Source of the DNA: a virus
Taxonomy: Duplodnaviria > Caudoviricetes
DNA length: 64,000 bases
Reading direction: 5' to 3' (one strand)
Virus record (IMG/VR): IMGVR_UViG_3300027278_000003
The position numbers and the translations under genes are program-made. Shown here piece by piece: positions 1-64,000 of this stretch. The stretch's first letter is position 1; every line of letters begins with the position of its first letter. Under the pieces are notes generated by a model. It was not told where the DNA came from. It was given only the letters and a program-made list of their open reading frames with translations, and made no database searches.

Positions 1-321
1 GCAGACAACGTGATTGGTATCTTCACAAGCCAAGCAATGCGTGAGCGTGGACGTTATCAGGTGCAGTTTATGAAAACACGAAGCAGTAGTGGTGTTGGAC
101 AAAAGGTTGATCTAGAGTTTGATCGCGAAGGCCTGCGTATTACTGATCTTGAAGAAGATGCAGCGGATAGTGAAACAGCCACTACTAGCAGCATCTATGA
201 CAAGCTAAAGAAAAAGACAGAGCTTGTTGGTAAATCGAACAATTTAGCAGAGAACTCAGTGGTTGAACGAGCAGTAGAAAACACTGACAGATTGCGCAGT
301 ATACTCAAAAAGCAAGATTGA
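1..321 (+). CDS. C-terminal part of a DnaB/gp41-like replicative helicase (truncated by window edge)
   Basis: Frame open from base 1; ADNVIGIFTS..RGRYQVQFMKTRSSSGVGQ resembles the C-terminal motifs of SF4 helicases. Confidence 0.6.
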   Translation, partial: ADNVIGIFTSQAMRERGRYQVQFMKTRSSSGVGQKVDLEFDREGLRITDLEEDAADSETATTSSIYDKLKKKTELVGKSNNLAENSVVERAVENTDRLRSILKKQD

Positions 322-341
322 CACGATATATTGTTAAAAAG

Positions 342-348
342 ATAAATA
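342..348 (+). promoter_or_regulatory. T4-like late promoter box ATAAATA
   Basis: Same heptamer recurs intergenically at 2968, 4942, 7453, 15620, 24580, 25966, 29555, 38647, 42163, 49073, 49108 and 63679. Confidence 0.6.
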
Positions 349-373
349 CTGTTAATAATAACGGAGAACTATC

Positions 374-622
374 TTGAAAAAGCGCACAAAGTCATTGCTG
401 GAAGAAATCAATTCTATTGCTCCTGCAAAAGATAAAACACAGATTCTTGAAAGCCGCGGTGCTAATGCACTTAACAGTTTAATTAATCTTCTAGACATGA
501 TTGATGAAAGTTTTGATTCTGATACTGCCGCAGACTTAAACAAGCGTATACTACTAAGCATTAAAAATCGCGACAGTGATAGATTCATCCGTGGCATTAA
601 AAAACTGCGAGAATCAAGATAA
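374..622 (+). CDS. hypothetical protein
   Basis: GGAG RBS, TTG start, stop abuts next ATG. Confidence 0.7.
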   Translation: MKKRTKSLLEEINSIAPAKDKTQILESRGANALNSLINLLDMIDESFDSDTAADLNKRILLSIKNRDSDRFIRGIKKLRESR

Positions 623-1803
623 TGAAAATAGATGAAATCATCCTTGGCGGAACAAAAAAGCGCCTGCACCGTGATCCACGTAAACGTCGTCATGTGCGCG
701 ACGATAATCTATATGATGTAAATTTAAGTGATTTAAGCGAAACTGAACTTGATGAAGTTATCCGTAAAATGGGCGACCAGTTTAGACTATACAGCAAAAA
801 GGGTAAGAACCTTGGCACATATGATAGTCGTGCTGGTGCTGAAAAGCGTGAAAAGCAAGTAAACTATTTCAAGCATATGAGTGAAGGTTACAAGATACAG
901 CTAGAACGTGCCGATGATATGTATATCCTACACATATTAGATACAGAAACAAATAAACGTACAGAAGTTCGTGGCAAAAGTGATTATGAAACTACTGGTT
1001 ACGATGCTAACGACAAACTACATCAACTATTAGACAAGATTGGCAAAAGTGCTAACATCAGCGAACTAATCAACGGTGAAGTTGTAACTATTAATCCTAA
1101 ACATCCTGATGCCGAAAAAGCAAAAGCAGCAACAGATGTAGCATTTAATGAAGAAACTGGTGTAGAAATGCTTAAAATATTCCGCACTATGCATCATGAC
1201 ACTGCTAAGAATAAAGAAATGGATGCGTTCATAAAAGCCCACAGTTGGGAATTGCGCGACTTCACTCCTGATATGTTCCCAAGCGAAGAAGAATTTTTCG
1301 ACTATGATGATCCGTTTGATCGTGTTATTGATATTGACTACGGACACCGTGTAGATTTATCAAAGCCAATTATTGTGGGCCCGCAGTTTAGCGATGGCAA
1401 GTACAGTGTTATCGACGGCAACCATCGTGCAGCAACAGCGCAGCGTATGGGAAAAACTATCCAAGGTTATTTTCCAGTAAAAGCAACTGCTGAAGGTGTA
1501 GCACAAGAGCCAGATCCCACCGGTTATTCAAAAACTGTACTAACTGCTCCTGCTAATACAATTGTTATCAATACTCCTGGCGAACTAGACTGGTATAAAA
1601 TGGGCGAATATATTTCAAATCTTAATACTGAAGATCCCCATGAATTCGGGCAAAGCGAAAGCGATATGGTAGTTACAGTTGCTAACCGTGAGCAGATGAT
1701 TAAACTAAAGAAAATGCTTGATCGTTTTGGTGCAGAATACAAAGAGATTGGCGGTTCACATGAACACCCAGAAATACACACGGAGAACAAGCGTGGCAGA
1801 TAA
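622..1803 (+). CDS. modular putative head-internal protein with ParB/Srx-like domain
   Basis: 393 aa; YSVIDGNHRAATA is a ParB-N-like motif; N-terminus MKIDEI. Confidence 0.6.
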   Translation: MKIDEIILGGTKKRLHRDPRKRRHVRDDNLYDVNLSDLSETELDEVIRKMGDQFRLYSKKGKNLGTYDSRAGAEKREKQVNYFKHMSEGYKIQLERADDMYILHILDTETNKRTEVRGKSDYETTGYDANDKLHQLLDKIGKSANISELINGEVVTINPKHPDAEKAKAATDVAFNEETGVEMLKIFRTMHHDTAKNKEMDAFIKAHSWELRDFTPDMFPSEEEFFDYDDPFDRVIDIDYGHRVDLSKPIIVGPQFSDGKYSVIDGNHRAATAQRMGKTIQGYFPVKATAEGVAQEPDPTGYSKTVLTAPANTIVINTPGELDWYKMGEYISNLNTEDPHEFGQSESDMVVTVANREQMIKLKKMLDRFGAEYKEIGGSHEHPEIHTENKRGR

Positions 1804-2548
1804 AAAATATACAGCTAGCGAATGGGCTCAGATTGAAGGCGGGCATACTGTTGAACCAGTTAAAGAGGGTTTAACATTTATGCAAAGTCTGGGCGAAGCA
1901 CGTATGTTTAAAACACGTGAGCAAATTGCACATGCTGGCGCCCGTAGTGTAACAGATCATTTGTTTGTAAGTTTGCTTAGTCTATACGCAATGAGTCAAG
2001 ACTACAATTATGCTCCTGTAGCAAAAGAATATGCACGTAGAACAAATCAACTTGGATCATACAATAGCCCAAGTCCAAGCGGCACAGACCTATATCAAAC
2101 AATCTTCAGCGTTAAACGTCCAGACTTAATGCCAGGAGAAAAGAGTGAACTGCTAATGAATAAAGTTAATATTCATGATGCAAAAGTGAAAGGCTTCCTA
2201 GACAAAATTAAAATGGGAACAATAACTCCAGCTGATGCTTCAACATTCCTATTAAGAATGGAACGTGATTTAAAAATACAAGATCCTAAATTACGTGCAG
2301 CTCGTCGTTTAACACAAGACTGGCATACACTATCAACAGCACAGCGTCAGTTAGTCGGTACGCAGATCATGAAGTATTTTAGACTAAATGCTCGCCGTAG
2401 TGACATGATGCCATTGTTTGTAAACTTTGCAAAAGATAATGGGTTAAATATAGATGATAAGAAAAAGCGTAGCATTGGTAAATCAATCTTGAGAAAAGCA
2501 GCAGCGTTTGGTGCTGGCTATGCTATAGGTAAATCTATAGAGCTTTAA
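1793..2548 (+). CDS. hypothetical virion-region protein
   Basis: GGAG RBS then GTG at 1793, in frame with ORF 1718..2548. Confidence 0.7.
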   Translation: MADKKYTASEWAQIEGGHTVEPVKEGLTFMQSLGEARMFKTREQIAHAGARSVTDHLFVSLLSLYAMSQDYNYAPVAKEYARRTNQLGSYNSPSPSGTDLYQTIFSVKRPDLMPGEKSELLMNKVNIHDAKVKGFLDKIKMGTITPADASTFLLRMERDLKIQDPKLRAARRLTQDWHTLSTAQRQLVGTQIMKYFRLNARRSDMMPLFVNFAKDNGLNIDDKKKRSIGKSILRKAAAFGAGYAIGKSIEL

Positions 2549-2955
2549 TGACCCCAACTGATTATAATGTTTTCACACTTGTGGATATCACTGATACGAA
2601 TGAAAATAATCCCAAAGGCGGAACAAAAACATACAAACAAGCACAAAATTTAAACTCACTTGTACAATCTTTAAGTATGAGATCGCAGCCACTACATCCG
2701 AAGGTATCGGCGTTAGTAAAACAAGATTTAAACGACTATGATTTTGGTGTAGAGTTTACTGGAACCGCAACTGTGTGGCGTATGACGTTTTCATGTGAAA
2801 TAGAAAATGCTTGGCAAAATGACACTGATAGAGTTTATTTTGCGATGCTTGATTTAGATAATGTCCCAATATATACTGGACTTGACGAGAGCATCAACAT
2901 ATATGAGCAAAAGCTAATATCACACGGTAGGTATAAAAACATATACATAACATAA
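2548..2955 (+). CDS. hypothetical protein
   Basis: 135 aa, TAATG coupling to upstream gene. Confidence 0.7.
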   Translation: MTPTDYNVFTLVDITDTNENNPKGGTKTYKQAQNLNSLVQSLSMRSQPLHPKVSALVKQDLNDYDFGVEFTGTATVWRMTFSCEIENAWQNDTDRVYFAMLDLDNVPIYTGLDESINIYEQKLISHGRYKNIYIT

Positions 2956-3055
2956 ATGCTGATTAGCATAAATACTGATGTAGTTATGACAGAGTTGTGA
3001 CTATTGAAAATCGGCTCTCGAATAGATGAGCCTGTAATTATGCGGAAGCAAGTGT

Positions 3056-3343
3056 ATGGCAACATCAAGACTAGAGCGTGAAAATCTCGAAGCCCATGTG
3101 GACTTATGTGCAGAGAGATATAAAACCTTGGAAGAAAAATTCGGACGTTTGGAAACAAAAGTGGATCAGATCGCAGACAACATGGTGAAAATGGTAGAGA
3201 AGCAACAGACAGACAAAGTATCATCAAATAAATTAATTATTGGTGCCGCCGGTTCAGTCATCGCTGGTTTACTTTCAACTATTGTTCTATTGCTGATGAA
3301 TTTAAACAATGTTGCCCCAGTGATAACAACGTTGGGACAATAA
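3056..3343 (+). CDS. coiled-coil protein with C-terminal transmembrane helix (holin-like topology)
   Basis: Heptad-rich N-half, hydrophobic LIIGAAGSVIAGLLSTIVLLLM. Confidence 0.5.
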   Translation: MATSRLERENLEAHVDLCAERYKTLEEKFGRLETKVDQIADNMVKMVEKQQTDKVSSNKLIIGAAGSVIAGLLSTIVLLLMNLNNVAPVITTLGQ

Positions 3344-3346
3344 CAC

Positions 3347-3637
3347 ATGAAGTTTTTGAGCGAAGCATATAATACAGTTGTAACAGAGGCAAAGGTAGTC
3401 TTTGCAAGACGTGGTAAAAATATCACTAAAAAATTCCGTTGCACAACTGGTAAACGTCAAGGCCGCGTAGTAGCAAGTCCACAACAGTGTTCTGCTCCTA
3501 TTGACCTTAAAAAACGTTTTGTTATGAAACGCACAAAGGCCTCAAAAGGTAACCGTATGACACGTAAAGCACAACGTACAAAGCGTGTAAACCCAGCAAG
3601 TAAAATTGTTGCGCAGCTAAACAAGGCAAGATCATGA
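3347..3637 (+). CDS. basic hypothetical virion protein
   Basis: 96 aa, K/R-rich; starts MKFLSEAYNTVVTEAK. Confidence 0.7.
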   Translation: MKFLSEAYNTVVTEAKVVFARRGKNITKKFRCTTGKRQGRVVASPQQCSAPIDLKKRFVMKRTKASKGNRMTRKAQRTKRVNPASKIVAQLNKARS

Positions 3638-4122
3638 AGATAAAAAACAATTCAATTATTGACACAATCATAGAATATGCTAATATGAAGTTCGGAGTAG
3701 AACTGTCACAGGAAGCAGTCAGCGCAGAGTTAAAAGAACTAGGACTTACAAAAACATTAGCACTAATTGATGCTATTAAGACTGACAACAGCGAAGCGTT
3801 TCTAGACTATGTTGATATAAGTGTAGAAGAAAGTGGGTATGGTACATCGGGTACAATAGCAGGGCAAAGTGCAGCAACAGCAGATCAGATGGCAACAGTT
3901 GCTAATCAACAGAACAGACAAGCTAAATTAGCATCAGCACCGAGAACAGCATCCAACCAACGTACAGTAGCAGGCGGCGCAAAAAAAGCAACAGGTACAC
4001 GTGCGGCAGTCGATCCAGACGATCAGCAACGTGCTAATAACGCAGCTGGTGTACAACAAAACACAGATGAAATTAGTAGACTACGCAGTCTAGTACAACA
4101 AATGACAAAGGGCCAAGGATAA
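3634..4122 (+). CDS. hypothetical protein
   Basis: 162 aa, ATGA overlap. Confidence 0.7.
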   Translation: MKIKNNSIIDTIIEYANMKFGVELSQEAVSAELKELGLTKTLALIDAIKTDNSEAFLDYVDISVEESGYGTSGTIAGQSAATADQMATVANQQNRQAKLASAPRTASNQRTVAGGAKKATGTRAAVDPDDQQRANNAAGVQQNTDEISRLRSLVQQMTKGQG

Positions 4123-4331
4123 TGAAACTTGTAGAGGCTCCAGGCGGAATTGATGTATTCTTAACAAACGACGAACACCGTGTGTGGGAAGGGTTATGTG
4201 AAGAAACATGTAAAGAAGACCTGTCAGAGCGCCAAGCATACATTGCACAAACTTTGGTTAACAAGGGCGTTGTTAAGCGCAGTGTCCGTGAAGGTAAAAC
4301 ATATTATAGTAAACTAAAAGGGAGCCTATAA
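4122..4331 (+). CDS. hypothetical protein
   Basis: 69 aa, coupled to neighbours. Confidence 0.65.
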   Translation: MKLVEAPGGIDVFLTNDEHRVWEGLCEETCKEDLSERQAYIAQTLVNKGVVKRSVREGKTYYSKLKGSL

Positions 4332-4332
4332 A

Positions 4333-4926
4333 ATGCCAACACCAGAAGAAACGCGGGGTATGCAAAATATACTTAATAAACTTAACAATGCTATGACAAA
4401 GACTGAAAAGGTCAGAACTTACATTGATGAGGCTGGTTTAAAAGTTACACATATTGAGTCTGGTAACGTAAGTCCAGAAGCTAAAGAAATGTATGATATT
4501 CTCAATAAACTGCACAATGCCACTGCATCAGAAGCAAAGCAGCTAGTAGTAGAAGAATCAGCACCAGTAACTTCATTTGGCGTTGGCGGATTGAACGTAG
4601 TGCTAAACAAGCGCAGCATTAACGGCTACAAAAAAACATATTATACTATCACTGAAAACGGTGAAACAACAGTGGAAGATTTGGCGCTATTTGAAAGTGC
4701 TATGGCTATTGTAAAAAACAAACTTGACGTTGAAGATACACAAAAGACGACTCGTATCATTCAACTAGATCTTCAGTATGCTTCATATCTAGAAGAAGCC
4801 GCTGCACACAAGCAACGTGCTAAAATGATTTCAGAATCTGCACGTTATGATGTTGCTATGACAAAGCATGGTGTTGCCGTTGATAAAATGAAGCAAATCA
4901 AAGCACAAATTAAAAAATTATTGTAA
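4333..4926 (+). CDS. hypothetical protein
   Basis: 197 aa, GGAG RBS. Confidence 0.7.
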   Translation: MPTPEETRGMQNILNKLNNAMTKTEKVRTYIDEAGLKVTHIESGNVSPEAKEMYDILNKLHNATASEAKQLVVEESAPVTSFGVGGLNVVLNKRSINGYKKTYYTITENGETTVEDLALFESAMAIVKNKLDVEDTQKTTRIIQLDLQYASYLEEAAAHKQRAKMISESARYDVAMTKHGVAVDKMKQIKAQIKKLL

Positions 4927-4979
4927 AATTAGTTAATCTGCATAAATACAATATACAGTTAACTAGCGAGGTTATCATC

Positions 4980-5789
4980 ATGAATTTACACGATTTGCAA
5001 GAGAACAAATTTGCGAAACTACAACGTGCGCTAAAGGAAGTCTTCGATATGGATTTCAACTTTGAAGCAGCACCAGAAAAACTAGTCAAGGTTCAAGAAG
5101 CAACCGCAAAGCGTATCACATCACTTAAAGAGAGTGGCGTAGATGCAAGCAACAAAGACTACCAAAAACTACTATTAATCAAAGAGGGACTAAAGATGGT
5201 CATTAATGAGATTGCGCCAGCAAAAGCAAAGAAGCGCAAAATAAAAGAATCAGCTGACCTAGATCAGGCAGAAGTCCTTCTAGCAGCTAAACAAATGGCT
5301 GACGATCTACAAAAGATGGCAGAAGATCTAGCAAGTATGCAGGTTGAAGATCTAATGAGTATTACAAATGCCATGAAAGAAGAAGTAGGTACAGCAGAAG
5401 CAGAAGCATTCAATGCGGCAGCAGAAGCAGCTATCTCAAGTGCGCTTGAAGCAGTCAAAGCAGCTAATGAAGGCGTAAGCAACGCAGTACTAGCAGCACA
5501 GGGCCAACCAGTAGCAACAGATATGGGCATGGATGCAGGCATGGAGCCAGAAGTTGGTCCAGAAATGCCAGCTGGTGATATGGCCGGTGATGAACTAGAT
5601 ATTGAAGCTGGTGCAGGCGAAGATGATTTCGCTGGTGCAGACGGTGCAGACGCTAGTTTTGACGACAACGGCCGCGAGATGAAAGAAGATGCATATCTAG
5701 CAGCAATGCGTATGGTAAAAGAAGCACAAGTTAATGGCACAGTTAACAAAGCAGTGCTAAAAGCAGCGTTTGCTAAATTAAGAGGCTAA
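4980..5789 (+). CDS. acidic Ala-rich protein, possible prohead scaffold/core
   Basis: 269 aa, helical acidic low-complexity C-half, late box at 4942 upstream. Confidence 0.45.
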   Translation: MNLHDLQENKFAKLQRALKEVFDMDFNFEAAPEKLVKVQEATAKRITSLKESGVDASNKDYQKLLLIKEGLKMVINEIAPAKAKKRKIKESADLDQAEVLLAAKQMADDLQKMAEDLASMQVEDLMSITNAMKEEVGTAEAEAFNAAAEAAISSALEAVKAANEGVSNAVLAAQGQPVATDMGMDAGMEPEVGPEMPAGDMAGDELDIEAGAGEDDFAGADGADASFDDNGREMKEDAYLAAMRMVKEAQVNGTVNKAVLKAAFAKLRG

Positions 5790-5790
5790 T

Positions 5791-6132
5791 ATGCGTTATA
5801 CAGATCTTGTTGGGATACTAAGAGAGGCAGACGATGTCAATCAAGCAGTGCTAGACGTTCTAACCACAATCGCTGGTGAGGGAGTTGGCACGGTTAACTT
5901 TGGGCTAATTCAACAAGAACTAAGTGCGCAGGGATATGACGTGGATGACAATGCGTTATTCGATATATTGAATAACCTCGCAATTGTTAGAAATATTGAG
6001 AACGATGTCGTCCACTTCAATACAGACAGTGATCAAAGCAAGGGCCAAAAGCCACAAGTTGATCCCGAGAAAGACAAAAAACACGTTAGTAAACTTGCCC
6101 AAAAGCAAGTTAAAAAAGGGTTAGATAAATGA
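5791..6132 (+). CDS. hypothetical virion protein
   Basis: 113 aa, GAGG RBS. Confidence 0.65.
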   Translation: MRYTDLVGILREADDVNQAVLDVLTTIAGEGVGTVNFGLIQQELSAQGYDVDDNALFDILNNLAIVRNIENDVVHFNTDSDQSKGQKPQVDPEKDKKHVSKLAQKQVKKGLDK

Positions 6133-6746
6133 CAGTTGGGTTAAACGCGGCACAGGCAAGAGCAAATAGTCAACAAGACATGATTACGTTCAACGAAGCT
6201 ACTACTATTATGGAAGCTATTATTGCTGCCAGTGCTGCTGGAGCCTACGAAACAACTATAAACGATGGAACTGTTATGACGGAATCTACCCCTATATCAG
6301 AAGTGGTTGGCACTGTGCAAAACCCAGTAGTTGTTACAGGCACAACTATTATCATTAATGGATCAACTGTAACTCTTGGTACCAGTGGTACAAATTTAAA
6401 CGCAGTTATCGCAGATATTAATGACGCCGCCATAGTAGGGGTTGTGGCAAGTAAAGACAATGGTTATCTAGTATTGGAAATTACATCAGCTGCCTCAACA
6501 GCATGGCAATATACAGTTGGTTCTGGTACAGCAAACACAGCCCTTGGTTTAACAGCAGGAACATATACCGCAAGTAATCCAGACAGCGTTAATTATTACA
6601 GTGCATGGCAAGGTACACTGACAGATCGTGGCCTAGTAAACCATATGGATACAGTAATCAAGCATTTCCGTAATCTTGGGTATAAAATTGAGCGACTATC
6701 AAACACAGCGACAGGAAAAACTTTTAGCTGGTATGTATATTGGTAA
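6129..6746 (+). CDS. putative structural protein
   Basis: 205 aa, T/G/A/N-rich beta-type composition. Confidence 0.55.
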   Translation: MTVGLNAAQARANSQQDMITFNEATTIMEAIIAASAAGAYETTINDGTVMTESTPISEVVGTVQNPVVVTGTTIIINGSTVTLGTSGTNLNAVIADINDAAIVGVVASKDNGYLVLEITSAASTAWQYTVGSGTANTALGLTAGTYTASNPDSVNYYSAWQGTLTDRGLVNHMDTVIKHFRNLGYKIERLSNTATGKTFSWYVYW

Positions 6747-6781
6747 TTGACAAATAGTCAAAAGTATAGTAAACATATACT

Positions 6782-7456
6782 ATGCTTAAATTACATTCCC
6801 CTTATCCTTATCAAGAATTTCAAAGACAAAGCGTAAATGGCAAACGCCTTTACGCTAATCCTTTTGGTGACCCAGTGCCTAGCGTTACAACTATTTTAGA
6901 CGCTACTAAACCAAAAGAGAAGCGCGAAGCACTAGCCAACTGGAAAAAGCGTGTTGGGGTTGAAGAAGCCGCACGTATTACCCGTGAAGCAGCAGACACT
7001 GGTACGTATATGCACGCCATACTTGAACACTGGGTCAAGAATGAAGAGTATACAGGACAATCCTCCAAACAATCACAATACATGGCAGAAGTTGTTAAAC
7101 AAAACGTTGAACCACATTTAGACGAAGTATGGGGCAGTGAAGTAAACCTGTGCTATCCTGGTCTATACGCCGGTACTACTGACCTTGTTGGTGTTTGGAA
7201 AGGACAGTCCGCTATCATGGACTTTAAACAAACCAACAAGCCTAAAAAGCGTGAATGGATTGACGACTACTTTATGCAAGCCGCAGCATATGCTATGGCA
7301 CACAATGAACTGTATGAAACTAAAATTGAAAACGCAGCTATCTTTATGTGCAGCAGAGATTTAGAGTGGCAACTGTTTGAAGTAGGCCCAGAAGAATTTA
7401 AGTTTTGGGAAACAAAATGGGCAGAACGTGTTGCTGAATACTACGAAATGGCATAA
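6782..7456 (+). CDS. PD-(D/E)XK exonuclease
   Basis: YAGTTDLVG, IMDFKQT and QAAAYAMA motifs. Confidence 0.85.
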   Translation: MLKLHSPYPYQEFQRQSVNGKRLYANPFGDPVPSVTTILDATKPKEKREALANWKKRVGVEEAARITREAADTGTYMHAILEHWVKNEEYTGQSSKQSQYMAEVVKQNVEPHLDEVWGSEVNLCYPGLYAGTTDLVGVWKGQSAIMDFKQTNKPKKREWIDDYFMQAAAYAMAHNELYETKIENAAIFMCSRDLEWQLFEVGPEEFKFWETKWAERVAEYYEMA

Positions 7457-7491
7457 ATACATTATAATAGTATAGAATAGGATGTATTAAT

Positions 7492-8193
7492 ATGACTACA
7501 GTTATAGCAAGACAACGTGTCAGACAAGGAAACTTTGTTGAATTACCAAAACTAGCGTCTGGAGAATTTGGCTATGCCAAAGACCAAAAGCGTCTTTTTA
7601 TTGGTAATGATCCAATAACACAATCAGGTGATGGGATTACAACAGAATTTAATTTTGGTGTTGATCTAGACGACCTGCCAGGCACATACATAGTAGAGGT
7701 GGATGGCATCGCTCAGACACACACTGTAGATTACAATGTTAATAATGAGTTAGTCATATTCCTTACAGCGCCTGCTGATGGCGCAGTTGTTGGTTTTTAC
7801 CACAATTTAGAAATACTGTCAACTGAGCCACCTGAATCAATCTATGATACTGTTAAGTCAGAATCAATGATAGCCCCAGCAACAACGCAAGATTTTCAAT
7901 ATATTACAATATACACAACCGCAACTGGTGGCTACAATTACGATGACGTTGAAATTAGATACACACTTGTGGAGGGATCTAATAGACGCAAAGGAACACT
8001 ATCAATCGCGTTAAATGATGATAATACATTTACTATTAATGATAGTTATACTTCAAACTGTTTTGGCGCAGCACTTGATCATGTGTTTAGTGGAACAATG
8101 ACCGGCGGTGTGTTCGTACTTAACTATACCACAACTGACTCTGCCCCAGCTACAATGTCATGGGTTGCAGAAAATTTCAATGCCATTGAATAA
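7492..8193 (+). CDS. tail/baseplate-associated structural protein
   Basis: N-terminal RVRQG..LPKLASGEFGYAKDQKRLFIG, typical of tail-fibre attachment domains. Confidence 0.55.
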   Translation: MTTVIARQRVRQGNFVELPKLASGEFGYAKDQKRLFIGNDPITQSGDGITTEFNFGVDLDDLPGTYIVEVDGIAQTHTVDYNVNNELVIFLTAPADGAVVGFYHNLEILSTEPPESIYDTVKSESMIAPATTQDFQYITIYTTATGGYNYDDVEIRYTLVEGSNRRKGTLSIALNDDNTFTINDSYTSNCFGAALDHVFSGTMTGGVFVLNYTTTDSAPATMSWVAENFNAIE

Positions 8194-8203
8194 GTGAGGA
8201 ACA

Positions 8204-8635
8204 ATGAGCTTTTGGCTTCAGTCACCAGATCAGAGATTGCGTGGGTGGCGTAAATTTAGAAAAGAACTAGACAGTGTAGATGATGATGTACAGTGTTTGG
8301 AGATGTTAGTAGAGTGGTGGCGATTGGCGCCCGTGGCAACTAGAGTAGTTGATCCTTACAACAGTGATGATTGGCCAGACCCTTGGGAACTACTGCACAA
8401 CGGCAGCTACGATGAAAACGTGATTGCTATTGGGATGGCACAAACACTGGAACTAATAGATTGGCCGTGTGATATACACTTGGTACAAAATACAAAAAAA
8501 TCTTATATTGGACTCATAGTTTCTGTTGACGAAGAGTTCATTTTAAACTATACTTATGGAATAGTGGAAGACTACGACCAAGTGATGCGGGATTGCGAAA
8601 TACTGCGTAGCTGGAAAAGTTCTGAGTTAACGTAG
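8204..8635 (+). CDS. hypothetical protein
   Basis: 143 aa, GAGG RBS, ends TAG TAG. Confidence 0.7.
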   Translation: MSFWLQSPDQRLRGWRKFRKELDSVDDDVQCLEMLVEWWRLAPVATRVVDPYNSDDWPDPWELLHNGSYDENVIAIGMAQTLELIDWPCDIHLVQNTKKSYIGLIVSVDEEFILNYTYGIVEDYDQVMRDCEILRSWKSSELT

Positions 8636-8713
8636 TAGAAATACCATTGCCTACCATATTAAATAAAACATACAACGAATAAAAAATCATTATAAACCCA
8701 ATAAGGTAAGAAT

Positions 8714-11017
8714 ATGACAAAAGAGATAACCGTTCTCAAGAGAAATGGTTCACGTGAACCATTGGACTTGGAAAAAATGCACAAAGTGGTGTTTTATGCT
8801 TGTGAAGGAATTACCGGCGTAAGTGTAAGCGAAGTAGAAATTCGCAGCCACCTTCAGTTTTACAATGGCATTACTACAGACGAAATTCAGGAAACACTTA
8901 TTAAGGCCGCCGCGGATCTTATTAGTGAAGAAACCCCAAACTATCAATGGGTAGCAGGTCGTTTAATTAACTACCATCTCCGTAAGAAAGTATACGGACA
9001 CTTCCAACCCCCACATTTGCGTGAAATCGCTCAACAAAATGTAAACTTGGGTTATTACGATCCAAGTTTCTTCAGCGTATACTCCCCTGAAGAAATTGAC
9101 CAGCTAAACAATTACATTAAACATGATCGTGACGAAAGCATCGCATATGTGGGCATGGAACAATTCCGTGGCAAGTATCTAACACAAAACCGTGTTACTG
9201 GTGAAATTTTCGAAACACCACAAGTAGCATACATGATGATTGCTGCAACGCTGTTTCAGAATTACCCAGTAGCCACACGTATGCGTTATGTAAAGGACTT
9301 TTACGATGCTTCTAGCAATTTCGATATTAGTTTACCTACTCCTATTATGGCCGGAGTTCGCAGCCCTCAGCGTCAGTTTAGTAGTTGCGTTCTTATCGAG
9401 ACCGGCGACAGTCTTGATAGTATTAATGCTACTAGCAGTAGTATTGTAAAATATGTAAGTCAAAAGGCAGGCATCGGCATTGGGGCTGGTAGTATTCGCG
9501 CAATTGGTAGCCCTGTGCGTAATGGTGACACGAGCCATACGGGTGTTATTCCTTTCTATAAAATGTTCCAGAGTGCAGTTAAATCATGTAGTCAAGGCGG
9601 TGTTCGCGGCGGTGCTGCCACACTTCACTATCCAATTTGGCATTTAGAAGTGGAAGACCTACTCGTTCTAAAGAACAATAAAGGCACAGAAGACAACCGT
9701 GTTAGACACCTAGACTATAGTGTGCAGTTTAATAAACTAATGTATGAGCGTTTGCTAAGTAGTGGCAATATTACTCTGTTCAGCCCTAGCGATGTTCCTG
9801 GCTTATATGACTCATTCTTTAATGACCAAGATCGATTCCGAGAACTATATGAGACAGCGGAACGCAACACTAGACTACGCAAGAAGAGTGTTCCTGCTAT
9901 TGATCTATTCAGTGCATTTATGGAAGAACGTAAAAACACGGGCCGTATCTATCTGCAAAACGTAGATCATGCCAACAGTCACGGTGCATTTATTGAAGAA
10001 ATTGCCCCAATTCATCAGTCCAATCTTTGCCAAGAAATCGATTTGCCAACAAAGCCATTAAATGATTTTAAAGATCCAGATGGTGAGATTAGCCTATGTA
10101 CACTAGCTGCCATTAACTGGGGCAACATGCGTACACCAGCAGATTTTGAGAAAGCATGTGACTTAGCAGTTCGTGCGCTAGACGAACTTCTTGATTATCA
10201 AGACTATCCAGTTCTAGCAGCACAATTATCAACTATGAAGCGCCGGCCTCTTGGCGTTGGTATTATCAACTTTGCCTATTGGCTAGCTAAAAATGATCTA
10301 ACATATCAGCATATTACGCAAGAGGGACTTGCATTAATTGACGAGTGGGCAGAAGCATGGAGTTACTACCTAATCAAAGCAAGTGCAAACTTGGCAGTTG
10401 AAAAGGGTAATATTGAAGGTGTGTGTGAAACAAAGTATGGTCTAGGATTAACACCAAATCAAACATACAAGCGTGAAGTAGATGAACTAACACCTCACGT
10501 TGAGCGCATGGATTGGGCTGGACTTCGTGAACAACTAAAGACAACTGGTATTCGCAATAGTACACTAATGGCACTTATGCCAGCAGAAACAAGTGCGCAG
10601 ATTAGTAATAGTACAAACGGCATTGAACCGCCACGTGCATATGTTAGTGTTAAACAGAGTAAGCACGGCGTTCTAAAGCAAGTTGTGCCAGACTACAAGC
10701 GTCTTAAAAACAAATATGACTTGCTATGGGATCAGCGTAGCCCAGAAGGTTACTTAAAGATCATGGCAGTACTACAAAAATACATTGACCAGGGTATTAG
10801 TGTTAATACAAGCTATAATCCTGTATACTTTGAAGATGAAAAGATACCAATGAGTACAATGCTACAACATATGCTCATGTTCTACAAATACGGCGGCAAG
10901 CAGTTGTATTATTTTAATACATATGATGGCCAAGGTGAGATCGAATTCAAGGAAGAAGCACTAGCAATTACTGAGCTAGGCGATGACGATGCAGCTTGTG
11001 ATAGCTGTGTAATTTAA
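8714..11017 (+). CDS. nrdA: class Ia ribonucleotide reductase alpha subunit with ATP cone
   Basis: VLKRNG ATP cone, SSCVLI, SNLCQEI, CTLAAIN, C-terminal CDSC; no intron or intein visible. Confidence 0.97.
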   Translation: MTKEITVLKRNGSREPLDLEKMHKVVFYACEGITGVSVSEVEIRSHLQFYNGITTDEIQETLIKAAADLISEETPNYQWVAGRLINYHLRKKVYGHFQPPHLREIAQQNVNLGYYDPSFFSVYSPEEIDQLNNYIKHDRDESIAYVGMEQFRGKYLTQNRVTGEIFETPQVAYMMIAATLFQNYPVATRMRYVKDFYDASSNFDISLPTPIMAGVRSPQRQFSSCVLIETGDSLDSINATSSSIVKYVSQKAGIGIGAGSIRAIGSPVRNGDTSHTGVIPFYKMFQSAVKSCSQGGVRGGAATLHYPIWHLEVEDLLVLKNNKGTEDNRVRHLDYSVQFNKLMYERLLSSGNITLFSPSDVPGLYDSFFNDQDRFRELYETAERNTRLRKKSVPAIDLFSAFMEERKNTGRIYLQNVDHANSHGAFIEEIAPIHQSNLCQEIDLPTKPLNDFKDPDGEISLCTLAAINWGNMRTPADFEKACDLAVRALDELLDYQDYPVLAAQLSTMKRRPLGVGIINFAYWLAKNDLTYQHITQEGLALIDEWAEAWSYYLIKASANLAVEKGNIEGVCETKYGLGLTPNQTYKREVDELTPHVERMDWAGLREQLKTTGIRNSTLMALMPAETSAQISNSTNGIEPPRAYVSVKQSKHGVLKQVVPDYKRLKNKYDLLWDQRSPEGYLKIMAVLQKYIDQGISVNTSYNPVYFEDEKIPMSTMLQHMLMFYKYGGKQLYYFNTYDGQGEIEFKEEALAITELGDDDAACDSCVI

Positions 11018-11034
11018 ACAAAGGGTAAAAGACT

Positions 11035-12162
11035 ATGTCAGTATTGAACACTGAAAACAAAAAACATCACACTGAAGCAATGGCTTTTCTAGATGAAGGG
11101 CTAGGTATGCAGCGTTATGATGTTATGAAGTATAAGCAATTTGATAAGCTAACAGAGAAGCAATTAGGCTTTTTCTGGCAACCGCAGGAAGTTGATGTTA
11201 GTAAAGATAGTAAAGACTTTAAAGACTTAACACGTCATGAGCAGCATATCTTTACCAGTAACCTAAAGCGTCAAATTCTACTAGACAGTGTTCAAGGACG
11301 TAGTCCTAACCTAGCACTATTGCCTATTGTCACACTTCCAGAAATTGAAACCTGGATTGAAACTTGGGCGTTTAGTGAGACAATTCACAGCCGCAGCTAT
11401 ACACATATTATTCGTAACATCTATTCAAACCCAAGTGTTGTTTTTGATTCACTACTGGATTCAAAAGAGATTGTTGACTGCGCTGGCGACATTAGTAAGT
11501 ATTACGATGACTTGATTGAATATAGCCAATGGTATCAGCTTCTTGGCGCAGGTACACATACAGTTAATGGCAAGAAGATCACAATTGATGAGTATGAACT
11601 GAAGAAGAAGATTTGGATGTGTCTGAACAGCGTTAACGTACTGGAAGGCATTCGCTTCTACGTAAGTTTTGCATGTAGCTGGGCTTTCGCAGAACTTAAA
11701 AAGATGGAAGGCAATGCAAAGATCATTAAGTTCATTGCTCGTGATGAAAACGTGCATCTTGCATCAACACAATACCTACTAACAAAAGTTATGGTAAAAG
11801 AAGACCCAGATTTTGCACGTATTTCAGAAGAATGCGAGGATGAAATCATCCAGATGTTCGTTGATGCTGTTGAGCAAGAAAAGCAGTGGGCACATTATTT
11901 GTTTAAAGATGGCTCAATGATTGGTTTGAACGCTGAACTGCTAAATAATTACATCGAGTGGATTGCATGTAAACGCATGACAGCACTTGGGCTAAAATGC
12001 CCATATACAGTGCCACAAGCTAACCCGTTGCCCTGGACACAGAAATGGATCAGCGGCGCTGAAGTACAGGTTGCACCACAGGAAACAGAAATTAGTAGTT
12101 ATATTATTGGCGGCGTCAAGAAGGACGTTGGCGAAGATACATTTAAAGGATTTAGTCTATGA
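11035..12162 (+). CDS. nrdB: class Ia ribonucleotide reductase beta subunit
   Basis: FFWQPQEV, ETIHSRSY, EGIRFYVSF, RDENVH motifs. Confidence 0.97.
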   Translation: MSVLNTENKKHHTEAMAFLDEGLGMQRYDVMKYKQFDKLTEKQLGFFWQPQEVDVSKDSKDFKDLTRHEQHIFTSNLKRQILLDSVQGRSPNLALLPIVTLPEIETWIETWAFSETIHSRSYTHIIRNIYSNPSVVFDSLLDSKEIVDCAGDISKYYDDLIEYSQWYQLLGAGTHTVNGKKITIDEYELKKKIWMCLNSVNVLEGIRFYVSFACSWAFAELKKMEGNAKIIKFIARDENVHLASTQYLLTKVMVKEDPDFARISEECEDEIIQMFVDAVEQEKQWAHYLFKDGSMIGLNAELLNNYIEWIACKRMTALGLKCPYTVPQANPLPWTQKWISGAEVQVAPQETEISSYIIGGVKKDVGEDTFKGFSL

Positions 12163-12410
12163 TAGAAATTTGGGGAAAGCCTGCTTGTCCATATTGTGAA
12201 AGAGCAAAATCATTATGTGAAAGCAGAAATTTAAAATACATTTATAAACAATTAGATGTAGATTTTACTCGAGATGAAATTCTTGAAACATTTCCAGGAG
12301 CAAAAACATTCCCACAAATTGTAGTTGCTGGCACTAAGATAGGCGGATTTGATAAACTTGGATCTTACTTGGAAGAAACAAATTACACAGGAACAGGATG
12401 GACTCTATGA
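12159..12410 (+). CDS. grx: glutaredoxin
   Basis: CPYC, TFPQI and IGGFD motifs, next to nrdAB. Confidence 0.92.
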   Translation: MIEIWGKPACPYCERAKSLCESRNLKYIYKQLDVDFTRDEILETFPGAKTFPQIVVAGTKIGGFDKLGSYLEETNYTGTGWTL

Positions 12411-12697
12411 TTATTCAAGCACCCTACAAAGTAGGCGATGTAGTAAGTATTAAAGTATCCAGCGGCGAAGAGATGATCGCACGTTTGGAAGAAGAAAATG
12501 ACAACCATATTATTGCCCGCAAGCCACTTATGCTTGTTGCAGGGCAGCAGGGCATGGGCTTGGCTCCATTTATGTTTACAGTAGATACAGATGCCAAGTT
12601 TAAAATTAAAAATTCTAGTATCATTTGTATTGTAAAGTCAGCTAAAGAAGCAGCAGACTTATACACTCAAAATACTTCAGGATTGAAGGTAGTATAA
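12407..12697 (+). CDS. small beta-rich hypothetical protein (Sm-like fold possible)
   Basis: Within ORF 12398..12697; DVVSIKVSSGEEMIARL. Confidence 0.55.
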   Translation: MIIQAPYKVGDVVSIKVSSGEEMIARLEEENDNHIIARKPLMLVAGQQGMGLAPFMFTVDTDAKFKIKNSSIICIVKSAKEAADLYTQNTSGLKVV

Positions 12698-12698
12698 C

Positions 12699-13364
12699 AT
12701 GCCTTGCGTATCTCTTGAATTAAATCCAGGTTTTAATGATGCATTGGGAAGTTTGCAAAATGCTTCCAATGTATTAATGGCACTATCAAGTGATTCATGT
12801 AACATTCTTGGGGCAATTCCAGGCTTAGACGCTATTGAAAAAGGTATTCAAGACGTGTTTGCTGCGGTAGCAGGCATTACATCAGCTATCAATAGTGCTA
12901 TCAGTAGAATTTTAGGATCACTTAATAATTTAATTGATACCGCAGTTGGCGCAGTACAAGATATCATTGGTGGCTTATTAAACACTTTTAATGGTATTGT
13001 TGATATGGTAGGTGGCTTTGTGTCACAAGTTTCTGGAATGATTGATAGCTTTATTAGTGTCGTAGCAGCACAAGCAAACTTGTCAGGAATTCTTGCATGT
13101 GCTGGTGTTATTGGTAAACTAACTGGCATGCCAGATGGGGTTAGCAGTCAGATTGATGATTTGGCAGCTAAACTTGCCAGTGGTAGTGCAGTAAGTGACA
13201 TTGTTGCAGAGGGAATAGCTGATATTAAAAATTCAGCAGCTAATGCAGCTACGGATGCATTGAATGGCATTAATGACAAAATAAATGGTACCATTACAAA
13301 TGCATTGGGAAGTATTAACCTTGGCATTGCTAGCTTAAAGGCATTCGAATGTCAAGAGGTGTAG
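12699..13364 (+). CDS. hypothetical baseplate-region protein
   Basis: 221 aa, A/G/I/S-rich helical, directly before PAAR. Confidence 0.55.
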   Translation: MPCVSLELNPGFNDALGSLQNASNVLMALSSDSCNILGAIPGLDAIEKGIQDVFAAVAGITSAINSAISRILGSLNNLIDTAVGAVQDIIGGLLNTFNGIVDMVGGFVSQVSGMIDSFISVVAAQANLSGILACAGVIGKLTGMPDGVSSQIDDLAAKLASGSAVSDIVAEGIADIKNSAANAATDALNGINDKINGTITNALGSINLGIASLKAFECQEV

Positions 13365-13663
13365 CACGTTTAAACGATAGTACGTTTGGTACGTGTTATC
13401 ATCCTAGTCATCTTGTACCCGTTCCTGCCAGTGGTAAAATTATCACTGCAAGTGGAAAATATATTGTGAATGGGCGTGGCGTGGCACGATTAAACGATAT
13501 GGTGCTTACTAGTTGCGGGCATGTTGACTTTATCAATAGTGCTAGTGGCACATGTATTGCTGATCCGCAGCCTGTAGCAAGACTGAATGATACTGTAGGG
13601 AAAAACGGTATCTATAAAGCAAAAATTATCACCGCTAGTGGTAATGTTATTGCTGATAATTAA
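13349..13663 (+). CDS. PAAR-like spike-tip protein (gp5.4-like)
   Basis: Three VARLND repeats with Cys/His (TCYH, SCGH). Confidence 0.8.
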   Translation: MSRGVARLNDSTFGTCYHPSHLVPVPASGKIITASGKYIVNGRGVARLNDMVLTSCGHVDFINSASGTCIADPQPVARLNDTVGKNGIYKAKIITASGNVIADN

Positions 13664-13691
13664 AAAAATCAAAAAAAGTAATATTTTTTAC

Positions 13692-13720
13692 TTGACAAAG
13701 CGCATATTGGTTGCTAGTAT
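13692..13720 (+). promoter_or_regulatory. sigma70-type promoter
   Basis: TTGACA-N17-TAGTAT. Confidence 0.65.
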
Positions 13721-13759
13721 GAATACATAAGGACTACTAACAACTAATGGTGAGAACTA

Positions 13760-14047
13760 ATGCGATCTGAACTTTACCCTGACGGGGTACGGCGTATCAA
13801 CGCTAAAATTGAAATCCCAATGAGTGATGCTGACGTATCACTATATATTTTGAGTGCCATTGTATCTGAAAATAGTACTCTAAATGATATCCAAAGCCTA
13901 AATAAACGACAACTGCTTCAACTTGCCAAAGAAGAAATTTGGCGGGACGGAGCAGAAGTGCCACGAGTTCGTGCTGAAAATGCTGACCGTGACACGAAGG
14001 TGATTGTAAAAAATTACGTTAGGATGATGTTTCCGGAGTTGTCATAA
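13760..14047 (+). CDS. hypothetical protein
   Basis: 95 aa with RBS. Confidence 0.65.
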   Translation: MRSELYPDGVRRINAKIEIPMSDADVSLYILSAIVSENSTLNDIQSLNKRQLLQLAKEEIWRDGAEVPRVRAENADRDTKVIVKNYVRMMFPELS

Positions 14048-14295
14048 TGGAACCAGAACACAAATACAACTGGCATGATGAGAGAGATAAATGGATTTAC
14101 GGCCAGCCGGTCACAGACGATGACTGGAAATTTGATAACATGGTTGACATTTATAAAAAACTGATAGAACAACCAGTAACCAGGAAATCTATAAGTAACA
14201 TACCTCCAGAAAATAAAACCCCAAAAAAGAAACCTATCATTGCTACTGAAAAAGATGTAGGCACTGATGTATTGCAACGTCTTAAAGATCTATGA
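14047..14295 (+). CDS. hypothetical protein
   Basis: 82 aa, coupled. Confidence 0.6.
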   Translation: MEPEHKYNWHDERDKWIYGQPVTDDDWKFDNMVDIYKKLIEQPVTRKSISNIPPENKTPKKKPIIATEKDVGTDVLQRLKDL

Positions 14296-14303
14296 GGACA
14301 CAA

Positions 14304-15578
14304 ATGTTTAAAGCATTACTAACAACAATAACTCTTATGTCAGCGTCTATTGCAGGTGCTGAAGAATATCAACATCCAAGGTCACCCTACGTAGACTACA
14401 GTCGCACTTATAATTTCCCTGCTGGTGATTGGGAACGTGTAGATATTGAAGCGTACCGTGCAAAATACAAACAAGTATATGGCCGCCCACAGCTAGGTCG
14501 TGAAATGAATCTTGTGTATTGGTCTGATACTTGTAAGCGCGAATTCCATAACTATGATTTGCTGAAAAGTATTAATCTAGGTGACTATGACATCTACCAT
14601 CACCCACGAACACAAACTTTGTCAGACTGTTTACGAGCTCTACCTAAAGCAATTCATGCGGACGTTGTTATAAATGGGCGCAATTCTGAGGTTCTTGCAC
14701 TGTTTTTTGAACAACTTATTCCTGCTTGGATCGAAAATGATGCCTTCAATGCGTCAAAGATGCGTTCTACGCAAGTTGACAATACAAGCGCAGGGTATGC
14801 TTTTGCAGTAAACTTTATTGCGGAAATTTATACCAGCTATGGTAATTATTGGGGTACAACTGCAGAAATGGATCAAGGCTTTCGTGAGTGGTGGGATGCC
14901 CGCAGTCATGATGATGGTGCCAAAATTTATGGACCTGGCTGGGAAAAATGTACTGAAATTGCACCAACTCCACCTCCTGCAAATCGTCCTAGGCCACAAA
15001 ACCGTGGCGAATGCCAAAACGTAGCAGCGGATTATTCTACAGCACTGGCGTATATGGGCATGTATTACAAAGACAGTGATATGATCAACGAGGCACTATT
15101 TGTTGCAGCCGCGGTAGCAAGGACGAGTTCAGAAGAAGGCGCCCCTTATGATGCATTCACTGGAAACCTAGCTATTGGCTACATGACAATGACATCAGAC
15201 AGACTTGATGAAACAGCACTTGTTCTAAAGGAGTTGGGTATAAATCTGTATGATTCAAGTTTTGCTAAACATGGCGCCACTGTACGTGACATTATTGAAT
15301 TTACTGCCAGAGAATACGTAAATCCAGATCGTGTATTTGCATACGCATGTCTAACGAACAATCCACGAGCAAAAGATTGCCGTAACCAAGACTATAGCGT
15401 CCCCCCAGAGGACAGGCACTGGCAGGACGGTATGCATATTCGAGGTATGGCGGGCGCACTCTATCAATATCAAGAGTATAGAAATATGATGTCAACTGTG
15501 CATCCTGACAATCATGACAATGGATGGGTAACATTTGACACCATGTTCAACAAATATATTTTGGTAAAATATTTCTAA
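14304..15578 (+). CDS. exported helical protein, possibly alginate-lyase-like alpha/alpha toroid
   Basis: Signal peptide MFKALLTTITLMSASIAGA; fold call is tentative. Confidence 0.4.
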   Translation: MFKALLTTITLMSASIAGAEEYQHPRSPYVDYSRTYNFPAGDWERVDIEAYRAKYKQVYGRPQLGREMNLVYWSDTCKREFHNYDLLKSINLGDYDIYHHPRTQTLSDCLRALPKAIHADVVINGRNSEVLALFFEQLIPAWIENDAFNASKMRSTQVDNTSAGYAFAVNFIAEIYTSYGNYWGTTAEMDQGFREWWDARSHDDGAKIYGPGWEKCTEIAPTPPPANRPRPQNRGECQNVAADYSTALAYMGMYYKDSDMINEALFVAAAVARTSSEEGAPYDAFTGNLAIGYMTMTSDRLDETALVLKELGINLYDSSFAKHGATVRDIIEFTAREYVNPDRVFAYACLTNNPRAKDCRNQDYSVPPEDRHWQDGMHIRGMAGALYQYQEYRNMMSTVHPDNHDNGWVTFDTMFNKYILVKYF

Positions 15579-15595
15579 ATATTTAAAAAAAGTTG

Positions 15596-15624
15596 TTGAC
15601 ACAGGCATCTTAATACTGTATAAA
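15596..15624 (+). promoter_or_regulatory. overlapping sigma70 and late promoter for first tRNA cluster
   Basis: TTGACA-N17-TATAAA; the -10 lies within TATAAATA. Confidence 0.7.
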
Positions 15625-15749
15625 TAATATTGTAAGCAGCAAAGAACAGTGTTGCTTACAAAAAACCAGAACAGTGTTTTTAAATGCATTTTGTGGTTAT
15701 TTTGCTCTAGCAGCATAAATAAACATAGCAGTTAATAATACACTGTTAC

Positions 15750-15825
15750 GCCCTTATAGCTCAGCTGGTAGAGCAACTGATTTGTAATCAGTAGGTCCGC
15801 GGTTCGAGTCCGTGTGAGGGCACCA
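15750..15825 (+). tRNA. tRNA-Thr(TGT)
   Basis: Full cloverleaf, loop TTTGTAA, encoded CCA. Confidence 0.97.
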
Positions 15826-15829
15826 TAAT

Positions 15830-15914
15830 GCGGGTGTGGCGGAATTGGTAGACGCACCAGATTTAGGTTCTGGCGCCGCAAGGCGTGGGGGTTCGAGTCC
15901 CTCCACCCGCACCA
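15830..15914 (+). tRNA. tRNA-Leu(TAG)
   Basis: Class II cloverleaf, loop TTTAGGT, CCA. Confidence 0.97.
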
Positions 15915-16021
15915 AGATAAAATTATATTAGAAACTATTATATTATTAGTAAAAACGGACAATAACGATAGGATATTATAAATAAAGTTGCAAGATCTTT
16001 TATATAGTAAAACTTGCATAT

Positions 16022-16097
16022 GGGGCCTTAGCTCAGCTGGGAGAGCGCCTGATTTGCATTCAGGAGGTCAGGAGTTCGATCCTCCTAGGCTCCACCA
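16022..16097 (+). tRNA. tRNA-Ala(TGC)
   Basis: Cloverleaf, G3-U70, loop TTTGCAT, CCA. Confidence 0.97.
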
Positions 16098-16099
16098 AT

Positions 16100-16129
16100 A
16101 AAAAAGGCGGTCCCAGTGACCGCCTTTTT
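16100..16129. terminator. bidirectional intrinsic terminator
   Basis: AAAAAAGGCGGTC-CCAGT-GACCGCCTTTTT. Confidence 0.9.
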
Positions 16130-16158
16130 ATTATAAAATTTTTGAAAATGAGGAAACA

Positions 16159-17562
16159 ATGCGTCCATTTTATATGCTACCGCCTTGTGACAGACCAGCG
16201 TTAAGTGACAAGCGCAGAACAGTTACATATAATGAATTTATAAAAGAAGTCACAGAAAAGAAAGCATGGCTCAATAGTCTAGGTTATGGGCCAGGGCATC
16301 GTATTTGCGTTCAGGGACCAAATGCAATTGAAACATATGTAATGCTTGTTGCAGCAAGTATGGACATGTGCGGCACAACGCTTCCGATGAATGCAAGTGA
16401 GCTAGAAGAAAAATCTCGTATTGAAGCAAACAATGCAAACTGCATCATTCGTTTTACTAAGGATGCAGAATACATTGGTATTGAACATCGTCATTTCGAA
16501 AAAACAATGGCGCAACCAAAAGAATATATGTGCTACTACAGTAGTGGTACAACCAATCCATACGGCTTTACCAAGTGCTTTAGTGCGCCCTATGAACTAG
16601 ATGAAGATAACTGGGGTTGTAGTAATGACTTAACAAATGCATATCGCATTCAAGGCAACCCAGATTATGCTAACCCTGAAACAAACCGCTCAATTAGTGT
16701 AATGGTGCCATACATTGCATGGGGTCAGGATGTTGTTTACAACACACTTTATATGGGCGGCTGGACATATCTTATGTATGAACCAGAAGAATACGACTAT
16801 GCATGTGAACTACTAAAGCCCACTTGGATTACCGCATTCCCTCTTGCCCTGCAAAAGATTATGAATACAAACAAAGGGCATCACAAGCTAAACACAGTTG
16901 AGTTTGGTGGCATTGTTGTTAATGAAAAACAAATGAATGATATACAAGAGTTCTTTGGACCTAAGCAATACATCAATGTATACGGTGAAGGCGCTATCGG
17001 TACAACATTCTGTAACTTTGCTAAATCAGGCGAAGACATTACACACATTGGCAAACAAATGACATGGCATCGTTTGAGTGGTGGTGAAGTGCGTATTGGT
17101 GATCGTGGAACATTAGAAATTCGCGGACTTAATACACCAAATCAAACTTGGTGGGACACTGGTGACATTGTTGAGGTTGACGAAAACGGAAACTATCGTA
17201 TCACTGGCCGCGCAGAAGAAATCTTTATCAACCGCGGCGGCGGTAAGTTATACCCACACGAAGTAGCAGCATACATTGGACAAATGCCAGGAATCAAGGA
17301 TGTATATGTATATCCTATTGCAGACGAAGAAGTGGGGCAAATTCCAGGATGCGTTTATAGTGGCGATGTATCCCCAAAAGAATTTATGGAATACACGAAA
17401 ACAAAAGTAGCCAAATGGCAGGTACCTGTTAAATTTACAAGAGTTAAAAATACAATGAGTATGCTAGTACATGATCAGTGTAGTCCAAAGATAAGTATTT
17501 TAAAGTTAGAGAAAATGCTAGCAGACAATCCTGAATGGACGGTAGAAGAATATGGCAAATGA
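16159..17562 (+). CDS. AMP-binding (ANL family) acyl-CoA ligase-like enzyme
   Basis: YYSSGTT P-loop, YGEG, DTGDI, RITGR..INRGG.K.YPHEV. Confidence 0.85.
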   Translation: MRPFYMLPPCDRPALSDKRRTVTYNEFIKEVTEKKAWLNSLGYGPGHRICVQGPNAIETYVMLVAASMDMCGTTLPMNASELEEKSRIEANNANCIIRFTKDAEYIGIEHRHFEKTMAQPKEYMCYYSSGTTNPYGFTKCFSAPYELDEDNWGCSNDLTNAYRIQGNPDYANPETNRSISVMVPYIAWGQDVVYNTLYMGGWTYLMYEPEEYDYACELLKPTWITAFPLALQKIMNTNKGHHKLNTVEFGGIVVNEKQMNDIQEFFGPKQYINVYGEGAIGTTFCNFAKSGEDITHIGKQMTWHRLSGGEVRIGDRGTLEIRGLNTPNQTWWDTGDIVEVDENGNYRITGRAEEIFINRGGGKLYPHEVAAYIGQMPGIKDVYVYPIADEEVGQIPGCVYSGDVSPKEFMEYTKTKVAKWQVPVKFTRVKNTMSMLVHDQCSPKISILKLEKMLADNPEWTVEEYGK

Positions 17563-18157
17563 AATCTTATCAGCAAGCTACGTTGATGGTTTTGATGATG
17601 TAGAGAAACAAGTCAGTATTTTTGAAAATTGGACAAACTATGTTGAAGAAATACTTGATACAGCGGGTTGGTTAGGCCCAAGCAAAACAACCGCATATGC
17701 TATTAGTAATTTTGATAGTGATATTGAAATTGCAGATCTAGCATGTGGACCTGGCACAGGTGGTGCCATCTTAAAGATGGCACTTTATAAAAATGTTGAC
17801 GGGTATGACATCACTCCTAGATTCTTAAAAGCAGCAGAACCTTTTTACCGTAATGTTGGATATTGTAATATCGTTGCAACCCCCTTGCCAAAAAAATACC
17901 CTCTCATACTTGCTAGTGGAGTTTTTACTCGTGGACATTTGAGTGCCGCCCCTGCTAAAAATCTTGCAGATAGTTTAACTGACGATGGGTTTCTTGTAAT
18001 GACTACGCCTGCTATGTCTGATTATGATTACATGGCAGAAAGCGGTTGGAATGACCAACCGTATCTTCGTGAAGTAGAAGTGCATGGTCCATGGAAAAGT
18101 CTGTATACTGAGGGACATCAACACCATCATTATCTACGAGTATTTAAGAAAGCATGA
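17552..18157 (+). CDS. class I SAM-dependent methyltransferase
   Basis: IADLACGPGTGG motif I, GYDIT, LASGVF. Confidence 0.85.
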   Translation: MANEILSASYVDGFDDVEKQVSIFENWTNYVEEILDTAGWLGPSKTTAYAISNFDSDIEIADLACGPGTGGAILKMALYKNVDGYDITPRFLKAAEPFYRNVGYCNIVATPLPKKYPLILASGVFTRGHLSAAPAKNLADSLTDDGFLVMTTPAMSDYDYMAESGWNDQPYLREVEVHGPWKSLYTEGHQHHHYLRVFKKA

Positions 18158-20013
18158 AAAAAGTATATCTTTCACACTTTAGTATTATAATTGATCCTGG
18201 TAAAAACCAGTTTTTACCTTACAGTAGTGCTACACTGTGGAGTTATGTACAAACACAGCAGGATATCATTGATCGTTACGAATTAGGCGGTATGTTTTTT
18301 GAAAAAGATTCATACAGTAATATTATTGATCAACTTGATAATCCTGCGGTGTTTGGTATGAGCTGTTACGTCTGGAATGCAAACTTCAATGATGGGCTTG
18401 CACAACAAATCAAAAAACGCTATCCAGAATGCTTAATAGTATATGGCGGACCGCATCTTCCGCAATCAGCAGATGACGACTGGTGGGGTGAACACTCTTA
18501 TGTTGACGCAGTTGTATATTATGAAGGCGAAAAGGTTTTTGCAGATATACTCAGATGTGAAGACCGCGGTAGCATCGCAGAGATACCAAACGTGTGTGTT
18601 AATTTTGGAAGTCATTGGACATACAGTAACGATCCAACTGCAAACAGAATTCGTGATTTGCAAGTTATTCCATCGCCCTATGCAAGTGAATTATTTAAAA
18701 ATGTACAAGCAAATAATGCAGCATTATTTGAAACACATCGCGGCTGTCCCTATGCGTGTACTTTTTGTGATTGGGGCAGTCTAACATATACAAAAGTAAC
18801 AAAGTATGACATTGATCGTATACGTGCAGATATTGAATGGGCAGCTAAAAATAAAATTGGTTTCCTGTACAATGTTGATGCTAACTTTGGCATTTTTAAA
18901 GAACGTGATCATATAATTGTTGATATGCTTATTGAAGCAAAAGAAAAGTATGGCTATCCAAAGATGTATTTTGTTAATTGGGCAAAGAATGCCAATGAAG
19001 ACATTCTACAAATGGCTAAAAAGCTATACGATGCAAAATTAATTAAAACATTTATTATGAGTTTACAAACATTAACACAGGATGCACTGGAGTTAATTAA
19101 ACGTGATAATATGGATATCAACAAGTATACCTTCTTTGCTAATCGTTGTAAAGAACTTGAACTTCCATTTGACTGTGAATTAATTTTAGGCAACCCAGGT
19201 GAAACAGTAGACGGCTGGAAACAAACGTATTTGACCCTAGCAGACTTCGAGCAGTTAAGTACACAAATATTCCCACTAGCTATTCTTCCTGGCGCAGAAC
19301 TTGCGACAAAAGAAAACCGTGAGCTTTTTGAAATTAAAACAGTTCTAAAACCGTTTCCAGGTGTAGGGCAAGCAGAAGTTCCAGAATATATGGAACAAAT
19401 CGAAAGTACCAAGTGGCTGGCAGCTGATGATATCCGCTATTTGTTTGAATGGACTTGGTGCGCAAGAACAGGACATGAATTTAATTTCATGCGTGACTTT
19501 GCTAATTATGTGGATCGTCATGGTATAATTGATAAGACAGCATTTTATGATCGCTGGCATCACTACGTTAAAAATAGTAATGGTGCTATCAACAGAGTGT
19601 TTAAGTCTGTTGTTGAGCAGCGGGTGGCAAATGGTGTATTTGGTATCGCAATGCAAAGTATGGGATTCAGAGAACATTTGACAATTGAAAAGCGCAGTGA
19701 AACACTGGCAGAGATAGCAGACTTTACTAGCCAATTTGATATGGACCAACGTATACGTGCAGAACTTTTAAAATATTGTGACGCTAGGCTATTTGATATT
19801 ACAGTTGATTACCCAGTGGTTAGGTCATTTGACTACAACTTTATTGACGACATAGATGAACATGTAGAGATAGAATTTACATCAACGCTGTTTGGTGCAT
19901 ATGCAAGTATGGGACAACATTTGCTTGAAGGTAGCGAAGCAGTAACAGAAAACTATAAGTTTAGGAGCGGGCTTGTATGCACATTGACAAAGCCACGAAA
20001 AATTACTTCTTAG
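18154..20013 (+). CDS. cobalamin-binding radical SAM enzyme
   Basis: B12 domain (GMSCYVWN, IVYGGPH) plus ETHRGCPYACTFCDW CxxxCxxC. Confidence 0.9.
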   Translation: MKKVYLSHFSIIIDPGKNQFLPYSSATLWSYVQTQQDIIDRYELGGMFFEKDSYSNIIDQLDNPAVFGMSCYVWNANFNDGLAQQIKKRYPECLIVYGGPHLPQSADDDWWGEHSYVDAVVYYEGEKVFADILRCEDRGSIAEIPNVCVNFGSHWTYSNDPTANRIRDLQVIPSPYASELFKNVQANNAALFETHRGCPYACTFCDWGSLTYTKVTKYDIDRIRADIEWAAKNKIGFLYNVDANFGIFKERDHIIVDMLIEAKEKYGYPKMYFVNWAKNANEDILQMAKKLYDAKLIKTFIMSLQTLTQDALELIKRDNMDINKYTFFANRCKELELPFDCELILGNPGETVDGWKQTYLTLADFEQLSTQIFPLAILPGAELATKENRELFEIKTVLKPFPGVGQAEVPEYMEQIESTKWLAADDIRYLFEWTWCARTGHEFNFMRDFANYVDRHGIIDKTAFYDRWHHYVKNSNGAINRVFKSVVEQRVANGVFGIAMQSMGFREHLTIEKRSETLAEIADFTSQFDMDQRIRAELLKYCDARLFDITVDYPVVRSFDYNFIDDIDEHVEIEFTSTLFGAYASMGQHLLEGSEAVTENYKFRSGLVCTLTKPRKITS

Positions 20014-20531
20014 AAATAGACATAGATTACAATCCAAACGACTTCTTGGAATTATTTGATCGTTACGAACTTGAAATGTATATTGATCGTAACGGGGAGC
20101 CGTTTGGTCTTGAAGTATGCTACGATAAAAAATTGCTAACTGAACCAGTAGTGCAGCATTACGCAAATGTGTTTAAGGACTTTGGTCTGCGATTGGAGTA
20201 TGATCGCCCTGTCGATAATAATAAACATTCTGGGGTAGCAGGATATCAACTAGCCCGCAGCCAATTAAAAGATCGTGGGCTAAACATACATCGCGATGGT
20301 TTTAGGAAGTTTAACATAACTTTTCCTGTTACTTATCCACAAAGTATCAATTGGTATTCTGATAAAACTGGCAGTGGCAAATATACATATGAATATCATA
20401 AAAAAATAGTATGCTGCAATGTTGGTGGCGCATGGCATAATGTTGATCCAAGCACAGAGCCTAGATTACAATTTCAATTTGATTGTTATGTTGATTGGGA
20501 AACTATACCTGGCTTATTAGAAAAAATTTAA
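19977..20531 (+). CDS. cupin/2OG-Fe(II) oxygenase-like protein
   Basis: LNIHRD and distal WHNV..PRLQFQF pattern. Confidence 0.55.
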   Translation: MHIDKATKNYFLEIDIDYNPNDFLELFDRYELEMYIDRNGEPFGLEVCYDKKLLTEPVVQHYANVFKDFGLRLEYDRPVDNNKHSGVAGYQLARSQLKDRGLNIHRDGFRKFNITFPVTYPQSINWYSDKTGSGKYTYEYHKKIVCCNVGGAWHNVDPSTEPRLQFQFDCYVDWETIPGLLEKI

Positions 20532-21240
20532 CATCACGCCAATTTGGGCTATCGATAACTCTATATGTATTAAAGTCATAATATCCCATTCTCTCTGCCA
20601 TTTTTAAATTAGTTATATCGTAAATATGCGAGTAATATTCATTATACATGTCGTCATTATACAACTCGCCGTGTGTCTTCACAGCCCATATATCACGCCT
20701 TGTAAAATTTAGTTTACGATTGTTTATATCATTCAAAAACTGTAGATATTCATTATCCTCGCTAACCAATCCTTCAAACCTTACCCATCCAGGAAATAGA
20801 GCAGTTGTTTGCATGTAACGATCAGCAGTGGTAGTTACATCATTAATAATATTAATGATTTTGCTTTTAGGAAAGAATTTACGTAACTCACTGGGTGTGC
20901 TGTGCGTACAGTAGATAAATTTTTTGTCAGTGTCTGGGGCAACTTCAAGAAAGTTTTTGTAAAACAAACTATAGTAGGCGGCGGGAGAAGGAAAGAAATC
21001 GCTAACATAATCCCACGTTGGCGGCAATTTGCCTAGTGGAACAATACGATCAAAATGTGCTTTGGCTGCATAACGTTGACGAATACTTGTATGTGTAAAG
21101 TGTATATTCCACGGATGTATTCCGTTATCAGGATGGCTATACCAATAATGTTCAGGCATGGCAGCAAGTGTGCGGGCAATACGATGTCCGCCACCGGCTT
21201 GCTCAAAGCTAACAAATATTATACGGTCAAATATATCCAT
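20503..21240 (-). CDS. sulfotransferase-like P-loop protein
   Basis: IIFVSFEQAGGGHRIARTL N-terminus; ATG at 21240. Confidence 0.45.
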   Translation of the reverse strand: MDIFDRIIFVSFEQAGGGHRIARTLAAMPEHYWYSHPDNGIHPWNIHFTHTSIRQRYAAKAHFDRIVPLGKLPPTWDYVSDFFPSPAAYYSLFYKNFLEVAPDTDKKFIYCTHSTPSELRKFFPKSKIINIINDVTTTADRYMQTTALFPGWVRFEGLVSEDNEYLQFLNDINNRKLNFTRRDIWAVKTHGELYNDDMYNEYYSHIYDITNLKMAERMGYYDFNTYRVIDSPNWRDVKFFLISQV

Positions 21241-21742
21241 GTTCTTTAAGTAAATCTCTATAATAAAAATAACTATGATCAAAGAAGTTTATTTGAAAAA
21301 AATGCCTAAACTCCCCGCGACTATCTACTACTTCATGCACTGCTTTATTGTTTTGTAAGTATGCAGCACCACGATGGTAAAGTTTTAAATGATGTTTCTC
21401 TTCTTCGTCCCAGAACGTAGTATAAGTTTCAGTGTAGTTTAGTGGTATAGTGATACTCGCTTGCCTATACATGTCGTCGTGTCTTGGTACATTTCCTGTA
21501 TTTTTTAGCAACATGCAACTACCTGCAAGCTCAAGTGCAACTGGATATAATTGTTTAACACATTCAGGAATATCTTGTATGTCACGTGCTAGATAATTTC
21601 CGTCCCAAACTTCTTCACCGGTGTGTTCGTCAGTAAACCAAAATTGTTCGTAATTATATGACGACTGCCATTGAAACAATTCATTAATCTGATCAGCTGA
21701 TGGTTGAATATGCAATTTACAAAAATAATCACAAGCGTCCAT
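21227..21742 (-). CDS. cupin/2OG-Fe(II) oxygenase-like protein
   Basis: VPRHDD..SITIPL..HEV..RHFFQINF. Confidence 0.55.
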   Translation of the reverse strand: MDACDYFCKLHIQPSADQINELFQWQSSYNYEQFWFTDEHTGEEVWDGNYLARDIQDIPECVKQLYPVALELAGSCMLLKNTGNVPRHDDMYRQASITIPLNYTETYTTFWDEEEKHHLKLYHRGAAYLQNNKAVHEVVDSRGEFRHFFQINFFDHSYFYYRDLLKEHGYI

Positions 21743-22430
21743 GATAATATAACTCTCCAGTTTTTGACATGCTTACATGATCACGTGTATTAAACCAGTC
21801 ATCATACACGCAGATATCCCCTTTGATTAACAGCTCGTTGCCACTCAAGTAATGCTGGCAATAGAATCTGTCCCCTAGTATAGATGCGCCGCTGACCCCT
21901 GTGTTCTTATAAAGTTTAACTTGATCAATTGATCTGAACACTGTATTAATTGCACATGGCCCAACCTCAGTCATACCCCAATTAGCCATAAAGGTAGCAC
22001 CTCGGTTAACGAAAGCTTCTATAATATCCCATGTAACAGGATCACTACCACACGTTACCCATATTCCTGTCAAATCGAGATCCGTAAATCCCTTGGTCAT
22101 CATGATTGCTCTAGCGTGGTTGGGAGTAACGTGTGTATGTGTATACTTGTGTATTTCCTTTACAAATCTATATGCGTTAAAATCTTCTATTACAACATCG
22201 GCACCAATACTATATGCTGGCAATGTTTGTGCAAGTAATCCGCCTGCATGTTGTGTTTTGCAAACAGTATATATTCTACTATTGCTAGTAATTTCCTGAC
22301 TGTCAATTGCAGTGGCATTAGCTGCACGTAGTTTTTCAGGAGATTGAAATATAACTTTTGGTTCACCAGTAGTACCACTACTGCGTAACTCGCCGCCGTT
22401 CGAAAGCCAATTATTTAGATCTAGGTTCAT
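21729..22430 (-). CDS. short AMP-binding (ANL) domain protein
   Basis: SSGTTGEPK and WGMTEVGP motifs; only 233 aa. Confidence 0.75.
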   Translation of the reverse strand: MNLDLNNWLSNGGELRSSGTTGEPKVIFQSPEKLRAANATAIDSQEITSNSRIYTVCKTQHAGGLLAQTLPAYSIGADVVIEDFNAYRFVKEIHKYTHTHVTPNHARAIMMTKGFTDLDLTGIWVTCGSDPVTWDIIEAFVNRGATFMANWGMTEVGPCAINTVFRSIDQVKLYKNTGVSGASILGDRFYCQHYLSGNELLIKGDICVYDDWFNTRDHVSMSKTGELYYHGRL

Positions 22431-22698
22431 TTAGTTCTTTCCGTAATTCGTCCCAGACTGGGTGGTGCGGCAAAAACTTGTGTAACCCAATAGTTTGTTT
22501 CACCACCATTTCAAGTAACTTAAAATTAAACAGTGGTGGAATAAAAGCATGAACAACACTAGCAATGCAAAGAAGAAATTGATAGCCTGCTTCTTTCAAT
22601 CCTATACCCAAATGTACAAAATAATTTGATTTAGAACTTCCATTTAATTCACTTGCGTCATGCAAATGTTTATAATTCCACCATCCAGTTAGTTTCAT
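22411..22698 (-). CDS. small hypothetical protein
   Basis: 95 aa; YFVHL..ASVVHAFIP. Confidence 0.6.
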   Translation of the reverse strand: MKLTGWWNYKHLHDASELNGSSKSNYFVHLGIGLKEAGYQFLLCIASVVHAFIPPLFNFKLLEMVVKQTIGLHKFLPHHPVWDELRKELNEPRSK

Positions 22699-23300
22699 AG
22701 TATAGTTATTCCTTGTGATAACATTGCCTGTGTCTCCTGCTCTGCACTTCCGTCTAAATCAATAGCAGCACATGCGTCTTTAATGACAGACACCTTATAC
22801 CCAAGTCTGGCTGCATCTTTTGCGCTCCAGGCAACACAAAAATCATAAGCTACCCCAACAAAGCACAGATCGCTAATACCACGTTCCTGCAAGTAACCAT
22901 GCAACCCAGTAGGCGTAACATGGTCGTTTTCGTAAAATGCACTATAGCTGTCTATGTCTACTCTAAAGCCCTTGCGGATAATTAGTTGTGCCTTGTGTTG
23001 CACTAGTTCGCCGACTAAATCAGCCCCATAGCTATATTCTACACAATGTTCTGGCCAGAGAGTTTGTGGTCCATACGGCATATCAATGACAGTGTGTTCA
23101 GGCAGTCCATGGACTTCACAAAAGCTACTGTGGTTATTTGGATGCCAGTCTTGTGTTATAATGATGTTGTCATAGTGTTCCTGTAATGCGTTTATTTTTG
23201 GGATAACATTTTCAGCACTGCTAACGGGCAAACTGCCCCAGCTCATGAAATCATTTTGTACATCAATAATGATTAGAGCACTATTCGCCGTACATGTCAT
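22695..23300 (-). CDS. pncA: nicotinamidase/pyrazinamidase
   Basis: IIDVQNDF, QDWHP, WPEHCV, RKG..DSYSAF, GVAYDFCV catalytic motifs. Confidence 0.92.
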   Translation of the reverse strand: MTCTANSALIIIDVQNDFMSWGSLPVSSAENVIPKINALQEHYDNIIITQDWHPNNHSSFCEVHGLPEHTVIDMPYGPQTLWPEHCVEYSYGADLVGELVQHKAQLIIRKGFRVDIDSYSAFYENDHVTPTGLHGYLQERGISDLCFVGVAYDFCVAWSAKDAARLGYKVSVIKDACAAIDLDGSAEQETQAMLSQGITIL

Positions 23301-24024
23301 GATACCACCTTGCACGTATGTTGTGCAACTCAAAATAATCGTCATCCATCCATTCTGGATTGCTTTTTAGGATATTGATCTCCATGCATGAAGGCGTTGG
23401 ATGCAATACCCATTCTGCACTTTGTGTTACAATCTCGATTGGCTGCAACACGTATGTCTTGTCAATAAATGGACGTTCACCAGCAAGTTGCGAGCCATCA
23501 GTAGTACTGACATTCACGAATAGACTACTTACTTTGTTATTGTTAGCGTGGTCACCATAAAACTTTCTAAACAAACCACGCAGTTTATCCTTAGCACGTG
23601 TAAAACTATTCCAATAAGGAACGTCGTACAAGTCAGCAGTTGAACCAATGGCTACAATGCGTAGATGTTCGCAATTCTTCACCAAGTTATACAACGCTGG
23701 GGTAGCGTTTTCAAAAGTAGTAACATTGCTGTGATAAATGCTGTCATCTAAGCCATCACCAGTGGTATCAATGATGGGATGATTTTCATCCTCGAACCTA
23801 AACTCACCGGGCAAATGTATGTACACTATTTGTTCATCAACTATATCCCAAAACACATCCGGATCTACTGGATTGGATAAATTGCATTCAATGTGTACAT
23901 ACTCTAAGTCGTCTACTCGAGTATCGCTTCTGGATATACCGTAAATTTTTCCGTATTGTTTTAGAAAATGTGCATACTCTAAACCAATGTCACTGCGTAT
24001 GCCTGCTATAATAAATGTTGTCAA
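23281..24024 (-). CDS. SDR-like Rossmann-fold oxidoreductase
   Basis: FIIAGIRSDIG start; YWNSFTRAK where the YxxxK motif would sit. Confidence 0.6.
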   Translation of the reverse strand: MTTFIIAGIRSDIGLEYAHFLKQYGKIYGISRSDTRVDDLEYVHIECNLSNPVDPDVFWDIVDEQIVYIHLPGEFRFEDENHPIIDTTGDGLDDSIYHSNVTTFENATPALYNLVKNCEHLRIVAIGSTADLYDVPYWNSFTRAKDKLRGLFRKFYGDHANNNKVSSLFVNVSTTDGSQLAGERPFIDKTYVLQPIEIVTQSAEWVLHPTPSCMEINILKSNPEWMDDDYFELHNIRARWYHDMYGE

Positions 24025-24530
24025 CCTCTTACCTCAGTATATTTTTCTTTGTTTAATACCCATACATTCTGTAGCGTATTGTATAATTCTTCTTCTCCAA
24101 CGTGAGATACCACTCCATACTTAGCCAAGTGATGAAATGTTCTATCTACCTTTGACATACGCCCACTTGCGTCATTTTCTATATTAGTAGTAACGTAAAT
24201 AGGCGCATCACCAGCGAATTCCATTTGCAATGGCATCTGACAATAAAAACAATGACTTTGCATATGATATCGGTTCATTCCAGCATTTCGCGGATACAAC
24301 TGTGCGCCACGAAATAATCCACGATAACCATCCTTAAACGGATGTATACCGCTCAGGCTGATGATATCATCTTCTTCATCATATGTAGCAAACCAAGCCC
24401 CACCAGTTTCTATACACCAGTCGAACTTCATTGCTTTTAGTGAGTTATTATTTTTATATCCTAGAATATCGCATCTTCTAGTAAAGTCGATAAGTTTCTT
24501 ATCAACTTCATTAATTCTTGTTGTAAGCAT
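24021..24530 (-). CDS. hypothetical protein, possible GNAT fold
   Basis: 169 aa; fold call tentative. Confidence 0.45.
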   Translation of the reverse strand: MLTTRINEVDKKLIDFTRRCDILGYKNNNSLKAMKFDWCIETGGAWFATYDEEDDIISLSGIHPFKDGYRGLFRGAQLYPRNAGMNRYHMQSHCFYCQMPLQMEFAGDAPIYVTTNIENDASGRMSKVDRTFHHLAKYGVVSHVGEEELYNTLQNVWVLNKEKYTEVRG

Positions 24531-24536
24531 TTTTAA

Positions 24537-24564
24537 ATTATAACATATTTCTGTTGATTGTCAA
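24537..24564 (-). promoter_or_regulatory. sigma70 promoter for the minus-strand block
   Basis: Reverse strand TTGACA-N16-TATAAT just upstream of 24530. Confidence 0.7.
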
Positions 24565-24612
24565 AGCAAAGTGTAGTATATAAATATTTATACATGTAAA
24601 GGAGGGTCCACT

Positions 24613-25740
24613 ATGGACAAGTTAGAACAATACATTAGGGATAACACTTTCGAGCGCCCTACTCTTGTCCTGGATGTGGGCAAGGTCGAACAAAATTATA
24701 AACAACTAAAAACAGGTCTAGGCGATGCACATATTCATTATGCTGTTAAAGCAAACCCTCAAAAAGAAATATTAGAGACACTGGTTAGACTAGGCTCTCG
24801 CTTTGATGCAGCTAGCATGGGTGAGATCATGTTATGTCTAAATGCTGGTGCTCGCCCAGAGCATATTAGCTTTGGCAACACTATTAAACGTGTACAGGAT
24901 ATTCAGTTTGCATATCAGGCAGGCATTAGACTATACGCGGCAGATGCAGAAGAAGAACTGGAAAAGATCGCAGTACACGCACCTGGCAGTGCAGTATTCA
25001 TTCGTGTGCTTATTCATAATACTGAAGCTGAATGGCCACTGAGCCGTAAGTTTGGTTGCAACAGTAACTATGTACTACCACTGTTTGAATATGCTACAAA
25101 GCTAGGACTACTACCATGTGGCATCAGCTTCCATATTGGCAGTCAGACACGACACCCAGAAATGTGGGAAGAAAACTTAGAAATGATGAGCCGCATCTGG
25201 CATGAATGTGCAGATGCAGGGTTCAACATGGATATGCTTAACTTGGGCGGTGGCTTTCCAGCTTACTATGGTGTTGAAATTACAGAGCCAGAATCATATG
25301 CACGTGAACTACGCCGCATGGTAGCTGAAAAGTTTGGTGAAGTAAAATACATTATGGCTGAACCAGGCCGCGGCATGGTGGGTAACTGTGGTTATCTGGC
25401 TGCGAGCGTACTACTGGTATCACGCAAGACACCAGGCGATAATATTCGCTGGGTATACCTGGACGCAGGACGTTTCAACGGACTAGCTGAGACAGAAGGC
25501 GAAGCAATTAAGTATCAGTTTGTATTTCCAGGCAAAGACAATGATGATACAGATTACTGCAACGTAGCAGGGCCAACCTGTGATAGTGCTGATGTACTTT
25601 ACAATCAAAACAAAGTGCTGATGCCCAATACTCTTGCATGTGGCGACAAGGTCATTATCAAGAACTGCGGCGCATACACTACAACATATTCAACAGTTGC
25701 CTTCAACGGGTTCCCGCCACTGGGAGTAGTTGTGATATGA
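24613..25740 (+). CDS. fold-type III PLP-dependent ornithine/lysine decarboxylase
   Basis: HYAVKANP (PLP Lys), FHIGSQ, NLGGGF, AEPGR, GPTCDSAD. Confidence 0.93.
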   Translation: MDKLEQYIRDNTFERPTLVLDVGKVEQNYKQLKTGLGDAHIHYAVKANPQKEILETLVRLGSRFDAASMGEIMLCLNAGARPEHISFGNTIKRVQDIQFAYQAGIRLYAADAEEELEKIAVHAPGSAVFIRVLIHNTEAEWPLSRKFGCNSNYVLPLFEYATKLGLLPCGISFHIGSQTRHPEMWEENLEMMSRIWHECADAGFNMDMLNLGGGFPAYYGVEITEPESYARELRRMVAEKFGEVKYIMAEPGRGMVGNCGYLAASVLLVSRKTPGDNIRWVYLDAGRFNGLAETEGEAIKYQFVFPGKDNDDTDYCNVAGPTCDSADVLYNQNKVLMPNTLACGDKVIIKNCGAYTTTYSTVAFNGFPPLGVVVI

Positions 25741-25925
25741 TGAAGCCCAAGAACAAGTATTTGCTTTATATAATGGCAAATGATCCTTGGGCAAAAATAT
25801 TCTGGCGAGTTTACTTCTGGTGGGGCATACGACAAGCACACAAGCGTAGACTCGCTAATGAAGCACGAATTGCTGCACTTCCCAAGCTGACGGGTGAAGA
25901 ATGGTGGGAAAGTCAAAAAAAGTGA
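25737..25925 (+). CDS. small hypothetical protein
   Basis: 62 aa, ATGA overlap with decarboxylase stop. Confidence 0.55.
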   Translation: MMKPKNKYLLYIMANDPWAKIFWRVYFWWGIRQAHKRRLANEARIAALPKLTGEEWWESQKK

Positions 25926-25942
25926 AAAAAGTGAAAAAACAC

Positions 25943-25972
25943 TTGACATTTGCGGTTCGTCGTGTATAAATA
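25943..25972 (+). promoter_or_regulatory. promoter upstream of leader peptide
   Basis: TTGACA-N16-TATAAA, also TATAAATA. Confidence 0.7.
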
Positions 25973-26006
25973 AAGTATAAGTTAAAACAAAGGAATAGAA
26001 CTTTCA

Positions 26007-26087
26007 ATGAAACACAGTATGCACATTATTAGCTTTAGTAAAGAGTGGTATCGCTGTGGTATCACTGAGGGTTCGCGTATGGCATAG
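26007..26087 (+). CDS. 26-aa leader peptide MKHSMHIISFSKEWYRCGITEGSRMA
   Basis: AAGGAA RBS; ends TAG 25 nt before a terminator and contains the antiterminator strand. Confidence 0.7.
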   Translation: MKHSMHIISFSKEWYRCGITEGSRMA

Positions 26088-26111
26088 ACAGCCTTACATT
26101 CCAAACTAGGA

Positions 26112-26146
26112 AAGAACCCTCCCTGCGTAAGCAAGGAGGGTTTTTT
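26112..26146 (+). terminator. intrinsic terminator of attenuator
   Basis: AACCCTCCCTGC-GTAA-GCAAGGAGGGTT then T-run; 5' arm GAACCCTC is complementary to GAGGGTTC at 26067-26074. Confidence 0.85.
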
Positions 26147-26176
26147 CATTTTAAGGCAAAAAAGTTAAAAAAACTA

Positions 26177-26206
26177 CTTGACAACCAAGACGTTTTGCTT
26201 TATAAC
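26177..26206 (+). promoter_or_regulatory. second sigma70-type promoter before ncRNA/tRNA array
   Basis: TTGACA-N18-TATAAC. Confidence 0.55.
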
Positions 26207-26342
26207 TAAAAATGTAGACAGTGAGTTGTTTACACGCTTTTTGAAAATTTGGTAACAGAATTAGTTCTTAGTTTCGGCGATGATAGAACGGTAAGTAGAG
26301 TAATACATGCACCAACATGTATTCATTGAACTCTACTTACAC

Positions 26343-26446
26343 GTATGTTAGAGATGGGAGTAGCATGGTTCGACTCCGTGCGTGGTTGGGTTGACCTATG
26401 TAAAAAGCCGGCGGGCGCTCGCTGTTTCAAAGACAGACTAACATAC
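26343..26446 (+). ncRNA. structured RNA with T-arm mimic inside a closing stem
   Basis: GTATGTTAG/CTAACATAC closing stem; GCATGG-TTCGACT-CCGTGC hairpin. Confidence 0.55.
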
Positions 26447-26447
26447 T

Positions 26448-26568
26448 TGTAAGTAGAGACAACGATTCTATTTTCACATACACAGCTAACTAACAGAGGG
26501 CCGTCCGGGGGTCGTTATGCTAAGGTACTGTGTAGCTGTAAGTAGAGACAATGATTCTGTTTTCACAT
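26448..26568 (+). repeat. 32-nt direct repeat, two copies
   Basis: TGTAAGTAGAGACAAYGATTCTRTTTTCACAT at 26448-26479 and 26537-26568; partial GTAAGTAGAG at 26291. Confidence 0.9.
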
Positions 26569-26658
26569 GCTCTTTAGTCCGTAATGGCGCACGGTTAGTT
26601 TCGCCCATTTAGTTGGTTGGACTGGTTCGAATCCAAAAAGAGCAGATGAAAACAGAAT
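26554..26658 (+). ncRNA. tRNA-like module with acceptor stem extended into long duplex, no CCA
   Basis: ATTCTGTTTTCA/TGAAAACAGAAT plus TGCTCT/AGAGCA; D-like CCGT-loop-ACGG; GGTTCGAATCC. Confidence 0.6.
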
Positions 26659-26659
26659 T

Positions 26660-26743
26660 GGTCAGTGGCCCGGATGGTAAGGGGATGGATTGCAAATCCA
26701 TAGCACTGTAAAGTAGCGTGTTCGATTCACATACTGACCTCCA
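26660..26743 (+). tRNA. tRNA-Cys(GCA) with long variable arm
   Basis: GGTCAGT/ACTGACC, ATGGA-TTGCAAA-TCCAT, extra ACT-GTAA-AGT arm, TCCA end. Confidence 0.75.
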
Positions 26744-26749
26744 AATAAC

Positions 26750-26824
26750 GATGCGGTAGCACAACGGTAGTGCGCTGGTCTCATACGCCAATGGTTGCTG
26801 GTTCGAATCCAGCCTGCATCACCA
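26750..26824 (+). tRNA. tRNA-CAT (Met or Ile2)
   Basis: Cloverleaf, loop CTCATAC, ACCA. Confidence 0.85.
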
Positions 26825-26841
26825 AACAAAGGAAGAAAGAA

Positions 26842-34244: not shown

Positions 34245-35002
34245 GTTACGTAGAAACCAAAGATGATGAAGTATTGGGTAAACTTTATAGTTACACACAC
34301 TTTGACATACCATTACAGGGATTGAACGGTAACCCGTTTCATAATTTTACTGATGGACATGACTTTGATTTTGAACGTATGGATGATGAAATATGTGCAG
34401 CACTAGCAGTGAGCGACTTGTCTAAACTTCCAATGGTTGGTAGTGCAATTCCACCAAAGTTTGCAGGAGACTTGCCACTCGAAGAAGATGCATTGTTCAA
34501 TTTTGACGGTGACTTAGAGATAGTCAAAAATATGACACAGCAAGAACGCAGAAAGTACATGATCTTCAAGCGCAAATGTGTCGCACCGTGGTTCTTTGTA
34601 TTGGACTTGAAGCCAAACGTGTTCAAGACAAAACACTTAGACAAATTTCCATGGGAACCAATCATGGAAATGATGCCATATACAAAATCGTGTATAGAGA
34701 AACTCCCATTTAAAGAAATAGGCAGAGTGGTGATTTATGGATCATGGGCAGATTCTAAAGTAGTCTGTCACCGAGATTACCCACCAAGAGATACTATCTC
34801 ACATCATATCAATTTTCATCCAGGTGGAAACAGACCAGTATATGTTTATGATTCTATGAATGACAAAAAGATATACTTACCAGATAATCACAGATTATAT
34901 GCATACAACGTAACAGATTATCATGGCGTAGATCCTGTACCTTATTTCAGCTACACAGTGAGAGTAGACGGCACGTATGATGACAGTGTTGGAATAGAAT
35001 GA
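34241..35002 (+). CDS. cupin/2OG oxygenase-like protein
   Basis: VVCHRD and DYHGV..YTVRVDG. Confidence 0.55.
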   Translation: MSYVETKDDEVLGKLYSYTHFDIPLQGLNGNPFHNFTDGHDFDFERMDDEICAALAVSDLSKLPMVGSAIPPKFAGDLPLEEDALFNFDGDLEIVKNMTQQERRKYMIFKRKCVAPWFFVLDLKPNVFKTKHLDKFPWEPIMEMMPYTKSCIEKLPFKEIGRVVIYGSWADSKVVCHRDYPPRDTISHHINFHPGGNRPVYVYDSMNDKKIYLPDNHRLYAYNVTDYHGVDPVPYFSYTVRVDGTYDDSVGIE

Positions 35003-35616
35003 AAATTATTTTAGGTACGCCGCGTTCAGGTACCAGTTTTGTTGCAAATTGGTATGCAAATGAACTACCCGATCACAAGTACATGTTACCAGAAAAATTA
35101 GGAGAGTATTTTCATCCAGACTTTTTTGCATCAGACGATGTAGATGCAGAAACACTAGAGCGAATTTCTGGACTGCCAATTAAATGCATTTTTAAATTGC
35201 ATACTGGTAAGGAAATGAGCAAGCATATATGGGAATATATTTCAGATAAGCCTGTGATATTGGTGAAGCGTAAAGATATTCTAGGACAGTTTATTAGCAT
35301 TGGTGTAGGTTACACTACGAATAAATGGGTCAACTTCAAAGCAAAGAACACTAATGGATTGCAAGCTGGACAAACATTCTATTATAAAAAAGAATGGTTT
35401 GACGATTTAGCAGAACGAATTATGTCTTTACAAAGTATCGAAAATACGTTATTATTAGAGCGCACCATATGGTTTGAAGATTTAGATCAATTCAAACCGA
35501 ACGGTGAACTGCCTACAAGACAAAACAGTTTGCCAAACGATGTGAAGTTACAGTATATAGAAAACAAAGAAGAATTTCTATCATGGATGAAGATATTTGA
35601 GGACAGCAATGTATAA
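34999..35616 (+). CDS. sulfotransferase-family protein
   Basis: ILGTPRSGTSF PAPS-binding loop; KRKDILGQFIS. Confidence 0.75.
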   Translation: MKIILGTPRSGTSFVANWYANELPDHKYMLPEKLGEYFHPDFFASDDVDAETLERISGLPIKCIFKLHTGKEMSKHIWEYISDKPVILVKRKDILGQFISIGVGYTTNKWVNFKAKNTNGLQAGQTFYYKKEWFDDLAERIMSLQSIENTLLLERTIWFEDLDQFKPNGELPTRQNSLPNDVKLQYIENKEEFLSWMKIFEDSNV

Positions 35617-36214
35617 GACGTTAGTAGAAAATAAAGTTTGGCTGTTTGAAGACTTTCTATCACCAGAAGATTTTAATTATCTAGAAGAAACGTATGTGTC
35701 AAAAGATTTTGACATGATCCATGTGAACAATAAAGACTTCACGCCGTTGATGGCGGACACGGGTATGAGTTATCGTGTCATTACCATGGATATTTACGAA
35801 CCTATATATGCTGCACTTAACGATTTATCCGTCAATGAGTTCGGTAGGTCTATGGAATGCATTAAGACAGGCGGTCTGAATATGCAATATAAACGATTTG
35901 AAGGCAGTGACTTCTATGATTTACATGCGGAAGACAGTGTGAAATATGGTGATCTAGTTTATATTATGTATCTAACTGATGAAACTGATGGAGAGCTTGT
36001 GCTACCAAGTTATGAGGATGCACAGAGAGAATGGACGGCAGGGTTTCAACAGATGACCGAACAATTCAAAGTCGGCTTCTCAGATAAAACAATTAGTATA
36101 ACACCAAAGAAAAACACATGTGCAGTGATGCGTACTGGCATAGCACACATTGTAAGAGAATGTAGCGGTAGAAGGGACAGTATCGCAGGTTGGCCATGGT
36201 TCATTAAAAAATGA
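35609..36214 (+). CDS. prolyl-hydroxylase-like 2OG-Fe(II) oxygenase
   Basis: YDLHAED..YLTD..GELV..AHIV..RRDSIAGW. Confidence 0.75.
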   Translation: MYKTLVENKVWLFEDFLSPEDFNYLEETYVSKDFDMIHVNNKDFTPLMADTGMSYRVITMDIYEPIYAALNDLSVNEFGRSMECIKTGGLNMQYKRFEGSDFYDLHAEDSVKYGDLVYIMYLTDETDGELVLPSYEDAQREWTAGFQQMTEQFKVGFSDKTISITPKKNTCAVMRTGIAHIVRECSGRRDSIAGWPWFIKK

Positions 36215-36771
36215 GACATTTACGGGCATCAAATGACATCTATGACATAGATGAAATAAAAAAGTTATTAAATGACACACAGTTTTATGGTCTTCCGGGT
36301 CAACTGACATACGATGGACCCGTAGAACTGGATATGGTTCCTGAAAGTTTGAAGAAGTTGTTTGATGAAACATATATCACTGCTGGTTTTGTTAAGGTAT
36401 CGACCGACTATAATTTACCACCACACGAAGACAACTTTTTAGCAAGTAAATTGAACCCTTACAGAAATTTACTTGGTGACTTTTACATTGACTGGTTAGA
36501 AAAAACGGGCAACAGAATGTGTAGTTTCATGATACCAGTTGAGGGTGATTTTGTTAATACTCGCACCGATTTGTATTGGAAAGAAACAAAAGAAAAGTTC
36601 GACAGTTTTACACTAGAAGATGGACCTGTACTATTCCAAACACGAGGTGATGTTATGCACGGTGTTGACAACAGAAATAAAAATGAAAGAATTACATTTC
36701 AATTAAGTTTTGGAGATAGCTATGAATACGTCAGAGATAAGATTCTTGCCTCTGGATTTGCCAAAGTTTGA
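36211..36771 (+). CDS. cupin/2OG oxygenase-like protein
   Basis: LPPHED..MHGV..ERITFQ. Confidence 0.6.
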   Translation: MRHLRASNDIYDIDEIKKLLNDTQFYGLPGQLTYDGPVELDMVPESLKKLFDETYITAGFVKVSTDYNLPPHEDNFLASKLNPYRNLLGDFYIDWLEKTGNRMCSFMIPVEGDFVNTRTDLYWKETKEKFDSFTLEDGPVLFQTRGDVMHGVDNRNKNERITFQLSFGDSYEYVRDKILASGFAKV

Positions 36772-37384
36772 ACACAAGCAAAAAGTATTGGATGAATTCA
36801 ATCCAGATACTGAATTCTACTTTTGGGGCGAAGAATATATTACGGTACGTGACCGATCCATCCCATTCCACGATCCTATGCCTATAAAAGAAGGGGTGCA
36901 TACCGAACTAGTAGAATATGTCAAAGAGCATTTTCCATTTACGGGTATAGTACTGTTTAAACTTGTAAGGGCCAACAGGGATGTTAAGCCTCACGTGGAT
37001 GACAACTATATTGACTATGTTGGTCCTAGTAAAGACTTCAATACCATAAGCAGAGAATTTAGAGATCACCAACTTAATACGGAACCTTGTGGATATCGTA
37101 TGACAATCGCAGGTGATCGTAAGAGTTTGTATCTTACTGATGGTGAGCCTAGAGTAATCGATGGTAAGCTAGTTTACGGTGAAATTACCGAGCATATTGA
37201 AACGGAAGTACCAGAAGACACAGATTGCTTTGCATTAAAAACATATGGAAGTATGCATGGTGTCAAAAAGACAGACAAAGATGACAACCGATTACTTTTG
37301 TTTGTAGTTGGTTGGTTAGACGAACAGCGGCATAAAGAACTAGTTGAACGCAGTTACGTAAAATATAAGGATTATGTTAGATGA
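36722..37384 (+). CDS. cupin/2OG oxygenase-like protein
   Basis: VKPHVD..MHGV..RLLLFVVG. Confidence 0.55.
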   Translation: MNTSEIRFLPLDLPKFEHKQKVLDEFNPDTEFYFWGEEYITVRDRSIPFHDPMPIKEGVHTELVEYVKEHFPFTGIVLFKLVRANRDVKPHVDDNYIDYVGPSKDFNTISREFRDHQLNTEPCGYRMTIAGDRKSLYLTDGEPRVIDGKLVYGEITEHIETEVPEDTDCFALKTYGSMHGVKKTDKDDNRLLLFVVGWLDEQRHKELVERSYVKYKDYVR

Positions 37385-37650
37385 ACATATGGAGTTTTGA
37401 AACATATGTCGCAGACAGTCCAATACACGGTAAAGGTAGATACACATATGAACCTATACGTCTGGGAGAAACTGTACTACGTATCGACGGAAACATTCAC
37501 AAGAATGAAAACCAAAGTTATGTAAATCATAGTATCGATAACAATTTAGACTACGTAGGTAGTAATACCTGGGTAGCAAGCAGGGATATCGATCCAAATG
37601 AAGAACTAACAATGAATTATTTGCAATGGATAAAGGAGTTGCCATTTTGA
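37381..37650 (+). CDS. minimal SET-domain protein
   Basis: SPIHGKG, YVNHS, RDIDPNEELTMNY. Confidence 0.85.
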   Translation: MNIWSFETYVADSPIHGKGRYTYEPIRLGETVLRIDGNIHKNENQSYVNHSIDNNLDYVGSNTWVASRDIDPNEELTMNYLQWIKELPF

Positions 37651-38153
37651 AAATAGCATTAACGGGTGATAGTTCGGGATTTGGTCCGTACGTAAGAGAC
37701 ACACTTGAAAATCTAGGACACGAAGTGATCGGATTGAGTAGATCAAAAGGATATGATCTGTCAACTACTATTGGTAGAGAACTTGCCATCTATGCAACAG
37801 AAGATTGCGATGTTTTTATTAATAATAGTTCTGCTGGTGGGTGGCAACCACACATGCTTGAAGATTGGTTGTTGGCATATTACAATCAAAACAAAACTAT
37901 TATCAACATAAGCAGCAATCTTGCACTGGTGAACGAACCCGCGGCAGAACATGTAGCGGAATGGCTTTGTAAAAATAAATTGAATGATGTGCATCGCAAA
38001 TTCATAAATGGTAGTGATTACCATGTAAAATGCCAGTCTAAAATACTCAGTTGGGGTTATTGGAATAATCATCCAATTGCAAAAGATCACCCAGAGGTGA
38101 TAACGAAAATGACAATTAAGGAAGCGATACAAGATATCGTTGATTTACTATGA
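37647..38153 (+). CDS. short SDR-like oxidoreductase
   Basis: IALTGDSSGFG, DVFINNS, IINISS. Confidence 0.7.
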   Translation: MKIALTGDSSGFGPYVRDTLENLGHEVIGLSRSKGYDLSTTIGRELAIYATEDCDVFINNSSAGGWQPHMLEDWLLAYYNQNKTIINISSNLALVNEPAAEHVAEWLCKNKLNDVHRKFINGSDYHVKCQSKILSWGYWNNHPIAKDHPEVITKMTIKEAIQDIVDLL

Positions 38154-38647
38154 AATACGCTATAACTGGTCACACATACGGTATTGGTGAAGGGCTTTAT
38201 AAACGTCTTTCACCAAATGCAATTGGTTTCAGCAAAAGCACCGGATATGACATAACCAAAAAAGAAATTAGAAAGAAAATAATTGAAGAAGTACACGATT
38301 GTGATGTATTCATCAACAATGCGCCTGCTGGATTTGGGCAGAGTGAACTGTGTTTAGAACTTTGGCAAGCGTGGAAACATACAAACAAAACAATTATAAA
38401 CGTTGGTAGTCGAATTGCTGAAGGTGACATAGTATATCAATATCCAGGCGTGATGATTGAATATGGTATGCACAAAAAGACACTAAAAACTCTCACCGAA
38501 GATTTGCAAAAGATAGACGCACCAATCAATGTTGTGTATCGTTGGTTTGCATATGTTGGAACTCCTAAAATACTAAGCAAGTATCCTGACTTCACTACGG
38601 ACGACTACATCACAATTGACGAGGCGGTGGATATAATACTATCTTGA
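38150..38647 (+). CDS. short SDR-like oxidoreductase
   Basis: AITGHTYGIG, DVFINNA, YGMHK. Confidence 0.75.
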   Translation: MKYAITGHTYGIGEGLYKRLSPNAIGFSKSTGYDITKKEIRKKIIEEVHDCDVFINNAPAGFGQSELCLELWQAWKHTNKTIINVGSRIAEGDIVYQYPGVMIEYGMHKKTLKTLTEDLQKIDAPINVVYRWFAYVGTPKILSKYPDFTTDDYITIDEAVDIILS

Positions 38648-38671
38648 TAAATACTCTATGAGGAGATTATC

Positions 38672-38986
38672 ATGGGAGACGTAGTTGAACTATCAACGAA
38701 AGTAACATCTGCGGCAATGCCTTGGATAGCACTGTTGTTTTCGATTGTTGTTACAATTTGGATAAAAGATTGGGCTACCAACCTAGCAAAGGGTTGGAGT
38801 TTTTTAAAAAGCCCAGCATTTAATCCGGGCGATAAGGTCTACCTAGACGGTGAACCTGCGATGATTATCTCTATTGGATTAACTAAGACCATTTTTGAGA
38901 TAGAGCGAGATGGCAAAACGGTATGGAGATACATACCAAATCATCGAATAGATTTTGTGAAGATAGAAAAGATAGTAGATAAGTGA
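38672..38986 (+). CDS. MscS-like transmembrane plus beta-domain fragment
   Basis: TM helix then FNPGDKVYLDGEPAMIISIG..IPN. Confidence 0.6.
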   Translation: MGDVVELSTKVTSAAMPWIALLFSIVVTIWIKDWATNLAKGWSFLKSPAFNPGDKVYLDGEPAMIISIGLTKTIFEIERDGKTVWRYIPNHRIDFVKIEKIVDK

Positions 38987-39651
38987 TGTTAAATTTCTGG
39001 AACTGGCCACGACGAAGCGATGAAAAAGCGATTGAAATCGAAAGTCCAGTTGAGGAAATAGAGAATGACACAACTCACTATCTTTTCATTCACGGCGCAA
39101 ATCAGTCTAGGCTTTCTTGGAACTGCATCATACACTTGTTGCAACCACAAAATTATACAACGCTAGAATACAACACCAACAATCGATTCTTTGACAATCT
39201 AGACATGCTTTCAGAACAGATTGCAAACATAGATGTAAAGATGTTTATAGTTGGACACTCACTTGGTGGTATTTACGGTCTACATCTTTACAATCTACAC
39301 AGAGACAAGTTTAAAGGTGCAGTTACGGCAAGTACCCCATATGGTGGAAGTCGAACCGCAGACTGGGCGAAATATATGGTCCCAGGTTACCCTTTATTCA
39401 AAGAAATTGGCGTTAGAGCAAAGCCAATTTCAGAACTAAAGAACATCAAAATTGAAATCCCTTGGACGCAAATCGTTACAACACGTGGTGCAACGCCGTG
39501 GCACGGCGGCGCAAACGATGGGGTTGTTACTTATGATAGTATGACCCTACGTGACGATATGCAGTATATAGAAGTTGCTGAAAATCACTATGAAATCCTA
39601 GCGTCAGACGATACAGTAGAAATAATAAAAAAACTTGCAACAAAAACTTGA
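38983..39651 (+). CDS. alpha/beta hydrolase
   Basis: FIHGAN, GHSLGG nucleophile elbow, NDGVV, NH. Confidence 0.85.
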   Translation: MMLNFWNWPRRSDEKAIEIESPVEEIENDTTHYLFIHGANQSRLSWNCIIHLLQPQNYTTLEYNTNNRFFDNLDMLSEQIANIDVKMFIVGHSLGGIYGLHLYNLHRDKFKGAVTASTPYGGSRTADWAKYMVPGYPLFKEIGVRAKPISELKNIKIEIPWTQIVTTRGATPWHGGANDGVVTYDSMTLRDDMQYIEVAENHYEILASDDTVEIIKKLATKT

Positions 39652-39675
39652 CATCCCAACGAATCATGCTATATT
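39648..39675 (+). promoter_or_regulatory. early promoter with CGAATCA in spacer
   Basis: TTGACA-N6-CGAATCA-N3-TATATT. Confidence 0.8.
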
Positions 39676-39707
39676 AATAGAGTAGTCGGAAAAGAGAGGA
39701 CTTCTCA

Positions 39708-39857
39708 ATGCGTGAAATGATTGAAAACTACATCAAAGCATGTGAACAAAACATCGCCAACTATATGTTGATTGAAGATGCCGATGAACGTCAACGTGCG
39801 CTTGATGCCGCATATGGCATGAAAGCAGATTTCGAAAAAATGCTGGAGACTCTCTAA
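39708..39857 (+). CDS. small early protein (49 aa)
   Basis: GAGG RBS, TAATG coupling. Confidence 0.6.
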   Translation: MREMIENYIKACEQNIANYMLIEDADERQRALDAAYGMKADFEKMLETL

Positions 39858-39997
39858 TGTACACTGTTGAATACGGTTTCTACAACTATCCCCGTAAAAC
39901 AAAAACATTTGACACCTACGCTGCTGCGAAAGGTTTCTTTTACGCAATGTCGCGTAAGAACGGCGTCAAGCGTGTAGAACTTAAGGAGGCTGTATAA
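39857..39997 (+). CDS. small early protein (46 aa)
   Basis: Coupled at both ends. Confidence 0.6.
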   Translation: MYTVEYGFYNYPRKTKTFDTYAAAKGFFYAMSRKNGVKRVELKEAV

Positions 39998-40194
39998 TGT
40001 TCAATAAGTTTCTTGAAAATATGAGGTATGGTGTGTCTCTTGATGAAAACAAGTATCCTGACGACACAATTAACTGGGACTTTGTTGATGCCGATATGTA
40101 TGCGAAGTGGAGCGTTCTGATTGATGGCGAAACATACACTCAATGGTTTGAAAAAGTTGCAGACGAAATCGAAGGAGTTGAAGATACAGCATGA
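39997..40194 (+). CDS. small early protein
   Basis: AAGGAGG RBS. Confidence 0.65.
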   Translation: MFNKFLENMRYGVSLDENKYPDDTINWDFVDADMYAKWSVLIDGETYTQWFEKVADEIEGVEDTA

Positions 40195-40345
40195 ACTTCA
40201 TAAGACAATTTTCTTTCTGCTTTGGTTAGAACGAGACGACCCGTCCGCGATGTATGCTACCTATACAGTGACGGAAGCAATCGATGCGCTGGCAGACATT
40301 ATGGGTGTAGACTCAACTAAACTACGGGAGTTGACAGATGCGTGA
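40178..40345 (+). CDS. small early protein
   Basis: AAGGAG RBS, TTG start. Confidence 0.5.
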   Translation: MKIQHELHKTIFFLLWLERDDPSAMYATYTVTEAIDALADIMGVDSTKLRELTDA

Positions 40346-40562
40346 GGCGATTGTTACTAAAGAATGGGGCGAAGTTGGCTTTGGCAGCAACAAGCGTGAT
40401 GGCTGGGCCTGGGAGGTTGCGTTCTTTGCAAGTGGTGACGAAGATGCAATTGATCGTCACTACTACAACACGGAACTTGCAGCACAGAATGCTGCCAATC
40501 TTTTTGAACGTGGCTTGTATTACACCGGTGAATACGGTGTCGTAGAATTTGAGGTTTGTTAA
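40338..40562 (+). CDS. small early protein
   Basis: GGAG RBS. Confidence 0.6.
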   Translation: MREAIVTKEWGEVGFGSNKRDGWAWEVAFFASGDEDAIDRHYYNTELAAQNAANLFERGLYYTGEYGVVEFEVC

Positions 40563-40801
40563 TGCAAGATTTCATCAATACATATATCGCAGGAAATGGT
40601 TGGATCGGGGTCGCGTTGGGTCTCGCAATTTTTGCTATGGGATATTGGAGGGGACTTTCCAGAGTAAATAAGATTGCACCTCTTATCATTGATGCAACGA
40701 TTGCCGATCTTATCGAAAATGGTTTCGTTAAGACCAGGAAGCGTCTTGAGGACGGTGAATGGAAAGAGGAGTTGTTACGCCATGATGAAGAAGAAGTTTA
40801 A
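40562..40801 (+). CDS. small membrane protein
   Basis: N-terminal hydrophobic helix. Confidence 0.6.
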   Translation: MQDFINTYIAGNGWIGVALGLAIFAMGYWRGLSRVNKIAPLIIDATIADLIENGFVKTRKRLEDGEWKEELLRHDEEEV

Positions 40802-40982
40802 TTTCACATCTTATGACGATATATCAGAGGACCTAGTTGGCTATGTTCTCACTATTTCGAATGAAGAAAAAATCACAAATCTAACTCTAGAAGAAATCAA
40901 CGATTTTTTGAACGAAGTTGATGAACACTTGTCCGACGATTGGGCGTGGCAAGATAGCGGCATAGAAATGGGATTTTATTGA
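40782..40982 (+). CDS. small acidic protein
   Basis: AGGAG RBS. Confidence 0.5.
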   Translation: MMKKKFNFTSYDDISEDLVGYVLTISNEEKITNLTLEEINDFLNEVDEHLSDDWAWQDSGIEMGFY

Positions 40983-41164
40983 TACCTAATACCAAAGAGT
41001 AGGATACACAGTGACTTGCAAAAATACAGTATTTTTGAGAGACATAATTTTTGAGCATCTTCCAGAATTGTTCCCCATGATGTCTTCCCGGCAACTCGCA
41101 TGGAGGACGGTGCAAAAATCGATACCGCGCCAAAAACTTTTTCTACTTTTTTTGCTGTAAGTTC

Positions 41165-41193
41165 TTGACAGATACCGCGAATCACTATATAAA
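41165..41193 (+). promoter_or_regulatory. early promoter with CGAATCA in spacer
   Basis: TTGACA-N7-CGAATCA-N3-TATAAA. Confidence 0.8.
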
Positions 41194-41225
41194 GTATATG
41201 TAAGTTGATGAAAAGGGAATGAGAC

Positions 41226-41573
41226 ATGAACTACGAATTCGACACCGCGATCAATGAACTTTTGAACACGATCAAATCTGACTATTATCGTTACACTTCG
41301 CGCAACGGCACCCGCGAACTCACTGACATTAACAAGCGTATGATTGACGAATTCAATGCCGAACTTTCTGTTGAAGAAGGTCGCAAGTATGTAAAAGTGA
41401 TCAAAGGTGGTTCTGTTTGGGGTTTCATTGTCAAAGCAGACGACAAGAAATTCAAAGCAGGTGACATTCTGAAAGCTGCATCGTGGGCTTCTCCTGCAAA
41501 GAACAAAGCGCGTGGCAATATCCTTGAAGGCAACTTCTCTTGGGTTCAGTGGACTGGTCCTGCATATCTCTAA
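41226..41573 (+). CDS. conserved early phage protein
   Basis: 115 aa; GDILKAASWASPAKNKARGNI. Confidence 0.7.
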   Translation: MNYEFDTAINELLNTIKSDYYRYTSRNGTRELTDINKRMIDEFNAELSVEEGRKYVKVIKGGSVWGFIVKADDKKFKAGDILKAASWASPAKNKARGNILEGNFSWVQWTGPAYL

Positions 41574-41606
41574 TAAATAAAAACACTAAAGACTAAGGAG
41601 AATAAC

Positions 41607-41930
41607 ATGTCTGCAATTGAATATGAAAACAGCGGTGATGTAGATATTGTAGGTACTTCATTGATGGGGTATATCGGAACATCATACAATGAACTAGAAG
41701 TCGCTTTTGGAAATCCAACCTACTACTATGCTGAAGGTGCCACAACTGTGGAATGGGTTCTGCAATTAAAAGTACCAAATGGTGGCGACTTCGACTATGT
41801 AACCGCTACGATCTATGACCGCCACGAGGATTTCACACCACTGCAAGATAAAGACAAAGAAGGTGTTTGGTATATTGGCGGGTTTGAACGTGCATCAGTG
41901 GATGCAGTATATATGGCAATGGGACGTTGA
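41607..41930 (+). CDS. hypothetical protein
   Basis: AAGGAG RBS. Confidence 0.65.
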   Translation: MSAIEYENSGDVDIVGTSLMGYIGTSYNELEVAFGNPTYYYAEGATTVEWVLQLKVPNGGDFDYVTATIYDRHEDFTPLQDKDKEGVWYIGGFERASVDAVYMAMGR

Positions 41931-42157
41931 AAATGCAAATTGAAGGTTTGACTTCGGAGCAAGTAGAACTACTTGATAAAATGTGGTCGATAGATACTCA
42001 TACCGAGTTGTCAGCATGGTTTAACACGTTAACTGAAAAAAAACACCAAGAGGCAATGGTTCTTCTAGAGTTGATTGAACTTGCGGCGATTGATGATCAA
42101 GTAGATGAAGACCAAGACCTAACCATCGCAAAACTGATGTTGAATAGCATTCTCTAA
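41927..42157 (+). CDS. hypothetical protein
   Basis: TTG start overlapping previous stop. Confidence 0.55.
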   Translation: MKMQIEGLTSEQVELLDKMWSIDTHTELSAWFNTLTEKKHQEAMVLLELIELAAIDDQVDEDQDLTIAKLMLNSIL

Positions 42158-42174
42158 TTTTCATAAATACTAAT

Positions 42175-42870
42175 ATGAAAATTTATGAGATTGTTTCAGA
42201 AGCAAAACTAGAACCAGACTACGATTTCTTAGCTCAAGTTGAGGAAATCGTTGATGATGCTCTGGAAGAATATGCAGAATTCCTAGCAGATAATGACGAC
42301 AAAGACGACATTGATGAACTGGAAGAAATCCTAAATTCAAACAACTATGATGAATTACCAATTGAATTCATCGCTGACCATCACCCGCGCAAGGACCCAG
42401 ACGAATGGCTTAGTGCCGCGGCAGACTGGGATCCAAAAGAAGGTAAGAGCGTAAGAGTATTCTTACATGCTAAAAATCTTGAAGGTGTATATGGTCCACA
42501 AACATTCAAAAAAATTCTAATGCGTATGTTAGCCCATGAAACAATTCACTGGGGACAATACGATAAATTTGACCCGAAAGTATTGGACACTTACAAGAGT
42601 GGTTATATGAAGGGTGTAGAAAAAAAGAAGTCAGGCGGAACTGACCGTGACCTAATGCGTATGTATTTGCGTGATCCACACGAATTAATGGCATATGCAC
42701 ATGACCTCGCGGATGAAATGCGTGATACTGACAATCCTGAGGATGCACTACGCAACCCAGAGAAATATATTAAAGAACTGCCTGTATATCAGCGTTTCCG
42801 TCAGAGTTTTCCACGTGACGCGAAACAAATCAAGCAATTGATGAAATATACAGCAGGATACTTTAATTGA
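42175..42870 (+). CDS. late protein with HExxH zincin-like motif, probable head-internal protein
   Basis: Late box at 42163; MKIYEIVSEAK start; LAHETIH and ELMAYA. Confidence 0.55.
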   Translation: MKIYEIVSEAKLEPDYDFLAQVEEIVDDALEEYAEFLADNDDKDDIDELEEILNSNNYDELPIEFIADHHPRKDPDEWLSAAADWDPKEGKSVRVFLHAKNLEGVYGPQTFKKILMRMLAHETIHWGQYDKFDPKVLDTYKSGYMKGVEKKKSGGTDRDLMRMYLRDPHELMAYAHDLADEMRDTDNPEDALRNPEKYIKELPVYQRFRQSFPRDAKQIKQLMKYTAGYFN

Positions 42871-42934
42871 TTGCGCAAGTAGAAAACGATGCAATTTTGA
42901 ACAAGCGCCAGATCAAAAAACTCTACGAAATGCA

Positions 42935-43357
42935 ATGAATACTCTAACAGCAAAACAACAGAAAATCACCCGAACTCTGTTTCAACTTGCAAAAGACAAT
43001 GAGACTGCAACAAGAGCGAAACTTGTTGCAGCCGTTGTGTATAAAAATCAGATTATTAGTTTTGGTTTCAACAGCAAAAAATCACATCCATTTGTCATTC
43101 CATTTCAAAAGAATGAAGACGCAATCTATCTACATGCAGAGACAGACGCAATCAAAAACGCATTGCGTACCATTGGTGTAGATCAACTTGCGAAATGTGA
43201 CTTATATGTCGTGAGAGCAAAATACACAGACAAAAATAGATCAAATGCGCAACTTGGAATGGCAAAACCATGTAAAGGGTGCGCAAAATGCATCAGTCAG
43301 TTTGGGGTCAAGCGCGTTATCTATTCGACTGATGAACAAAGCTATGCATTTTTGTAA
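42935..43357 (+). CDS. zinc-dependent cytidine/dCMP deaminase-fold protein
   Basis: HAE..PCKGC. Confidence 0.8.
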   Translation: MNTLTAKQQKITRTLFQLAKDNETATRAKLVAAVVYKNQIISFGFNSKKSHPFVIPFQKNEDAIYLHAETDAIKNALRTIGVDQLAKCDLYVVRAKYTDKNRSNAQLGMAKPCKGCAKCISQFGVKRVIYSTDEQSYAFL

Positions 43358-43399
43358 TATCTACAGTTAATTCTACTATATCTTGTGTCTAAATACATA

Positions 43400-43497
43400 T
43401 GTAGGCATGACGCCTACACTAAAGATGGTGCGCCCTGCACCATTCTCTAGTCCTCTTCGCCAACTGACCCGGTAGTCTAAGACTATCGGGTCTTTTT
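43400..43497 (+). ncRNA. putative late small RNA: two hairpins, anti-SD linker, terminator
   Basis: TAAATA at 43390; TGTAGGC/GCCTACA; ATGGTGC/GCACCAT; TCCTCT linker; GACCCGGTAGTC-TAA-GACTATCGGGTC-TTTTT. Confidence 0.55.
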
Positions 43498-43548
43498 GTT
43501 AATATACGACAATTCTATCACCAACATGCTAAATAAGTTTAATACAAA

Positions 43549-43640
43549 TAGACGAAGCCCCTTCTGAGTTAGTAGTTGGCCCGCCGGGCAATACAACTCA
43601 GAGGTCTTCTAATAGATAATGGGGCATAGACCCCATACAT
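43549..43640 (+). ncRNA. second putative structured small RNA
   Basis: TAAATA at 43530; TTCTGAGTT/AACTCAGAG rod capped by GCCC-GCC-GGGC; ATGGGG/CCCCAT hairpin. Confidence 0.45.
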
Positions 43641-43712
43641 TCTATAGGTATTATCGTTTTGGCGAACGAGGGAAATAAAAATTCAATGCAAGCGGATGTA
43701 ATCTGCATTGAC

Positions 43713-43741
43713 AATCTTCGCCATTTAGATTATATTAATAG
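43713..43741 (+). promoter_or_regulatory. sigma70 promoter of putA
   Basis: TTGACA-N17-TATATT. Confidence 0.65.
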
Positions 43742-43755
43742 TAATTGAGGCGAAT

Positions 43756-46608
43756 ATGAAGTGTTATCCACATAATGAGTATTACAGAGTTGAGGAAGCG
43801 GAGATACTTCCTAAACTAATTTTGGCTACACGAATTGCCAAGACTGAAAGAGAACAAATTCTTGCAGCGGCAACTGAAATACAGTCAAAATTAAATGAAA
43901 CTCACTATGTTCACAAAGTTATGAAAGCGTACAATCTGTCTGGTACAGAGGGTATGGCACTTATGACATTGTGCGAAGCACTTCTACGCACACCAGATGT
44001 TGAAACCCGCGACAAACTTATCAAAGAAAAACTAAGCCGCGCACAGTGGAATCAGATTGCAGAAAATTCATTCTATGCAACAATCTCAGGTATCGCATTG
44101 ACAAAAGCACAGAGTTTTGCAGCATATGACACTGTTGTGAAGCGCATGGGTTGGCCAACAGTAAGAACGATGGTCGAAGAAGTAGTCAAAGTGATGGGCA
44201 CCATCTACGTGATGGGAGAAACGATCACAAAAGCCATAAAAAAGAAACAAGTAGACTATTCTTATTCGTTTGATATGCTAGGCGAAGCAGCATTGACTTG
44301 GGAAGACGCAAATGCATATTACGAAAAGTACATTGAAGCCTCTACACAATTCAAAGATTCAATATCTGTAAAACTCAGTGCAATCCATCCACGATATGAA
44401 TTGCGTAACTATCAAGACGTTGTTCAAACCCTTGTTCCCCGCCTTGCAGCAATTGCAAGAGTGTGTGAAGAACATGGCACAACTATGTTTATTGACGCAG
44501 AAGAAAGTTACAGACTTGATCTTAGTATTATGGTACTTGAAGAACTGCTAAAGACACACCGATTTAAAAAGAAAACTATCGGATTCGCAGTACAAGCATA
44601 TCAAAAACGTGCGTTTTGGGTAATCGACACGTTAGAAAGCATTGCAAGTGAAGCATCAACACAAATTGCTGTTAGACTTGTCAAAGGTGCATATTGGGAC
44701 ACTGAAATTAAACTTGCACAACAGCAAGGATTGCACTACCCAGTATTCACACGTAAAGAATTCACAGATATTTCATATCTTGCATGTGCAAGAAAACTAA
44801 TGCAATCTAAATTCATTAGTCCAGCATATGCGACACACAATACATTCACCGTGGCAGCCATTTATCACTACAACACAGATATAGGAGGTGATTTCGAATT
44901 TCAGAAATTATATGGCATGGGGAACGGTCTATTCGACCACATAAAAGAACATTACGATGCTAGTGTTCGTGTTTATGCTCCCGTAGGTGAATATAAAGAC
45001 CTGCTTGCGTATCTTGTGCGCAGACTTCTAGAAAATGGAGCAAACACAAGTTTCGTATTTAACCAGCAAGTAGTTGATCCTTTCGTTGAAGCAAAGCAGG
45101 TAAAGGACAACTTGCCATCTTATCTAGATTTATATGGTAAGAGAAAGAATTCGAACGGATATGATCTAACTGATGTAGACAAAATCATGTCGATACCACA
45201 TTCCGAGACAGTAGATTTCATAAATCGTGAAGGATACAATTTAGAAGAGTCTCTGGCGGTATTAACGTCTAAAACGAATAGTTGGAAAGCAAAGACATTT
45301 GCAGAACGAAAGTCGGCAGTACTTGCGTATGCTGATTATCTTGAAGAACATCTAATAACCGCAGCAAAGACAATCACAGATCACGCATATAAAACATTTC
45401 CAAACTCTATCGCAGAAGTACGTGAAGGTATCGACTTCATTCGATATTATGCAGAGGTTGCGGAACAGATGTATGATACTAAAGATACTGAATTGCGCGG
45501 TTACACTGGCGAGTACAACAAAACATCATACGAAGCACGTGGAACATGGATGGTGATTTCTCCGTGGAACTTCCCATTTGCTATTATGGTTGGGCCTGTC
45601 ATTGCGGCGTTGTTGGCGGGCAATACGGTCTTAGTTAAATCTGCGCCACAGACACAAGTTGTAGCAGACATAACAATTGGATGTATGTTAGTTGTGGGTA
45701 TACCGACGGATGCAATACAATTCTGTGATCCAAATCCAAGTGAAGCAGAAAAAGCATTGCGCGATGAACGCATCAATGGAGTTACGTTTACTGGTTCGCA
45801 TCCAACAGCAAAGCGTATACAATGTGTTCTTGCCGAGCGCGATGGGCCTATCATTCCGTTCATTGCAGAAACGGGTGGTATTAACTGTATGATTGCAGAC
45901 AGCACTTGTTTGCCAGAACAATTAGTCAAAGATGTACTAGTTGGAGCATTCGACAGCGCGGGACAGCGTTGTTCTGCTACTCGCTTCTTGTTTGTACAGC
46001 GTGACAACTCTGAAATCATTCTGAAAATGCTAAAAGGCGCAATGAAAAATCTTGTGCTTGGCTTCCCCGACGATTTAAACACTGATGTGTCACGCGTTAT
46101 TGATGGCGCAGCGTATCAGCGCATACAAGAACGTATCGCAGTATTAGAAGAACATGAAACTCTTATTTCTACTAAAGGTAGAAATGGTGCAGAACTACCA
46201 AAGCTAACAGTTGCGCCAAGCGCGTATCTTGTTTCTGATTACAAGAAGTATTTTGACAAAGAAATCTTTGGTCCGCTCTTACATGTGTATGTATATGACG
46301 CAGATGAATTAGATGAAATTATAGAATTTATGAATGCTACTAAGTTTGGACTAACGCTAGGTATACATTCTCGCATTTCATCGTTGTATGAACACATTTC
46401 GTCAAAACTAAACGTAGGAAACATATACGTCAATCGTGATCAAGTTGGTGCAGTTGTAGAAACGCATCCATTTGGTGGTGTTGGACTGTCTGGCACAGGA
46501 CCAAAAGCTGGTGGACCTGATTATCTACGTTCATATGTATGGGAAAAGCATATCTGCATCAATACAACTGCTATTGGCGGCAACACTGTTCTACTTTCTT
46601 CAAAATGA
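43756..46608 (+). CDS. putA: bifunctional proline dehydrogenase / glutamate-semialdehyde (P5C) dehydrogenase
   Basis: FDMLGEAA, SVKLSA, IDAEE, RLVKGAYWD, ATHN, YLVRRLLENGAN; ALDH part FTGS, ETGG, SAGQRCSA, EIFGP, FGGVGLSGTG. Confidence 0.95.
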   Translation: MKCYPHNEYYRVEEAEILPKLILATRIAKTEREQILAAATEIQSKLNETHYVHKVMKAYNLSGTEGMALMTLCEALLRTPDVETRDKLIKEKLSRAQWNQIAENSFYATISGIALTKAQSFAAYDTVVKRMGWPTVRTMVEEVVKVMGTIYVMGETITKAIKKKQVDYSYSFDMLGEAALTWEDANAYYEKYIEASTQFKDSISVKLSAIHPRYELRNYQDVVQTLVPRLAAIARVCEEHGTTMFIDAEESYRLDLSIMVLEELLKTHRFKKKTIGFAVQAYQKRAFWVIDTLESIASEASTQIAVRLVKGAYWDTEIKLAQQQGLHYPVFTRKEFTDISYLACARKLMQSKFISPAYATHNTFTVAAIYHYNTDIGGDFEFQKLYGMGNGLFDHIKEHYDASVRVYAPVGEYKDLLAYLVRRLLENGANTSFVFNQQVVDPFVEAKQVKDNLPSYLDLYGKRKNSNGYDLTDVDKIMSIPHSETVDFINREGYNLEESLAVLTSKTNSWKAKTFAERKSAVLAYADYLEEHLITAAKTITDHAYKTFPNSIAEVREGIDFIRYYAEVAEQMYDTKDTELRGYTGEYNKTSYEARGTWMVISPWNFPFAIMVGPVIAALLAGNTVLVKSAPQTQVVADITIGCMLVVGIPTDAIQFCDPNPSEAEKALRDERINGVTFTGSHPTAKRIQCVLAERDGPIIPFIAETGGINCMIADSTCLPEQLVKDVLVGAFDSAGQRCSATRFLFVQRDNSEIILKMLKGAMKNLVLGFPDDLNTDVSRVIDGAAYQRIQERIAVLEEHETLISTKGRNGAELPKLTVAPSAYLVSDYKKYFDKEIFGPLLHVYVYDADELDEIIEFMNATKFGLTLGIHSRISSLYEHISSKLNVGNIYVNRDQVGAVVETHPFGGVGLSGTGPKAGGPDYLRSYVWEKHICINTTAIGGNTVLLSSK

Positions 46609-47213
46609 TAAACACAAGTGACGAATATGAAGTTTGGAGATATGTTGACCCAGAAGATTTATGGGTATTTGACAAACTTATTTTAGCACGTAGATTGGGA
46701 TATACCTGCGGCCCAACCGGAATACCTGTACCAAATCCTGGAGTTTATATTGTTAGGCCTTGTGTCAACGCAATGGGTCTAGGGTTAGGAACAAAACGTG
46801 TATTCATTGATAATAACACTGAACACTTGCCTGTCGGACACTTTTGGATTGAAGAATTCGATGGACCTCATTTAAGTGTTGATTATCATTGGGGAGAGCA
46901 GGTTCTTTGCGTTCAAGGGTTTAAACCACATGAAGAATTTATTCGTTGGGCAGCGTGGAGCAAAGTAGATTTTTCAAAAGAGTTACCCGACATTATTAAA
47001 CCTTTTGCAAAAAAGTATGAATGGATTAATTGTGAATTTATAGGAAACAAGGTTCTTGAAATACATTTTAGGCGTAATCCAGACTTTGATTATAATAATT
47101 CGATATTCATACCAGTCTGGAATGAAGAAATGAAAGACAATCCAAGATATAATACAATGCAGTTTATAGAATGCCCAGATGTAAACGGAAGAATAGGAGC
47201 ATTTGTTAAATAA
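46605..47213 (+). CDS. hypothetical protein, possibly ATP-grasp-like
   Basis: YIVRPCVNAMGLG..EEFDGPHLSVDY. Confidence 0.5.
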   Translation: MINTSDEYEVWRYVDPEDLWVFDKLILARRLGYTCGPTGIPVPNPGVYIVRPCVNAMGLGLGTKRVFIDNNTEHLPVGHFWIEEFDGPHLSVDYHWGEQVLCVQGFKPHEEFIRWAAWSKVDFSKELPDIIKPFAKKYEWINCEFIGNKVLEIHFRRNPDFDYNNSIFIPVWNEEMKDNPRYNTMQFIECPDVNGRIGAFVK

Positions 47214-47276
47214 TACTTGTAAATTGTATTATAATAGTGTATTATGAAATATAACCTAAAACAATAAGAGGACATA

Positions 47277-47684
47277 ATGACAAAACAAGTTGATCTAAAC
47301 GCATACCGTGATTTCGTTGCAGAAGTAACGAGTGATGCAAGTAATGAGCTAGAAGTAATGATTGCACGACTTCGTGAACTAAACGAAACTGTGAATATCT
47401 CACTCCTAATGACAGGTGCGATTGGTATGAGTGCAGAAGGTGGCGAGTTTGCAGAAGTTGTCAAGAAATGTGTATTCCAAGGTAAACCAATGAACGACGA
47501 AACAGTCTTTCATATGAAGCGTGAACTTGGTGACATTGCTTGGTATTTTGTGAATGCGTGTCGTGCGATTGGTGAAGACCCAAATGAAGTGATTGCAGAG
47601 AATGTGCGTAAACTCGAAGCACGTTATCCCGGTGGATCATTTGATGCATTCTATTCAGAAAATCGCAAAGACGGCGATCTATAA
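47277..47684 (+). CDS. mazG: MazG-like nucleotide pyrophosphohydrolase
   Basis: EGGEFAEVVKK..ELGDIAWY..NVRKLEARYP. Confidence 0.85.
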   Translation: MTKQVDLNAYRDFVAEVTSDASNELEVMIARLRELNETVNISLLMTGAIGMSAEGGEFAEVVKKCVFQGKPMNDETVFHMKRELGDIAWYFVNACRAIGEDPNEVIAENVRKLEARYPGGSFDAFYSENRKDGDL

Positions 47685-47711
47685 TAACATTAAATAAAAT
47701 AGAAAATAGCA

Positions 47712-49076
47712 ATGGAAGAAAAAAGCAAAACGTGGTGCCTTGCACCTTGGACCGAACTGGCTATAAAAGAATACCGTGATGGGAAACTTACATCTGCATG
47801 GCCATGTTGTATGATGGGCAACTATGGAGAGCTTAATCCATTAGGCATTGATAATATTGAAAATCTGACACCAGATGAAATTTTTAATCATCCAGCCATG
47901 GAACAGTTACGACAGGACGGGTTGAATGGTGTCAGAAACCCAGCATGTAAAGTATGCTGGGATCAAGAAGATAAAGGGTTAGATTCTTTCAGGCATATGT
48001 CAAATCATGCTAGATACGGCGGGGACCATCACAACGGTAACAACATACCACATTATTCTGATAACCCAGAAGAAATGGGAATGTATGTATTAGATGTTAC
48101 CACTTCAAATAAATGCAACCTTGCGTGTAGAATGTGTACACCATCTGCAAGTGACCTTCTTGAGAAAGATACAAACTACTGGAAAGATAATGGCATTTAT
48201 GTGCAGACCTTAAATGCCATTAGAAGATGGTCCCCGTCGATGCCAGTCGGTATAGTAGGGACCTCTCAGTGGGATTGGTTGATGGAAAACACACACAAAA
48301 TAAAGGTGTTGAAGCTATCTGGTGGTGAACCATTGTACGATGAAAAAGTTGTCAGATTGCTACAAAGATACATAGACACTGGTAACGCATCAGATACCAC
48401 CCTTCATTTTCACACAAACGCAACTATTTTCAGTAAAAAGAATATAGAATTGTTGTCTAAATTTAGAATGAATGAACACGTGTTTAGTATCGATGGATGT
48501 GGGAAGACATACGAATACATCAGATATCCTATGACATTTCAGAAACTTGAACGATCTATAAAAAACTTTTTAAATTCTTCGGTGCGTAGAACATCCGTTC
48601 AACAATATAGTATGGTTGTATCCGCACTTAACGTATTGAATATCGTTGATTATACTAAATGGATAGCAAAAATTAGCTCAGAATCTAACAACTTAACCGT
48701 CAGTGAAATACATTTTGCAGAAATGTATCCATTGAACGAGCGTGGGACTTCTCTTTGTAATCTTCCAGTGCATATACTTGAACATGCATTAGAAAAAATA
48801 GAAAATTATGTTGAAGAAGCCAACAGTTTGACAGATATCTCAAATCGTTCTTACGTTATTATAATGAAAAACATTGAAAGGATGATGAATAATCCGATAA
48901 TTTCTATAAAAAATGCGATTGAACATAATACATGTACCGAGAATAATGCAAAACGAATGTTGACAGAAATAACAGCTTTTGACAAATCTCGCAACCAATC
49001 ATATCGCGACTTTTTAGATCCGATGTTAATAGAATGGTTGGATTCGATAGAAGGGTCTATAACACCTGTTCTATAA
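47712..49076 (+). CDS. radical SAM protein with N-terminal SPASM/twitch-like domain
   Basis: CLAPW..PCC..CKVCW; CNLACRMC; SGGEP; SIDG. Confidence 0.85.
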   Translation: MEEKSKTWCLAPWTELAIKEYRDGKLTSAWPCCMMGNYGELNPLGIDNIENLTPDEIFNHPAMEQLRQDGLNGVRNPACKVCWDQEDKGLDSFRHMSNHARYGGDHHNGNNIPHYSDNPEEMGMYVLDVTTSNKCNLACRMCTPSASDLLEKDTNYWKDNGIYVQTLNAIRRWSPSMPVGIVGTSQWDWLMENTHKIKVLKLSGGEPLYDEKVVRLLQRYIDTGNASDTTLHFHTNATIFSKKNIELLSKFRMNEHVFSIDGCGKTYEYIRYPMTFQKLERSIKNFLNSSVRRTSVQQYSMVVSALNVLNIVDYTKWIAKISSESNNLTVSEIHFAEMYPLNERGTSLCNLPVHILEHALEKIENYVEEANSLTDISNRSYVIIMKNIERMMNNPIISIKNAIEHNTCTENNAKRMLTEITAFDKSRNQSYRDFLDPMLIEWLDSIEGSITPVL

Positions 49077-49148
49077 ATATACATACAGAATAATAGATTT
49101 CTAGCTGATAAATACAGATAGAGATTGATATATAAGAAGGCAGGTCTA

Positions 49149-49415
49149 ATGTTTCAAGAATATAAAAGTCTCTCCGACGAAGATTTGGACTCGAAAATGG
49201 AGAGTGTCATGAAGAAAATTCAAATGGCACATAGAATGGGCCACGATGTTGCAGTAGAACAGTTACAACATTTCTTAGAAATGATGCAACTTGAACTAAT
49301 GGAACGTAGTGAGAAAATGCGATTTAAAATGATCATAGATCGCACACCAGAGTCATTAATTATTGGAGAAGACGATGACACCAATGCATCAACCGGTTCA
49401 AACAAAAAAAGTTAA
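49149..49415 (+). CDS. hypothetical protein
   Basis: Late boxes upstream. Confidence 0.6.
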   Translation: MFQEYKSLSDEDLDSKMESVMKKIQMAHRMGHDVAVEQLQHFLEMMQLELMERSEKMRFKMIIDRTPESLIIGEDDDTNASTGSNKKS

Positions 49416-49749
49416 TCACGCATTCGTATTAGATGGGACAGATGTTGAAATCACACGTTTTGTAGAATACATCGATAGTGAGTGGTTAGGCGAATGGCAA
49501 GGATTACTAAATTTCTCCGATGTGAAATTTGATATAGGTCACGACACACTAATATTAACAACAGAAAGCGTCAAAGAGAACCTAGTCAAGTTTGCAACAA
49601 AACTAAGTTTGAGATTTCCGAAAATCTTTATGATGTACGAATTCTACACAGAAGATGAAGAAGATTTTCAACAAGGAACATTTTATCTACTAGCGGGTAA
49701 AATCACAACAGAGGAAGATGAACTTCTTCCTTTCTATAATGAGGTATAA
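49375..49749 (+). CDS. hypothetical protein
   Basis: GGAG RBS. Confidence 0.55.
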   Translation: MTPMHQPVQTKKVNHAFVLDGTDVEITRFVEYIDSEWLGEWQGLLNFSDVKFDIGHDTLILTTESVKENLVKFATKLSLRFPKIFMMYEFYTEDEEDFQQGTFYLLAGKITTEEDELLPFYNEV

Positions 49750-50427
49750 ATGTCTGATTTTGTATCAGTTAACAGTTATTCTACTTTTAAAGCACAATTT
49801 AGTGCAACAGTAATTCAAAGTGCGCCAATATTATTGAGCGACACATACGAAGTTGAAGTAGATTTCCTCTGGGCGGACATGGATCCGGCCAGAGGAAATG
49901 CAGCGTTCATGAAAATGCGCTATTTCCTAGAAGATGAACTGCATCAAAGCGTTCTTACTTATCCCCAAGCACCAATGGCAGTTAATGGTATTGAGAATAA
50001 CATTGTGTTGTTCCCATTTGTACCAACTAACGACATTATTGCAATGACACTACATGCAAAGTTGAATACAATTTGCGGACAGTATATTGAAATCATCAGT
50101 GTGCGTGTCGGCAGTAAGTATGCACAACCCAATCTCATATACACTTATGCAGATGATGAATATCCAGCAATGCCATCACTAAAAGACTTTATAGGTCTTG
50201 ACACAGATGAATATTATTATGATCAACCTTGGTGGTTCAGAAGTGATGCAACTACCGGAGAATTTGACACAAGTGACGATAAGGACTTGACAGACCCACC
50301 AGAACCTGATACTATACTAGATGATATAGAAAAAATGGTCATGGGGGAATTGAAACTCCGCGACGGCGATCAAGGCGGTGAAGTAGTTGACATTAAAGGA
50401 TGGAAACCAAAAATCATTGATGATTAA
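49750..50427 (+). CDS. hypothetical protein
   Basis: 225 aa, GAGG RBS. Confidence 0.65.
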   Translation: MSDFVSVNSYSTFKAQFSATVIQSAPILLSDTYEVEVDFLWADMDPARGNAAFMKMRYFLEDELHQSVLTYPQAPMAVNGIENNIVLFPFVPTNDIIAMTLHAKLNTICGQYIEIISVRVGSKYAQPNLIYTYADDEYPAMPSLKDFIGLDTDEYYYDQPWWFRSDATTGEFDTSDDKDLTDPPEPDTILDDIEKMVMGELKLRDGDQGGEVVDIKGWKPKIIDD

Positions 50428-50935
50428 AGATCAGTACAGTAGAGTACTGGTGAGCCGGCACGACCTTTACGAAATGTTATACAATGGTGTATCTATTGAT
50501 AATATTCGTGATGTAGAATGGCATGAAGACTTTGAAAAGTACAATAATGCAATCGCTCTGAACCATCTTTCAACTCCCCTAAAGGAACCACTCAAGAAAC
50601 TCAATCTTGATGTTTCAGAATTTCATGAGTCTAAACAGCGGGAATGGTTGATACCAGAAGAATATATGCAGATGGACATATATCAATACATTTTGGATAG
50701 AACACCTGATGTAGGGTTGGAACGAGTTGAAACAGAGTTAAAATTATACGATAAATATGGTTTAATGGACATCTTACGTGTATGTGTATACATCGTAGAT
50801 ACGTTTAAAAAGAATAGACTCATGTGGGGCGTAGGAAGGGGAAGTAGTGTAGCAAGTTATGTGCTTTATGTTATCGGTATTCACCGAGTTGACAGTATTA
50901 AGTACAATCTTGATATACATGAATTTTTGAAATGA
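50420..50935 (+). CDS. truncated DNA polymerase III alpha (DnaE)-like protein
   Basis: ERVETELKLY..WGVGRGSSVASYVLYVIGIHRVDSIKYNL; only 171 aa. Confidence 0.8.
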   Translation: MIKDQYSRVLVSRHDLYEMLYNGVSIDNIRDVEWHEDFEKYNNAIALNHLSTPLKEPLKKLNLDVSEFHESKQREWLIPEEYMQMDIYQYILDRTPDVGLERVETELKLYDKYGLMDILRVCVYIVDTFKKNRLMWGVGRGSSVASYVLYVIGIHRVDSIKYNLDIHEFLK

Positions 50936-51138
50936 CAGATATAATACTTAAATTTCCTAACAGCAAACGCAGACTTACTCCTGCGGAAGAAAGCGTAGTG
51001 CGAAAGTGTGCGAACCGTATGCATATTTTATATAAAGATAACAATCCATTCGTTACAGATGAAGCAAGACAACATGCAGCAGAAAAACTGTTACGAGAAT
51101 GCATTAAAACAATATTTGAGTTGAATGAGGAAAAATAA
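50932..51138 (+). CDS. hypothetical protein
   Basis: Coupled ORF. Confidence 0.55.
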   Translation: MTDIILKFPNSKRRLTPAEESVVRKCANRMHILYKDNNPFVTDEARQHAAEKLLRECIKTIFELNEEK

Positions 51139-51587
51139 TGGCAACACATAGAAGTAACCGAGGTGTCCCATTGGATCTTGGTAAATTGATGGCACAACAA
51201 GAGAAAAACATTACTGTTGGGAACGTCAAAACAAATGCACGTGGTGATCAACTTGGTCGCGGTGGGCGTGTAGTCAAGAGTGCAGACCAAATCGCACGTG
51301 AACACTACGCAAATAACCCACCACGCGAAGTTAAGCGAACAACAATTAAAACTGACACTGCCGATGTTAAAAAAGCAGTATCAAAACCCCTTGAAGACGA
51401 TTGGGCGGAACCTGCACCAAAAGCAGATCCAATTGTTAGCAAAAAAGAAGAACCAGAAGTAGATCCAAACTTCAACACGGATGAGGCCCCATGGATCGAA
51501 GATGCCGATGGTAACTTTGTAAGAGCAAGCGAACTCGCAGAAAGACTCGAAGATGAATCCGTATCAAAATCTAAAAAAAATAAATGA
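51138..51587 (+). CDS. hypothetical protein
   Basis: GAGG RBS; VGNVKTNARGDQLG. Confidence 0.65.
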   Translation: MATHRSNRGVPLDLGKLMAQQEKNITVGNVKTNARGDQLGRGGRVVKSADQIAREHYANNPPREVKRTTIKTDTADVKKAVSKPLEDDWAEPAPKADPIVSKKEEPEVDPNFNTDEAPWIEDADGNFVRASELAERLEDESVSKSKKNK

Positions 51588-51600
51588 AGTGGTAATAGAC

Positions 51601-51939
51601 ATGCAAACACTTACTCCATTAGCAGATAAAATTATTTTAGTAAATCTTGACCATGGCGTCAAGAAATCACTAGGTGGTGTTATTCTTGCAGATGATAGCA
51701 CAACAGACGCCGGTGAACGTGGTATTCGCGCACGTTGGGCACAAGTATACGCAGCGGGTCCGGATCAAAAAGACGTTAAACGTGGCGATTGGGTTCTTAT
51801 GGATCATGGTCGTTGGAGTCTAGGGCAAGACCTTGATCTTGGCGAAGGAACATTTCGTTTTTGGCTAGGAGACCCAAATGGTATTCTTGGTTTGTCCGAG
51901 ACTATCCCAGATGGAATCGAACCAAAAGTAACTATCTAA
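51601..51939 (+). CDS. groES: GroES-like co-chaperonin
   Basis: LTPLADKIIL..KSLGGVILAD..VYAAGP..VKRGDWV. Confidence 0.85.
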   Translation: MQTLTPLADKIILVNLDHGVKKSLGGVILADDSTTDAGERGIRARWAQVYAAGPDQKDVKRGDWVLMDHGRWSLGQDLDLGEGTFRFWLGDPNGILGLSETIPDGIEPKVTI

Positions 51940-51940
51940 T

Positions 51941-52657
51941 ATGCTTGATGTTTTTTATCTAACATATAATGGCGACTATTCTCAGAAGAATTTTGACAGA
52001 ATTGTCGAATTATCTGATGGTGAAAATCGTATCACAAACGTTGCAGATATTGATGGAATCTATGCTGCACACAAACGTTGCGCGGAAATGTCAATGACGG
52101 AAAACTTCTTTGTAATCGACGGTGATGCATATCTGTTAGATGGGTTCAACATTGGTTATGATCCGAGTAATGCAAAAGACGTATATCCCGGTGTCCCCGC
52201 AACGCAATGTACGCACGTTTGGCGGGCCCGTAATCCGTATACTGATAAAGTCTATGGATATGGCGGTGTAAAAATGTTCAACGTTGGTGCGTTTGACAGT
52301 GACGATGATGATGTAGTTGATATGACTACTACCGTTGCAAAACGTGGCTTTCCATACTATGCAGTAAAGCAAGTCTCTAACATCACACAGTTTAACAATA
52401 GTCCATTCAATGCTTGGAAAGGTGCATTTCGAGAATGTGCAAAACTAGCAAGCGGTGGTATGGAATGGGGAGATGTTGAGAAGCTAAACGAGTGGAAAAC
52501 ACGAAACTATCATGCAGACTTCTATGAGCAAGTTCACACAGGCGTTCTCATGGGAGAGAAGTATGGCAGAGAACACAGAGACGACCGAGAAGCAATGAAG
52601 AAGATTAACGATTTTGAATGGTTGAAACTTTGTTTCGACAGCATGGTGAATATATGA
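51941..52657 (+). CDS. glycosyltransferase-like protein
   Basis: FFVIDGD DxD motif; YGYGGVK. Confidence 0.5.
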   Translation: MLDVFYLTYNGDYSQKNFDRIVELSDGENRITNVADIDGIYAAHKRCAEMSMTENFFVIDGDAYLLDGFNIGYDPSNAKDVYPGVPATQCTHVWRARNPYTDKVYGYGGVKMFNVGAFDSDDDDVVDMTTTVAKRGFPYYAVKQVSNITQFNNSPFNAWKGAFRECAKLASGGMEWGDVEKLNEWKTRNYHADFYEQVHTGVLMGEKYGREHRDDREAMKKINDFEWLKLCFDSMVNI

Positions 52658-52872
52658 GACGCAAACGCTTTAATCTGACTGAACAAGAAAAATCACAGTT
52701 ACGTCAGAAAAAACTAGATATGTTGATGGAAAAAGAAACAGTCTGGTTAAATGAACCATTTCACGGATACTGCGACAACTCAGATCATCCATTGTTTACA
52801 ATAAAAGTAACACTTGACAAGCAAATATGTGCATGTTATTATTGTTCTAAAGTATACATACTAAAACGTTAA
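52654..52872 (+). CDS. CHCC-type zinc-finger protein
   Basis: CDNSDHP..CYYC. Confidence 0.6.
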   Translation: MRRKRFNLTEQEKSQLRQKKLDMLMEKETVWLNEPFHGYCDNSDHPLFTIKVTLDKQICACYYCSKVYILKR

Positions 52873-52881
52873 GAGGATATT

Positions 52882-53067
52882 ATGGCAAAAGAATCTCAGC
52901 CAATAGACCATATTGTAATTGGTCTGGACGATGCAACCCCCAACACAATGCAAGAAGCAAACAAGCGCCGTTGGAAGATGTGGTCAGAATTCATGACTGT
53001 TCAACGTCTACAAATTATTCTGCTTTCTGCTATTCTGGCGGTTGAACTTGTACAGTTGCTAAAATGA
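52882..53067 (+). CDS. small protein with C-terminal hydrophobic helix
   Basis: GAGG RBS. Confidence 0.55.
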   Translation: MAKESQPIDHIVIGLDDATPNTMQEANKRRWKMWSEFMTVQRLQIILLSAILAVELVQLLK

Positions 53068-53300
53068 GCGAATGGCTGCGGCGACTAATCGCCAAACATA
53101 CTGAAAAACAATTTCAAGAAAAACGAATTGACGTTATCAATGACATGTGCTATACAAGTAGACACGATTTTGGTCTTGTCAAGAATCCAGACCGACCATT
53201 GGAAAGTGGCATGACAGAAGCAGAACGTGAGTTTCTGTGGAATGAAATGGCACAAATATTTGATAATTGTATTGCACCAAAGATGGATTTCAAAAAGTGA
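53064..53300 (+). CDS. hypothetical protein
   Basis: Coupled ORF. Confidence 0.55.
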   Translation: MSEWLRRLIAKHTEKQFQEKRIDVINDMCYTSRHDFGLVKNPDRPLESGMTEAEREFLWNEMAQIFDNCIAPKMDFKK

Positions 53301-53509
53301 AACTCCAAGTGACTGAATTTAAAATTCATGAAAATGGATATTTTGAAGAAATATTTGCAGTCAAGAAACATGCATATATTCCAAGAAAAATGTCAAGTGG
53401 TCATTGGGTCTGGAGAAAACCATACTATAGAATTTGTATCGTAAATGAACCAATGCATTTTTATGAAGGTGAATCATACACAAGCTATCAATGGATGGAT
53501 GAATCGTAA
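53297..53509 (+). CDS. hypothetical protein
   Basis: GTGA overlap. Confidence 0.5.
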   Translation: MKLQVTEFKIHENGYFEEIFAVKKHAYIPRKMSSGHWVWRKPYYRICIVNEPMHFYEGESYTSYQWMDES

Positions 53510-53559
53510 TTTGCCTATTTTACATTACTAAACGCTGATAACACAGGGAAACTATAAAG

Positions 53560-53708
53560 TGACAAGACAACTCGCAGATTTTATCACTGCTGAAATTGAT
53601 GATTTAGGTGATCTAGTGATTACTTTTGATGATAATGATGAATATTTTGAAATGAGTGTTCCTGCACGTGATGTGCTTGAAATGCTACGGGAGTTTTTTG
53701 ACGAATGA
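53560..53708 (+). CDS. small acidic protein (about 49 aa; coordinates approximate)
   Basis: GTG start, ATGA overlap with clamp loader. Confidence 0.45.
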
Positions 53709-54634
53709 AAGAGCTATGGGTAGAAAAGTATCGTCCGAAATCTGTAAAAGATTACGTGTTTCGTGACGAAAAACAAAAGAAGCAAGTACAGTCATGGGTT
53801 AGTAGTGGTGCTATTCCACATTTGCTATTTTCTGGTGCTGCTGGTACTGGCAAGACCACACTTGCAAAAGTTCTGCTAAATGAACTTGGCGTTGACGGTG
53901 GCGACATTATGATGATCAACGCATCAAACGAAAACAATGTTGACACAATGCGAACAAAGATCAATGGCTTCGCAAGTTCCCTACCATTCTCTGGCGATTT
54001 CAAATATGTGCTACTAGACGAAGCCGATTATCTATCTCCAAACGCACAAGCGATTCTACGTAACATGATGGAAACATATAGTTCAACTTGTCGTTTCATT
54101 CTCACGTGTAACTATCCAAACAAAGTGATCCCTGCTATCCACTCCCGCTGTCAGGGTTATCACATTGAAAAACTAGACAAAGAAGAATTTATGGCACGTG
54201 TTGCAACTATTCTTATCAGTGAAGGTGTTGATCTAGACATTGAAACTCTGGACATTTATGTTGCTGCAACATATCCCGATCTACGCAAATGCACAAACAT
54301 GGTACAGCAAAGTGTCGTTGATGGCGTGCTACAAGCACCAGGTGCAGGAGAGAGTGGCGAGAGTGATTGGATTCTCGAATACGTTGCAATGTTCCAAATT
54401 GGTAATATTGCAGGCGCACGTAAGCTAATTGTTGAAAAAGCGCGGCCAGAAGAATATGAAGGTGTTTATCGTAAACTATATGAAAACATCACAGATTGGT
54501 TTGGGCCAGACGAAAAGACTATCGGGCGTGCATTACTTTGCATTCGTGACGGTCTAGTCAATCATGCACTTGTTGCTGACCCAGAAATCAATTTGAGTGC
54601 AACACTCCTTGAACTTCAATATATTGCGAAATAA
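53705..54634 (+). CDS. sliding-clamp loader AAA+ subunit (RFC small subunit/gp44-like)
   Basis: WVEKYRP, GAAGTGKTT, LLDEAD, SRC. Confidence 0.95.
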   Translation: MKELWVEKYRPKSVKDYVFRDEKQKKQVQSWVSSGAIPHLLFSGAAGTGKTTLAKVLLNELGVDGGDIMMINASNENNVDTMRTKINGFASSLPFSGDFKYVLLDEADYLSPNAQAILRNMMETYSSTCRFILTCNYPNKVIPAIHSRCQGYHIEKLDKEEFMARVATILISEGVDLDIETLDIYVAATYPDLRKCTNMVQQSVVDGVLQAPGAGESGESDWILEYVAMFQIGNIAGARKLIVEKARPEEYEGVYRKLYENITDWFGPDEKTIGRALLCIRDGLVNHALVADPEINLSATLLELQYIAK

Positions 54635-55048
54635 ATGGACGAAGAATACGAACCACGAATTATCATGACTGACAACGAGTATGCACAATATAGATTGTTG
54701 CTACATCGTGAGCTTGCTACTATTGCAGAAAACCGTGATCCGCCGAGTCCATTTAGACCATTGCTTGAAGAAGGTTACAATCTAAAAATTGTAGTAAATC
54801 ACACAAATGATCTTCCTTGGGTGATTGAAAGATTTGAAGAAAAAATTATAAACGGCGATTATGAACACGTAATCATTGGCGACCCAAAAACACTAGGATA
54901 CAGCATGGATACGCTTGATCGACTACTTGAAGATCGGGATGTGTCTGCAACGTATTATAAAAATAAAGAATGGATTATTTTTTTGCTAAATATAACAAAG
55001 AACAATAAACTTGTTATTGAACAATCAAAAATAATTGTAGAAAGATAA
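54635..55048 (+). CDS. hypothetical protein
   Basis: Coupled ORF. Confidence 0.55.
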   Translation: MDEEYEPRIIMTDNEYAQYRLLLHRELATIAENRDPPSPFRPLLEEGYNLKIVVNHTNDLPWVIERFEEKIINGDYEHVIIGDPKTLGYSMDTLDRLLEDRDVSATYYKNKEWIIFLLNITKNNKLVIEQSKIIVER

Positions 55049-55050
55049 TA

Positions 55051-55374
55051 ATGGCAAAAAACGCATATATCGTATTGCAGCATATGTATGTCCCTGCAAA
55101 AGGTGAGAACACCAGTATGAAAAACTGGGGTGAACTCGGAAAAAACACAATGGTTGAGGAAATCTACTTCGTTACACGTATTCGTAAACGTTGGTGGCAA
55201 ACCGCAACTACTATCGTAAATCTAACAGAACGTAAAATTGAAAAGAACAGTGCGGAAACAACTGACTACAATCAGATTGTACAACACGTGATGATTAAGT
55301 ATCCAGCACAATATAACTCATTCATCGATGAATGCCGCGAATCAGGTTTGATCAACAAAGGTGCAAAAGAATGA
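55051..55374 (+). CDS. hypothetical protein
   Basis: 107 aa. Confidence 0.6.
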   Translation: MAKNAYIVLQHMYVPAKGENTSMKNWGELGKNTMVEEIYFVTRIRKRWWQTATTIVNLTERKIEKNSAETTDYNQIVQHVMIKYPAQYNSFIDECRESGLINKGAKE

Positions 55375-55814
55375 GCCGTATCTTAAAGAGAAAATTTCAA
55401 TCAATTCATAACATGCCATCATATAAAGTGATAGGCACCGTATCTCCTGAGATTATGAAAAAACTAACCGACCTCACTGTTAACAAAAACACAGAGGTAG
55501 CGCAAGAAATCGTTACTGCGATTACACAAGTGCTAAAAGCAAATATCACTGGTATGGCAGCAGATGCGTATGTTGAACCGTTCGAAACAGATTGGATCAA
55601 CCGTTTGAATTACGAAACTCCTACTGGTATTTTCTATTTGATTTCAGAGGGTGATGCTGATATCCAGTTCCCTAAAGAATCTGTAAAAATACAACCAGGA
55701 AAAGTTTATTTTGTGGATGAACGTCAAACATTTAAAATAAGTTCACCAAACAACACACGCGTGTGCTTAATGAGCGGACGTTTCACTTGGAACAAAGAGG
55801 TTCACGGAGACTAA
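55371..55814 (+). CDS. hypothetical protein (cupin-like)
   Basis: ATGA overlap. Confidence 0.5.
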   Translation: MSRILKRKFQSIHNMPSYKVIGTVSPEIMKKLTDLTVNKNTEVAQEIVTAITQVLKANITGMAADAYVEPFETDWINRLNYETPTGIFYLISEGDADIQFPKESVKIQPGKVYFVDERQTFKISSPNNTRVCLMSGRFTWNKEVHGD

Positions 55815-56617
55815 TGAAAAAGTTTATCGTTTCACTATTCGTTTCATTATTTGCAACGATTTTGTTTGCCGGTACTACCGGCGAACTACCAGTGGACGAT
55901 AAGCGCGGGTGGTGGTTTGAAACTATTGACTTGGATGCAAGAGATTACGCATATGATGTTGTCACCGATAATACTCGGAAAGGTGAGACCGGTCTGCGTT
56001 TTGAATTGCGCGATGGTGATTGCTATACCGCATATCCAGAAAATCCAAGCAGTGGTTGGGATGACTGCACCCGTGACCGTGAACGCAGTGAAATCCGTGA
56101 ACGTTGGAATCCAATTCTGGATAAGAGTGTTTGGTATGCATTTAGTATCTTCATTCCAGAAGATTACGAACCAATGTATCCAAAGCAAATCTTCTTCCAA
56201 TGGCACGGCGGTCCTGCACCAACAATCTACTATCATCTAAACGAAAATAAGTTTCATGTTGATATTCTAGCAGAGGTTGGACAGACCACTACACAATACA
56301 CATTTGGAGACAACATTCTCACACTCGGAGAATGGCATGACTTCGAAGTCAATATTGTTTGGAGTGCTAACGAACAAAATGGCAAGATGCTACTTTATGT
56401 AGACGGTGTGCGTCTTATCGAATATCGCGGTCCCACTATGCCACAAGAAGTTTATGATGCAGGCGAAGGTCCACAAGTAAAGTTTGGCATCTATCGTTCA
56501 CATCTGTCACGTTGGTCAGAAGATCGTCCGCACCCAACGCATGTTCTTTACTTTGATGAATATCGTCGTGGCTATAATCATACTGACGTTGATGTTGACA
56601 ATTACACAGGTGACTAA
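55814..56617 (+). CDS. exported polysaccharide-lyase-like beta-jelly-roll protein
   Basis: Signal peptide; ERSEI, IFFQWH, KFGIYR motifs. Confidence 0.7.
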   Translation: MKKFIVSLFVSLFATILFAGTTGELPVDDKRGWWFETIDLDARDYAYDVVTDNTRKGETGLRFELRDGDCYTAYPENPSSGWDDCTRDRERSEIRERWNPILDKSVWYAFSIFIPEDYEPMYPKQIFFQWHGGPAPTIYYHLNENKFHVDILAEVGQTTTQYTFGDNILTLGEWHDFEVNIVWSANEQNGKMLLYVDGVRLIEYRGPTMPQEVYDAGEGPQVKFGIYRSHLSRWSEDRPHPTHVLYFDEYRRGYNHTDVDVDNYTGD

Positions 56618-56919
56618 TGCCTGTAGATTTACACGGATATAAAATTCACAGTGCGTGGAGAGAGTATCGAAAAGCAACGCAAGATTGCTACTTTAAAGGT
56701 GTAAAAAAATTACAAGTAATAACTGGTCATGGAGTAATGCAACGAGAATTTCTCGGTTGGGTAGACGCTGACCCGTATGCAGTATCCGCCGCAAGACTTG
56801 ACCCGAATAAAGGTGCATGGACTGTTTACATCAAACGTAAAGAAAATCAGCCGAAACCAAAACCAATCGAACAGTTAAATCTCAAAGAACTTTATAAACA
56901 TTTTAATAAAAGTTCTTGA
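56617..56919 (+). CDS. stand-alone Smr-domain protein
   Basis: VDLHG and VITGHG. Confidence 0.75.
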   Translation: MPVDLHGYKIHSAWREYRKATQDCYFKGVKKLQVITGHGVMQREFLGWVDADPYAVSAARLDPNKGAWTVYIKRKENQPKPKPIEQLNLKELYKHFNKSS

Positions 56920-56944
56920 CATCCTCTGCGAATCATCATATAAC
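56916..56944 (+). promoter_or_regulatory. early promoter with CGAATCA in spacer
   Basis: TTGACA-N7-CGAATCA-N3-TATAAC. Confidence 0.8.
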
Positions 56945-56976
56945 ATACATGTGATGAACAAATAGAGGACATTCTA

Positions 56977-58581
56977 ATGAATATCAAACTTTTTAAATCG
57001 CTTGTTGCTACTACGTTTCTAGTATCCGCAGGCTCAGCGGTAATTGCAGGACCGACAGAAGTTCGACAAGTGCAGGCAATGCTAAACTTTATCGGATATG
57101 AGTCCGGTCCTGCGGATGGAGTCGCTGGTCGTCGTACTAACGCAGCGGTAGAGAAATTCTACCGAGATCGTGGTCAAGTATTTGACGGTACAATCGATGG
57201 TAATGAGGTGGACTTCATTAAACTAGAAGCAGAAGCAAAGGGTTATGCAACTCAAGAACTTTGGTCATCCGATACGATTAACAACTCGCAATCAAACTTA
57301 CCTTTATTTGTGAGCAATTATTACAATAATTTCCCATCTGGTGGGAATATGCGATTCCGTGAAATGTACGGCGGCACAAACTCTTGGGCGGCCGCTCTGG
57401 CAGATTTCGACTACGATGGTGATGGAATTCGTGATAAAGTTATCGCTGTAGTTGCAGAAGCGGATAACCGTTCAAAGCAGGAATATGGCGAATCAGACCG
57501 GGAATACGGTCTACGTGGACGTTGTGATGGTGAGTGTGAATTCTCAACCTTCTCTGGTGTAATTTTCCTTAAAGGGCAGGGGAATGGAGAGTTTCGTTAT
57601 GTTCCGGGTGCAATCGTTGAAAATCCCGATAATATGATCGAATACGGGCATCAGATCGAAACTGCTGATTTCAATGGCGACGGCAAACTTGATATTATTG
57701 TCACAGACCACGGACTAGACCACTGGCGCGACGATTTTGTTGGACGTACTTTAAAATATTTCTTGTCTCAGCCAGATGGGACATGGCGTGAAAGTTCAGC
57801 AACGCATATGAACGGTGGTCGCCATTGGCGTAACTTCAACCATGGTATTACAGTCGGTGATATTGATAGCGATGGCGACATCGATATCGTAGAAACATCA
57901 ATTGCGCGGAACAACCAAGCATACCTTTGGTGCCGCATTAATGACGGTGCGGGGAATATGACACCTCGCGCATGTGGTGGGCGTGGAACCGGTTGGGGTT
58001 TGGCAGCAGAGGACTTCGATGGTGACGGCTGTATTGACGTTGCTCAAGTAGGCACTGGCGGGGAACGTTATCACTTCACTGGGATCAATTGGGGTAACTG
58101 TAGCGGGCGATTTAATGGTGCTACGACACGCATTAATGACCACGATGGACGCAAGGACGACCCAAACAATTGGGAAGGAACTGTAAATGTTTGGTCACAC
58201 GACCTAGACGGTGATGGCGACAAGGATCTTATCGTAAGTCGTATTGGCACTTATTATGTGGGCGGCGCATTCCAGATCGTTGAAAATCTTGGAAACCGCA
58301 AATTTGAAGATCGCGGTATTTTTGTCTACAATGCTCCTCCGGAAACCGCAGCTGGCGTACGGTCATGTCACGATAATTCGGAAGCCAATCCGTGCAACCT
58401 AACAGTAGATCGTCTGTACTTTATTGATGTAAATAACGACGGTATCGATGATCTTGTTACTACAAGCGGCGCAGCACATGTAAACGGCTTGGTTTGGATC
58501 AATAACGGTAACTACGAATTTAATCAGACTTCGGCGCGTGATCTTCGTATTGCTCCCGCGATGCATCGTCGCGACGACTGA
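56977..58581 (+). CDS. exported protein: peptidoglycan-binding domain plus FG-GAP/VCBS repeats
   Basis: Signal peptide; VQAMLNFIGYESGPADGVAGRRT; repeats DFDYDGD, DFNGDGKLD, DIDSDGDID, DFDGDGCID, DLDGDGDKD, DVNNDGIDD. Confidence 0.85.
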   Translation: MNIKLFKSLVATTFLVSAGSAVIAGPTEVRQVQAMLNFIGYESGPADGVAGRRTNAAVEKFYRDRGQVFDGTIDGNEVDFIKLEAEAKGYATQELWSSDTINNSQSNLPLFVSNYYNNFPSGGNMRFREMYGGTNSWAAALADFDYDGDGIRDKVIAVVAEADNRSKQEYGESDREYGLRGRCDGECEFSTFSGVIFLKGQGNGEFRYVPGAIVENPDNMIEYGHQIETADFNGDGKLDIIVTDHGLDHWRDDFVGRTLKYFLSQPDGTWRESSATHMNGGRHWRNFNHGITVGDIDSDGDIDIVETSIARNNQAYLWCRINDGAGNMTPRACGGRGTGWGLAAEDFDGDGCIDVAQVGTGGERYHFTGINWGNCSGRFNGATTRINDHDGRKDDPNNWEGTVNVWSHDLDGDGDKDLIVSRIGTYYVGGAFQIVENLGNRKFEDRGIFVYNAPPETAAGVRSCHDNSEANPCNLTVDRLYFIDVNNDGIDDLVTTSGAAHVNGLVWINNGNYEFNQTSARDLRIAPAMHRRDD

Positions 58582-58603
58582 GTGTAGAAAATATGAAAAA
58601 ATG

Positions 58604-58629
58604 AAAAGACCCTTCGGGGTCTTTTTTTT
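58604..58629 (+). terminator. intrinsic terminator
   Basis: AAAAGACCC-TTCG-GGGTCTTTTTTTT. Confidence 0.92.
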
Positions 58630-58630
58630 G

Positions 58631-58659
58631 TTGACATACTACACGAAACACATTATACA
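58631..58659 (+). promoter_or_regulatory. early promoter, variant spacer CGAAACA
   Basis: TTGACA-N7-CGAAACA-N3-TATACA. Confidence 0.7.
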
Positions 58660-58677
58660 TATGCTGTAACAAGGACA

Positions 58678-58908
58678 ATGATGATGCGAAATCTAACACA
58701 ACTTGAAGAAGACCTTTTTGATCTTGCAGAAAAACTTGGTGTTGGCACGAAAAGCAGTGATGTATGTCTACGAGCCATTCGCAAGATACAAGAACTTGAA
58801 GGCGAAGTAACTGATCTTACTGCTAAGAATACTCGTATGAGTTGGGAAGTAAATCCTGATCGTATGGGCGGAATGTTTACTCGCGAAGAACTGAATAGGG
58901 ATGAATGA
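58678..58908 (+). CDS. small early protein
   Basis: AAGGA RBS. Confidence 0.6.
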   Translation: MMMRNLTQLEEDLFDLAEKLGVGTKSSDVCLRAIRKIQELEGEVTDLTAKNTRMSWEVNPDRMGGMFTREELNRDE

Positions 58909-59147
58909 TAATGACTTTTTGGGCTACACTATGGTATGCGGGTGCGGTTGTATTAACACTTGGGGATGAAGGACAAACCGAAGACGAGTGCAATATGATC
59001 GGACATCAAATAATGTATGACATTACAACTCCGTATTCAGACCCAGAAATGGAAGAAGTTTTGGCGGAAAGTCCATTCCCTACTCACCAGTTTTCATTCT
59101 CTTGTGAAAAAGAAATGCTTCCGATTGACGAAAAATATCGCAAATAA
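58905..59147 (+). CDS. small early protein
   Basis: ATGA overlap. Confidence 0.55.
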   Translation: MIMTFWATLWYAGAVVLTLGDEGQTEDECNMIGHQIMYDITTPYSDPEMEEVLAESPFPTHQFSFSCEKEMLPIDEKYRK

Positions 59148-59150
59148 TTC

Positions 59151-59179
59151 TTGACAGTTTGTACGAATCGCGCTATACA
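59151..59179 (+). promoter_or_regulatory. early promoter with CGAATCG in spacer
   Basis: TTGACA-N7-CGAATCG-N3-TATACA. Confidence 0.8.
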
Positions 59180-59207
59180 TAGTATGTAAGAAAAAAGAAA
59201 GAGACAA

Positions 59208-59780
59208 ATGACTGAAAAACTTATTTTGACCGACTGCGATGGTGTTCTTCTTGATTGGGAAGTAGCGTTTGAGCAATGGATGGAACAGCATGGGCACAAG
59301 AAAGTTGTCCAAGCAACGTATGATATTTCTACCACGTACGGTATCGACAAAGCCGAAGGCAAGCGTCTTGTTCGTGAATTCAACGAAAGTGCGTGGATGG
59401 GATTTCTTCCTGCGTTTCGTGATGCCCGGAGCGGTGTTGCAAAACTTGTTGAACAAGGCTACAAGTTTGTTGTTATCACTTCGCTTTCACTTGACGAAAA
59501 AGCCCGGATGCTACGGATCAGCAACTTGAAAAACATCTTTGGTAAGGATGTGTTCGTTGATGTTATCTGTCTTGACACTGGTGCAGACAAGGACGAAGAA
59601 CTTGTAAAGTACGCGGGTACTGGTCTGCGGTGGATCGAAGATAAGCCAGAAAACGCTGAATGCGGGTTGAAATACGGATTGAAGCCGATCTTGATTGAAC
59701 ACAATCACAACCGTGATCACGATGTTGAAGGCATTGAATACGCAGAAGATTGGGACGATATCGTTTCCAACTTGATTTAA
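59208..59780 (+). CDS. HAD-family 5'(3')-deoxyribonucleotidase-like phosphatase
   Basis: LTDCDGVL motif I, VITS, WIEDK. Confidence 0.85.
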   Translation: MTEKLILTDCDGVLLDWEVAFEQWMEQHGHKKVVQATYDISTTYGIDKAEGKRLVREFNESAWMGFLPAFRDARSGVAKLVEQGYKFVVITSLSLDEKARMLRISNLKNIFGKDVFVDVICLDTGADKDEELVKYAGTGLRWIEDKPENAECGLKYGLKPILIEHNHNRDHDVEGIEYAEDWDDIVSNLI

Positions 59781-59783
59781 CAG

Positions 59784-59812
59784 TTGACACACTCTGCGAA
59801 TCGCTCTATAAA
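59784..59812 (+). promoter_or_regulatory. early promoter with CGAATCG in spacer
   Basis: TTGACA-N7-CGAATCG-N3-TATAAA. Confidence 0.8.
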
Positions 59813-59838
59813 GATAGTGTAACAAACGGAGTAATACG

Positions 59839-60111
59839 ATGATTAAGATGTTATCTCGCGAAGAAAAAGCAGCACTGTTTCAAGAAGCAGTTGGCGCGAT
59901 TTCTATGGGTGCGCTCATTGATGTAGTTGATGCAAGCGGTTCTGCTAATTCTGTATGCATCGGTGATTTCCGTGATATTGGTTGGAGTGAGCGGATTTCT
60001 ACGCGCCGTTCGCTCTATTATCGTTGGACTGGTCCGGTTGCGATTCGTGTGAATGGACAAATTGTTGAACCCGGTGGCTACACCGAAGAATATGAAATGG
60101 ATTGGACATGA
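59839..60111 (+). CDS. small early protein
   Basis: GGAG RBS. Confidence 0.65.
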   Translation: MIKMLSREEKAALFQEAVGAISMGALIDVVDASGSANSVCIGDFRDIGWSERISTRRSLYYRWTGPVAIRVNGQIVEPGGYTEEYEMDWT

Positions 60112-60404
60112 TTGAACTTAATGATTGCACGATGATTGAGAAAGCTGATTTCCCAGGCGGATACCAATGTGTACTAGATTACGGTGATGAAACACAATTG
60201 AGTATTATCACAGGTAATGGTGCTATTGGTGGTACACAGGGATTGTACGAGATTGCAATTCTCAAGAATGGTGATGTTGCTTCTCTGCCGGGTATCAACG
60301 ATCTTGATACTGATGTAGTTCGCGGGTATCTAACGGAAGACGAAGTAAACGCGATCATGAAAAAACTTTATCTTATCACAGCAAAAATTCCGGAGCAAGT
60401 ATAA
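60108..60404 (+). CDS. conserved small phage protein
   Basis: GLYEIAILK..VRGYLTEDEV. Confidence 0.6.
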   Translation: MIELNDCTMIEKADFPGGYQCVLDYGDETQLSIITGNGAIGGTQGLYEIAILKNGDVASLPGINDLDTDVVRGYLTEDEVNAIMKKLYLITAKIPEQV

Positions 60405-60646
60405 TGCCTACTATTAGCACACATGTTGACGTTGATATTGATCTAGATGATTTTGACGATGATGAAATCATTGAAGAAATGGAGCATCGTGGTTATACGT
60501 GTTACAAATCACAAATACCAGTACAAGAAGAAAATAGATTGACACGAAACGAATTTGATGTTATCTATTCTATGCTGAATGACTTGGAAGATTGGGAACA
60601 TCGCCGCATTCGCGACAAACTCAAAATGATGGAACAACTAAAATGA
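60404..60646 (+). CDS. small acidic protein
   Basis: GGAG RBS, coupling. Confidence 0.6.
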   Translation: MPTISTHVDVDIDLDDFDDDEIIEEMEHRGYTCYKSQIPVQEENRLTRNEFDVIYSMLNDLEDWEHRRIRDKLKMMEQLK

Positions 60647-60656
60647 TGGAACAACT
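60623..60656 (+). repeat. 17-bp tandem duplication
   Basis: AAAATGATGGAACAACT twice, followed by AAAATGAT. Confidence 0.9.
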
Positions 60657-60659
60657 AAA

Positions 60660-60845
60660 ATGATTAGCAAAGTAGACGACACAACCGCAGCGTTTCCAAA
60701 AGCCACTCGTATTGAAGTGATTGGTAACGGACGTGAATATGTCAAGTATGGTGTTCGCAATGTTTGGGCAAGTATCCAAGATGATGGACGCACTGTAAAA
60801 ATCTTTCTTGAATATGACGAAGAAGAGGAAATCTGTAATGACTGA
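60660..60845 (+). CDS. small hypothetical protein
   Basis: 61 aa. Confidence 0.6.
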   Translation: MISKVDDTTAAFPKATRIEVIGNGREYVKYGVRNVWASIQDDGRTVKIFLEYDEEEEICND

Positions 60846-60954
60846 TCATATTGTAGACTTTATTAAATTTCTTGCAAACCTAGCAGTTGCTATTGGCGTT
60901 GTTTAATTTCTTGCGTGGCTTACTGGCCAAACTCCCGATGAAGTAGTAGAATGA
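60838..60954 (+). pseudogene. small membrane-peptide ORF interrupted by TAA at 60904
   Basis: Hydrophobic frame continues FLAWLTGQ.. after the stop, up to the next gene's start. Confidence 0.35.
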
Positions 60955-61121
60955 AGGCATACACAGCATACAAGCGTTGGTGGAAAATTACACAAGCACC
61001 TAATCTAATACCTTCGCTGTATTGGGGCGAAACAGTGGAAGAAGCGTTCGTAGTTCACATAAGCAAAATGAGTTTGTATGAGCTTATGGAAAAATTGGAA
61101 GATTGGAATAACGATGAGTAA
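60951..61121 (+). CDS. small hypothetical protein (56 aa)
   Basis: ATGA overlap, open frame. Confidence 0.5.
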   Translation: MKAYTAYKRWWKITQAPNLIPSLYWGETVEEAFVVHISKMSLYELMEKLEDWNNDE

Positions 61122-61127
61122 ACTATC

Positions 61128-61601
61128 TTGATTATGAAGCAAAGGGACTACATGGCAATGACGGCTAATATCTCACATCGTCCAATCTTGGACACTGCCA
61201 AAGTATGCGAACACTATTCAGCAAAGGATGGTGTAGAAGTAAAGTATATTTGCACTAGCGCACTAGGCGGCGAAGCGCAAGCGATGGATATCTACTATCG
61301 TGCGACTCCGCACCCAGAGTTTGGTAATCGCTATTTTGGTCTGTATTTTAGGTCAACTGGCCCATTGGATGAACAACGACAACTTTGTATCACCAATGCA
61401 GACAGGATTGAAGAACTAGAGTTTGGCATGAAAGAAGTTGATGGGCAATGGCATTACAGTCAACACCGTCACGATTTTTACACTGTGGGTGATGTATCAC
61501 TTGATGGTGGTCGTGCATACTTTCGTGTAGTTGGTAATGTGAACCTACCAACCAAATTCTTTGCTGTTAAAGATGGCGAGTTTGTAGAGAAACCAGAATG
61601 A
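61128..61601 (+). CDS. conserved phage protein
   Basis: PHPEFGNRYFGLY..YSQHRHDF..LDGGRAY. Confidence 0.65.
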   Translation: MIMKQRDYMAMTANISHRPILDTAKVCEHYSAKDGVEVKYICTSALGGEAQAMDIYYRATPHPEFGNRYFGLYFRSTGPLDEQRQLCITNADRIEELEFGMKEVDGQWHYSQHRHDFYTVGDVSLDGGRAYFRVVGNVNLPTKFFAVKDGEFVEKPE

Positions 61602-61622
61602 AACAAAATTCATTAAATCTTT

Positions 61623-61856
61623 GTGGAGAAATATTATCGCACAGAAAGTGATCACGAAAAACGACAGTCGAAATATTATTGTGATTTGTATTCAAAACAA
61701 CAACTAGATTATCATATCGCGCAAGATGAAATTCGCAAACTAAAACGTAAGGTAACTGAAAAATCATCGCAGCGTATTACAAACCTAATGATTGGATTCT
61801 TCACAGGATTCTTTTTGAGTGGGTTTGTAATGAATCTGGCAGGATTGGAAGTATAA
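61623..61856 (+). CDS. small protein with C-terminal TM helix; true start may be 61598 via a 1-nt frameshift
   Basis: GTG-start ORF. Confidence 0.45.
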   Translation: MEKYYRTESDHEKRQSKYYCDLYSKQQLDYHIAQDEIRKLKRKVTEKSSQRITNLMIGFFTGFFLSGFVMNLAGLEV

Positions 61857-61857
61857 A

Positions 61858-62601
61858 ATGGAAGATAGAGTTTTAACACATACTGTAGAATTTAAACTTG
61901 ACGAACCAATTCACGTTCAAGGAACAAAACTATTCTACAAGAAATATCCATACAAAATCGTTATTTCTAAAAAGTTGTCAACACGTAGTATCCCTAGTAT
62001 CCCTTGGCAACGTAGATCAAGTGATGAAGCAATCTTTCGTTCTATCACTGAAAACAACTTTTATAAAACAAAGCAACTGGTCCGTGAAGATGCAACGAGT
62101 GACATTTTTAAAGATAAGGTTCGGGTCCGTGAAGAAATGGATATGAGCGTTTTCTTTGCAAACAAAGAAGACTACGATCTTGGTGTTAAACGATATGGTA
62201 TTGCAATCAAAGAAGTCACAGAACCTTTCCGTGAAGATTTGACGCAACTTGTTGGCGGATTGAACAAGCGTGTTGAAATTCGCAAGAGTTTGTATTTCAA
62301 AGAATACAAATATCGTGTTGATTTCACAATCCCATATAGTTACGGGACTAGTGCTGGTGGGAAAAAAGACGCACTATATAAAGAATTGTCAAGATTCTTC
62401 AAAGATGATCCAGTTGGACAACGTGCAGGTATGAACAGTCTGTTGGAATGGTATATGAAACATGGCAACAGATACTATCATTCTACATACAGTATGTTGT
62501 TCAATGATGAATCTGACGTTGCCTATGTTGCTTTTATGCTTGACGAAAAAATCAAAATCAAAGCAATCAAAGAAGCAGTGCTAATGAAAGACTTTGAATG
62601 A
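61858..62601 (+). CDS. hypothetical protein
   Basis: 247 aa. Confidence 0.65.
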   Translation: MEDRVLTHTVEFKLDEPIHVQGTKLFYKKYPYKIVISKKLSTRSIPSIPWQRRSSDEAIFRSITENNFYKTKQLVREDATSDIFKDKVRVREEMDMSVFFANKEDYDLGVKRYGIAIKEVTEPFREDLTQLVGGLNKRVEIRKSLYFKEYKYRVDFTIPYSYGTSAGGKKDALYKELSRFFKDDPVGQRAGMNSLLEWYMKHGNRYYHSTYSMLFNDESDVAYVAFMLDEKIKIKAIKEAVLMKDFE

Positions 62602-62840
62602 AACAATATCCCTTTAAGTTCAAACTCAAATGGGATGGCATTGAATGGTGGCAGAGCAAAGTAACGCTTGGCTCTGATCACTATTTTTATTACATCTATT
62701 GGTGGAACTGGCTTCCAAAAGAATATCGAAGTTGGGGCTTTGAACAAATGTATTACGATGGACCACATAATATGTTTAACTTTTGGTTCTTCAATATTAG
62801 TTGGTCAACTCCACTGACGAAGGTCCGTAAGGATACTTAA
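62598..62840 (+). CDS. Trp-rich hypothetical protein
   Basis: ATGA overlap. Confidence 0.5.
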   Translation: MKQYPFKFKLKWDGIEWWQSKVTLGSDHYFYYIYWWNWLPKEYRSWGFEQMYYDGPHNMFNFWFFNISWSTPLTKVRKDT

Positions 62841-62853
62841 AGAAAGACTTGTA

Positions 62854-63273
62854 ATGAAGATACTAATTTTTGGCTTGCCGGGTAGTGGAAAAACCTGGCT
62901 TGCTGAGAGACTACAAAAAGAACTTGGTTGTGCATGGTTTAATGCTGACCAAGTTCGAACCATGTCCAATGACTGGGATTTTTCAGAAGACGGAAGATTA
63001 CGTCAGTCAAATAGAATGAAAAATCTTGCAGACTTTGAACACAAATTTGGTAGGATTGTTATTTGTGATTTTGTATGTCCAACAGAACACACACGCAAGT
63101 CGTTTGATGCGGATTATACGATTTGGCTGGACACTATAGACGCTGGTAGGTTTGCAGACACAAACAAAATTTTTGAAAAGCCAAATAAAGTAGACTACCA
63201 CATATCACAGTGGTTTGATGATACACATGTGCAACTTGCCGAAATTATAAAACGGAGAATTATAAATGTTTGA
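62854..63273 (+). CDS. adenylyl-sulfate kinase-like P-loop kinase
   Basis: FGLPGSGKT, FNADQVR, ICDFVCP. Confidence 0.75.
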   Translation: MKILIFGLPGSGKTWLAERLQKELGCAWFNADQVRTMSNDWDFSEDGRLRQSNRMKNLADFEHKFGRIVICDFVCPTEHTRKSFDADYTIWLDTIDAGRFADTNKIFEKPNKVDYHISQWFDDTHVQLAEIIKRRIINV

Positions 63274-63676
63274 TTGGAAAAAACCAACTGCACAAATGCT
63301 AGGGCGTTGGCAACCGTGGCATGATGGACATACCGCATTGTTTAAAAAGGCTCTTGCTGAAATTGGACAAGTTTGTATCATGGTGCGTGACGTTGGCGGT
63401 ATCGTTGGCGAAGACGCAGGCGGAGGACGTACTGCAAAACAAGATGATAACCCATTCGATTACCCTAGAGTCCACATTAATATTGTTAATGGTCTTGGCG
63501 AACATGGATTCACAGAAGGAGGTGAATACGTCATAATGCGCGTTCCGAATATTGTGGATATTAGCTATGGTCGGAGTGTTGGTTACACATTGACGGAACA
63601 TGATCTGGGCGAAGATATTCATAACATCAGCGCAACCAAAATTCGTGCAAAACTAAGGGAAGATGGGAAACTTTAA
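63266..63676 (+). CDS. HxGH nucleotidyltransferase (cytidylyltransferase/NMNAT-like)
   Basis: GRWQPWHDGH and ISATKIR. Confidence 0.75.
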   Translation: MFDWKKPTAQMLGRWQPWHDGHTALFKKALAEIGQVCIMVRDVGGIVGEDAGGGRTAKQDDNPFDYPRVHINIVNGLGEHGFTEGGEYVIMRVPNIVDISYGRSVGYTLTEHDLGEDIHNISATKIRAKLREDGKL

Positions 63677-63690
63677 CAATAAATACTCTA

Positions 63691-64000
63691 ATGAGCAAAA
63701 TTAAAGTTTTCTATGATGCAGTAAGATGCAACCCATATAGTTCAATACAATTTTATAGAATGTTGTCACCTGATCAGGTAGATAACTTACTATTAATGGA
63801 CATTGCAGATACGCATACCGCTACCGAAAATTATTATTTGTATTTTCATATGTATGATGCTCTTTATCATTCACACTTTGATAATTTTTGTGATGAACTA
63901 GCCAAATGCAATTATGATGTGAATCAAGTGCCTGCGTGGAATGCAATAATGAATATGAGAGGTATAATGGCTCTCACTGATGTTCACATACGAGACATAA
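63691..64000 (+). CDS. hypothetical protein (partial, runs off window)
   Basis: Late box at 63679, open frame to edge. Confidence 0.5.
   Translation, partial: MSKIKVFYDAVRCNPYSSIQFYRMLSPDQVDNLLLMDIADTHTATENYYLYFHMYDALYHSHFDNFCDELAKCNYDVNQVPAWNAIMNMRGIMALTDVHIRDI

What the first reader, a model, noticed from the sequence alone, without database searches (positions are those of the whole stretch)
25943..26146. Leader-peptide attenuator in front of a phage tRNA array: a possible sensor of translation failure
Seen: promoter (25943-25972), RBS, a 26-codon ORF (26007-26087) and a strong terminator (26112-26146). GAGGGTTC at 26067-26074, 10 nt before the leader stop, is exactly complementary to GAACCCTC in the terminator 5' arm, so the two helices are mutually exclusive. 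A 9-bp hairpin (26044-26066) lies just upstream, where a pause hairpin would sit. Established: this is the geometry of ribosome-mediated attenuators (trp, his, ilv, leu). Unusual: those leaders are rich in one amino acid, whereas this one samples 14 different amino acids in 26 codons (K,E,W,Y,R,C,G,I,T in a row), and it controls tRNAs and ncRNAs rather than biosynthetic genes. Inference: a ribosome reaching the stop masks the antiterminator and transcription stops; a ribosome stalled by loss of any tRNA (starvation, host anticodon nucleases) allows read-through into the rescue tRNAs. Caveat: a second promoter at 26177 could drive the array independently.
Basis: partly seen in the sequence, partly recalled or inferred. 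Interest (0 to 1): 0.9.

Follow-up and report, generated by a model that had tools for sequence, protein, structure and literature searches.

The report
Codon-matched leader attenuator before phage tRNAs
A tiny translated gene wired to a switchable transcription stop sits in front of this phage's tRNA genes. In its many relatives the tiny gene is spelled in the amino acids whose tRNAs follow, so the phage probably makes these tRNAs only when ribosomes run short of them, a control I found described nowhere for tRNA genes.

Summary
The element is not a chance arrangement.

- **Family.** A core pattern search found 36 distinct homologues in uncultured phage contigs and none in 26 matches from bacterial genomes. 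The pattern did not ask for any of the following, yet tRNA-linked members have them: a 19-38-codon ATG frame reading GAG GGT as Glu-Gly, a stop 12-18 nt later, a hairpin at the stop, and a same-strand tRNA array behind the terminator. The array starts only 8-26 nt behind it in six lineages.
- **Decisive result.** Leader residues mirror the tRNAs encoded downstream. Own-array match is 0.71 against 0.50 when arrays are permuted (0 of 20,000). 116 of 122 array amino acids appear in their leader, against 80 expected.
- **Contrasts.** Two leaders in one 330-kb phage each match only their own array. A leader inside an array matches only the distal half.
- **Geometry.** Codons next to the antiterminator are not matched, which fits a ribosome-footprint mechanism.
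- **This window.** The match is only marginal (11/19, P = 0.05), and a second promoter at 26178 can bypass the switch.
- **Prior knowledge.** I found no publication. This scan has already noted the same logic on other DNA, including phiCbK-like Caulobacter phages, which I partly re-checked.

Verdict: a new variant of classical attenuation, of high interest.

The parts
25943..25972 (+). Promoter P1: -35 TTGACA (25943-25948), 16-nt spacer, -10 TATAAATA (25965-25972). An A-rich tract lies upstream (25918-25941).
   Evidence: The same -10 octamer sits at four other intergenic promoter positions in the window.
25990..25994 (+). Shine-Dalgarno AAGGA, 12 nt before the ATG.
   Evidence: A similar long SD-ATG spacing is seen in many relatives.
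25997..26005 (+). Region 1 (AGAACTTTC). In naked RNA it pairs with region 2 and encloses the whole leader.
   Evidence: MFE folds (25978-26076: -26.5 kcal/mol, z = -4.1). In one search, region 2 pairs upstream in the window.
26007..26087 (+). Leader ORF of 26 codons (MKHSMHIISFSKEWYRCGITEGSRMA, stop TAG).
   Evidence: The in-frame ORF is conserved in 30 of 34 tRNA-linked pattern matches.
26044..26066 (+). Hairpin directly 5' of region 2, a candidate RNA polymerase pause hairpin.
   Evidence: -10 kcal/mol, z = -1.9; weak on its own. By eye, hairpins occupy the same place in relatives with other sequences.
26067..26074 (+). Region 2, the antiterminator 5' strand GAGGGTTC, read as codons Glu-Gly-Ser.
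   Evidence: It pairs with 26114-26121 in the truncated-transcript fold (-21.6 kcal/mol, z = -4.1).
26077..26097 (+). Stop-codon hairpin (GTATGGC / GCCTTAC) with the TAG in its loop. It forms the apex of the antiterminator.
   Evidence: The variant L058 carries compensating changes that make it a perfect 7-bp stem. A hairpin at or after the stop with unrelated sequences appears throughout the family.
26114..26122 (+). Region 3 (GAACCCTCC), shared by the antiterminator and the terminator.
26110..26147 (+). Intrinsic terminator: 13+3-bp stem, GTAA loop, region 4 GGAGGGTT (26135-26142) and T-tract (26141-26146).
   Evidence: -26 kcal/mol, z = -6.9.
26178..26206 (+). Promoter P2 (TTGACA, 17 nt, TATAAC), 33 nt behind the terminator. 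It can drive the array independently.
26660..29531 (+). Regulated tRNA array: Cys, Met, Lys, Ile, Pro, Gln, a CUA-anticodon tRNA, Met, Met, Arg, Phe, His. Structured RNAs and two small ORFs are interspersed.

Best explanation
The element is a ribosome-mediated (leader-peptide) transcription attenuator that gates transcription from P1 into the phage's tRNA array.

Shown by sequence and comparison:
- A promoter, a translatable 26-codon leader and a canonical intrinsic terminator are present.
- A G-rich segment inside the last codons of the leader (region 2) can pair with the terminator's 5' arm (region 3) instead of region 4.

Inferred mechanism:
- A ribosome that runs to the stop codon covers region 2 and the stop hairpin. 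Regions 3 and 4 then form the terminator and transcription ends at about 26147.
- A ribosome that stalls earlier, on a codon whose charged tRNA is scarce, leaves region 2 free. The 2:3 antiterminator (-21.6 kcal/mol) forms first, and RNA polymerase reads on into the array.
- With no ribosome at all, region 1 (25997-26005) sequesters region 2, and termination is the default.

Across the family the sensor codons are those read by the tRNAs encoded downstream. The circuit is therefore a negative feedback: tRNAs are made on demand when those codons are decoded slowly, for example after amino-acid starvation, host tRNA decay or cleavage by anticodon nucleases. Production shuts off once supply is restored.

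In this window P2 adds an unregulated, or differently timed, route into the same array.
For: 1. **Anatomy and alternative folds in the window.**
2. **Family.** There are 36 distinct elements in IMG/VR and metagenomes. The search pattern fixed only regions 2, 3 and 4.
   - ORF architecture against a downstream tRNA array gives 30/0 versus 4/17.
   - None of 26 matches in bacterial genomes has either feature.
3. **Arrays dependent on read-through.** The array starts 8-26 nt after the T-tract in six lineages, leaving no room for a promoter.
4. **Codon matching.**
   - Leader residues with a cognate downstream tRNA: 368/595 against 232 expected. At codon level: 320 against 179.
   - 14 family representatives: 0.71 own array against 0.50 permuted, 0 of 20,000 permutations.
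   - 116 of 122 array amino acids are represented in their leader, against 79.8 +/- 4.3 expected.
   - Two leaders on one 330-kb contig: 22/23 and 16/24 against their own array, 5/23 and 6/24 against the other.
   - A leader inside an array: 10/14 against the distal half, 1/14 against the proximal half.
5. **Footprint logic.** The last four codons before region 2 are matched 41%, earlier codons 67% (P = 8e-7).
6. **Folding.** With the upstream RNA masked, the 2:3 helix forms in 36 of 36 elements. Naked full-length RNA forms the terminator in 33 of 36.
7. **Unbiased sample.** Loci found through a tRNA-Cys 24-mer carry variant terminators (CCCCTC/GAGGGG; ACCCTCT/AGAGGGT) with matching variant partners at the leader stop.
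8. **Independent lineage.** The same layout occurs in the unrelated cultured phage phiCbK.
Against: - There are no experimental data.
- RNA contigs from estuary metatranscriptomes cover 25990-26166 but cannot show transcript ends or strand.
- In the window itself the codon match is marginal. Only 11 of 19 leader residues have a tRNA downstream (P = 0.049). Of nine array amino acids, seven are represented (P = 0.07). Ser, Glu, Trp, Tyr, Gly and Thr codons have no tRNA in this array.
- P2, directly behind the terminator, could make the switch dispensable here and in 14 of 30 relatives.
- The main collection was found with a pattern that demands the 2:3 complementarity, so that feature is conserved by construction there.
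- Covariation just outside the fixed core is weak: contiguous extension is 1.9 bp within elements against 1.6 bp across families.
- Region 1:2 pairing of at least 5 bp is predicted in only 11 of 36 elements.
- SD-ATG spacing of 12 nt is longer than optimal.
- The polarity (stall gives read-through) is inferred from geometry only.
Confidence: 0.75

Rival explanations
1. Same switch, opposite polarity. Translation of the leader melts the 1:2 helix and frees region 2 to form the antiterminator after the ribosome leaves. Efficient decoding would then give read-through, while stalling or absent ribosomes give termination. This would be a feed-forward check that translation works, not a shortage sensor.
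For: - Naked RNA defaults to 1:2 plus the terminator in the window.
- Region 1 lies in the translation initiation region, so ribosome loading must disturb it.
Against: - The leader stop lies 12-18 nt after the start of region 2 in every member. A terminating ribosome therefore sits exactly on region 2.
- Codons within four codons of region 2 are not array-matched, while earlier ones are. That is expected only if stalls must occur upstream of region 2 to have an effect.
- Region 1:2 pairing is not general (11 of 36).
- Positive feedback on tRNA supply has no obvious use.
Confidence: 0.1
2. A self-contained small gene. P1, the 26-codon ORF and the terminator form an independent unit that makes a micropeptide or a structured small RNA. 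The array is driven by P2, and the terminator merely insulates it.
For: - A strong P2 follows directly behind the terminator in the window and in 14 of 30 relatives.
- The RNA is highly structured (z = -6.25).
- Some peptide motifs recur within subfamilies.
Against: - Peptide sequence is not conserved between subfamilies, apart from the Glu-Gly encoded by the RNA motif.
- Peptide composition tracks the downstream tRNA set, including two different leaders within one genome.
- Six lineages have no space for a P2, and one lineage has the leader inside an array with no promoter of its own.
- The unit was never found away from a tRNA array.
- There is no Rfam family match.
Confidence: 0.07
3. Chance. 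An ordinary terminator of the upstream decarboxylase operon happens to be preceded by a spurious short ORF and a fortuitous 8-nt complement.
For: - The bare pattern also occurs in 17 metagenome and 26 bacterial loci that are ordinary gene ends.
- The promoter and terminator scanners find no overall excess of sites in the region.
Against: - Those control loci lack both the ORF architecture and the tRNAs. All 30 ORF-bearing loci with enough flank have tRNAs.
- P1 lies between the upstream genes and the leader.
- The codon-matching statistics argue against chance.
Confidence: 0.02

Closest known systems
Multivalent leader-peptide attenuators of enterobacterial amino-acid operons (ilvGMEDA leader: Ile/Leu/Val; thr leader: Thr/Ile). 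From my own knowledge of the textbook systems.
   Same: A short translated leader, an intrinsic terminator and a mutually exclusive antiterminator whose formation depends on where the ribosome sits. Several different amino acids are sensed by one leader.
   Different: - The regulated genes are tRNAs, not biosynthetic enzymes.
- Up to 14 amino acids are sampled, usually once to three times each and not in runs.
- The codon set equals the repertoire of the array behind the terminator.
- The antiterminator strand lies inside the last codons of the leader, not after its stop.
trp operon attenuator (trpL) of E. coli. From my own knowledge.
   Same: The window has a four-region logic: 1:2 forms in naked RNA, with 2:3 against 3:4 as the alternatives. 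A hairpin sits where a pause hairpin would be, and the leader stop is positioned so that a terminating ribosome blocks region 2.
   Different: - Region 1 lies in the SD-ATG spacer and not within the regulatory codons.
- There are no tandem regulatory codons.
- Region 1:2 pairing is not conserved across the family.
T-box riboswitches of Gram-positive bacteria. From my own knowledge.
   Same: They sense shortage of a specific charged tRNA and answer by antitermination at an intrinsic terminator.
   Different: - A T-box binds uncharged tRNA directly, without translation, and controls synthetase and amino-acid genes.
- Here there is a translated ORF and no T-box motif. Rfam finds only tRNAs in the window.
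Codon-matched leader cassettes before tRNA arrays, noted earlier by this scan on other DNA (e1-3450868, e1-4045671 and others). These are unpublished AI notes.
   Same: The same logic. I re-derived it independently here, on the same 330-kb contig (L011, L014), and saw it in phiCbK.
   Different: The window's member belongs to the GAGGGTT / ACCCTCC lineage of uncultured aquatic phages. It has a weaker codon match and a bypass promoter. The phiCbK cassettes use unrelated GC-rich terminators.

Membership tests
Ribosome-mediated (leader-peptide) transcription attenuators | A short leader ORF with a ribosome-binding site upstream of the regulated genes, and evidence that it is a real reading frame. 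| tested here: met
   - ORF 26007-26087 with AAGGA.
- The in-frame ATG ORF with a stop 12-18 nt after GAG is kept in 30 of 34 tRNA-linked matches and in 0 of the control matches.
- The other two frames and the antisense frame are rarely open.
- Translation itself was not shown.
Ribosome-mediated (leader-peptide) transcription attenuators | An intrinsic terminator between the leader and the regulated genes. | tested here: met
   Stem plus T-tract at 26110-26147, -26 kcal/mol, z = -6.9. It is present in all 36 relatives and, with different sequences, in the tRNA-Cys-anchored sample.
Ribosome-mediated (leader-peptide) transcription attenuators | A mutually exclusive antiterminator placed so that a ribosome at the leader stop blocks it. 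| tested here: met
   - 26067-26074 pairs with 26114-26121.
- The helix forms in 36 of 36 elements when the upstream RNA is masked. This is partly by construction.
- Independent variants keep an alternative partner at the stop codon.
Ribosome-mediated (leader-peptide) transcription attenuators | Regulatory codons in the leader that are cognate to what the operon supplies. | tested here: met
   Family level: all highly significant. Window alone: 11/19 and 7/9, marginal.
Ribosome-mediated (leader-peptide) transcription attenuators | A 1:2 anti-antiterminator or pause structure that gives termination without translation. | tested here: inconclusive
   Predicted in the window. Predicted with at least 5 bp in only 11 of 36 relatives.
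Ribosome-mediated (leader-peptide) transcription attenuators | The regulated genes are amino-acid biosynthesis genes (the classical members). | tested here: not met
   The downstream genes are tRNAs. I therefore file it as a new variant, not as a member of the classical set.
Ribosome-mediated (leader-peptide) transcription attenuators | Read-through responds to translation of the leader and to the supply of charged tRNA. | not testable with these tools
   Only assembled RNA contigs were available, and they do not show transcript ends.
T-box riboswitch | A specifier loop, the conserved T-box sequence and the stem I architecture. | tested here: not met
   The Rfam scan of the window at gathering thresholds found only tRNAs.

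The most novel reading that the evidence does not exclude
Phages of several unrelated lineages run their tRNA arrays under a previously undescribed class of attenuator. A leader peptide written in the codons of the array behind it measures how fast those codons are decoded and opens a terminator only when they are slow. This would give the phage a per-array, demand-driven replacement system for tRNAs lost to starvation, host shut-off or anticodon-nuclease defences. It would also make the leader sequence a readable record of which tRNAs each array is meant to back up.
Probability: 0.7. Interest if true: 0.9.

Novelty: new variant of a known kind. Interest (0 to 1): 0.85.

Why it matters
- **Regulation.** How phages regulate their tRNA arrays, and why they carry particular sets, is an open question. 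It bears on codon usage, host tRNA decay and tRNA-targeting defence systems.
- **What the circuit would show.** A codon-matched attenuator would mean tRNA supply is sensed directly by the translating ribosome and corrected array by array.
- **Extension of a classical mechanism.** It carries attenuation from amino-acid genes to the decoding machinery itself.
- **Annotation.** Leader composition would predict which tRNAs belong to one regulatory unit.
- **Engineering.** It would supply compact natural parts that report the decoding speed of chosen codons.
- **Testability.** The same layout occurs in cultured phiCbK-like phages, so the idea can be tested directly.

Tried and rejected
- **Cultured relatives.** megablast and blastn of 25600-26700 against 50,697 phage records gave no match. 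A blastn of the tRNA-Cys/Met pair found only generic tRNA similarity. No cultured close relative was identified.
- **Whole genome.** None is held for the window.
- **Exact terminator.** A scan of IMG/VR for the exact 30-mer gave nothing.
- **Rfam.** Only tRNAs were found.
- **Metatranscriptomes.** Contigs from four estuary or marine RNA runs cover parts of the leader and array. They are assemblies, so they say nothing about 3' ends, strand or level. DNA carry-over cannot be excluded.
- **Covariation outside the fixed 7-mers.**
  - Contiguous helix extension is barely above the cross-family control (1.9 against 1.6 bp).
  - The only clean signal: a G before AACCCTC always goes with a C after GAGGGTT (9 of 9).
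  - The MAFFT alignment A1 was too poorly registered around region 3 for pair counting, so I used anchored scripts instead.
- **Other tRNA cluster.** The cluster at 15750-16097 has a promoter and a terminator but no leader of this kind.
- **Small ORFs.** Pfam gave nothing for the 44-aa basic ORF at 26842-26973. PHROGs gave nothing for the 95-aa and 175-aa ORFs next to and inside the array.
- **Bacterial genomes.** The pattern gave 26 matches, none with a leader or tRNAs. I use these only as negative controls.
- **Amber-suppressor idea.** The note that the leader's TAG stop is tied to the array's CUA-anticodon tRNA is not supported as a family feature. Relatives use TAA, TAG and TGA, and the closest variant (L058) uses TAA.

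Full report
**1. The observation**

- Promoter P1: TTGACA at 25943-25948, 16 nt, TATAAA(TA) at 25965-25972, behind an A-rich tract.
- AAGGA at 25990-25994.
- An ATG ORF at 26007-26087 of 26 codons, with 14 different amino acids and a TAG stop.
- GAGGGTTC at 26067-26074, ending 10 nt before the stop. It is the exact complement of GAACCCTC at 26114-26121.
- A canonical terminator at 26110-26147, with a bulged 16-pair stem, a GTAA loop and six T.
- A second consensus promoter, P2: TTGACA 26178, 17 nt, TATAAC.

The simple terminator scanner missed the terminator because of its one-base bulge.

Folding gives these values:

| Segment | Energy (kcal/mol) | z-score |
|---|---|---|
| Terminator alone | -26 | -6.9 |
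| Antiterminator form, 26065-26122 | -21.6 | -4.1 |
| Hairpin 26044-26066 | -10 | -1.9 |
| Whole leader RNA, 25978-26150 | -61.8 | -6.25 |

- The antiterminator form is a three-way junction. Its base is the 8-bp helix between regions 2 and 3, and one of its arms carries the stop codon in its loop.
- The 26044-26066 hairpin is unremarkable on its own.
- In the naked RNA, region 2 pairs not with region 3 but with AGAACTTTC at 25997-26005, in the SD-ATG spacer. This leaves the terminator intact. The window therefore has a four-region layout like trpL.

**2. Context**

- The window is phage DNA. It encodes a clamp loader and both ribonucleotide reductase subunits, alongside many auxiliary enzymes.
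- No genome is held for it and no cultured relative was found.
- Twelve tRNA genes follow the element on the same strand between 26660 and 29531.

**3. Relatives**

The ornithine decarboxylase gene just upstream (24613-25740) found seven IMG/VR loci at 62-65% identity.
- Where tRNAs follow that gene, a recognisable copy of the element sits between them.
- Where the decarboxylase is elsewhere in the genome, the element stays with the tRNA array. L003 and L004 lie on the same contigs as L012 and L011/L014.

A pattern fixing only regions 2, 3 and 4 (GAGGGTT, 36-48 nt, ACCCTCC, 4-18 nt, GGAGGGTTTT) gave these matches:

| Collection | Loci |
|---|---|
| IMG/VR | 26 |
| Metagenomes | 74 |
| Bacterial and archaeal genomes | 26 |

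After removing duplicates there are 59 distinct viral or metagenomic matches. They split cleanly into two groups.
- 36 have an ATG ORF of 19-38 codons that reads GAG GGT as Glu-Gly and stops 12-18 nt after the GAG.
- All 30 of those with enough flanking sequence have a same-strand tRNA within 1.5 kb.
- 17 of the 21 matches without the ORF have no tRNA. Of the four exceptions, one is cut by a contig end.
- None of the 26 bacterial matches has the ORF or tRNAs.

The pattern did not ask for the ORF, its frame, its stop position or the tRNAs. The association is therefore real evidence.

Two further points:
- The other two forward frames are open in 6 and 3 of the 36 elements. A long antisense ORF like the window's 25982-26149 occurs in 4 of 36.
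- By eye, a small hairpin at or just after the stop codon recurs with unrelated sequences. The window's closest variant, L058, carries compensating changes that turn the window's 7-pair stem with a T.T mismatch into a perfect stem.

**4. The array often depends on read-through**

- In six lineages the first tRNA starts 8-26 nt after the T-tract, leaving no room for a promoter.
- In the L109/L113/L115/L116 lineage the leader follows a tRNA-Val with no promoter of its own. It sits in the middle of an array, 8 nt of spacer before tRNA-Cys.
- Fourteen of 30 elements, the window among them, have a strong P2-like promoter 12-33 nt behind the terminator.

**5. The leader spells the array**

This result changes the reading from plausible to compelling.
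- The 19-codon leader MTYFICKFEEYMTWEGSRD (L024) precedes Ile, Tyr, Phe, Glu, Lys, Lys, Met and Cys tRNAs.
- On one 330-kb contig, the L014 leader precedes Cys, Met, Glu, Phe, Lys, Ile, His, Arg and Leu. The L011 leader precedes Asn, Trp, Ser, Ala, Val, Asp, Gly, Thr, Leu, Gln and Pro.
  - L011 leader: 22/23 against its own array, 5/23 against the other (Fisher 4e-7).
  - L014 leader: 16/24 against its own array, 6/24 against the other (P = 0.008).
- The leader inside an array (L113) matches the distal half 10/14 and the proximal half 1/14.
- Over 29 elements, 368 of 595 sensor residues have a cognate tRNA downstream, against 232 expected from proteome composition. At codon level with wobble rules it is 320 against 179.
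- Across 14 family representatives the own-array match is 0.71, against 0.50 +/- 0.04 when arrays are permuted (0 of 20,000).
- In 13 representatives, 116 of 122 array amino acids occur in the leader, against 79.8 +/- 4.3 for random peptides. The random maximum was 96.
- Matching depends on position. The last four codons before region 2 are matched 41%, earlier codons 67% (P = 8e-7; 54% against 74% in the representatives, P = 0.007). This is what ribosome-footprint logic predicts, because a stall next to region 2 would mask it and could not signal shortage.

**6. The alternative pairing**

- With the upstream RNA masked, as behind a stalled ribosome, the 2:3 helix is in the minimum-energy fold of all 36 elements (-17 to -27 kcal/mol). 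Full-length naked RNA forms the terminator in 33 of 36.
- Because the pattern demanded the complementarity, I also sampled arrays through a conserved tRNA-Cys 24-mer. New lineages appeared with different terminators.
  - L110: ACCCTCT / AGAGGGT, with AAG GGT TTG in the leader.
  - L113: CCCCTC / GAGGGG, with the stop codon's own UAGGG as partner.
  - L108: the standard terminator with a degenerate GGAGG partner.
- Each of these folds into an alternative structure that uses the terminator's 5' arm and a G-rich segment at the leader stop.
- Covariation just outside the fixed core is weak. Region 1:2 pairing is predicted in only about a third of members.

**7. Mechanism**

Shown: the parts, their conservation, and the codon-array correspondence.

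Inferred:
- A ribosome reaching the stop covers region 2 and the stop hairpin, so the terminator forms.
- A ribosome stalled on an earlier codon leaves region 2 free. The antiterminator forms before region 4 is made, and RNA polymerase enters the array.
- Without translation, region 1 holds region 2 and termination is the default.
- The result is negative feedback of the array's own products on its transcription.

The opposite polarity is a live but less likely rival. The stop position and the positional matching profile argue against it.

**8. The window's own member**

It is a weaker example than most.
- Eleven of 19 sensor residues have a downstream tRNA (P = 0.049).
- Seven of nine array amino acids are represented (P = 0.07).
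- Ser (three times), Glu, Trp, Tyr, Gly and Thr have no tRNA in this array. Pro and Gln tRNAs have no codon in the leader.
- The array also holds several tRNA-like elements that ARAGORN and Rfam do not call. Only 64 kb of the genome is available.
- P2 may give a constitutive or differently timed input. P1 carries TATAAATA and P2 does not, but any temporal division is speculation.

**9. Known or new**

- Five full-text searches on leader peptides, attenuation and phage or tRNA operons returned nothing describing this.
- The phiCbK genome paper annotates terminators but mentions neither leaders nor attenuation (PMC3556154).
- This scan has already noted the same logic on other DNA. The notes cover a 330-kb phage, phiCbK-like Caulobacter phages and Bacteroidota phages. 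They are unpublished AI notes, and I reached the reading independently before seeing them.
- I partly checked one of them in phiCbK. Annotated terminators stand directly before three tRNA blocks.
  - The 45-aa gp083, rich in Ser, Leu, Pro and Lys, precedes Pro, Pro, Lys, Lys, Leu x3 and Ser x2.
  - A 32-codon ORF containing the run QFVRQIQVV precedes Phe, Val, Ile, Ile, Val, Gln and Gln.
- The logic therefore occurs in unrelated phage lineages and in a cultured, tractable system.

**10. Verdict**

- It works like a multivalent leader-peptide attenuator. It is not a member of the classical set, because it controls tRNA genes and its codon set mirrors the array.
- I rate it a new variant of a known kind and of high interest. 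Two caveats apply: everything is computational, and this particular copy has a bypass promoter and only a marginal codon match.

Noticed in passing
window 27745-27819: A tRNA with a CUA anticodon (ARAGORN labels it 'Pyl'; Rfam tRNA score 40.8) lies inside the array, so it may be an amber suppressor. The leader here ends in TAG, but relatives use TAA, TAG and TGA, so a link to the attenuator is not a family feature.
   Followed up: partly
window 26290-26650, 27044-27146, 29023-29112; L006 6079-6150: tRNA-like elements with T-arm motifs, enclosed in long closing stems, sit between the real tRNAs. ARAGORN and Rfam do not call them. The one at 27044-27146 has a clear counterpart in L006, so it is conserved.
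   Followed up: no
L005 about 7630-7665; also L019, L022 and L108, directly after their terminators: A conserved stretch of about 35 nt, beginning AAAGTGGAAATGCGGAACGAG and closing with a GTGG/CCAC stem, follows the terminator in several lineages. It may be a processing signal or a small RNA heading the array.
   Followed up: no
window 26213-26260 and L006 5527-5570: The motif TGTAGAC..GTTTACACGCT..TTGAAAATTT is conserved just downstream of P2 in the window and in L006. It probably marks the 5' leader of the P2 transcript.
   Followed up: no
window 15619, 15977, 24579, 25965, 29554: TATAAATA serves as the -10 element at five intergenic positions in front of transcription units. From memory, it resembles the T4 late promoter. 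Relatives carry GATAAATAAA repeats upstream of leaders that lack a -35 box. This may point to phage-specific promoter recognition.
   Followed up: partly
window 39648, 41165, 56916, 59151, 59784: Consensus sigma-70-type promoters share a CGAATC motif in their spacer, giving TTGACA...GCGAATC...TATAA. There are 13 such promoter-like sites in the window against 3.9 expected.
   Followed up: no
window 26842-26976: A 44-aa Lys/Arg-rich ORF lies between tRNA-Met and tRNA-Lys, and its stop overlaps the 5' end of tRNA-Lys. It has no Pfam match.
   Followed up: partly
L113 4214-4330 (also L109, L115, L116): A 15-codon leader plus terminator sits inside an array with no promoter of its own. It splits one transcription unit into an unregulated proximal half and a regulated distal half.
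   Followed up: yes
L119 (phiCbK 47000-53000): Three annotated rho-independent terminators stand directly in front of tRNA blocks. Each is preceded by a short ORF whose composition resembles the block. One ORF ends in EGFRD, like the EGSRD tail of the L024 lineage.
   Followed up: partly
window 16103-16130: A strong terminator closes the separate Thr-Leu-Ala tRNA cluster (15750-16097). That cluster has a promoter but no leader cassette.
   Followed up: yes
window 8714-12162, 16159-22430, 24613-25740, 29591-38647, 43756-46608: The phage carries an unusual load of metabolic genes: both RNR subunits, ornithine decarboxylase, full-length PutA, a fatty-acid desaturase, two B12-radical-SAM enzymes and an AMP-binding enzyme.
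   Followed up: partly

What the first reader, a model, noticed from the sequence alone, without database searches (positions are those of the whole stretch)
39648..59812. Early promoters carry a CcrM/GcrA-type GANTC site at a fixed position in the -35/-10 spacer
Seen: five promoters have TTGACA-N7-CGAATCR-N3-TATAnn (41165, 56916, 59151, 59784; N6 at 39648), and one has the variant CGAAACA (58631). The tRNA, putA and enzyme-island promoters lack it. On the opposite strand the motif reads CGATTCG or TGATTCG. Established: GANTC is the CcrM methylation site of Alphaproteobacteria, and GcrA is a sigma70-binding activator that prefers methylated sites. From memory its extended motif is YGAKTCK-like, which both variants fit. 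Inference: early host-takeover genes may depend on host GcrA/CcrM, tying early transcription to methylation or cell-cycle state. Alternatively the site binds a phage-encoded activator or repressor.
Basis: partly seen in the sequence, partly recalled or inferred. Interest (0 to 1): 0.8.

Follow-up and report, generated by a model that had tools for sequence, protein, structure and literature searches.

The report
GcrA-type box in phage promoters
A marine jumbo phage and its relatives put the exact best binding site of GcrA, the cell-cycle transcription cofactor of alphaproteobacteria, at one fixed spot in about half of their host-type promoters, so early phage transcription probably depends on this host factor, though this has not been tested experimentally.

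Summary
Five window promoters read TTGACA-N7(N6)-CGAATC(A/G)-N3-TATAnn, and a sixth carries CGAAACA (5 pattern matches against 0.02 expected by chance).

In two related IMG/VR contigs the same arrangement occurs 20 and 26 times, with zero control hits. Across 89 well-supported promoters, 40 have GANTC centred exactly at -19, always as GAATC in one orientation. The 7-mer is CGAATCA in 34 of the 44 sites centred at -20 to -18.

CGAATCA is the reverse complement of TGATTCG, the published optimal GcrA site. GcrA boxes are reported at -20 +/- 1 in the spacer, with the same strand orientation in the PcsM structure.

The host is uncultured, but two lines point to an alphaproteobacterium:
- Relatives carry an alpha-type permuted tmRNA.
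- The window's tRNA-His lacks G-1 and has A73.

An unrelated roseophage-like contig uses the same box, which favours a host-encoded reader. No GcrA or CcrM gene lies in the window, and a relative's CcrM-like methylase lacks CcrM's recognition loops.

Box promoters also mostly lack T at -7 (9/44 against 32/45 for promoters without the box).

Methylation, GcrA dependence and early timing are untested. Other first-reader notes of this scan describe the same motif elsewhere in this genome.

The parts
39648..39675 (+). Box promoter: -35 TTGACA 39648-39653, 16-bp spacer, box CGAATCA 39660-39666, -10 TATATT 39670-39675. It drives small ORFs of 49, 46 and 65 aa starting at 39708.
41165..41193 (+). Box promoter: -35 41165-41170, box CGAATCA 41178-41184, -10 TATAAA 41188-41193. 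It drives the DUF7717 gene 41226-41573 and the genes after it.
56916..56944 (+). Box promoter: -35 56916-56921, box CGAATCA 56929-56935, -10 TATAAC 56939-56944. It drives the PG-binding/FG-GAP gene 56977-58581.
58631..58659 (+). Promoter of the same class with a degenerate box: CGAAACA at 58644-58650, so no GANTC. It keeps -10 TATACA without T-7 and the TGTAAC start region, and follows a terminator. It is in effect a natural point mutant of the box.
59151..59179 (+). Box promoter: box CGAATCG 59164-59170, -10 TATACA 59174-59179. It drives the gene 59208-59780 (phrog_420, function unknown).
59784..59812 (+). Box promoter: box CGAATCG 59797-59803, -10 TATAAA 59807-59812. It drives small ORFans from 59839.
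43708..43736 (+). Comparison: the sigma70-like putA promoter without a box (-10 TATATT, T at -7 present). Other promoters without the box lie at 13692, 15596, 25943, 26178, 29541 and 52814.
29456..29531 (+). tRNA-His(GTG) with T at -1 (29455), A73 (29528), a U1.G72 pair and a 9-nt D loop. This is a marker for a host among the alphaproteobacteria whose tRNA-His lacks G-1.

Best explanation
The window belongs to an uncultured marine jumbo phage whose genome, by this scan's own notes, runs at least 300 kb beyond the window. Its host is most likely an alphaproteobacterium of the group whose tRNA-His lacks G-1, that is Rhodobacteraceae, Rhizobiales, Caulobacterales, Hyphomonadaceae or SAR11.

About half of its host-type (sigma70) promoters form a distinct class. 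They have a perfect -35 TTGACA and a 17-bp spacer. They carry (C/A)GAATC(A/G) at -22..-16, a -10 TATA(A/C)(A) that usually lacks the key T at -7, and a conserved T-R-T-A at the start site.

The spacer element is a GcrA box. The host sigma70 cofactor GcrA travels with RNA polymerase bound to sigma region 2. Its N-terminal domain docks on the TGATTCG element, which here lies on the template strand on the face of the spacer away from the polymerase. This helps the polymerase bind and open these otherwise sub-optimal promoters. If GcrA behaves as in Caulobacter, activation is strongest when the GANTC adenines are N6-methylated by CcrM.

Shown here: the motif, its fixed position and orientation, its conservation across relatives and in another phage lineage, and the alphaproteobacterial host markers.

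Inferred: GcrA binding, methylation, early timing, and any coupling to the host cell cycle or to phage DNA replication.
For: (1) The motif is far beyond chance in the window. Relatives G001 and G003 have 20 and 26 hits against 0 in the controls, and 45 of those 46 are GAATC in one orientation.

(2) Across 89 promoters, 40 have GANTC centred at -19. The 7-mers of the 44 sites centred at -20 to -18 are CGAATCA 34, CGAATCG 4, AGAATCA 4 and CGAATCT 2. All but the last two fit YGAKTCK on the other strand.

(3) Literature. The GcrA consensus is TGATTCG/YGAKTCK, and sites in the GcrA regulon are narrowly centred at about -20 (PMC4647560). Boxes lie at -20 +/- 1, and the PcsM scaffold has GAATC at -22..-18 (PMC9976885). 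All seven bases of TGATTCG contact the GcrA DNA-binding domain (PMC5887438).

(4) Host markers. Relatives carry alpha_tmRNA. The window's tRNA-His has no G-1 and has A73.

(5) A GcrA gene from a marine Rhodobacteraceae genome (L160) keeps all the base-contacting residues R33, N34, I37, G38, H41 and R42.

(6) Contig L088 encodes a T7-like primase-helicase and a family A DNA polymerase. The ten highest-ranked hits that name a bacterial host are all phages of Rhodobacteraceae or Rhizobiales. It has three promoters of the same architecture.

(7) Box promoters have T at -7 in 9 of 44 cases, against 32 of 45 for promoters without the box (p = 2e-6). This fits an activator that promotes open-complex formation.

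(8) GANTC is about 2-fold under-represented in coding sequence and relatively enriched between genes, as in CcrM-bearing alphaproteobacteria (PMC3973325).

(9) No phage GcrA or sigma70 region 2 gene was found in the relatives.
Against: - There is no experimental evidence of any kind: no methylome, no transcription start sites and no RNA data.
- The host is unknown, and the tmRNA search did not resolve a lineage.
- The cultured jumbo relatives that infect alphaproteobacteria, Atu_ph07 and Phosso, lack the motif.
- In 401 sampled alphaproteobacterial genomes the composite pattern is at background: 6 hits against 11 control hits. Host chromosomes therefore do not visibly use this exact arrangement.
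- Rapidly replicating phage DNA may not be methylated by a cell-cycle-restricted CcrM. The only CcrM-like methylase seen, in relative G001, lacks Arg44, Pro45, Loop-45 and the C-terminal domain.
- The relatives are only 42-56% complete, so a phage-encoded reader could lie in unseen DNA.
Confidence: 0.6

Rival explanations
1. The box is the operator of a phage-encoded DNA-binding protein. This could be an activator, a repressor that shuts off early genes, or an unrecognised GcrA-like protein that happens to read the same 7-mer.
For: The box is invariant and tightly positioned, as operators are. phiCbK-like phages do encode GcrA homologues (PMC3556154). The window covers only 64 kb of a much larger genome, and the relatives are 42-56% complete.
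Against: No Pfam GcrA match was found in G001-G005, and translated searches with one marine GcrA and Pfam on the one candidate ORF found nothing credible in the window. The same architecture occurs in L088, a roseophage-like lineage with a different replication module and almost no proteins shared with the jumbo clade. An accidental match to one of the 16 YGAKTCK-type 7-mers out of 16,384, at -20 +/- 1 and in the PcsM orientation, is improbable.
Confidence: 0.2
2. The box is an intrinsic promoter element read directly by host RNA polymerase or its sigma factor, or it acts through spacer DNA shape. No extra factor and no methylation would be involved.
For: It sits next to the extended -10 region and co-varies with an unusual -10 that lacks T-7 and with a conserved start site. 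The composite is not seen in the sampled alphaproteobacterial chromosomes.
Against: No spacer element with this sequence is known to me for sigma70-type polymerases. The 7 bp coincide exactly with the sequence contacted by the GcrA DNA-binding domain. Promoters without the box, with the same -35 and spacer length, coexist in the same genomes.
Confidence: 0.1
3. The GANTC is there for its methylation alone. It might serve as a self-mark, or as a switch read by another m6A-sensitive host protein such as a MucR-type silencer, rather than by GcrA.
For: GANTC is depleted elsewhere in the genome and enriched between genes. Relatives carry beta-class N6-adenine methylases.
Against: CcrM has no flank preference, yet the flanks (5' C, 3' A/G) and the central A are fixed. 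The phage methylases are not CcrM orthologues and are not orthologous to each other. The position at -19 is the one specific to GcrA.
Confidence: 0.07

Closest known systems
GcrA-activated, CcrM-methylated sigma70 promoters of Caulobacter crescentus (for example PcsM and the -20 class of the GcrA regulon)
   Same: The 7-bp element is identical (TGATTCG on the template strand). It has the same location in the -35/-10 spacer, centred at -19 against -20 +/- 1, and the same strand orientation as GAATC at -22..-18 in PcsM. The core promoter is sigma70-type.
   Different: Here the promoters are on a virulent-type jumbo phage and make up nearly half of its sigma70-like promoters. The core elements are E. 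coli-like (TTGACA/TATAnn) in 35-40% GC DNA. The box is far more uniform than in the bacterial regulons. There is no clear downstream (+5..+30) class. Methylation and GcrA dependence are untested.
phiCbK-like Caulobacter phages that encode a GcrA homologue
   Same: These are phages of alphaproteobacteria that engage the GcrA module (PMC3556154).
   Different: Those phages carry the regulator gene. Here no GcrA gene was found, and it is the cis element that is multiplied across the phage promoters.
T4 MotA/AsiA-dependent middle promoters
   Same: This is a phage promoter class defined by an extra conserved element upstream of a sigma70 -10, in a T4-related replication background (clamp loader).
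   Different: The MotA box replaces the -35 element at about -30. Here the -35 is perfect in 44 of 44 promoters and the extra element lies at -19. MotA and AsiA were not searched for. This comparison rests on textbook knowledge.
Lambdoid PR' late promoters with a Q-binding element in the spacer and a sigma-dependent proximal pause
   Same: A factor-binding element lies between -35 and -10, and there is a conserved sequence at the start of the transcript.
   Different: The downstream T-R-T-A does not resemble a -10 element. There are dozens of these promoters per genome rather than one. They occur in unrelated lineages. This reading was considered from memory and set aside.

Membership tests
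GcrA-box (GcrA/CcrM-dependent) sigma70 promoter | Extended GANTC motif YGAKTCK, optimum TGATTCG | tested here: met
   CGAATCA, the reverse complement of TGATTCG, makes up 34 of the 44 sites centred at -20 to -18. 42 of the 44 fit YGAKTCK. The consensus is taken from PMC4647560 and PMC5887438.
GcrA-box (GcrA/CcrM-dependent) sigma70 promoter | Box centred at -20 +/- 1 (or -30 +/- 2, or +5..+30) relative to the start site | tested here: met
   40 of 89 promoters have GANTC centred at -19, taking the -10 hexamer as -12..-7. Start sites are predicted, not mapped.
GcrA-box (GcrA/CcrM-dependent) sigma70 promoter | Core promoter recognised by the housekeeping sigma factor | tested here: met
   TTGACA, a 17-bp spacer and TATAnn are followed by a ribosome-binding site and a start codon. 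No phage sigma70 region 2 gene was found in the relatives.
GcrA-box (GcrA/CcrM-dependent) sigma70 promoter | Host encodes GcrA and CcrM, that is, a non-rickettsial alphaproteobacterium | tested here: inconclusive
   The host is uncultured. Indirect markers are alpha_tmRNA in relatives and a tRNA-His without G-1 and with A73 in the window. CcrM is conserved in those clades, including SAR11. A marine Rhodobacteraceae GcrA keeps the base-contacting residues.
GcrA-box (GcrA/CcrM-dependent) sigma70 promoter | N6-methylation of the GANTC adenines on the template | not testable with these tools
   Only assembled contigs of DNA runs are available. No kinetic or raw long-read data can be reached.
GcrA-box (GcrA/CcrM-dependent) sigma70 promoter | Transcription stimulated by GcrA | not testable with these tools
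   This needs in vitro transcription or genetics. No RNA holder was listed.
CcrM orthologue encoded by the phage | Beta-class DPPY methylase with conserved Loop-2B (Arg44, Pro45), conserved Loop-45 and a C-terminal DNA-binding domain | tested here: not met
   There is none in the window. The 288-aa methylase of relative G001 keeps DPPY, but it aligns Asp and Ala at Arg44 and Pro45, has a divergent Loop-45 and has no C-terminal domain. Its NCBIfam CcrM score is 98 bits against a cut-off of 830.
Phage-encoded GcrA (Pfam PF07750) | A match to the GcrA family | tested here: not met
   No match in G001-G005. In the window, translated searches with one marine Rhodobacteraceae GcrA gave only a chance-level hit, in a cytidylyltransferase-like ORF. 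The genomes are incomplete.

The most novel reading that the evidence does not exclude
The boxes act as a methylation timer. The injected genome arrives fully GANTC-methylated, so host GcrA-RNAP fires the box promoters at once, and preferentially in hosts where GcrA is abundant. Phage replication then outruns CcrM and produces unmethylated copies. On those copies the same promoters, already weakened by the missing T-7, fall silent. Early genes would thus be switched off without any phage repressor, while replication-coupled late promoters take over. Several unrelated phage lineages of marine alphaproteobacteria would have converged on this device.
Probability: 0.15. Interest if true: 0.88.

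Novelty: new variant of a known kind. Interest (0 to 1): 0.74.

Why it matters
GcrA and CcrM form the epigenetic arm of the alphaproteobacterial cell cycle. So far the link to phages is that some phages carry gcrA or methylase genes.

This finding is different. A whole class of phage promoters is built around the optimal GcrA box, and it appears in more than one phage lineage. If the reading is right, marine phages read their host's cell-cycle and methylation state through a sigma70 cofactor.

It would also give three practical things:
- a sequence signature for assigning uncultured phages to alphaproteobacterial hosts;
- a set of dozens of natural promoter variants for dissecting GcrA action, including the box-dead promoter at 58631 and the link to a -10 without T-7;
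- a testable route to how early genes are timed in jumbo phages that lack their own RNA polymerase.

Tried and rejected
- Megablast and blastn of the window and of a relative against cultured phages found nothing. A 59-nt promoter query gave only chance hits.
- No whole genome is held for the window, so the rest of the phage could not be searched for gcrA or ccrM.
- The nearest bacterial homologues of putA are only about 40% identical and come from mixed classes, so they say nothing about the host.
- A tmRNA BLAST against 401 alphaproteobacterial genomes gave only weak partial matches and no names.
- The composite promoter pattern in those 401 genomes is at background.
- Cultured relatives PA5oct, Atu_ph07, Phosso and Vibrio phage 2.275.O, and roseophages CRP-9, CRP-13, CRP-4 and ICBM2, show no promoter-type hits.
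- A weak translated match of GcrA to window 63308-63403 turned out to lie in a cytidylyltransferase-like ORF and is chance.
- No RNA holder was listed for the stretch.
- The lambda Q-binding-element/pause reading and the T4 MotA-type middle promoter reading were considered and set aside. The -35 is intact, the downstream element is not -10-like, and there are many promoters per genome.
- Avoidance of a GANTC-cutting restriction enzyme cannot explain the boxes. GANTC is only mildly depleted, whereas CTGCAG, GTGCAC and GCATGC are depleted 5- to 17-fold.
Full report
**1. What the window is**

The window has about 40% G+C. It carries 15 tRNA genes, ribonucleotide reductase, putA, several radical-SAM enzymes and a T4-type clamp loader.

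It has no nucleotide match among cultured phages. Its clamp loader is closest to Pseudomonas jumbo phage PA5oct (55% identity), followed by other jumbo phages. Earlier notes of this scan place findings about 300 kb beyond the window's end in the same genome.

The DNA occurs in marine, estuary and algae-associated metagenomes. No whole genome is held for the window.

IMG/VR holds close relatives:
- G001 is 155 kb and 42% complete.
- G003 is 203 kb and 56% complete.
- Shared proteins are 70-80% identical, for example putA, a 231-aa protein and the reductase.

**2.

The pattern TTGACA-N7-CGAATCR-N3-TATA matches at 41165, 56916, 59151 and 59784. It also matches at 58631, with CGAAACA. That is 5 matches against 0.02 expected by chance. 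The promoter at 39648 has the box with a 16-bp spacer.

The box keeps 4 nt to the -10 hexamer. At 39648 it is the distance to the -35 that changes. Five of the seven + strand CGAATC(A/G) sites in the window lie in these promoters.

The tRNA, putA and enzyme-island promoters lack the box.

**3. It is a genome-wide promoter class**

I searched with the looser pattern TTGAC-N9-GANTC-N4-TA.
- G001 has 20 hits and G003 has 26, all on the coding strand. The reversed control pattern gives none.
- 45 of the 46 hits are GAATC in the same orientation.

I then defined 89 well-supported promoters in the window, G001 and G003. Each has at most 2 mismatches to TTGACA/TATAAT and a ribosome-binding site and start codon within 60 nt.
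- 40 have GANTC centred exactly at -19, and 46 within -21 to -18.
- The 7-mers of the 44 sites centred at -20 to -18 are CGAATCA 34, CGAATCG 4, AGAATCA 4 and CGAATCT 2.

The class has two further marks:
- T at -7, the last base of the -10 hexamer, is present in only 9 of 44 box promoters. It is present in 32 of 45 promoters without the box (Fisher p = 2e-6).
- T-R-T-A is conserved 6-9 nt after the hexamer, about -1 to +3. Counts are 34, 44, 42 and 39 of 44.

The promoter at 58631 has all the class marks but a dead box. The genes downstream are mostly small ORFans. That is typical of early regions, but it is not evidence of timing.

**4. Comparison with GcrA**

- Haakonsen et al. report the GcrA consensus as TGATTCG, or more broadly YGAKTCK. 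Sites in the GcrA regulon are 'narrowly centered around -20', with a second broad zone at +2..+30 (PMC4647560).
- Wu et al. place the boxes at -20 +/- 1 and -30 +/- 2 in the spacer. They solved a complex on PcsM with methylated GAATC at -22..-18 (PMC9976885).
- All seven bases of TGATTCG contact the GcrA DNA-binding domain (PMC5887438).

The phage box CGAATCA is the exact reverse complement of TGATTCG. Its GAATC occupies -21..-17. As in PcsM, GAATC is on the non-template strand, so the YGAKTCK reading lies on the template strand in both.

Only 16 of the 16,384 possible 7-mers fit the consensus on either strand. A chance coincidence of sequence, position and orientation is therefore unlikely.

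GcrA binds sigma region 2 and stimulates open-complex formation. Promoters that lack T-7 are the kind that would need such help. That last step is my inference.

**5. Is the host an alphaproteobacterium?**

Two independent markers say yes.
- Relatives G001 and G002 carry permuted tmRNAs whose best Rfam family is alpha_tmRNA, at 126 and 122 bits against a threshold of 50. Their tag peptides are intact.
- The window's tRNA-His (29456-29531) has T at -1, A73 and a 9-nt D loop.

The loss of G-1 together with A73 is described only for the clade of Rhodobacteraceae, Rhizobiales, Caulobacterales and Hyphomonadaceae, and for seven of eight SAR11 strains (PMC3937112, PMC3064791).

CcrM is conserved in these groups, SAR11 included (PMC3973325). 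A GcrA from a marine Rhodobacteraceae genome keeps R33, N34, I37, G38, H41 and R42, the base-contacting residues.

GANTC in the phage follows the host-type bias. The observed/expected ratio is 0.46-0.65 in coding sequence and 0.74-1.68 between genes (compare).

**6. Host factor or phage factor?**

- No Pfam GcrA match and no sigma70 region 2 gene were found in the relatives, and translated searches with one marine GcrA found nothing credible in the window.
- The IMG/VR scan for the exact pattern returned more than 112 loci. Many belong to the jumbo clade, but some do not.
- L088 has three box promoters in 1.2 kb. It encodes a T7-like primase-helicase, a family A DNA polymerase and a reductase. 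The ten highest-ranked hits that name a bacterial host are Roseobacter CRP phages, a Lentibacter phage and Sinorhizobium/Rhizobium phages, all of alphaproteobacterial hosts.
- L101, L102 and L044 (T4-like) and L103, L090 and L027 also carry 3-5 boxes each.
- Cultured roseophage CRP-6 has one full-architecture site. Ten of its 17 (C/A)GAATC(A/G) sites are packed into its 42.4-44.9 kb control region.

Sharing across lineages favours a host-encoded reader.

**7. What weakens the case**

- Nothing here shows methylation, GcrA binding, start sites or timing, and no RNA holder was listed.
- Atu_ph07 and Phosso, jumbo relatives on alphaproteobacterial hosts, lack the motif.
- The composite pattern is at background in 401 sampled alphaproteobacterial genomes.
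- Brevundimonas GcrA shows no extended-motif preference.
- The CcrM-like methylase of G001 is not a CcrM orthologue. It aligns Asp and Ala at Arg44 and Pro45, has a divergent Loop-45 and has no C-terminal domain. It is not orthologous to the G003 enzyme, and the window has none.
- How phage DNA would become methylated therefore remains open.

**8. Verdict**

It is a new variant of a known kind: the GcrA-box promoter, here multiplied across phage genomes.

I found no paper describing this. The known link between phages and this module is that phiCbK-like phages carry gcrA homologues.

Other first-reader notes of this scan report the same motif in other windows of this genome. I did not verify those.

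Noticed in passing
window 29456-29531: The tRNA-His gene has T at -1, A73, a U1.G72 pair and a 9-nt D loop. This is the tRNA-His type without G-1 that is known from one alphaproteobacterial clade and most SAR11, so it is a marker for the host. The first pair is U.G, whereas the literature describes G1-U72.
   Followed up: yes
L117 1460-1800 (G001) and L118 1518-1877 (G002): Relatives encode permuted, alpha-type tmRNAs with the tag peptides ANNNYAPEMALAA and ANANYQPEMAMAA.
   Followed up: yes
whole window; G003 (L149-L159): Several palindromes are avoided to an extreme degree. In the window CTGCAG occurs 2 times against 34 expected, GTGCAC 2 against 25 and GCATGC 4 against 22. In G003 GTAC occurs 18 times against 1147 expected, and nine 6-mers are absent altogether. 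This suggests strong pressure from restriction enzymes, with a different pattern in each relative.
   Followed up: partly
L172 (Roseobacter phage CRP-6, MK613348.1) 42400-44900 and 918-942: Ten of the 17 (C/A)GAATC(A/G) sites of this cultured roseophage cluster in a 2.5-kb, largely non-coding end region. One full TTGACG-N7-CGAATCA-N3-TATACA site lies at 918-942. This phage and its host could serve as a cultured test system.
   Followed up: partly
L119 1339-2205 (-) in G001; L120 349-1800 (+) in G003: Relatives carry two different beta-class DPPY N6-adenine methylases. Their nearest solved structure is CcrM, but they lack its recognition loops, so their specificity is unknown.
   Followed up: partly
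window 43756-46608: A full-length three-domain PutA (DNA-binding, proline dehydrogenase and aldehyde dehydrogenase domains) is encoded on the phage. It is 70% identical over the 472 residues that relative G001's locus covers, and only about 40% identical to any bacterial homologue found.
   Followed up: partly
window 58631-58659: This promoter has every mark of the box class but reads CGAAACA instead of CGAATCA. It is a natural GANTC-null variant and would be a useful control.
   Followed up: partly
window 27745-27819: ARAGORN calls a tRNA with the anticodon CTA, labelled Pyl. It may be an amber suppressor.
   Followed up: no
window 62854-63676: An APS-kinase-like P-loop protein (62854-63273) lies next to a cytidylyltransferase-like protein with an HxGH motif (63266-63676).
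   Followed up: no
G001 and G003 promoters without the box (for example G001rc 50442, 127603; G003 128370): Some promoters without the box have GAATC(A) 11-18 nt downstream of the predicted start, overlapping the ribosome-binding region. Enrichment at +1..+30 is only about 2-fold, so it is unclear whether this is a downstream class of GcrA boxes.
   Followed up: partly

What the first reader, a model, noticed from the sequence alone, without database searches (positions are those of the whole stretch)
43756..46608. Full-length bifunctional PutA in a phage
Seen: 950 aa with intact PRODH and aldehyde-dehydrogenase catalytic motifs (including the QRCS cysteine), its own sigma70 promoter, and phage genes on both sides. 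It is shorter than typical cellular PutAs and has no N-terminal DNA-binding domain. Established: PutA oxidises proline to glutamate, passing electrons to quinone and making NADH. Inference: an auxiliary metabolic gene using the host proline pool for energy and nitrogen. I know of no characterised phage PutA.
Basis: partly seen in the sequence, partly recalled or inferred. Interest (0 to 1): 0.7.

Follow-up and report, generated by a model that had tools for sequence, protein, structure and literature searches.

The report
Giant marine phages carry PutA
A lineage of very large marine phages carries its own complete, well-conserved enzyme that burns proline to glutamate, apparently unreported for phages, and it probably lets the phage use the infected cell's proline for energy and nitrogen.

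Summary
Window 43756-46608 (+) encodes an intact 950-aa bifunctional PutA. It scores 1006 bits on NCBIfam equivalog NF008869 (cut-off 747) and aligns end to end with Bradyrhizobium PutA (3HAZ).

It is neither a chimera nor host DNA:
- Independent per-run contigs bridge both junctions.
- Contigs from several independent metagenomes show the same gene order.
- Its GC and GC3 equal the phage average.
- A complete 342.6-kb relative with terminal repeats carries both PutA and a T4-type capsid gene.

About 70 protein clusters (62-98% identical, all from metagenomes) form one clade. Both active sites are invariant in it, and dN/dS is 0.09-0.14. No cellular genome among 185,579 species exceeds 42% identity. 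The gene is cargo: close relatives join dCMP deaminase directly to MazG without it. A second, distant phage lineage carries a 43%-identical PutA next to a piperideine-6-carboxylate-dehydrogenase-like gene.

GenBank phages, PHROGs and the searchable literature hold no phage PutA. The scan had not noted one on other DNA.

The chemistry (proline to glutamate, electrons to quinone and NAD+) is inferred from sequence. The benefit (energy, nitrogen, osmolyte use) is also inference. Expression and host are unknown.

This is a solid new member of the auxiliary-metabolic-gene class. Interest is moderate to high.

The parts
43756..46608 (+). putA: 950-aa minimalist (type A) bifunctional proline dehydrogenase / L-glutamate-gamma-semialdehyde (P5C) dehydrogenase
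   Evidence: NF008869 scores 1006 bits against a cut-off of 747. Aligns end to end with BjPutA 3HAZ, E 9e-199.
43909..44202 (+). PutA alpha-domain (residues 52-149). Pfam calls it 'Pro_dh-DNA_bdg', but it is not the RHH DNA-binding domain.
   Evidence: 74.5 bits. Aligns to the arm and alpha region of RHH-less BjPutA.
44233..45057 (+). PRODH (beta-alpha)8 barrel, residues 160-434, with the FAD- and proline-binding motifs DMLGE, KLSA, DAEE, QAYQKR, RLVKGAYWD, ATHN, YAPVG and LLAYLVRRLLENGAN
   Evidence: 277 bits. Key residues of these motifs invariant, the rest at least 72% conserved, in 71 clade members. Model pLDDT is 80-93 here.
45271..46551 (+). GSALDH/P5CDH (aldehyde dehydrogenase) module, residues 506-932: Asn605 (PWNFP), FTGS NAD motif, Glu705 (ETGG), catalytic Cys739 (GQRCSA; nt 45970-45972), EIFGP
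   Evidence: 274 bits. All these residues are invariant in the clade.
43466..43492 (+). Terminator-like hairpin (12-bp stem, T tail) that closes the upstream dCMP deaminase unit; recognisable in relatives L007 and L016
43708..43736 (+). Sigma70-like promoter candidate TTGACA-17-TATATT with a conserved CTTCGCCA in its spacer; GAGG Shine-Dalgarno at 43747-43750
   Evidence: Conserved in L011 and, as T[TA]GA[CT]A..CTTCGCCA..TATATT, in L001, L002, L004 and L005.
42935..43357 (+). Phage dCMP deaminase, the upstream neighbour and left side of the cargo junction
   Evidence: phrog_174. Same neighbour in L011-L012. Directly adjacent to MazG in L099 and L100, which lack PutA.
47277..47684 (+). Phage MazG-like pyrophosphatase, the downstream neighbour and right side of the cargo junction
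   Evidence: phrog_229, E 2.6e-46. Conserved after PutA in L008-L013.
46603..47207 (+). 605-bp presence/absence insertion directly at PutA's stop codon. It holds an ORF of unknown function (phrog_3577; listed ORF 46539-47213).
   Evidence: Contigs of runs X14 and X18 join 46602 to 47208. Absent in L011-L013. phrog_3577, E 5.7e-41. No Pfam hit.

Best explanation
The gene is a genuine, functional phage-borne PutA: a compact type-A enzyme with PRODH and GSALDH modules and no regulatory RHH domain. A lineage of T4-related jumbo phages of marine and other aquatic bacteria maintains it; a complete relative is 342.6 kb. In the infected cell it would oxidise L-proline to P5C/GSAL on FAD and pass two electrons to the host membrane quinone pool. 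It would then oxidise the intermediate to L-glutamate with NAD+, making NADH. The enzyme identity and its selective maintenance in phages are shown here. The chemistry is inferred from conserved residues. The gene appears to be its own transcription unit behind a terminator and a sigma70-like promoter, so host RNA polymerase probably reads it; this too is inferred. The most likely benefit is that the phage turns the host's proline pool, a common osmolyte and amino-acid reserve in marine bacteria, into respiratory energy, NADH and glutamate during a long and costly jumbo-phage infection. That benefit is inference.
For: Enzyme identity. Pfam finds three PutA domains. NCBIfam equivalog NF008869 scores 1006 bits against a cut-off of 747. 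The protein aligns end to end with BjPutA 3HAZ at E 9e-199. Foldseek's top hits are BjPutA.

Intactness and selection. The key catalytic and cofactor residues are invariant, and their motifs strongly conserved, in 71 clade members. dN/dS is 0.092 against a 98%-identical relative and 0.125-0.143 among unsaturated pairs.

Phage residence. The flanks are T4-like replication and nucleotide-metabolism genes and tRNAs. Synteny is conserved in L001-L013 and L016, which come from independent samples. Contigs from run X13, which is not the flagged source, bridge both junctions with no mismatch, and strains from 2021 and 2023 studies bridge them too. G003 (342,607 bp, direct terminal repeats, CheckV 100%) holds PutA together with a Gp23 capsid gene at 277 bits. 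PutA's GC of 0.405 and GC3 of 0.315 compare with phage means of 0.394 and 0.327.

Not cellular. The best of 185,579 species genomes is 42% identical or less. In the library clustered at 50%, the clade is a single representative, and the next is phage-like P0074 at 45%. The clade is monophyletic with support 100.

Catabolic reading. A second phage lineage places a P6C-dehydrogenase-like ALDH (696 bits against a cut-off of 730) directly upstream of its PutA.

Transcription unit..
Against: No activity, cofactor or expression data exist, and no RNA run holding the sequence was listed. The count of promoter-like sites is not above chance. The complete relative encodes no glutamate-using enzyme among those I searched: no glutamine synthetase, glutamate dehydrogenase or asparagine synthase, so nothing in the phage itself points to a glutamate sink. 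Close relatives L099 and L100 do without PutA at this site, so it is dispensable cargo. The structure model is only moderate (pLDDT 66) and does not resolve the C-terminal flap that seals the channelling tunnel in real PutA dimers. The host is unknown.
Confidence: 0.82

Rival explanations
1. The enzyme is active, but its benefit is not energy or nitrogen supply. Instead the phage uses it to manipulate host physiology. For example, it could lower the proline osmolyte pool, or generate P5C or H2O2 signals that alter stress responses, defence or lysis timing.
For: The phage encodes none of the glutamate-consuming enzymes I searched for. putA has its own promoter and a conserved 8-mer, CTTCGCCA, found on the + strand only in its upstream region, which hints at specific regulation. 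PutA-linked H2O2 signalling is known in E. coli (my own knowledge, not checked here).
Against: Both half-reactions and all tunnel-lining and cofactor motifs are conserved. That fits full conversion to glutamate better than release of P5C. Lineage 2 couples PutA with a second catabolic aldehyde dehydrogenase.
Confidence: 0.12
2. The phage enzyme has shifted substrate to hydroxyproline, pipecolate or another cyclic imino acid, so it is not a true proline utilisation enzyme.
For: The clade sits on a long stem and is at most 45% identical to any cellular PutA. In lineage 2 the adjacent gene resembles L-piperideine-6-carboxylate dehydrogenase of the pipecolate/lysine pathway.
Against: The proline-binding residues are invariant, including the YAPVG tyrosine. 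That tyrosine corresponds to the E. coli active-site tyrosine reported to enforce proline over hydroxyproline (paper listed in the references of PMC5786444; the residue numbering is from my own knowledge). The equivalog model is passed by a wide margin.
Confidence: 0.04
3. The gene is an assembly chimera, host contamination, or a decaying passenger gene.
For: None was found. The only support is the prior expectation that a large cellular-type enzyme in a phage contig is suspicious, plus the fact that the GenBank 'phage' PutA hits are contaminated records.
Against: Independent contigs bridge both junctions. Ten or more syntenic loci exist. A complete genome with terminal repeats carries it. Its composition matches the phage. 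dN/dS is about 0.1 and the active sites are invariant. No close cellular relative exists.
Confidence: 0.02

Closest known systems
Bradyrhizobium japonicum PutA (BjPutA; PDB 3HAZ, 4Q71-73, 6BSN), the model type-A 'minimalist' bifunctional PutA
   Same: The domain order is the same (arm, alpha-domain, PRODH barrel, linker, NAD-binding and catalytic GSALDH domains, C-terminal flap). Neither has an RHH domain or an extra C-terminal ALDH-like domain. The alignment runs end to end, 7-948 against 11-998, at about 42% identity. The catalytic Cys (C792 in BjPutA, Cys739 here) and the tunnel Asp (D779 in BjPutA, Asp726 here) are conserved. [quoted passage not shown]
   Different: The phage enzyme is about 50 residues shorter, through seven small loop or linker deletions. 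It is encoded by a phage rather than a cell. It belongs to a separate, deep clade with no cellular member above 42-45% identity. Its oligomeric state and tunnel are not verified.
Escherichia coli / Salmonella trifunctional PutA (type C; NF008772)
   Same: It has the same two catalytic modules and performs the same chemistry.
   Different: The phage enzyme lacks the N-terminal RHH DNA-binding domain and the C-terminal ALDH-superfamily domain. NF008772 scores 781 bits against a cut-off of 1750. It therefore cannot autoregulate by the known RHH mechanism.
Phage auxiliary metabolic genes in large T4-like phages (for example cyanophage psbA, talC and phoH; KVP40 NAD salvage; glutamine synthetases of 'moraphages', PMC12619734)
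   Same: It is a host-type metabolic enzyme embedded among phage replication genes, conserved under purifying selection, and variably present among relatives.
   Different: I found no report of PutA or any PRODH in a bacteriophage. The only viral mention found is a 'proline dehydrogenase' homologue listed for haptophyte-infecting giant viruses (PMC11953307). At 950 aa, with two cofactors and a need for the host quinone pool, it is an unusually large and integrated AMG.
Cultured jumbo phages Pseudomonas PA5oct, Ralstonia RsoM2USA, Agrobacterium Atu_ph07 and Sinorhizobium Phosso
   Same: They are the nearest cultured relatives of the carrier phage, judged by the clamp loader (44-55% identity). 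They have a T4-type replication module and large genomes of 285-490 kb.
   Different: None gave a tblastn match to PutA at E <= 1e-5.

Membership tests
Bifunctional PutA (NCBIfam NF008869; type A of Tanner's classification) | Score above the curated equivalog cut-off for the whole protein | tested here: met
   1006.3 bits against a cut-off of 747
Bifunctional PutA (NCBIfam NF008869; type A of Tanner's classification) | PRODH (beta-alpha)8 barrel with FAD- and proline-binding residues (Lys of KLSA, Asp of DAEE, Tyr of YAPVG, Arg-Arg-x-x-Glu of VRRLLE) | tested here: met
   PF01619 scores 277 bits. The residues are present and invariant in 71 clade members. Mapping to E. coli and BjPutA residue numbers comes from the alignment and my own knowledge.
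Bifunctional PutA (NCBIfam NF008869; type A of Tanner's classification) | GSALDH/P5CDH module with catalytic Cys, general-base Glu, oxyanion Asn and NAD+ Rossmann motifs | tested here: met
   PF00171 scores 274 bits. Cys739, Glu705, Asn605, FTGS and EIFGP are invariant.
Bifunctional PutA (NCBIfam NF008869; type A of Tanner's classification) | Both modules on one chain, with arm, alpha-domain and linker, colinear with a solved type-A PutA from end to end | tested here: met
   Residues 7-948 align to 11-998 of 3HAZ. Only small loop deletions separate them.
Bifunctional PutA (NCBIfam NF008869; type A of Tanner's classification) | Buried substrate-channelling tunnel sealed by the partner's C-terminal oligomerisation flap in a domain-swapped dimer | tested here: inconclusive
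   The C-terminal sequence is conserved (GTGPKAGGP, and the 929-946 block is invariant). But the AlphaFold monomer model has pLDDT around 24 for residues 887-950 and a global TM of only 0.57 to BjPutA.
Bifunctional PutA (NCBIfam NF008869; type A of Tanner's classification) | Measured proline:quinone oxidoreductase activity and NAD+-dependent GSAL dehydrogenase activity | not testable with these tools
   This needs expression and enzyme assays.
Trifunctional PutA (type C; NF008772) | N-terminal ribbon-helix-helix DNA-binding domain and C-terminal ALDH-superfamily domain | tested here: not met
   781 bits against a cut-off of 1750. Only 6 residues precede the arm, and the chain ends where BjPutA ends.
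Viral auxiliary metabolic gene | Encoded inside a bona fide viral genome with viral genes on both sides | tested here: met
   The complete terminal-repeat genome G003 has PutA and a Gp23 capsid gene.
Viral auxiliary metabolic gene | Maintained by selection in the viral lineage rather than recently picked up | tested here: met
   dN/dS is 0.09-0.14. The clade is monophyletic and spans 62-98% identity. Its composition matches the phage.
Viral auxiliary metabolic gene | Expressed during infection and altering host metabolism | not tested
   No RNA holder was listed, and no cultured host-phage pair exists.

The most novel reading that the evidence does not exclude
These jumbo phages carry a phage-owned 'put' pathway, not just a single enzyme. 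A phage-encoded sodium:solute symporter, found in the complete PutA phage G003 and belonging to a mostly viral SSF cluster, would import proline or a related osmolyte. PutA would then burn it. Expression would be set by a putA-specific conserved operator-like 8-mer, CTTCGCCA, in the promoter spacer. The infected cell would thereby become a proline-scavenging virocell that draws on dissolved organic matter.
Probability: 0.1. Interest if true: 0.8.

Novelty: new member of a known kind. Interest (0 to 1): 0.55.

Why it matters
Proline is a major osmolyte and a labile nitrogen and carbon source in the sea. A widespread jumbo-phage lineage that brings its own complete proline-to-glutamate oxidase would extend viral metabolic reprogramming in two directions: to amino-acid catabolism, and to direct feeding of electrons into the host respiratory chain. 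About 70 protein clusters at 90% identity belong to this lineage, and at least 13 marine runs hold this variant alone.

The clade also supplies the shortest natural bifunctional PutAs seen here (946-961 aa). That makes it a compact model for substrate-channelling studies.

The claim is cheap to test by complementing a putA mutant and running standard PRODH and coupled assays.

Tried and rejected
- Whole-genome search of the window's own assembly: no genome is held.
- Megablast of 20 kb of the window against GenBank phages: only a 95-bp MazG match to a cyanophage.
- tblastn of PutA against GenBank phages: only host-contaminated or mislabelled records (37% identity or less) and unrelated ALDHs.
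- RNA evidence: no RNA holder was listed for the stretch, so expression could not be addressed.
- Structure prediction from the 22-sequence phage-only alignment gave a moderate model (pLDDT 66). The fold search returned PutA structures at TM 0.57, which adds little to the sequence match.
- Searches of the complete relative and three fragments for glutamine synthetase, asparagine synthase and glutamate dehydrogenase found nothing.
- The SSF transporter found in G003 cannot be assigned to PutP: 38 bits against a cut-off of 515. With a single-sequence query it was recovered only in near-identical contigs. The atlas look-up gave only 'SSF, mostly viral cluster'. No homologue is in the window.
- The cellular sequence P0122 groups with the phage clade but sits on a branch of length 1.87. 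Its organism is an unnamed gammaproteobacterium. The AU test does not reject an all-phage clade without it (p = 0.41). No donor can therefore be named.
- Literature searches for putA or proline dehydrogenase together with phage, jumbo phage, AMG or K13821, and in the marine jumbo-phage survey and its supplements, found no prior report.
Full report
**1. Observation**

Window 43756-46608 (+) is an uninterrupted 950-codon ORF. Pfam finds the three PutA domains:
- the alpha-domain at residues 52-149, called 'Pro_dh-DNA_bdg' in Pfam although it is not the RHH domain;
- Pro_dh at 160-434 (277 bits);
- Aldedh at 506-932 (274 bits).

NCBI's curated equivalog for bifunctional PutA (NF008869) is passed with 1006 bits against a cut-off of 747. 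The trifunctional RHH-bearing model scores 781 against 1750. The best solved relative is the minimalist type-A PutA of Bradyrhizobium japonicum (3HAZ). It aligns from residue 7 to residue 948 (11-998 of the chain) at E 9e-199. The roughly 50 missing residues are seven loop or linker deletions of 4-15 aa, not a lost domain.

**2. Is the surrounding DNA a phage?**

Yes. The window is tightly packed with short co-oriented ORFs and 15 tRNA genes. PHROG matches include:
- class Ia RNR (8714-12162);
- dCMP deaminase (42935-43357);
- MazG (47277-47684);
- a Pol III alpha-like fragment (50387-50935);
- a gp44-type clamp loader (53705-54634).

Judged by the clamp loader, the nearest cultured phages are the jumbo phages PA5oct (55%), RsoM2USA, Atu_ph07 and Phosso. 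None of them has a PutA match.

**3. Chimera or contamination?**

Rejected, on four lines of evidence.

(a) Logan contigs of run X13, which is not flagged as a possible source, tile 41500-49500 with no mismatch. One piece crosses the dCMP-deaminase/putA junction (43308-44173). Another crosses putA's 3' end into MazG and beyond (45387-49500). Strains 95-99% identical, from an estuary (2021) and an 'outdoor' metagenome (2023), bridge the same junctions.

(b) Three further SRA assemblies carry a 98%-identical PutA between dCMP deaminase and MazG.

(c) IMG/VR, ENA and JGI contigs from unrelated samples keep PutA among homologues of the window's phage genes. PutA (64-80% identical) is better conserved than most of its neighbours (31-85%).

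(d) IMGVR_UViG_3300020469_003050 (G003) is 342,607 bp, has direct terminal repeats and is rated 100% complete by CheckV. It holds PutA at 325.3-328.1 kb and a T4-type major capsid gene (Gp23, 277 bits) at 194.7 kb.

In addition, putA's GC (0.405) and GC3 (0.315) lie within the phage's own distribution: 0.394 +/- 0.028 and 0.327 +/- 0.041.

**4. A phage-specific PutA clade under selection**

The large protein database returns about 70 clusters of 946-961 aa at 62-98% identity. All are from metagenomes. Identity then drops abruptly to 43% or less for cellular PutAs. The exhaustive search of 50%-identity representatives collapses the clade to one representative. The next hit is P0074 at 45%. A scan of one genome for each of 185,579 prokaryotic species found nothing above 42%.

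Trees under LG+G4 (113 rows) and LG+C20 PMSF (50 rows) both recover the clade with support 100. A branch with support 99-100 separates it, together with P0074/P0079 and P0122, from all sampled proteobacterial PutAs.

Within the clade, the key catalytic and cofactor residues of both active sites are invariant and their motifs strongly conserved. dN/dS is 0.092 for the 98% pair and 0.125-0.143 for other unsaturated pairs.

**5. Distribution and origin**

PutA is cargo. In L099 and L100 (203-kb and 103-kb contigs), dCMP deaminase and MazG are directly adjacent and PutA is absent from the contigs. These are close relatives of the window phage: MazG 84%, clamp loader 81%. They are fragments, so PutA elsewhere in those genomes is not excluded.

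P0074 and P0079 sit on phage-like contigs (exonuclease phrog_298, a virion structural protein). These contigs share several genes with the window, including MazG at 65%. So a second, distant branch of the same phage group also has PutA. There it lies directly downstream of an ALDH that nearly reaches the L-piperideine-6-carboxylate dehydrogenase equivalog (696 against 730 bits).

P0122 is the only cellular sequence grouping with the phage clade. It comes from an unnamed gammaproteobacterium whose closest relatives lie on 1.07-1.29-Mb contigs, and it sits on a very long branch. The AU test does not reject one clade of all phage PutAs without it (p = 0.41). A single old acquisition is therefore compatible with the data but not demonstrated, and no donor can be named.

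**6. Regulation**

A 398-bp gap precedes putA. It contains, in order:
- a 12-bp-stem terminator-like hairpin (43466-43492);
- the best promoter-like site of the region, TTGACA-17-TATATT (43708-43736);
- GAGG 5 nt before the ATG.

The promoter element, including a CTTCGCCA block in its spacer, is conserved in L001, L002, L004 and L005, whose PutA is only about 68% identical. The hairpin is recognisable in L007 and L016. CTTCGCC occurs on the + strand only twice in 64 kb, and both copies lie in this gap.

The overall count of promoter-like sites is not above chance, and there are no transcript data.

**7. Mechanism**

Shown: identity as a type-A PutA, intact active sites, and selective maintenance in phages.

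Inferred from established PutA biochemistry: FAD-dependent oxidation of proline with electron transfer to membrane quinone, channelling of P5C/GSAL through a roughly 42-A tunnel, and NAD+-dependent oxidation to glutamate (PMC5786444). The C-terminal flap that seals the tunnel in the dimer could not be verified, because the model's pLDDT there is about 24.

Inferred purpose: conversion of the host proline pool into respiratory energy, NADH and glutamate. The phage itself encodes none of the glutamate-using enzymes I searched for.

One lead remains open. The complete relative encodes a very divergent sodium:solute symporter of a mostly viral cluster. Its substrate is unknown.

**8. Host**

The host is unknown. 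The phage tRNA-His has T at position -1 and an A73 discriminator. I confirmed the bases but not the inference.

**9. Novelty**

I found no PutA and no PRODH of any kind in:
- GenBank phages, apart from contaminated records;
- PHROGs v4, where only the ALDH half hits a family of unknown function;
- the paper library;
- the marine jumbo-phage survey and its supplements.

The only viral mention found is a proline dehydrogenase homologue listed for algal giant viruses (PMC11953307). JGI's automatic annotation already labels some of these metagenomic proteins as PutA. The sequences are therefore public but, as far as I can see, undiscussed. The scan's earlier notes contain no phage PutA on other DNA.

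Verdict: a well-supported new member of the auxiliary-metabolic-gene class, carried by a widespread jumbo-phage lineage.

Noticed in passing
window 46603-47207: A 605-bp presence/absence insertion lies exactly at PutA's stop codon. It carries an ORF of unknown function (phrog_3577, no Pfam hit). Related strains and the 98% relatives join PutA directly to MazG. Homologues sit elsewhere in L001 and L005, so it may be a small mobile gene.
   Followed up: partly
window 43455-43462 and 43716-43723: CTTCGCC(A) occurs on the + strand only twice in 64 kb, both times upstream of putA: once beside the terminator hairpin and once in the promoter spacer. Both copies are conserved in different relatives. 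It is a candidate regulator site.
   Followed up: partly
L014:8595-9998 (also L015, L098): A second, distantly related phage lineage has a 467-aa ALDH directly upstream of its own PutA (43% identical to the window's). This ALDH nearly reaches the L-piperideine-6-carboxylate dehydrogenase equivalog (696 against 730 bits). Together they may form a phage module for cyclic imino-acid or osmolyte catabolism.
   Followed up: partly
L111:5639-7126 (G003:C1:45638-47125): The complete 342.6-kb PutA phage encodes a 495-aa sodium:solute symporter family protein. It is far below every curated cut-off (PutP model 38 bits against 515) and belongs to a mostly viral SSF cluster. A membrane transporter in a phage is unusual, and its substrate is unknown.
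   Followed up: partly
window 27745-27819 and 29456-29531: A tRNA with anticodon CTA (amber-suppressor type) is present. The tRNA-His has T at -1 and A73, so it lacks the usual G-1/C73 identity. Earlier notes of the scan cover both.
   Followed up: partly
window 47712-49076: A 454-aa radical SAM protein with a weak N-terminal SPASM-like match follows MazG. Most PutA-bearing relatives lack it at this position (only 24% identity in L099).
   Followed up: no
window 55763-56617 and 56977-58581: A polysaccharide lyase (PF14099, 106 bits) and a 534-aa protein with FG-GAP repeats and a peptidoglycan-binding domain lie near the replication genes. They may be involved in host envelope or capsule degradation.
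   Followed up: no
window 38983-39651: A 222-aa alpha/beta-hydrolase has weak matches to S33 and S9 serine peptidase families, which include prolyl peptidases. It is also present in PutA-less L099, so no link to PutA is indicated.
   Followed up: no
L097:10001-12952: The only cellular PutA that groups with the phage clade (P0122, 983 aa, very long branch) belongs to an unnamed gammaproteobacterium. Its closest relatives sit on 1.07-1.29-Mb contigs.
   Followed up: partly
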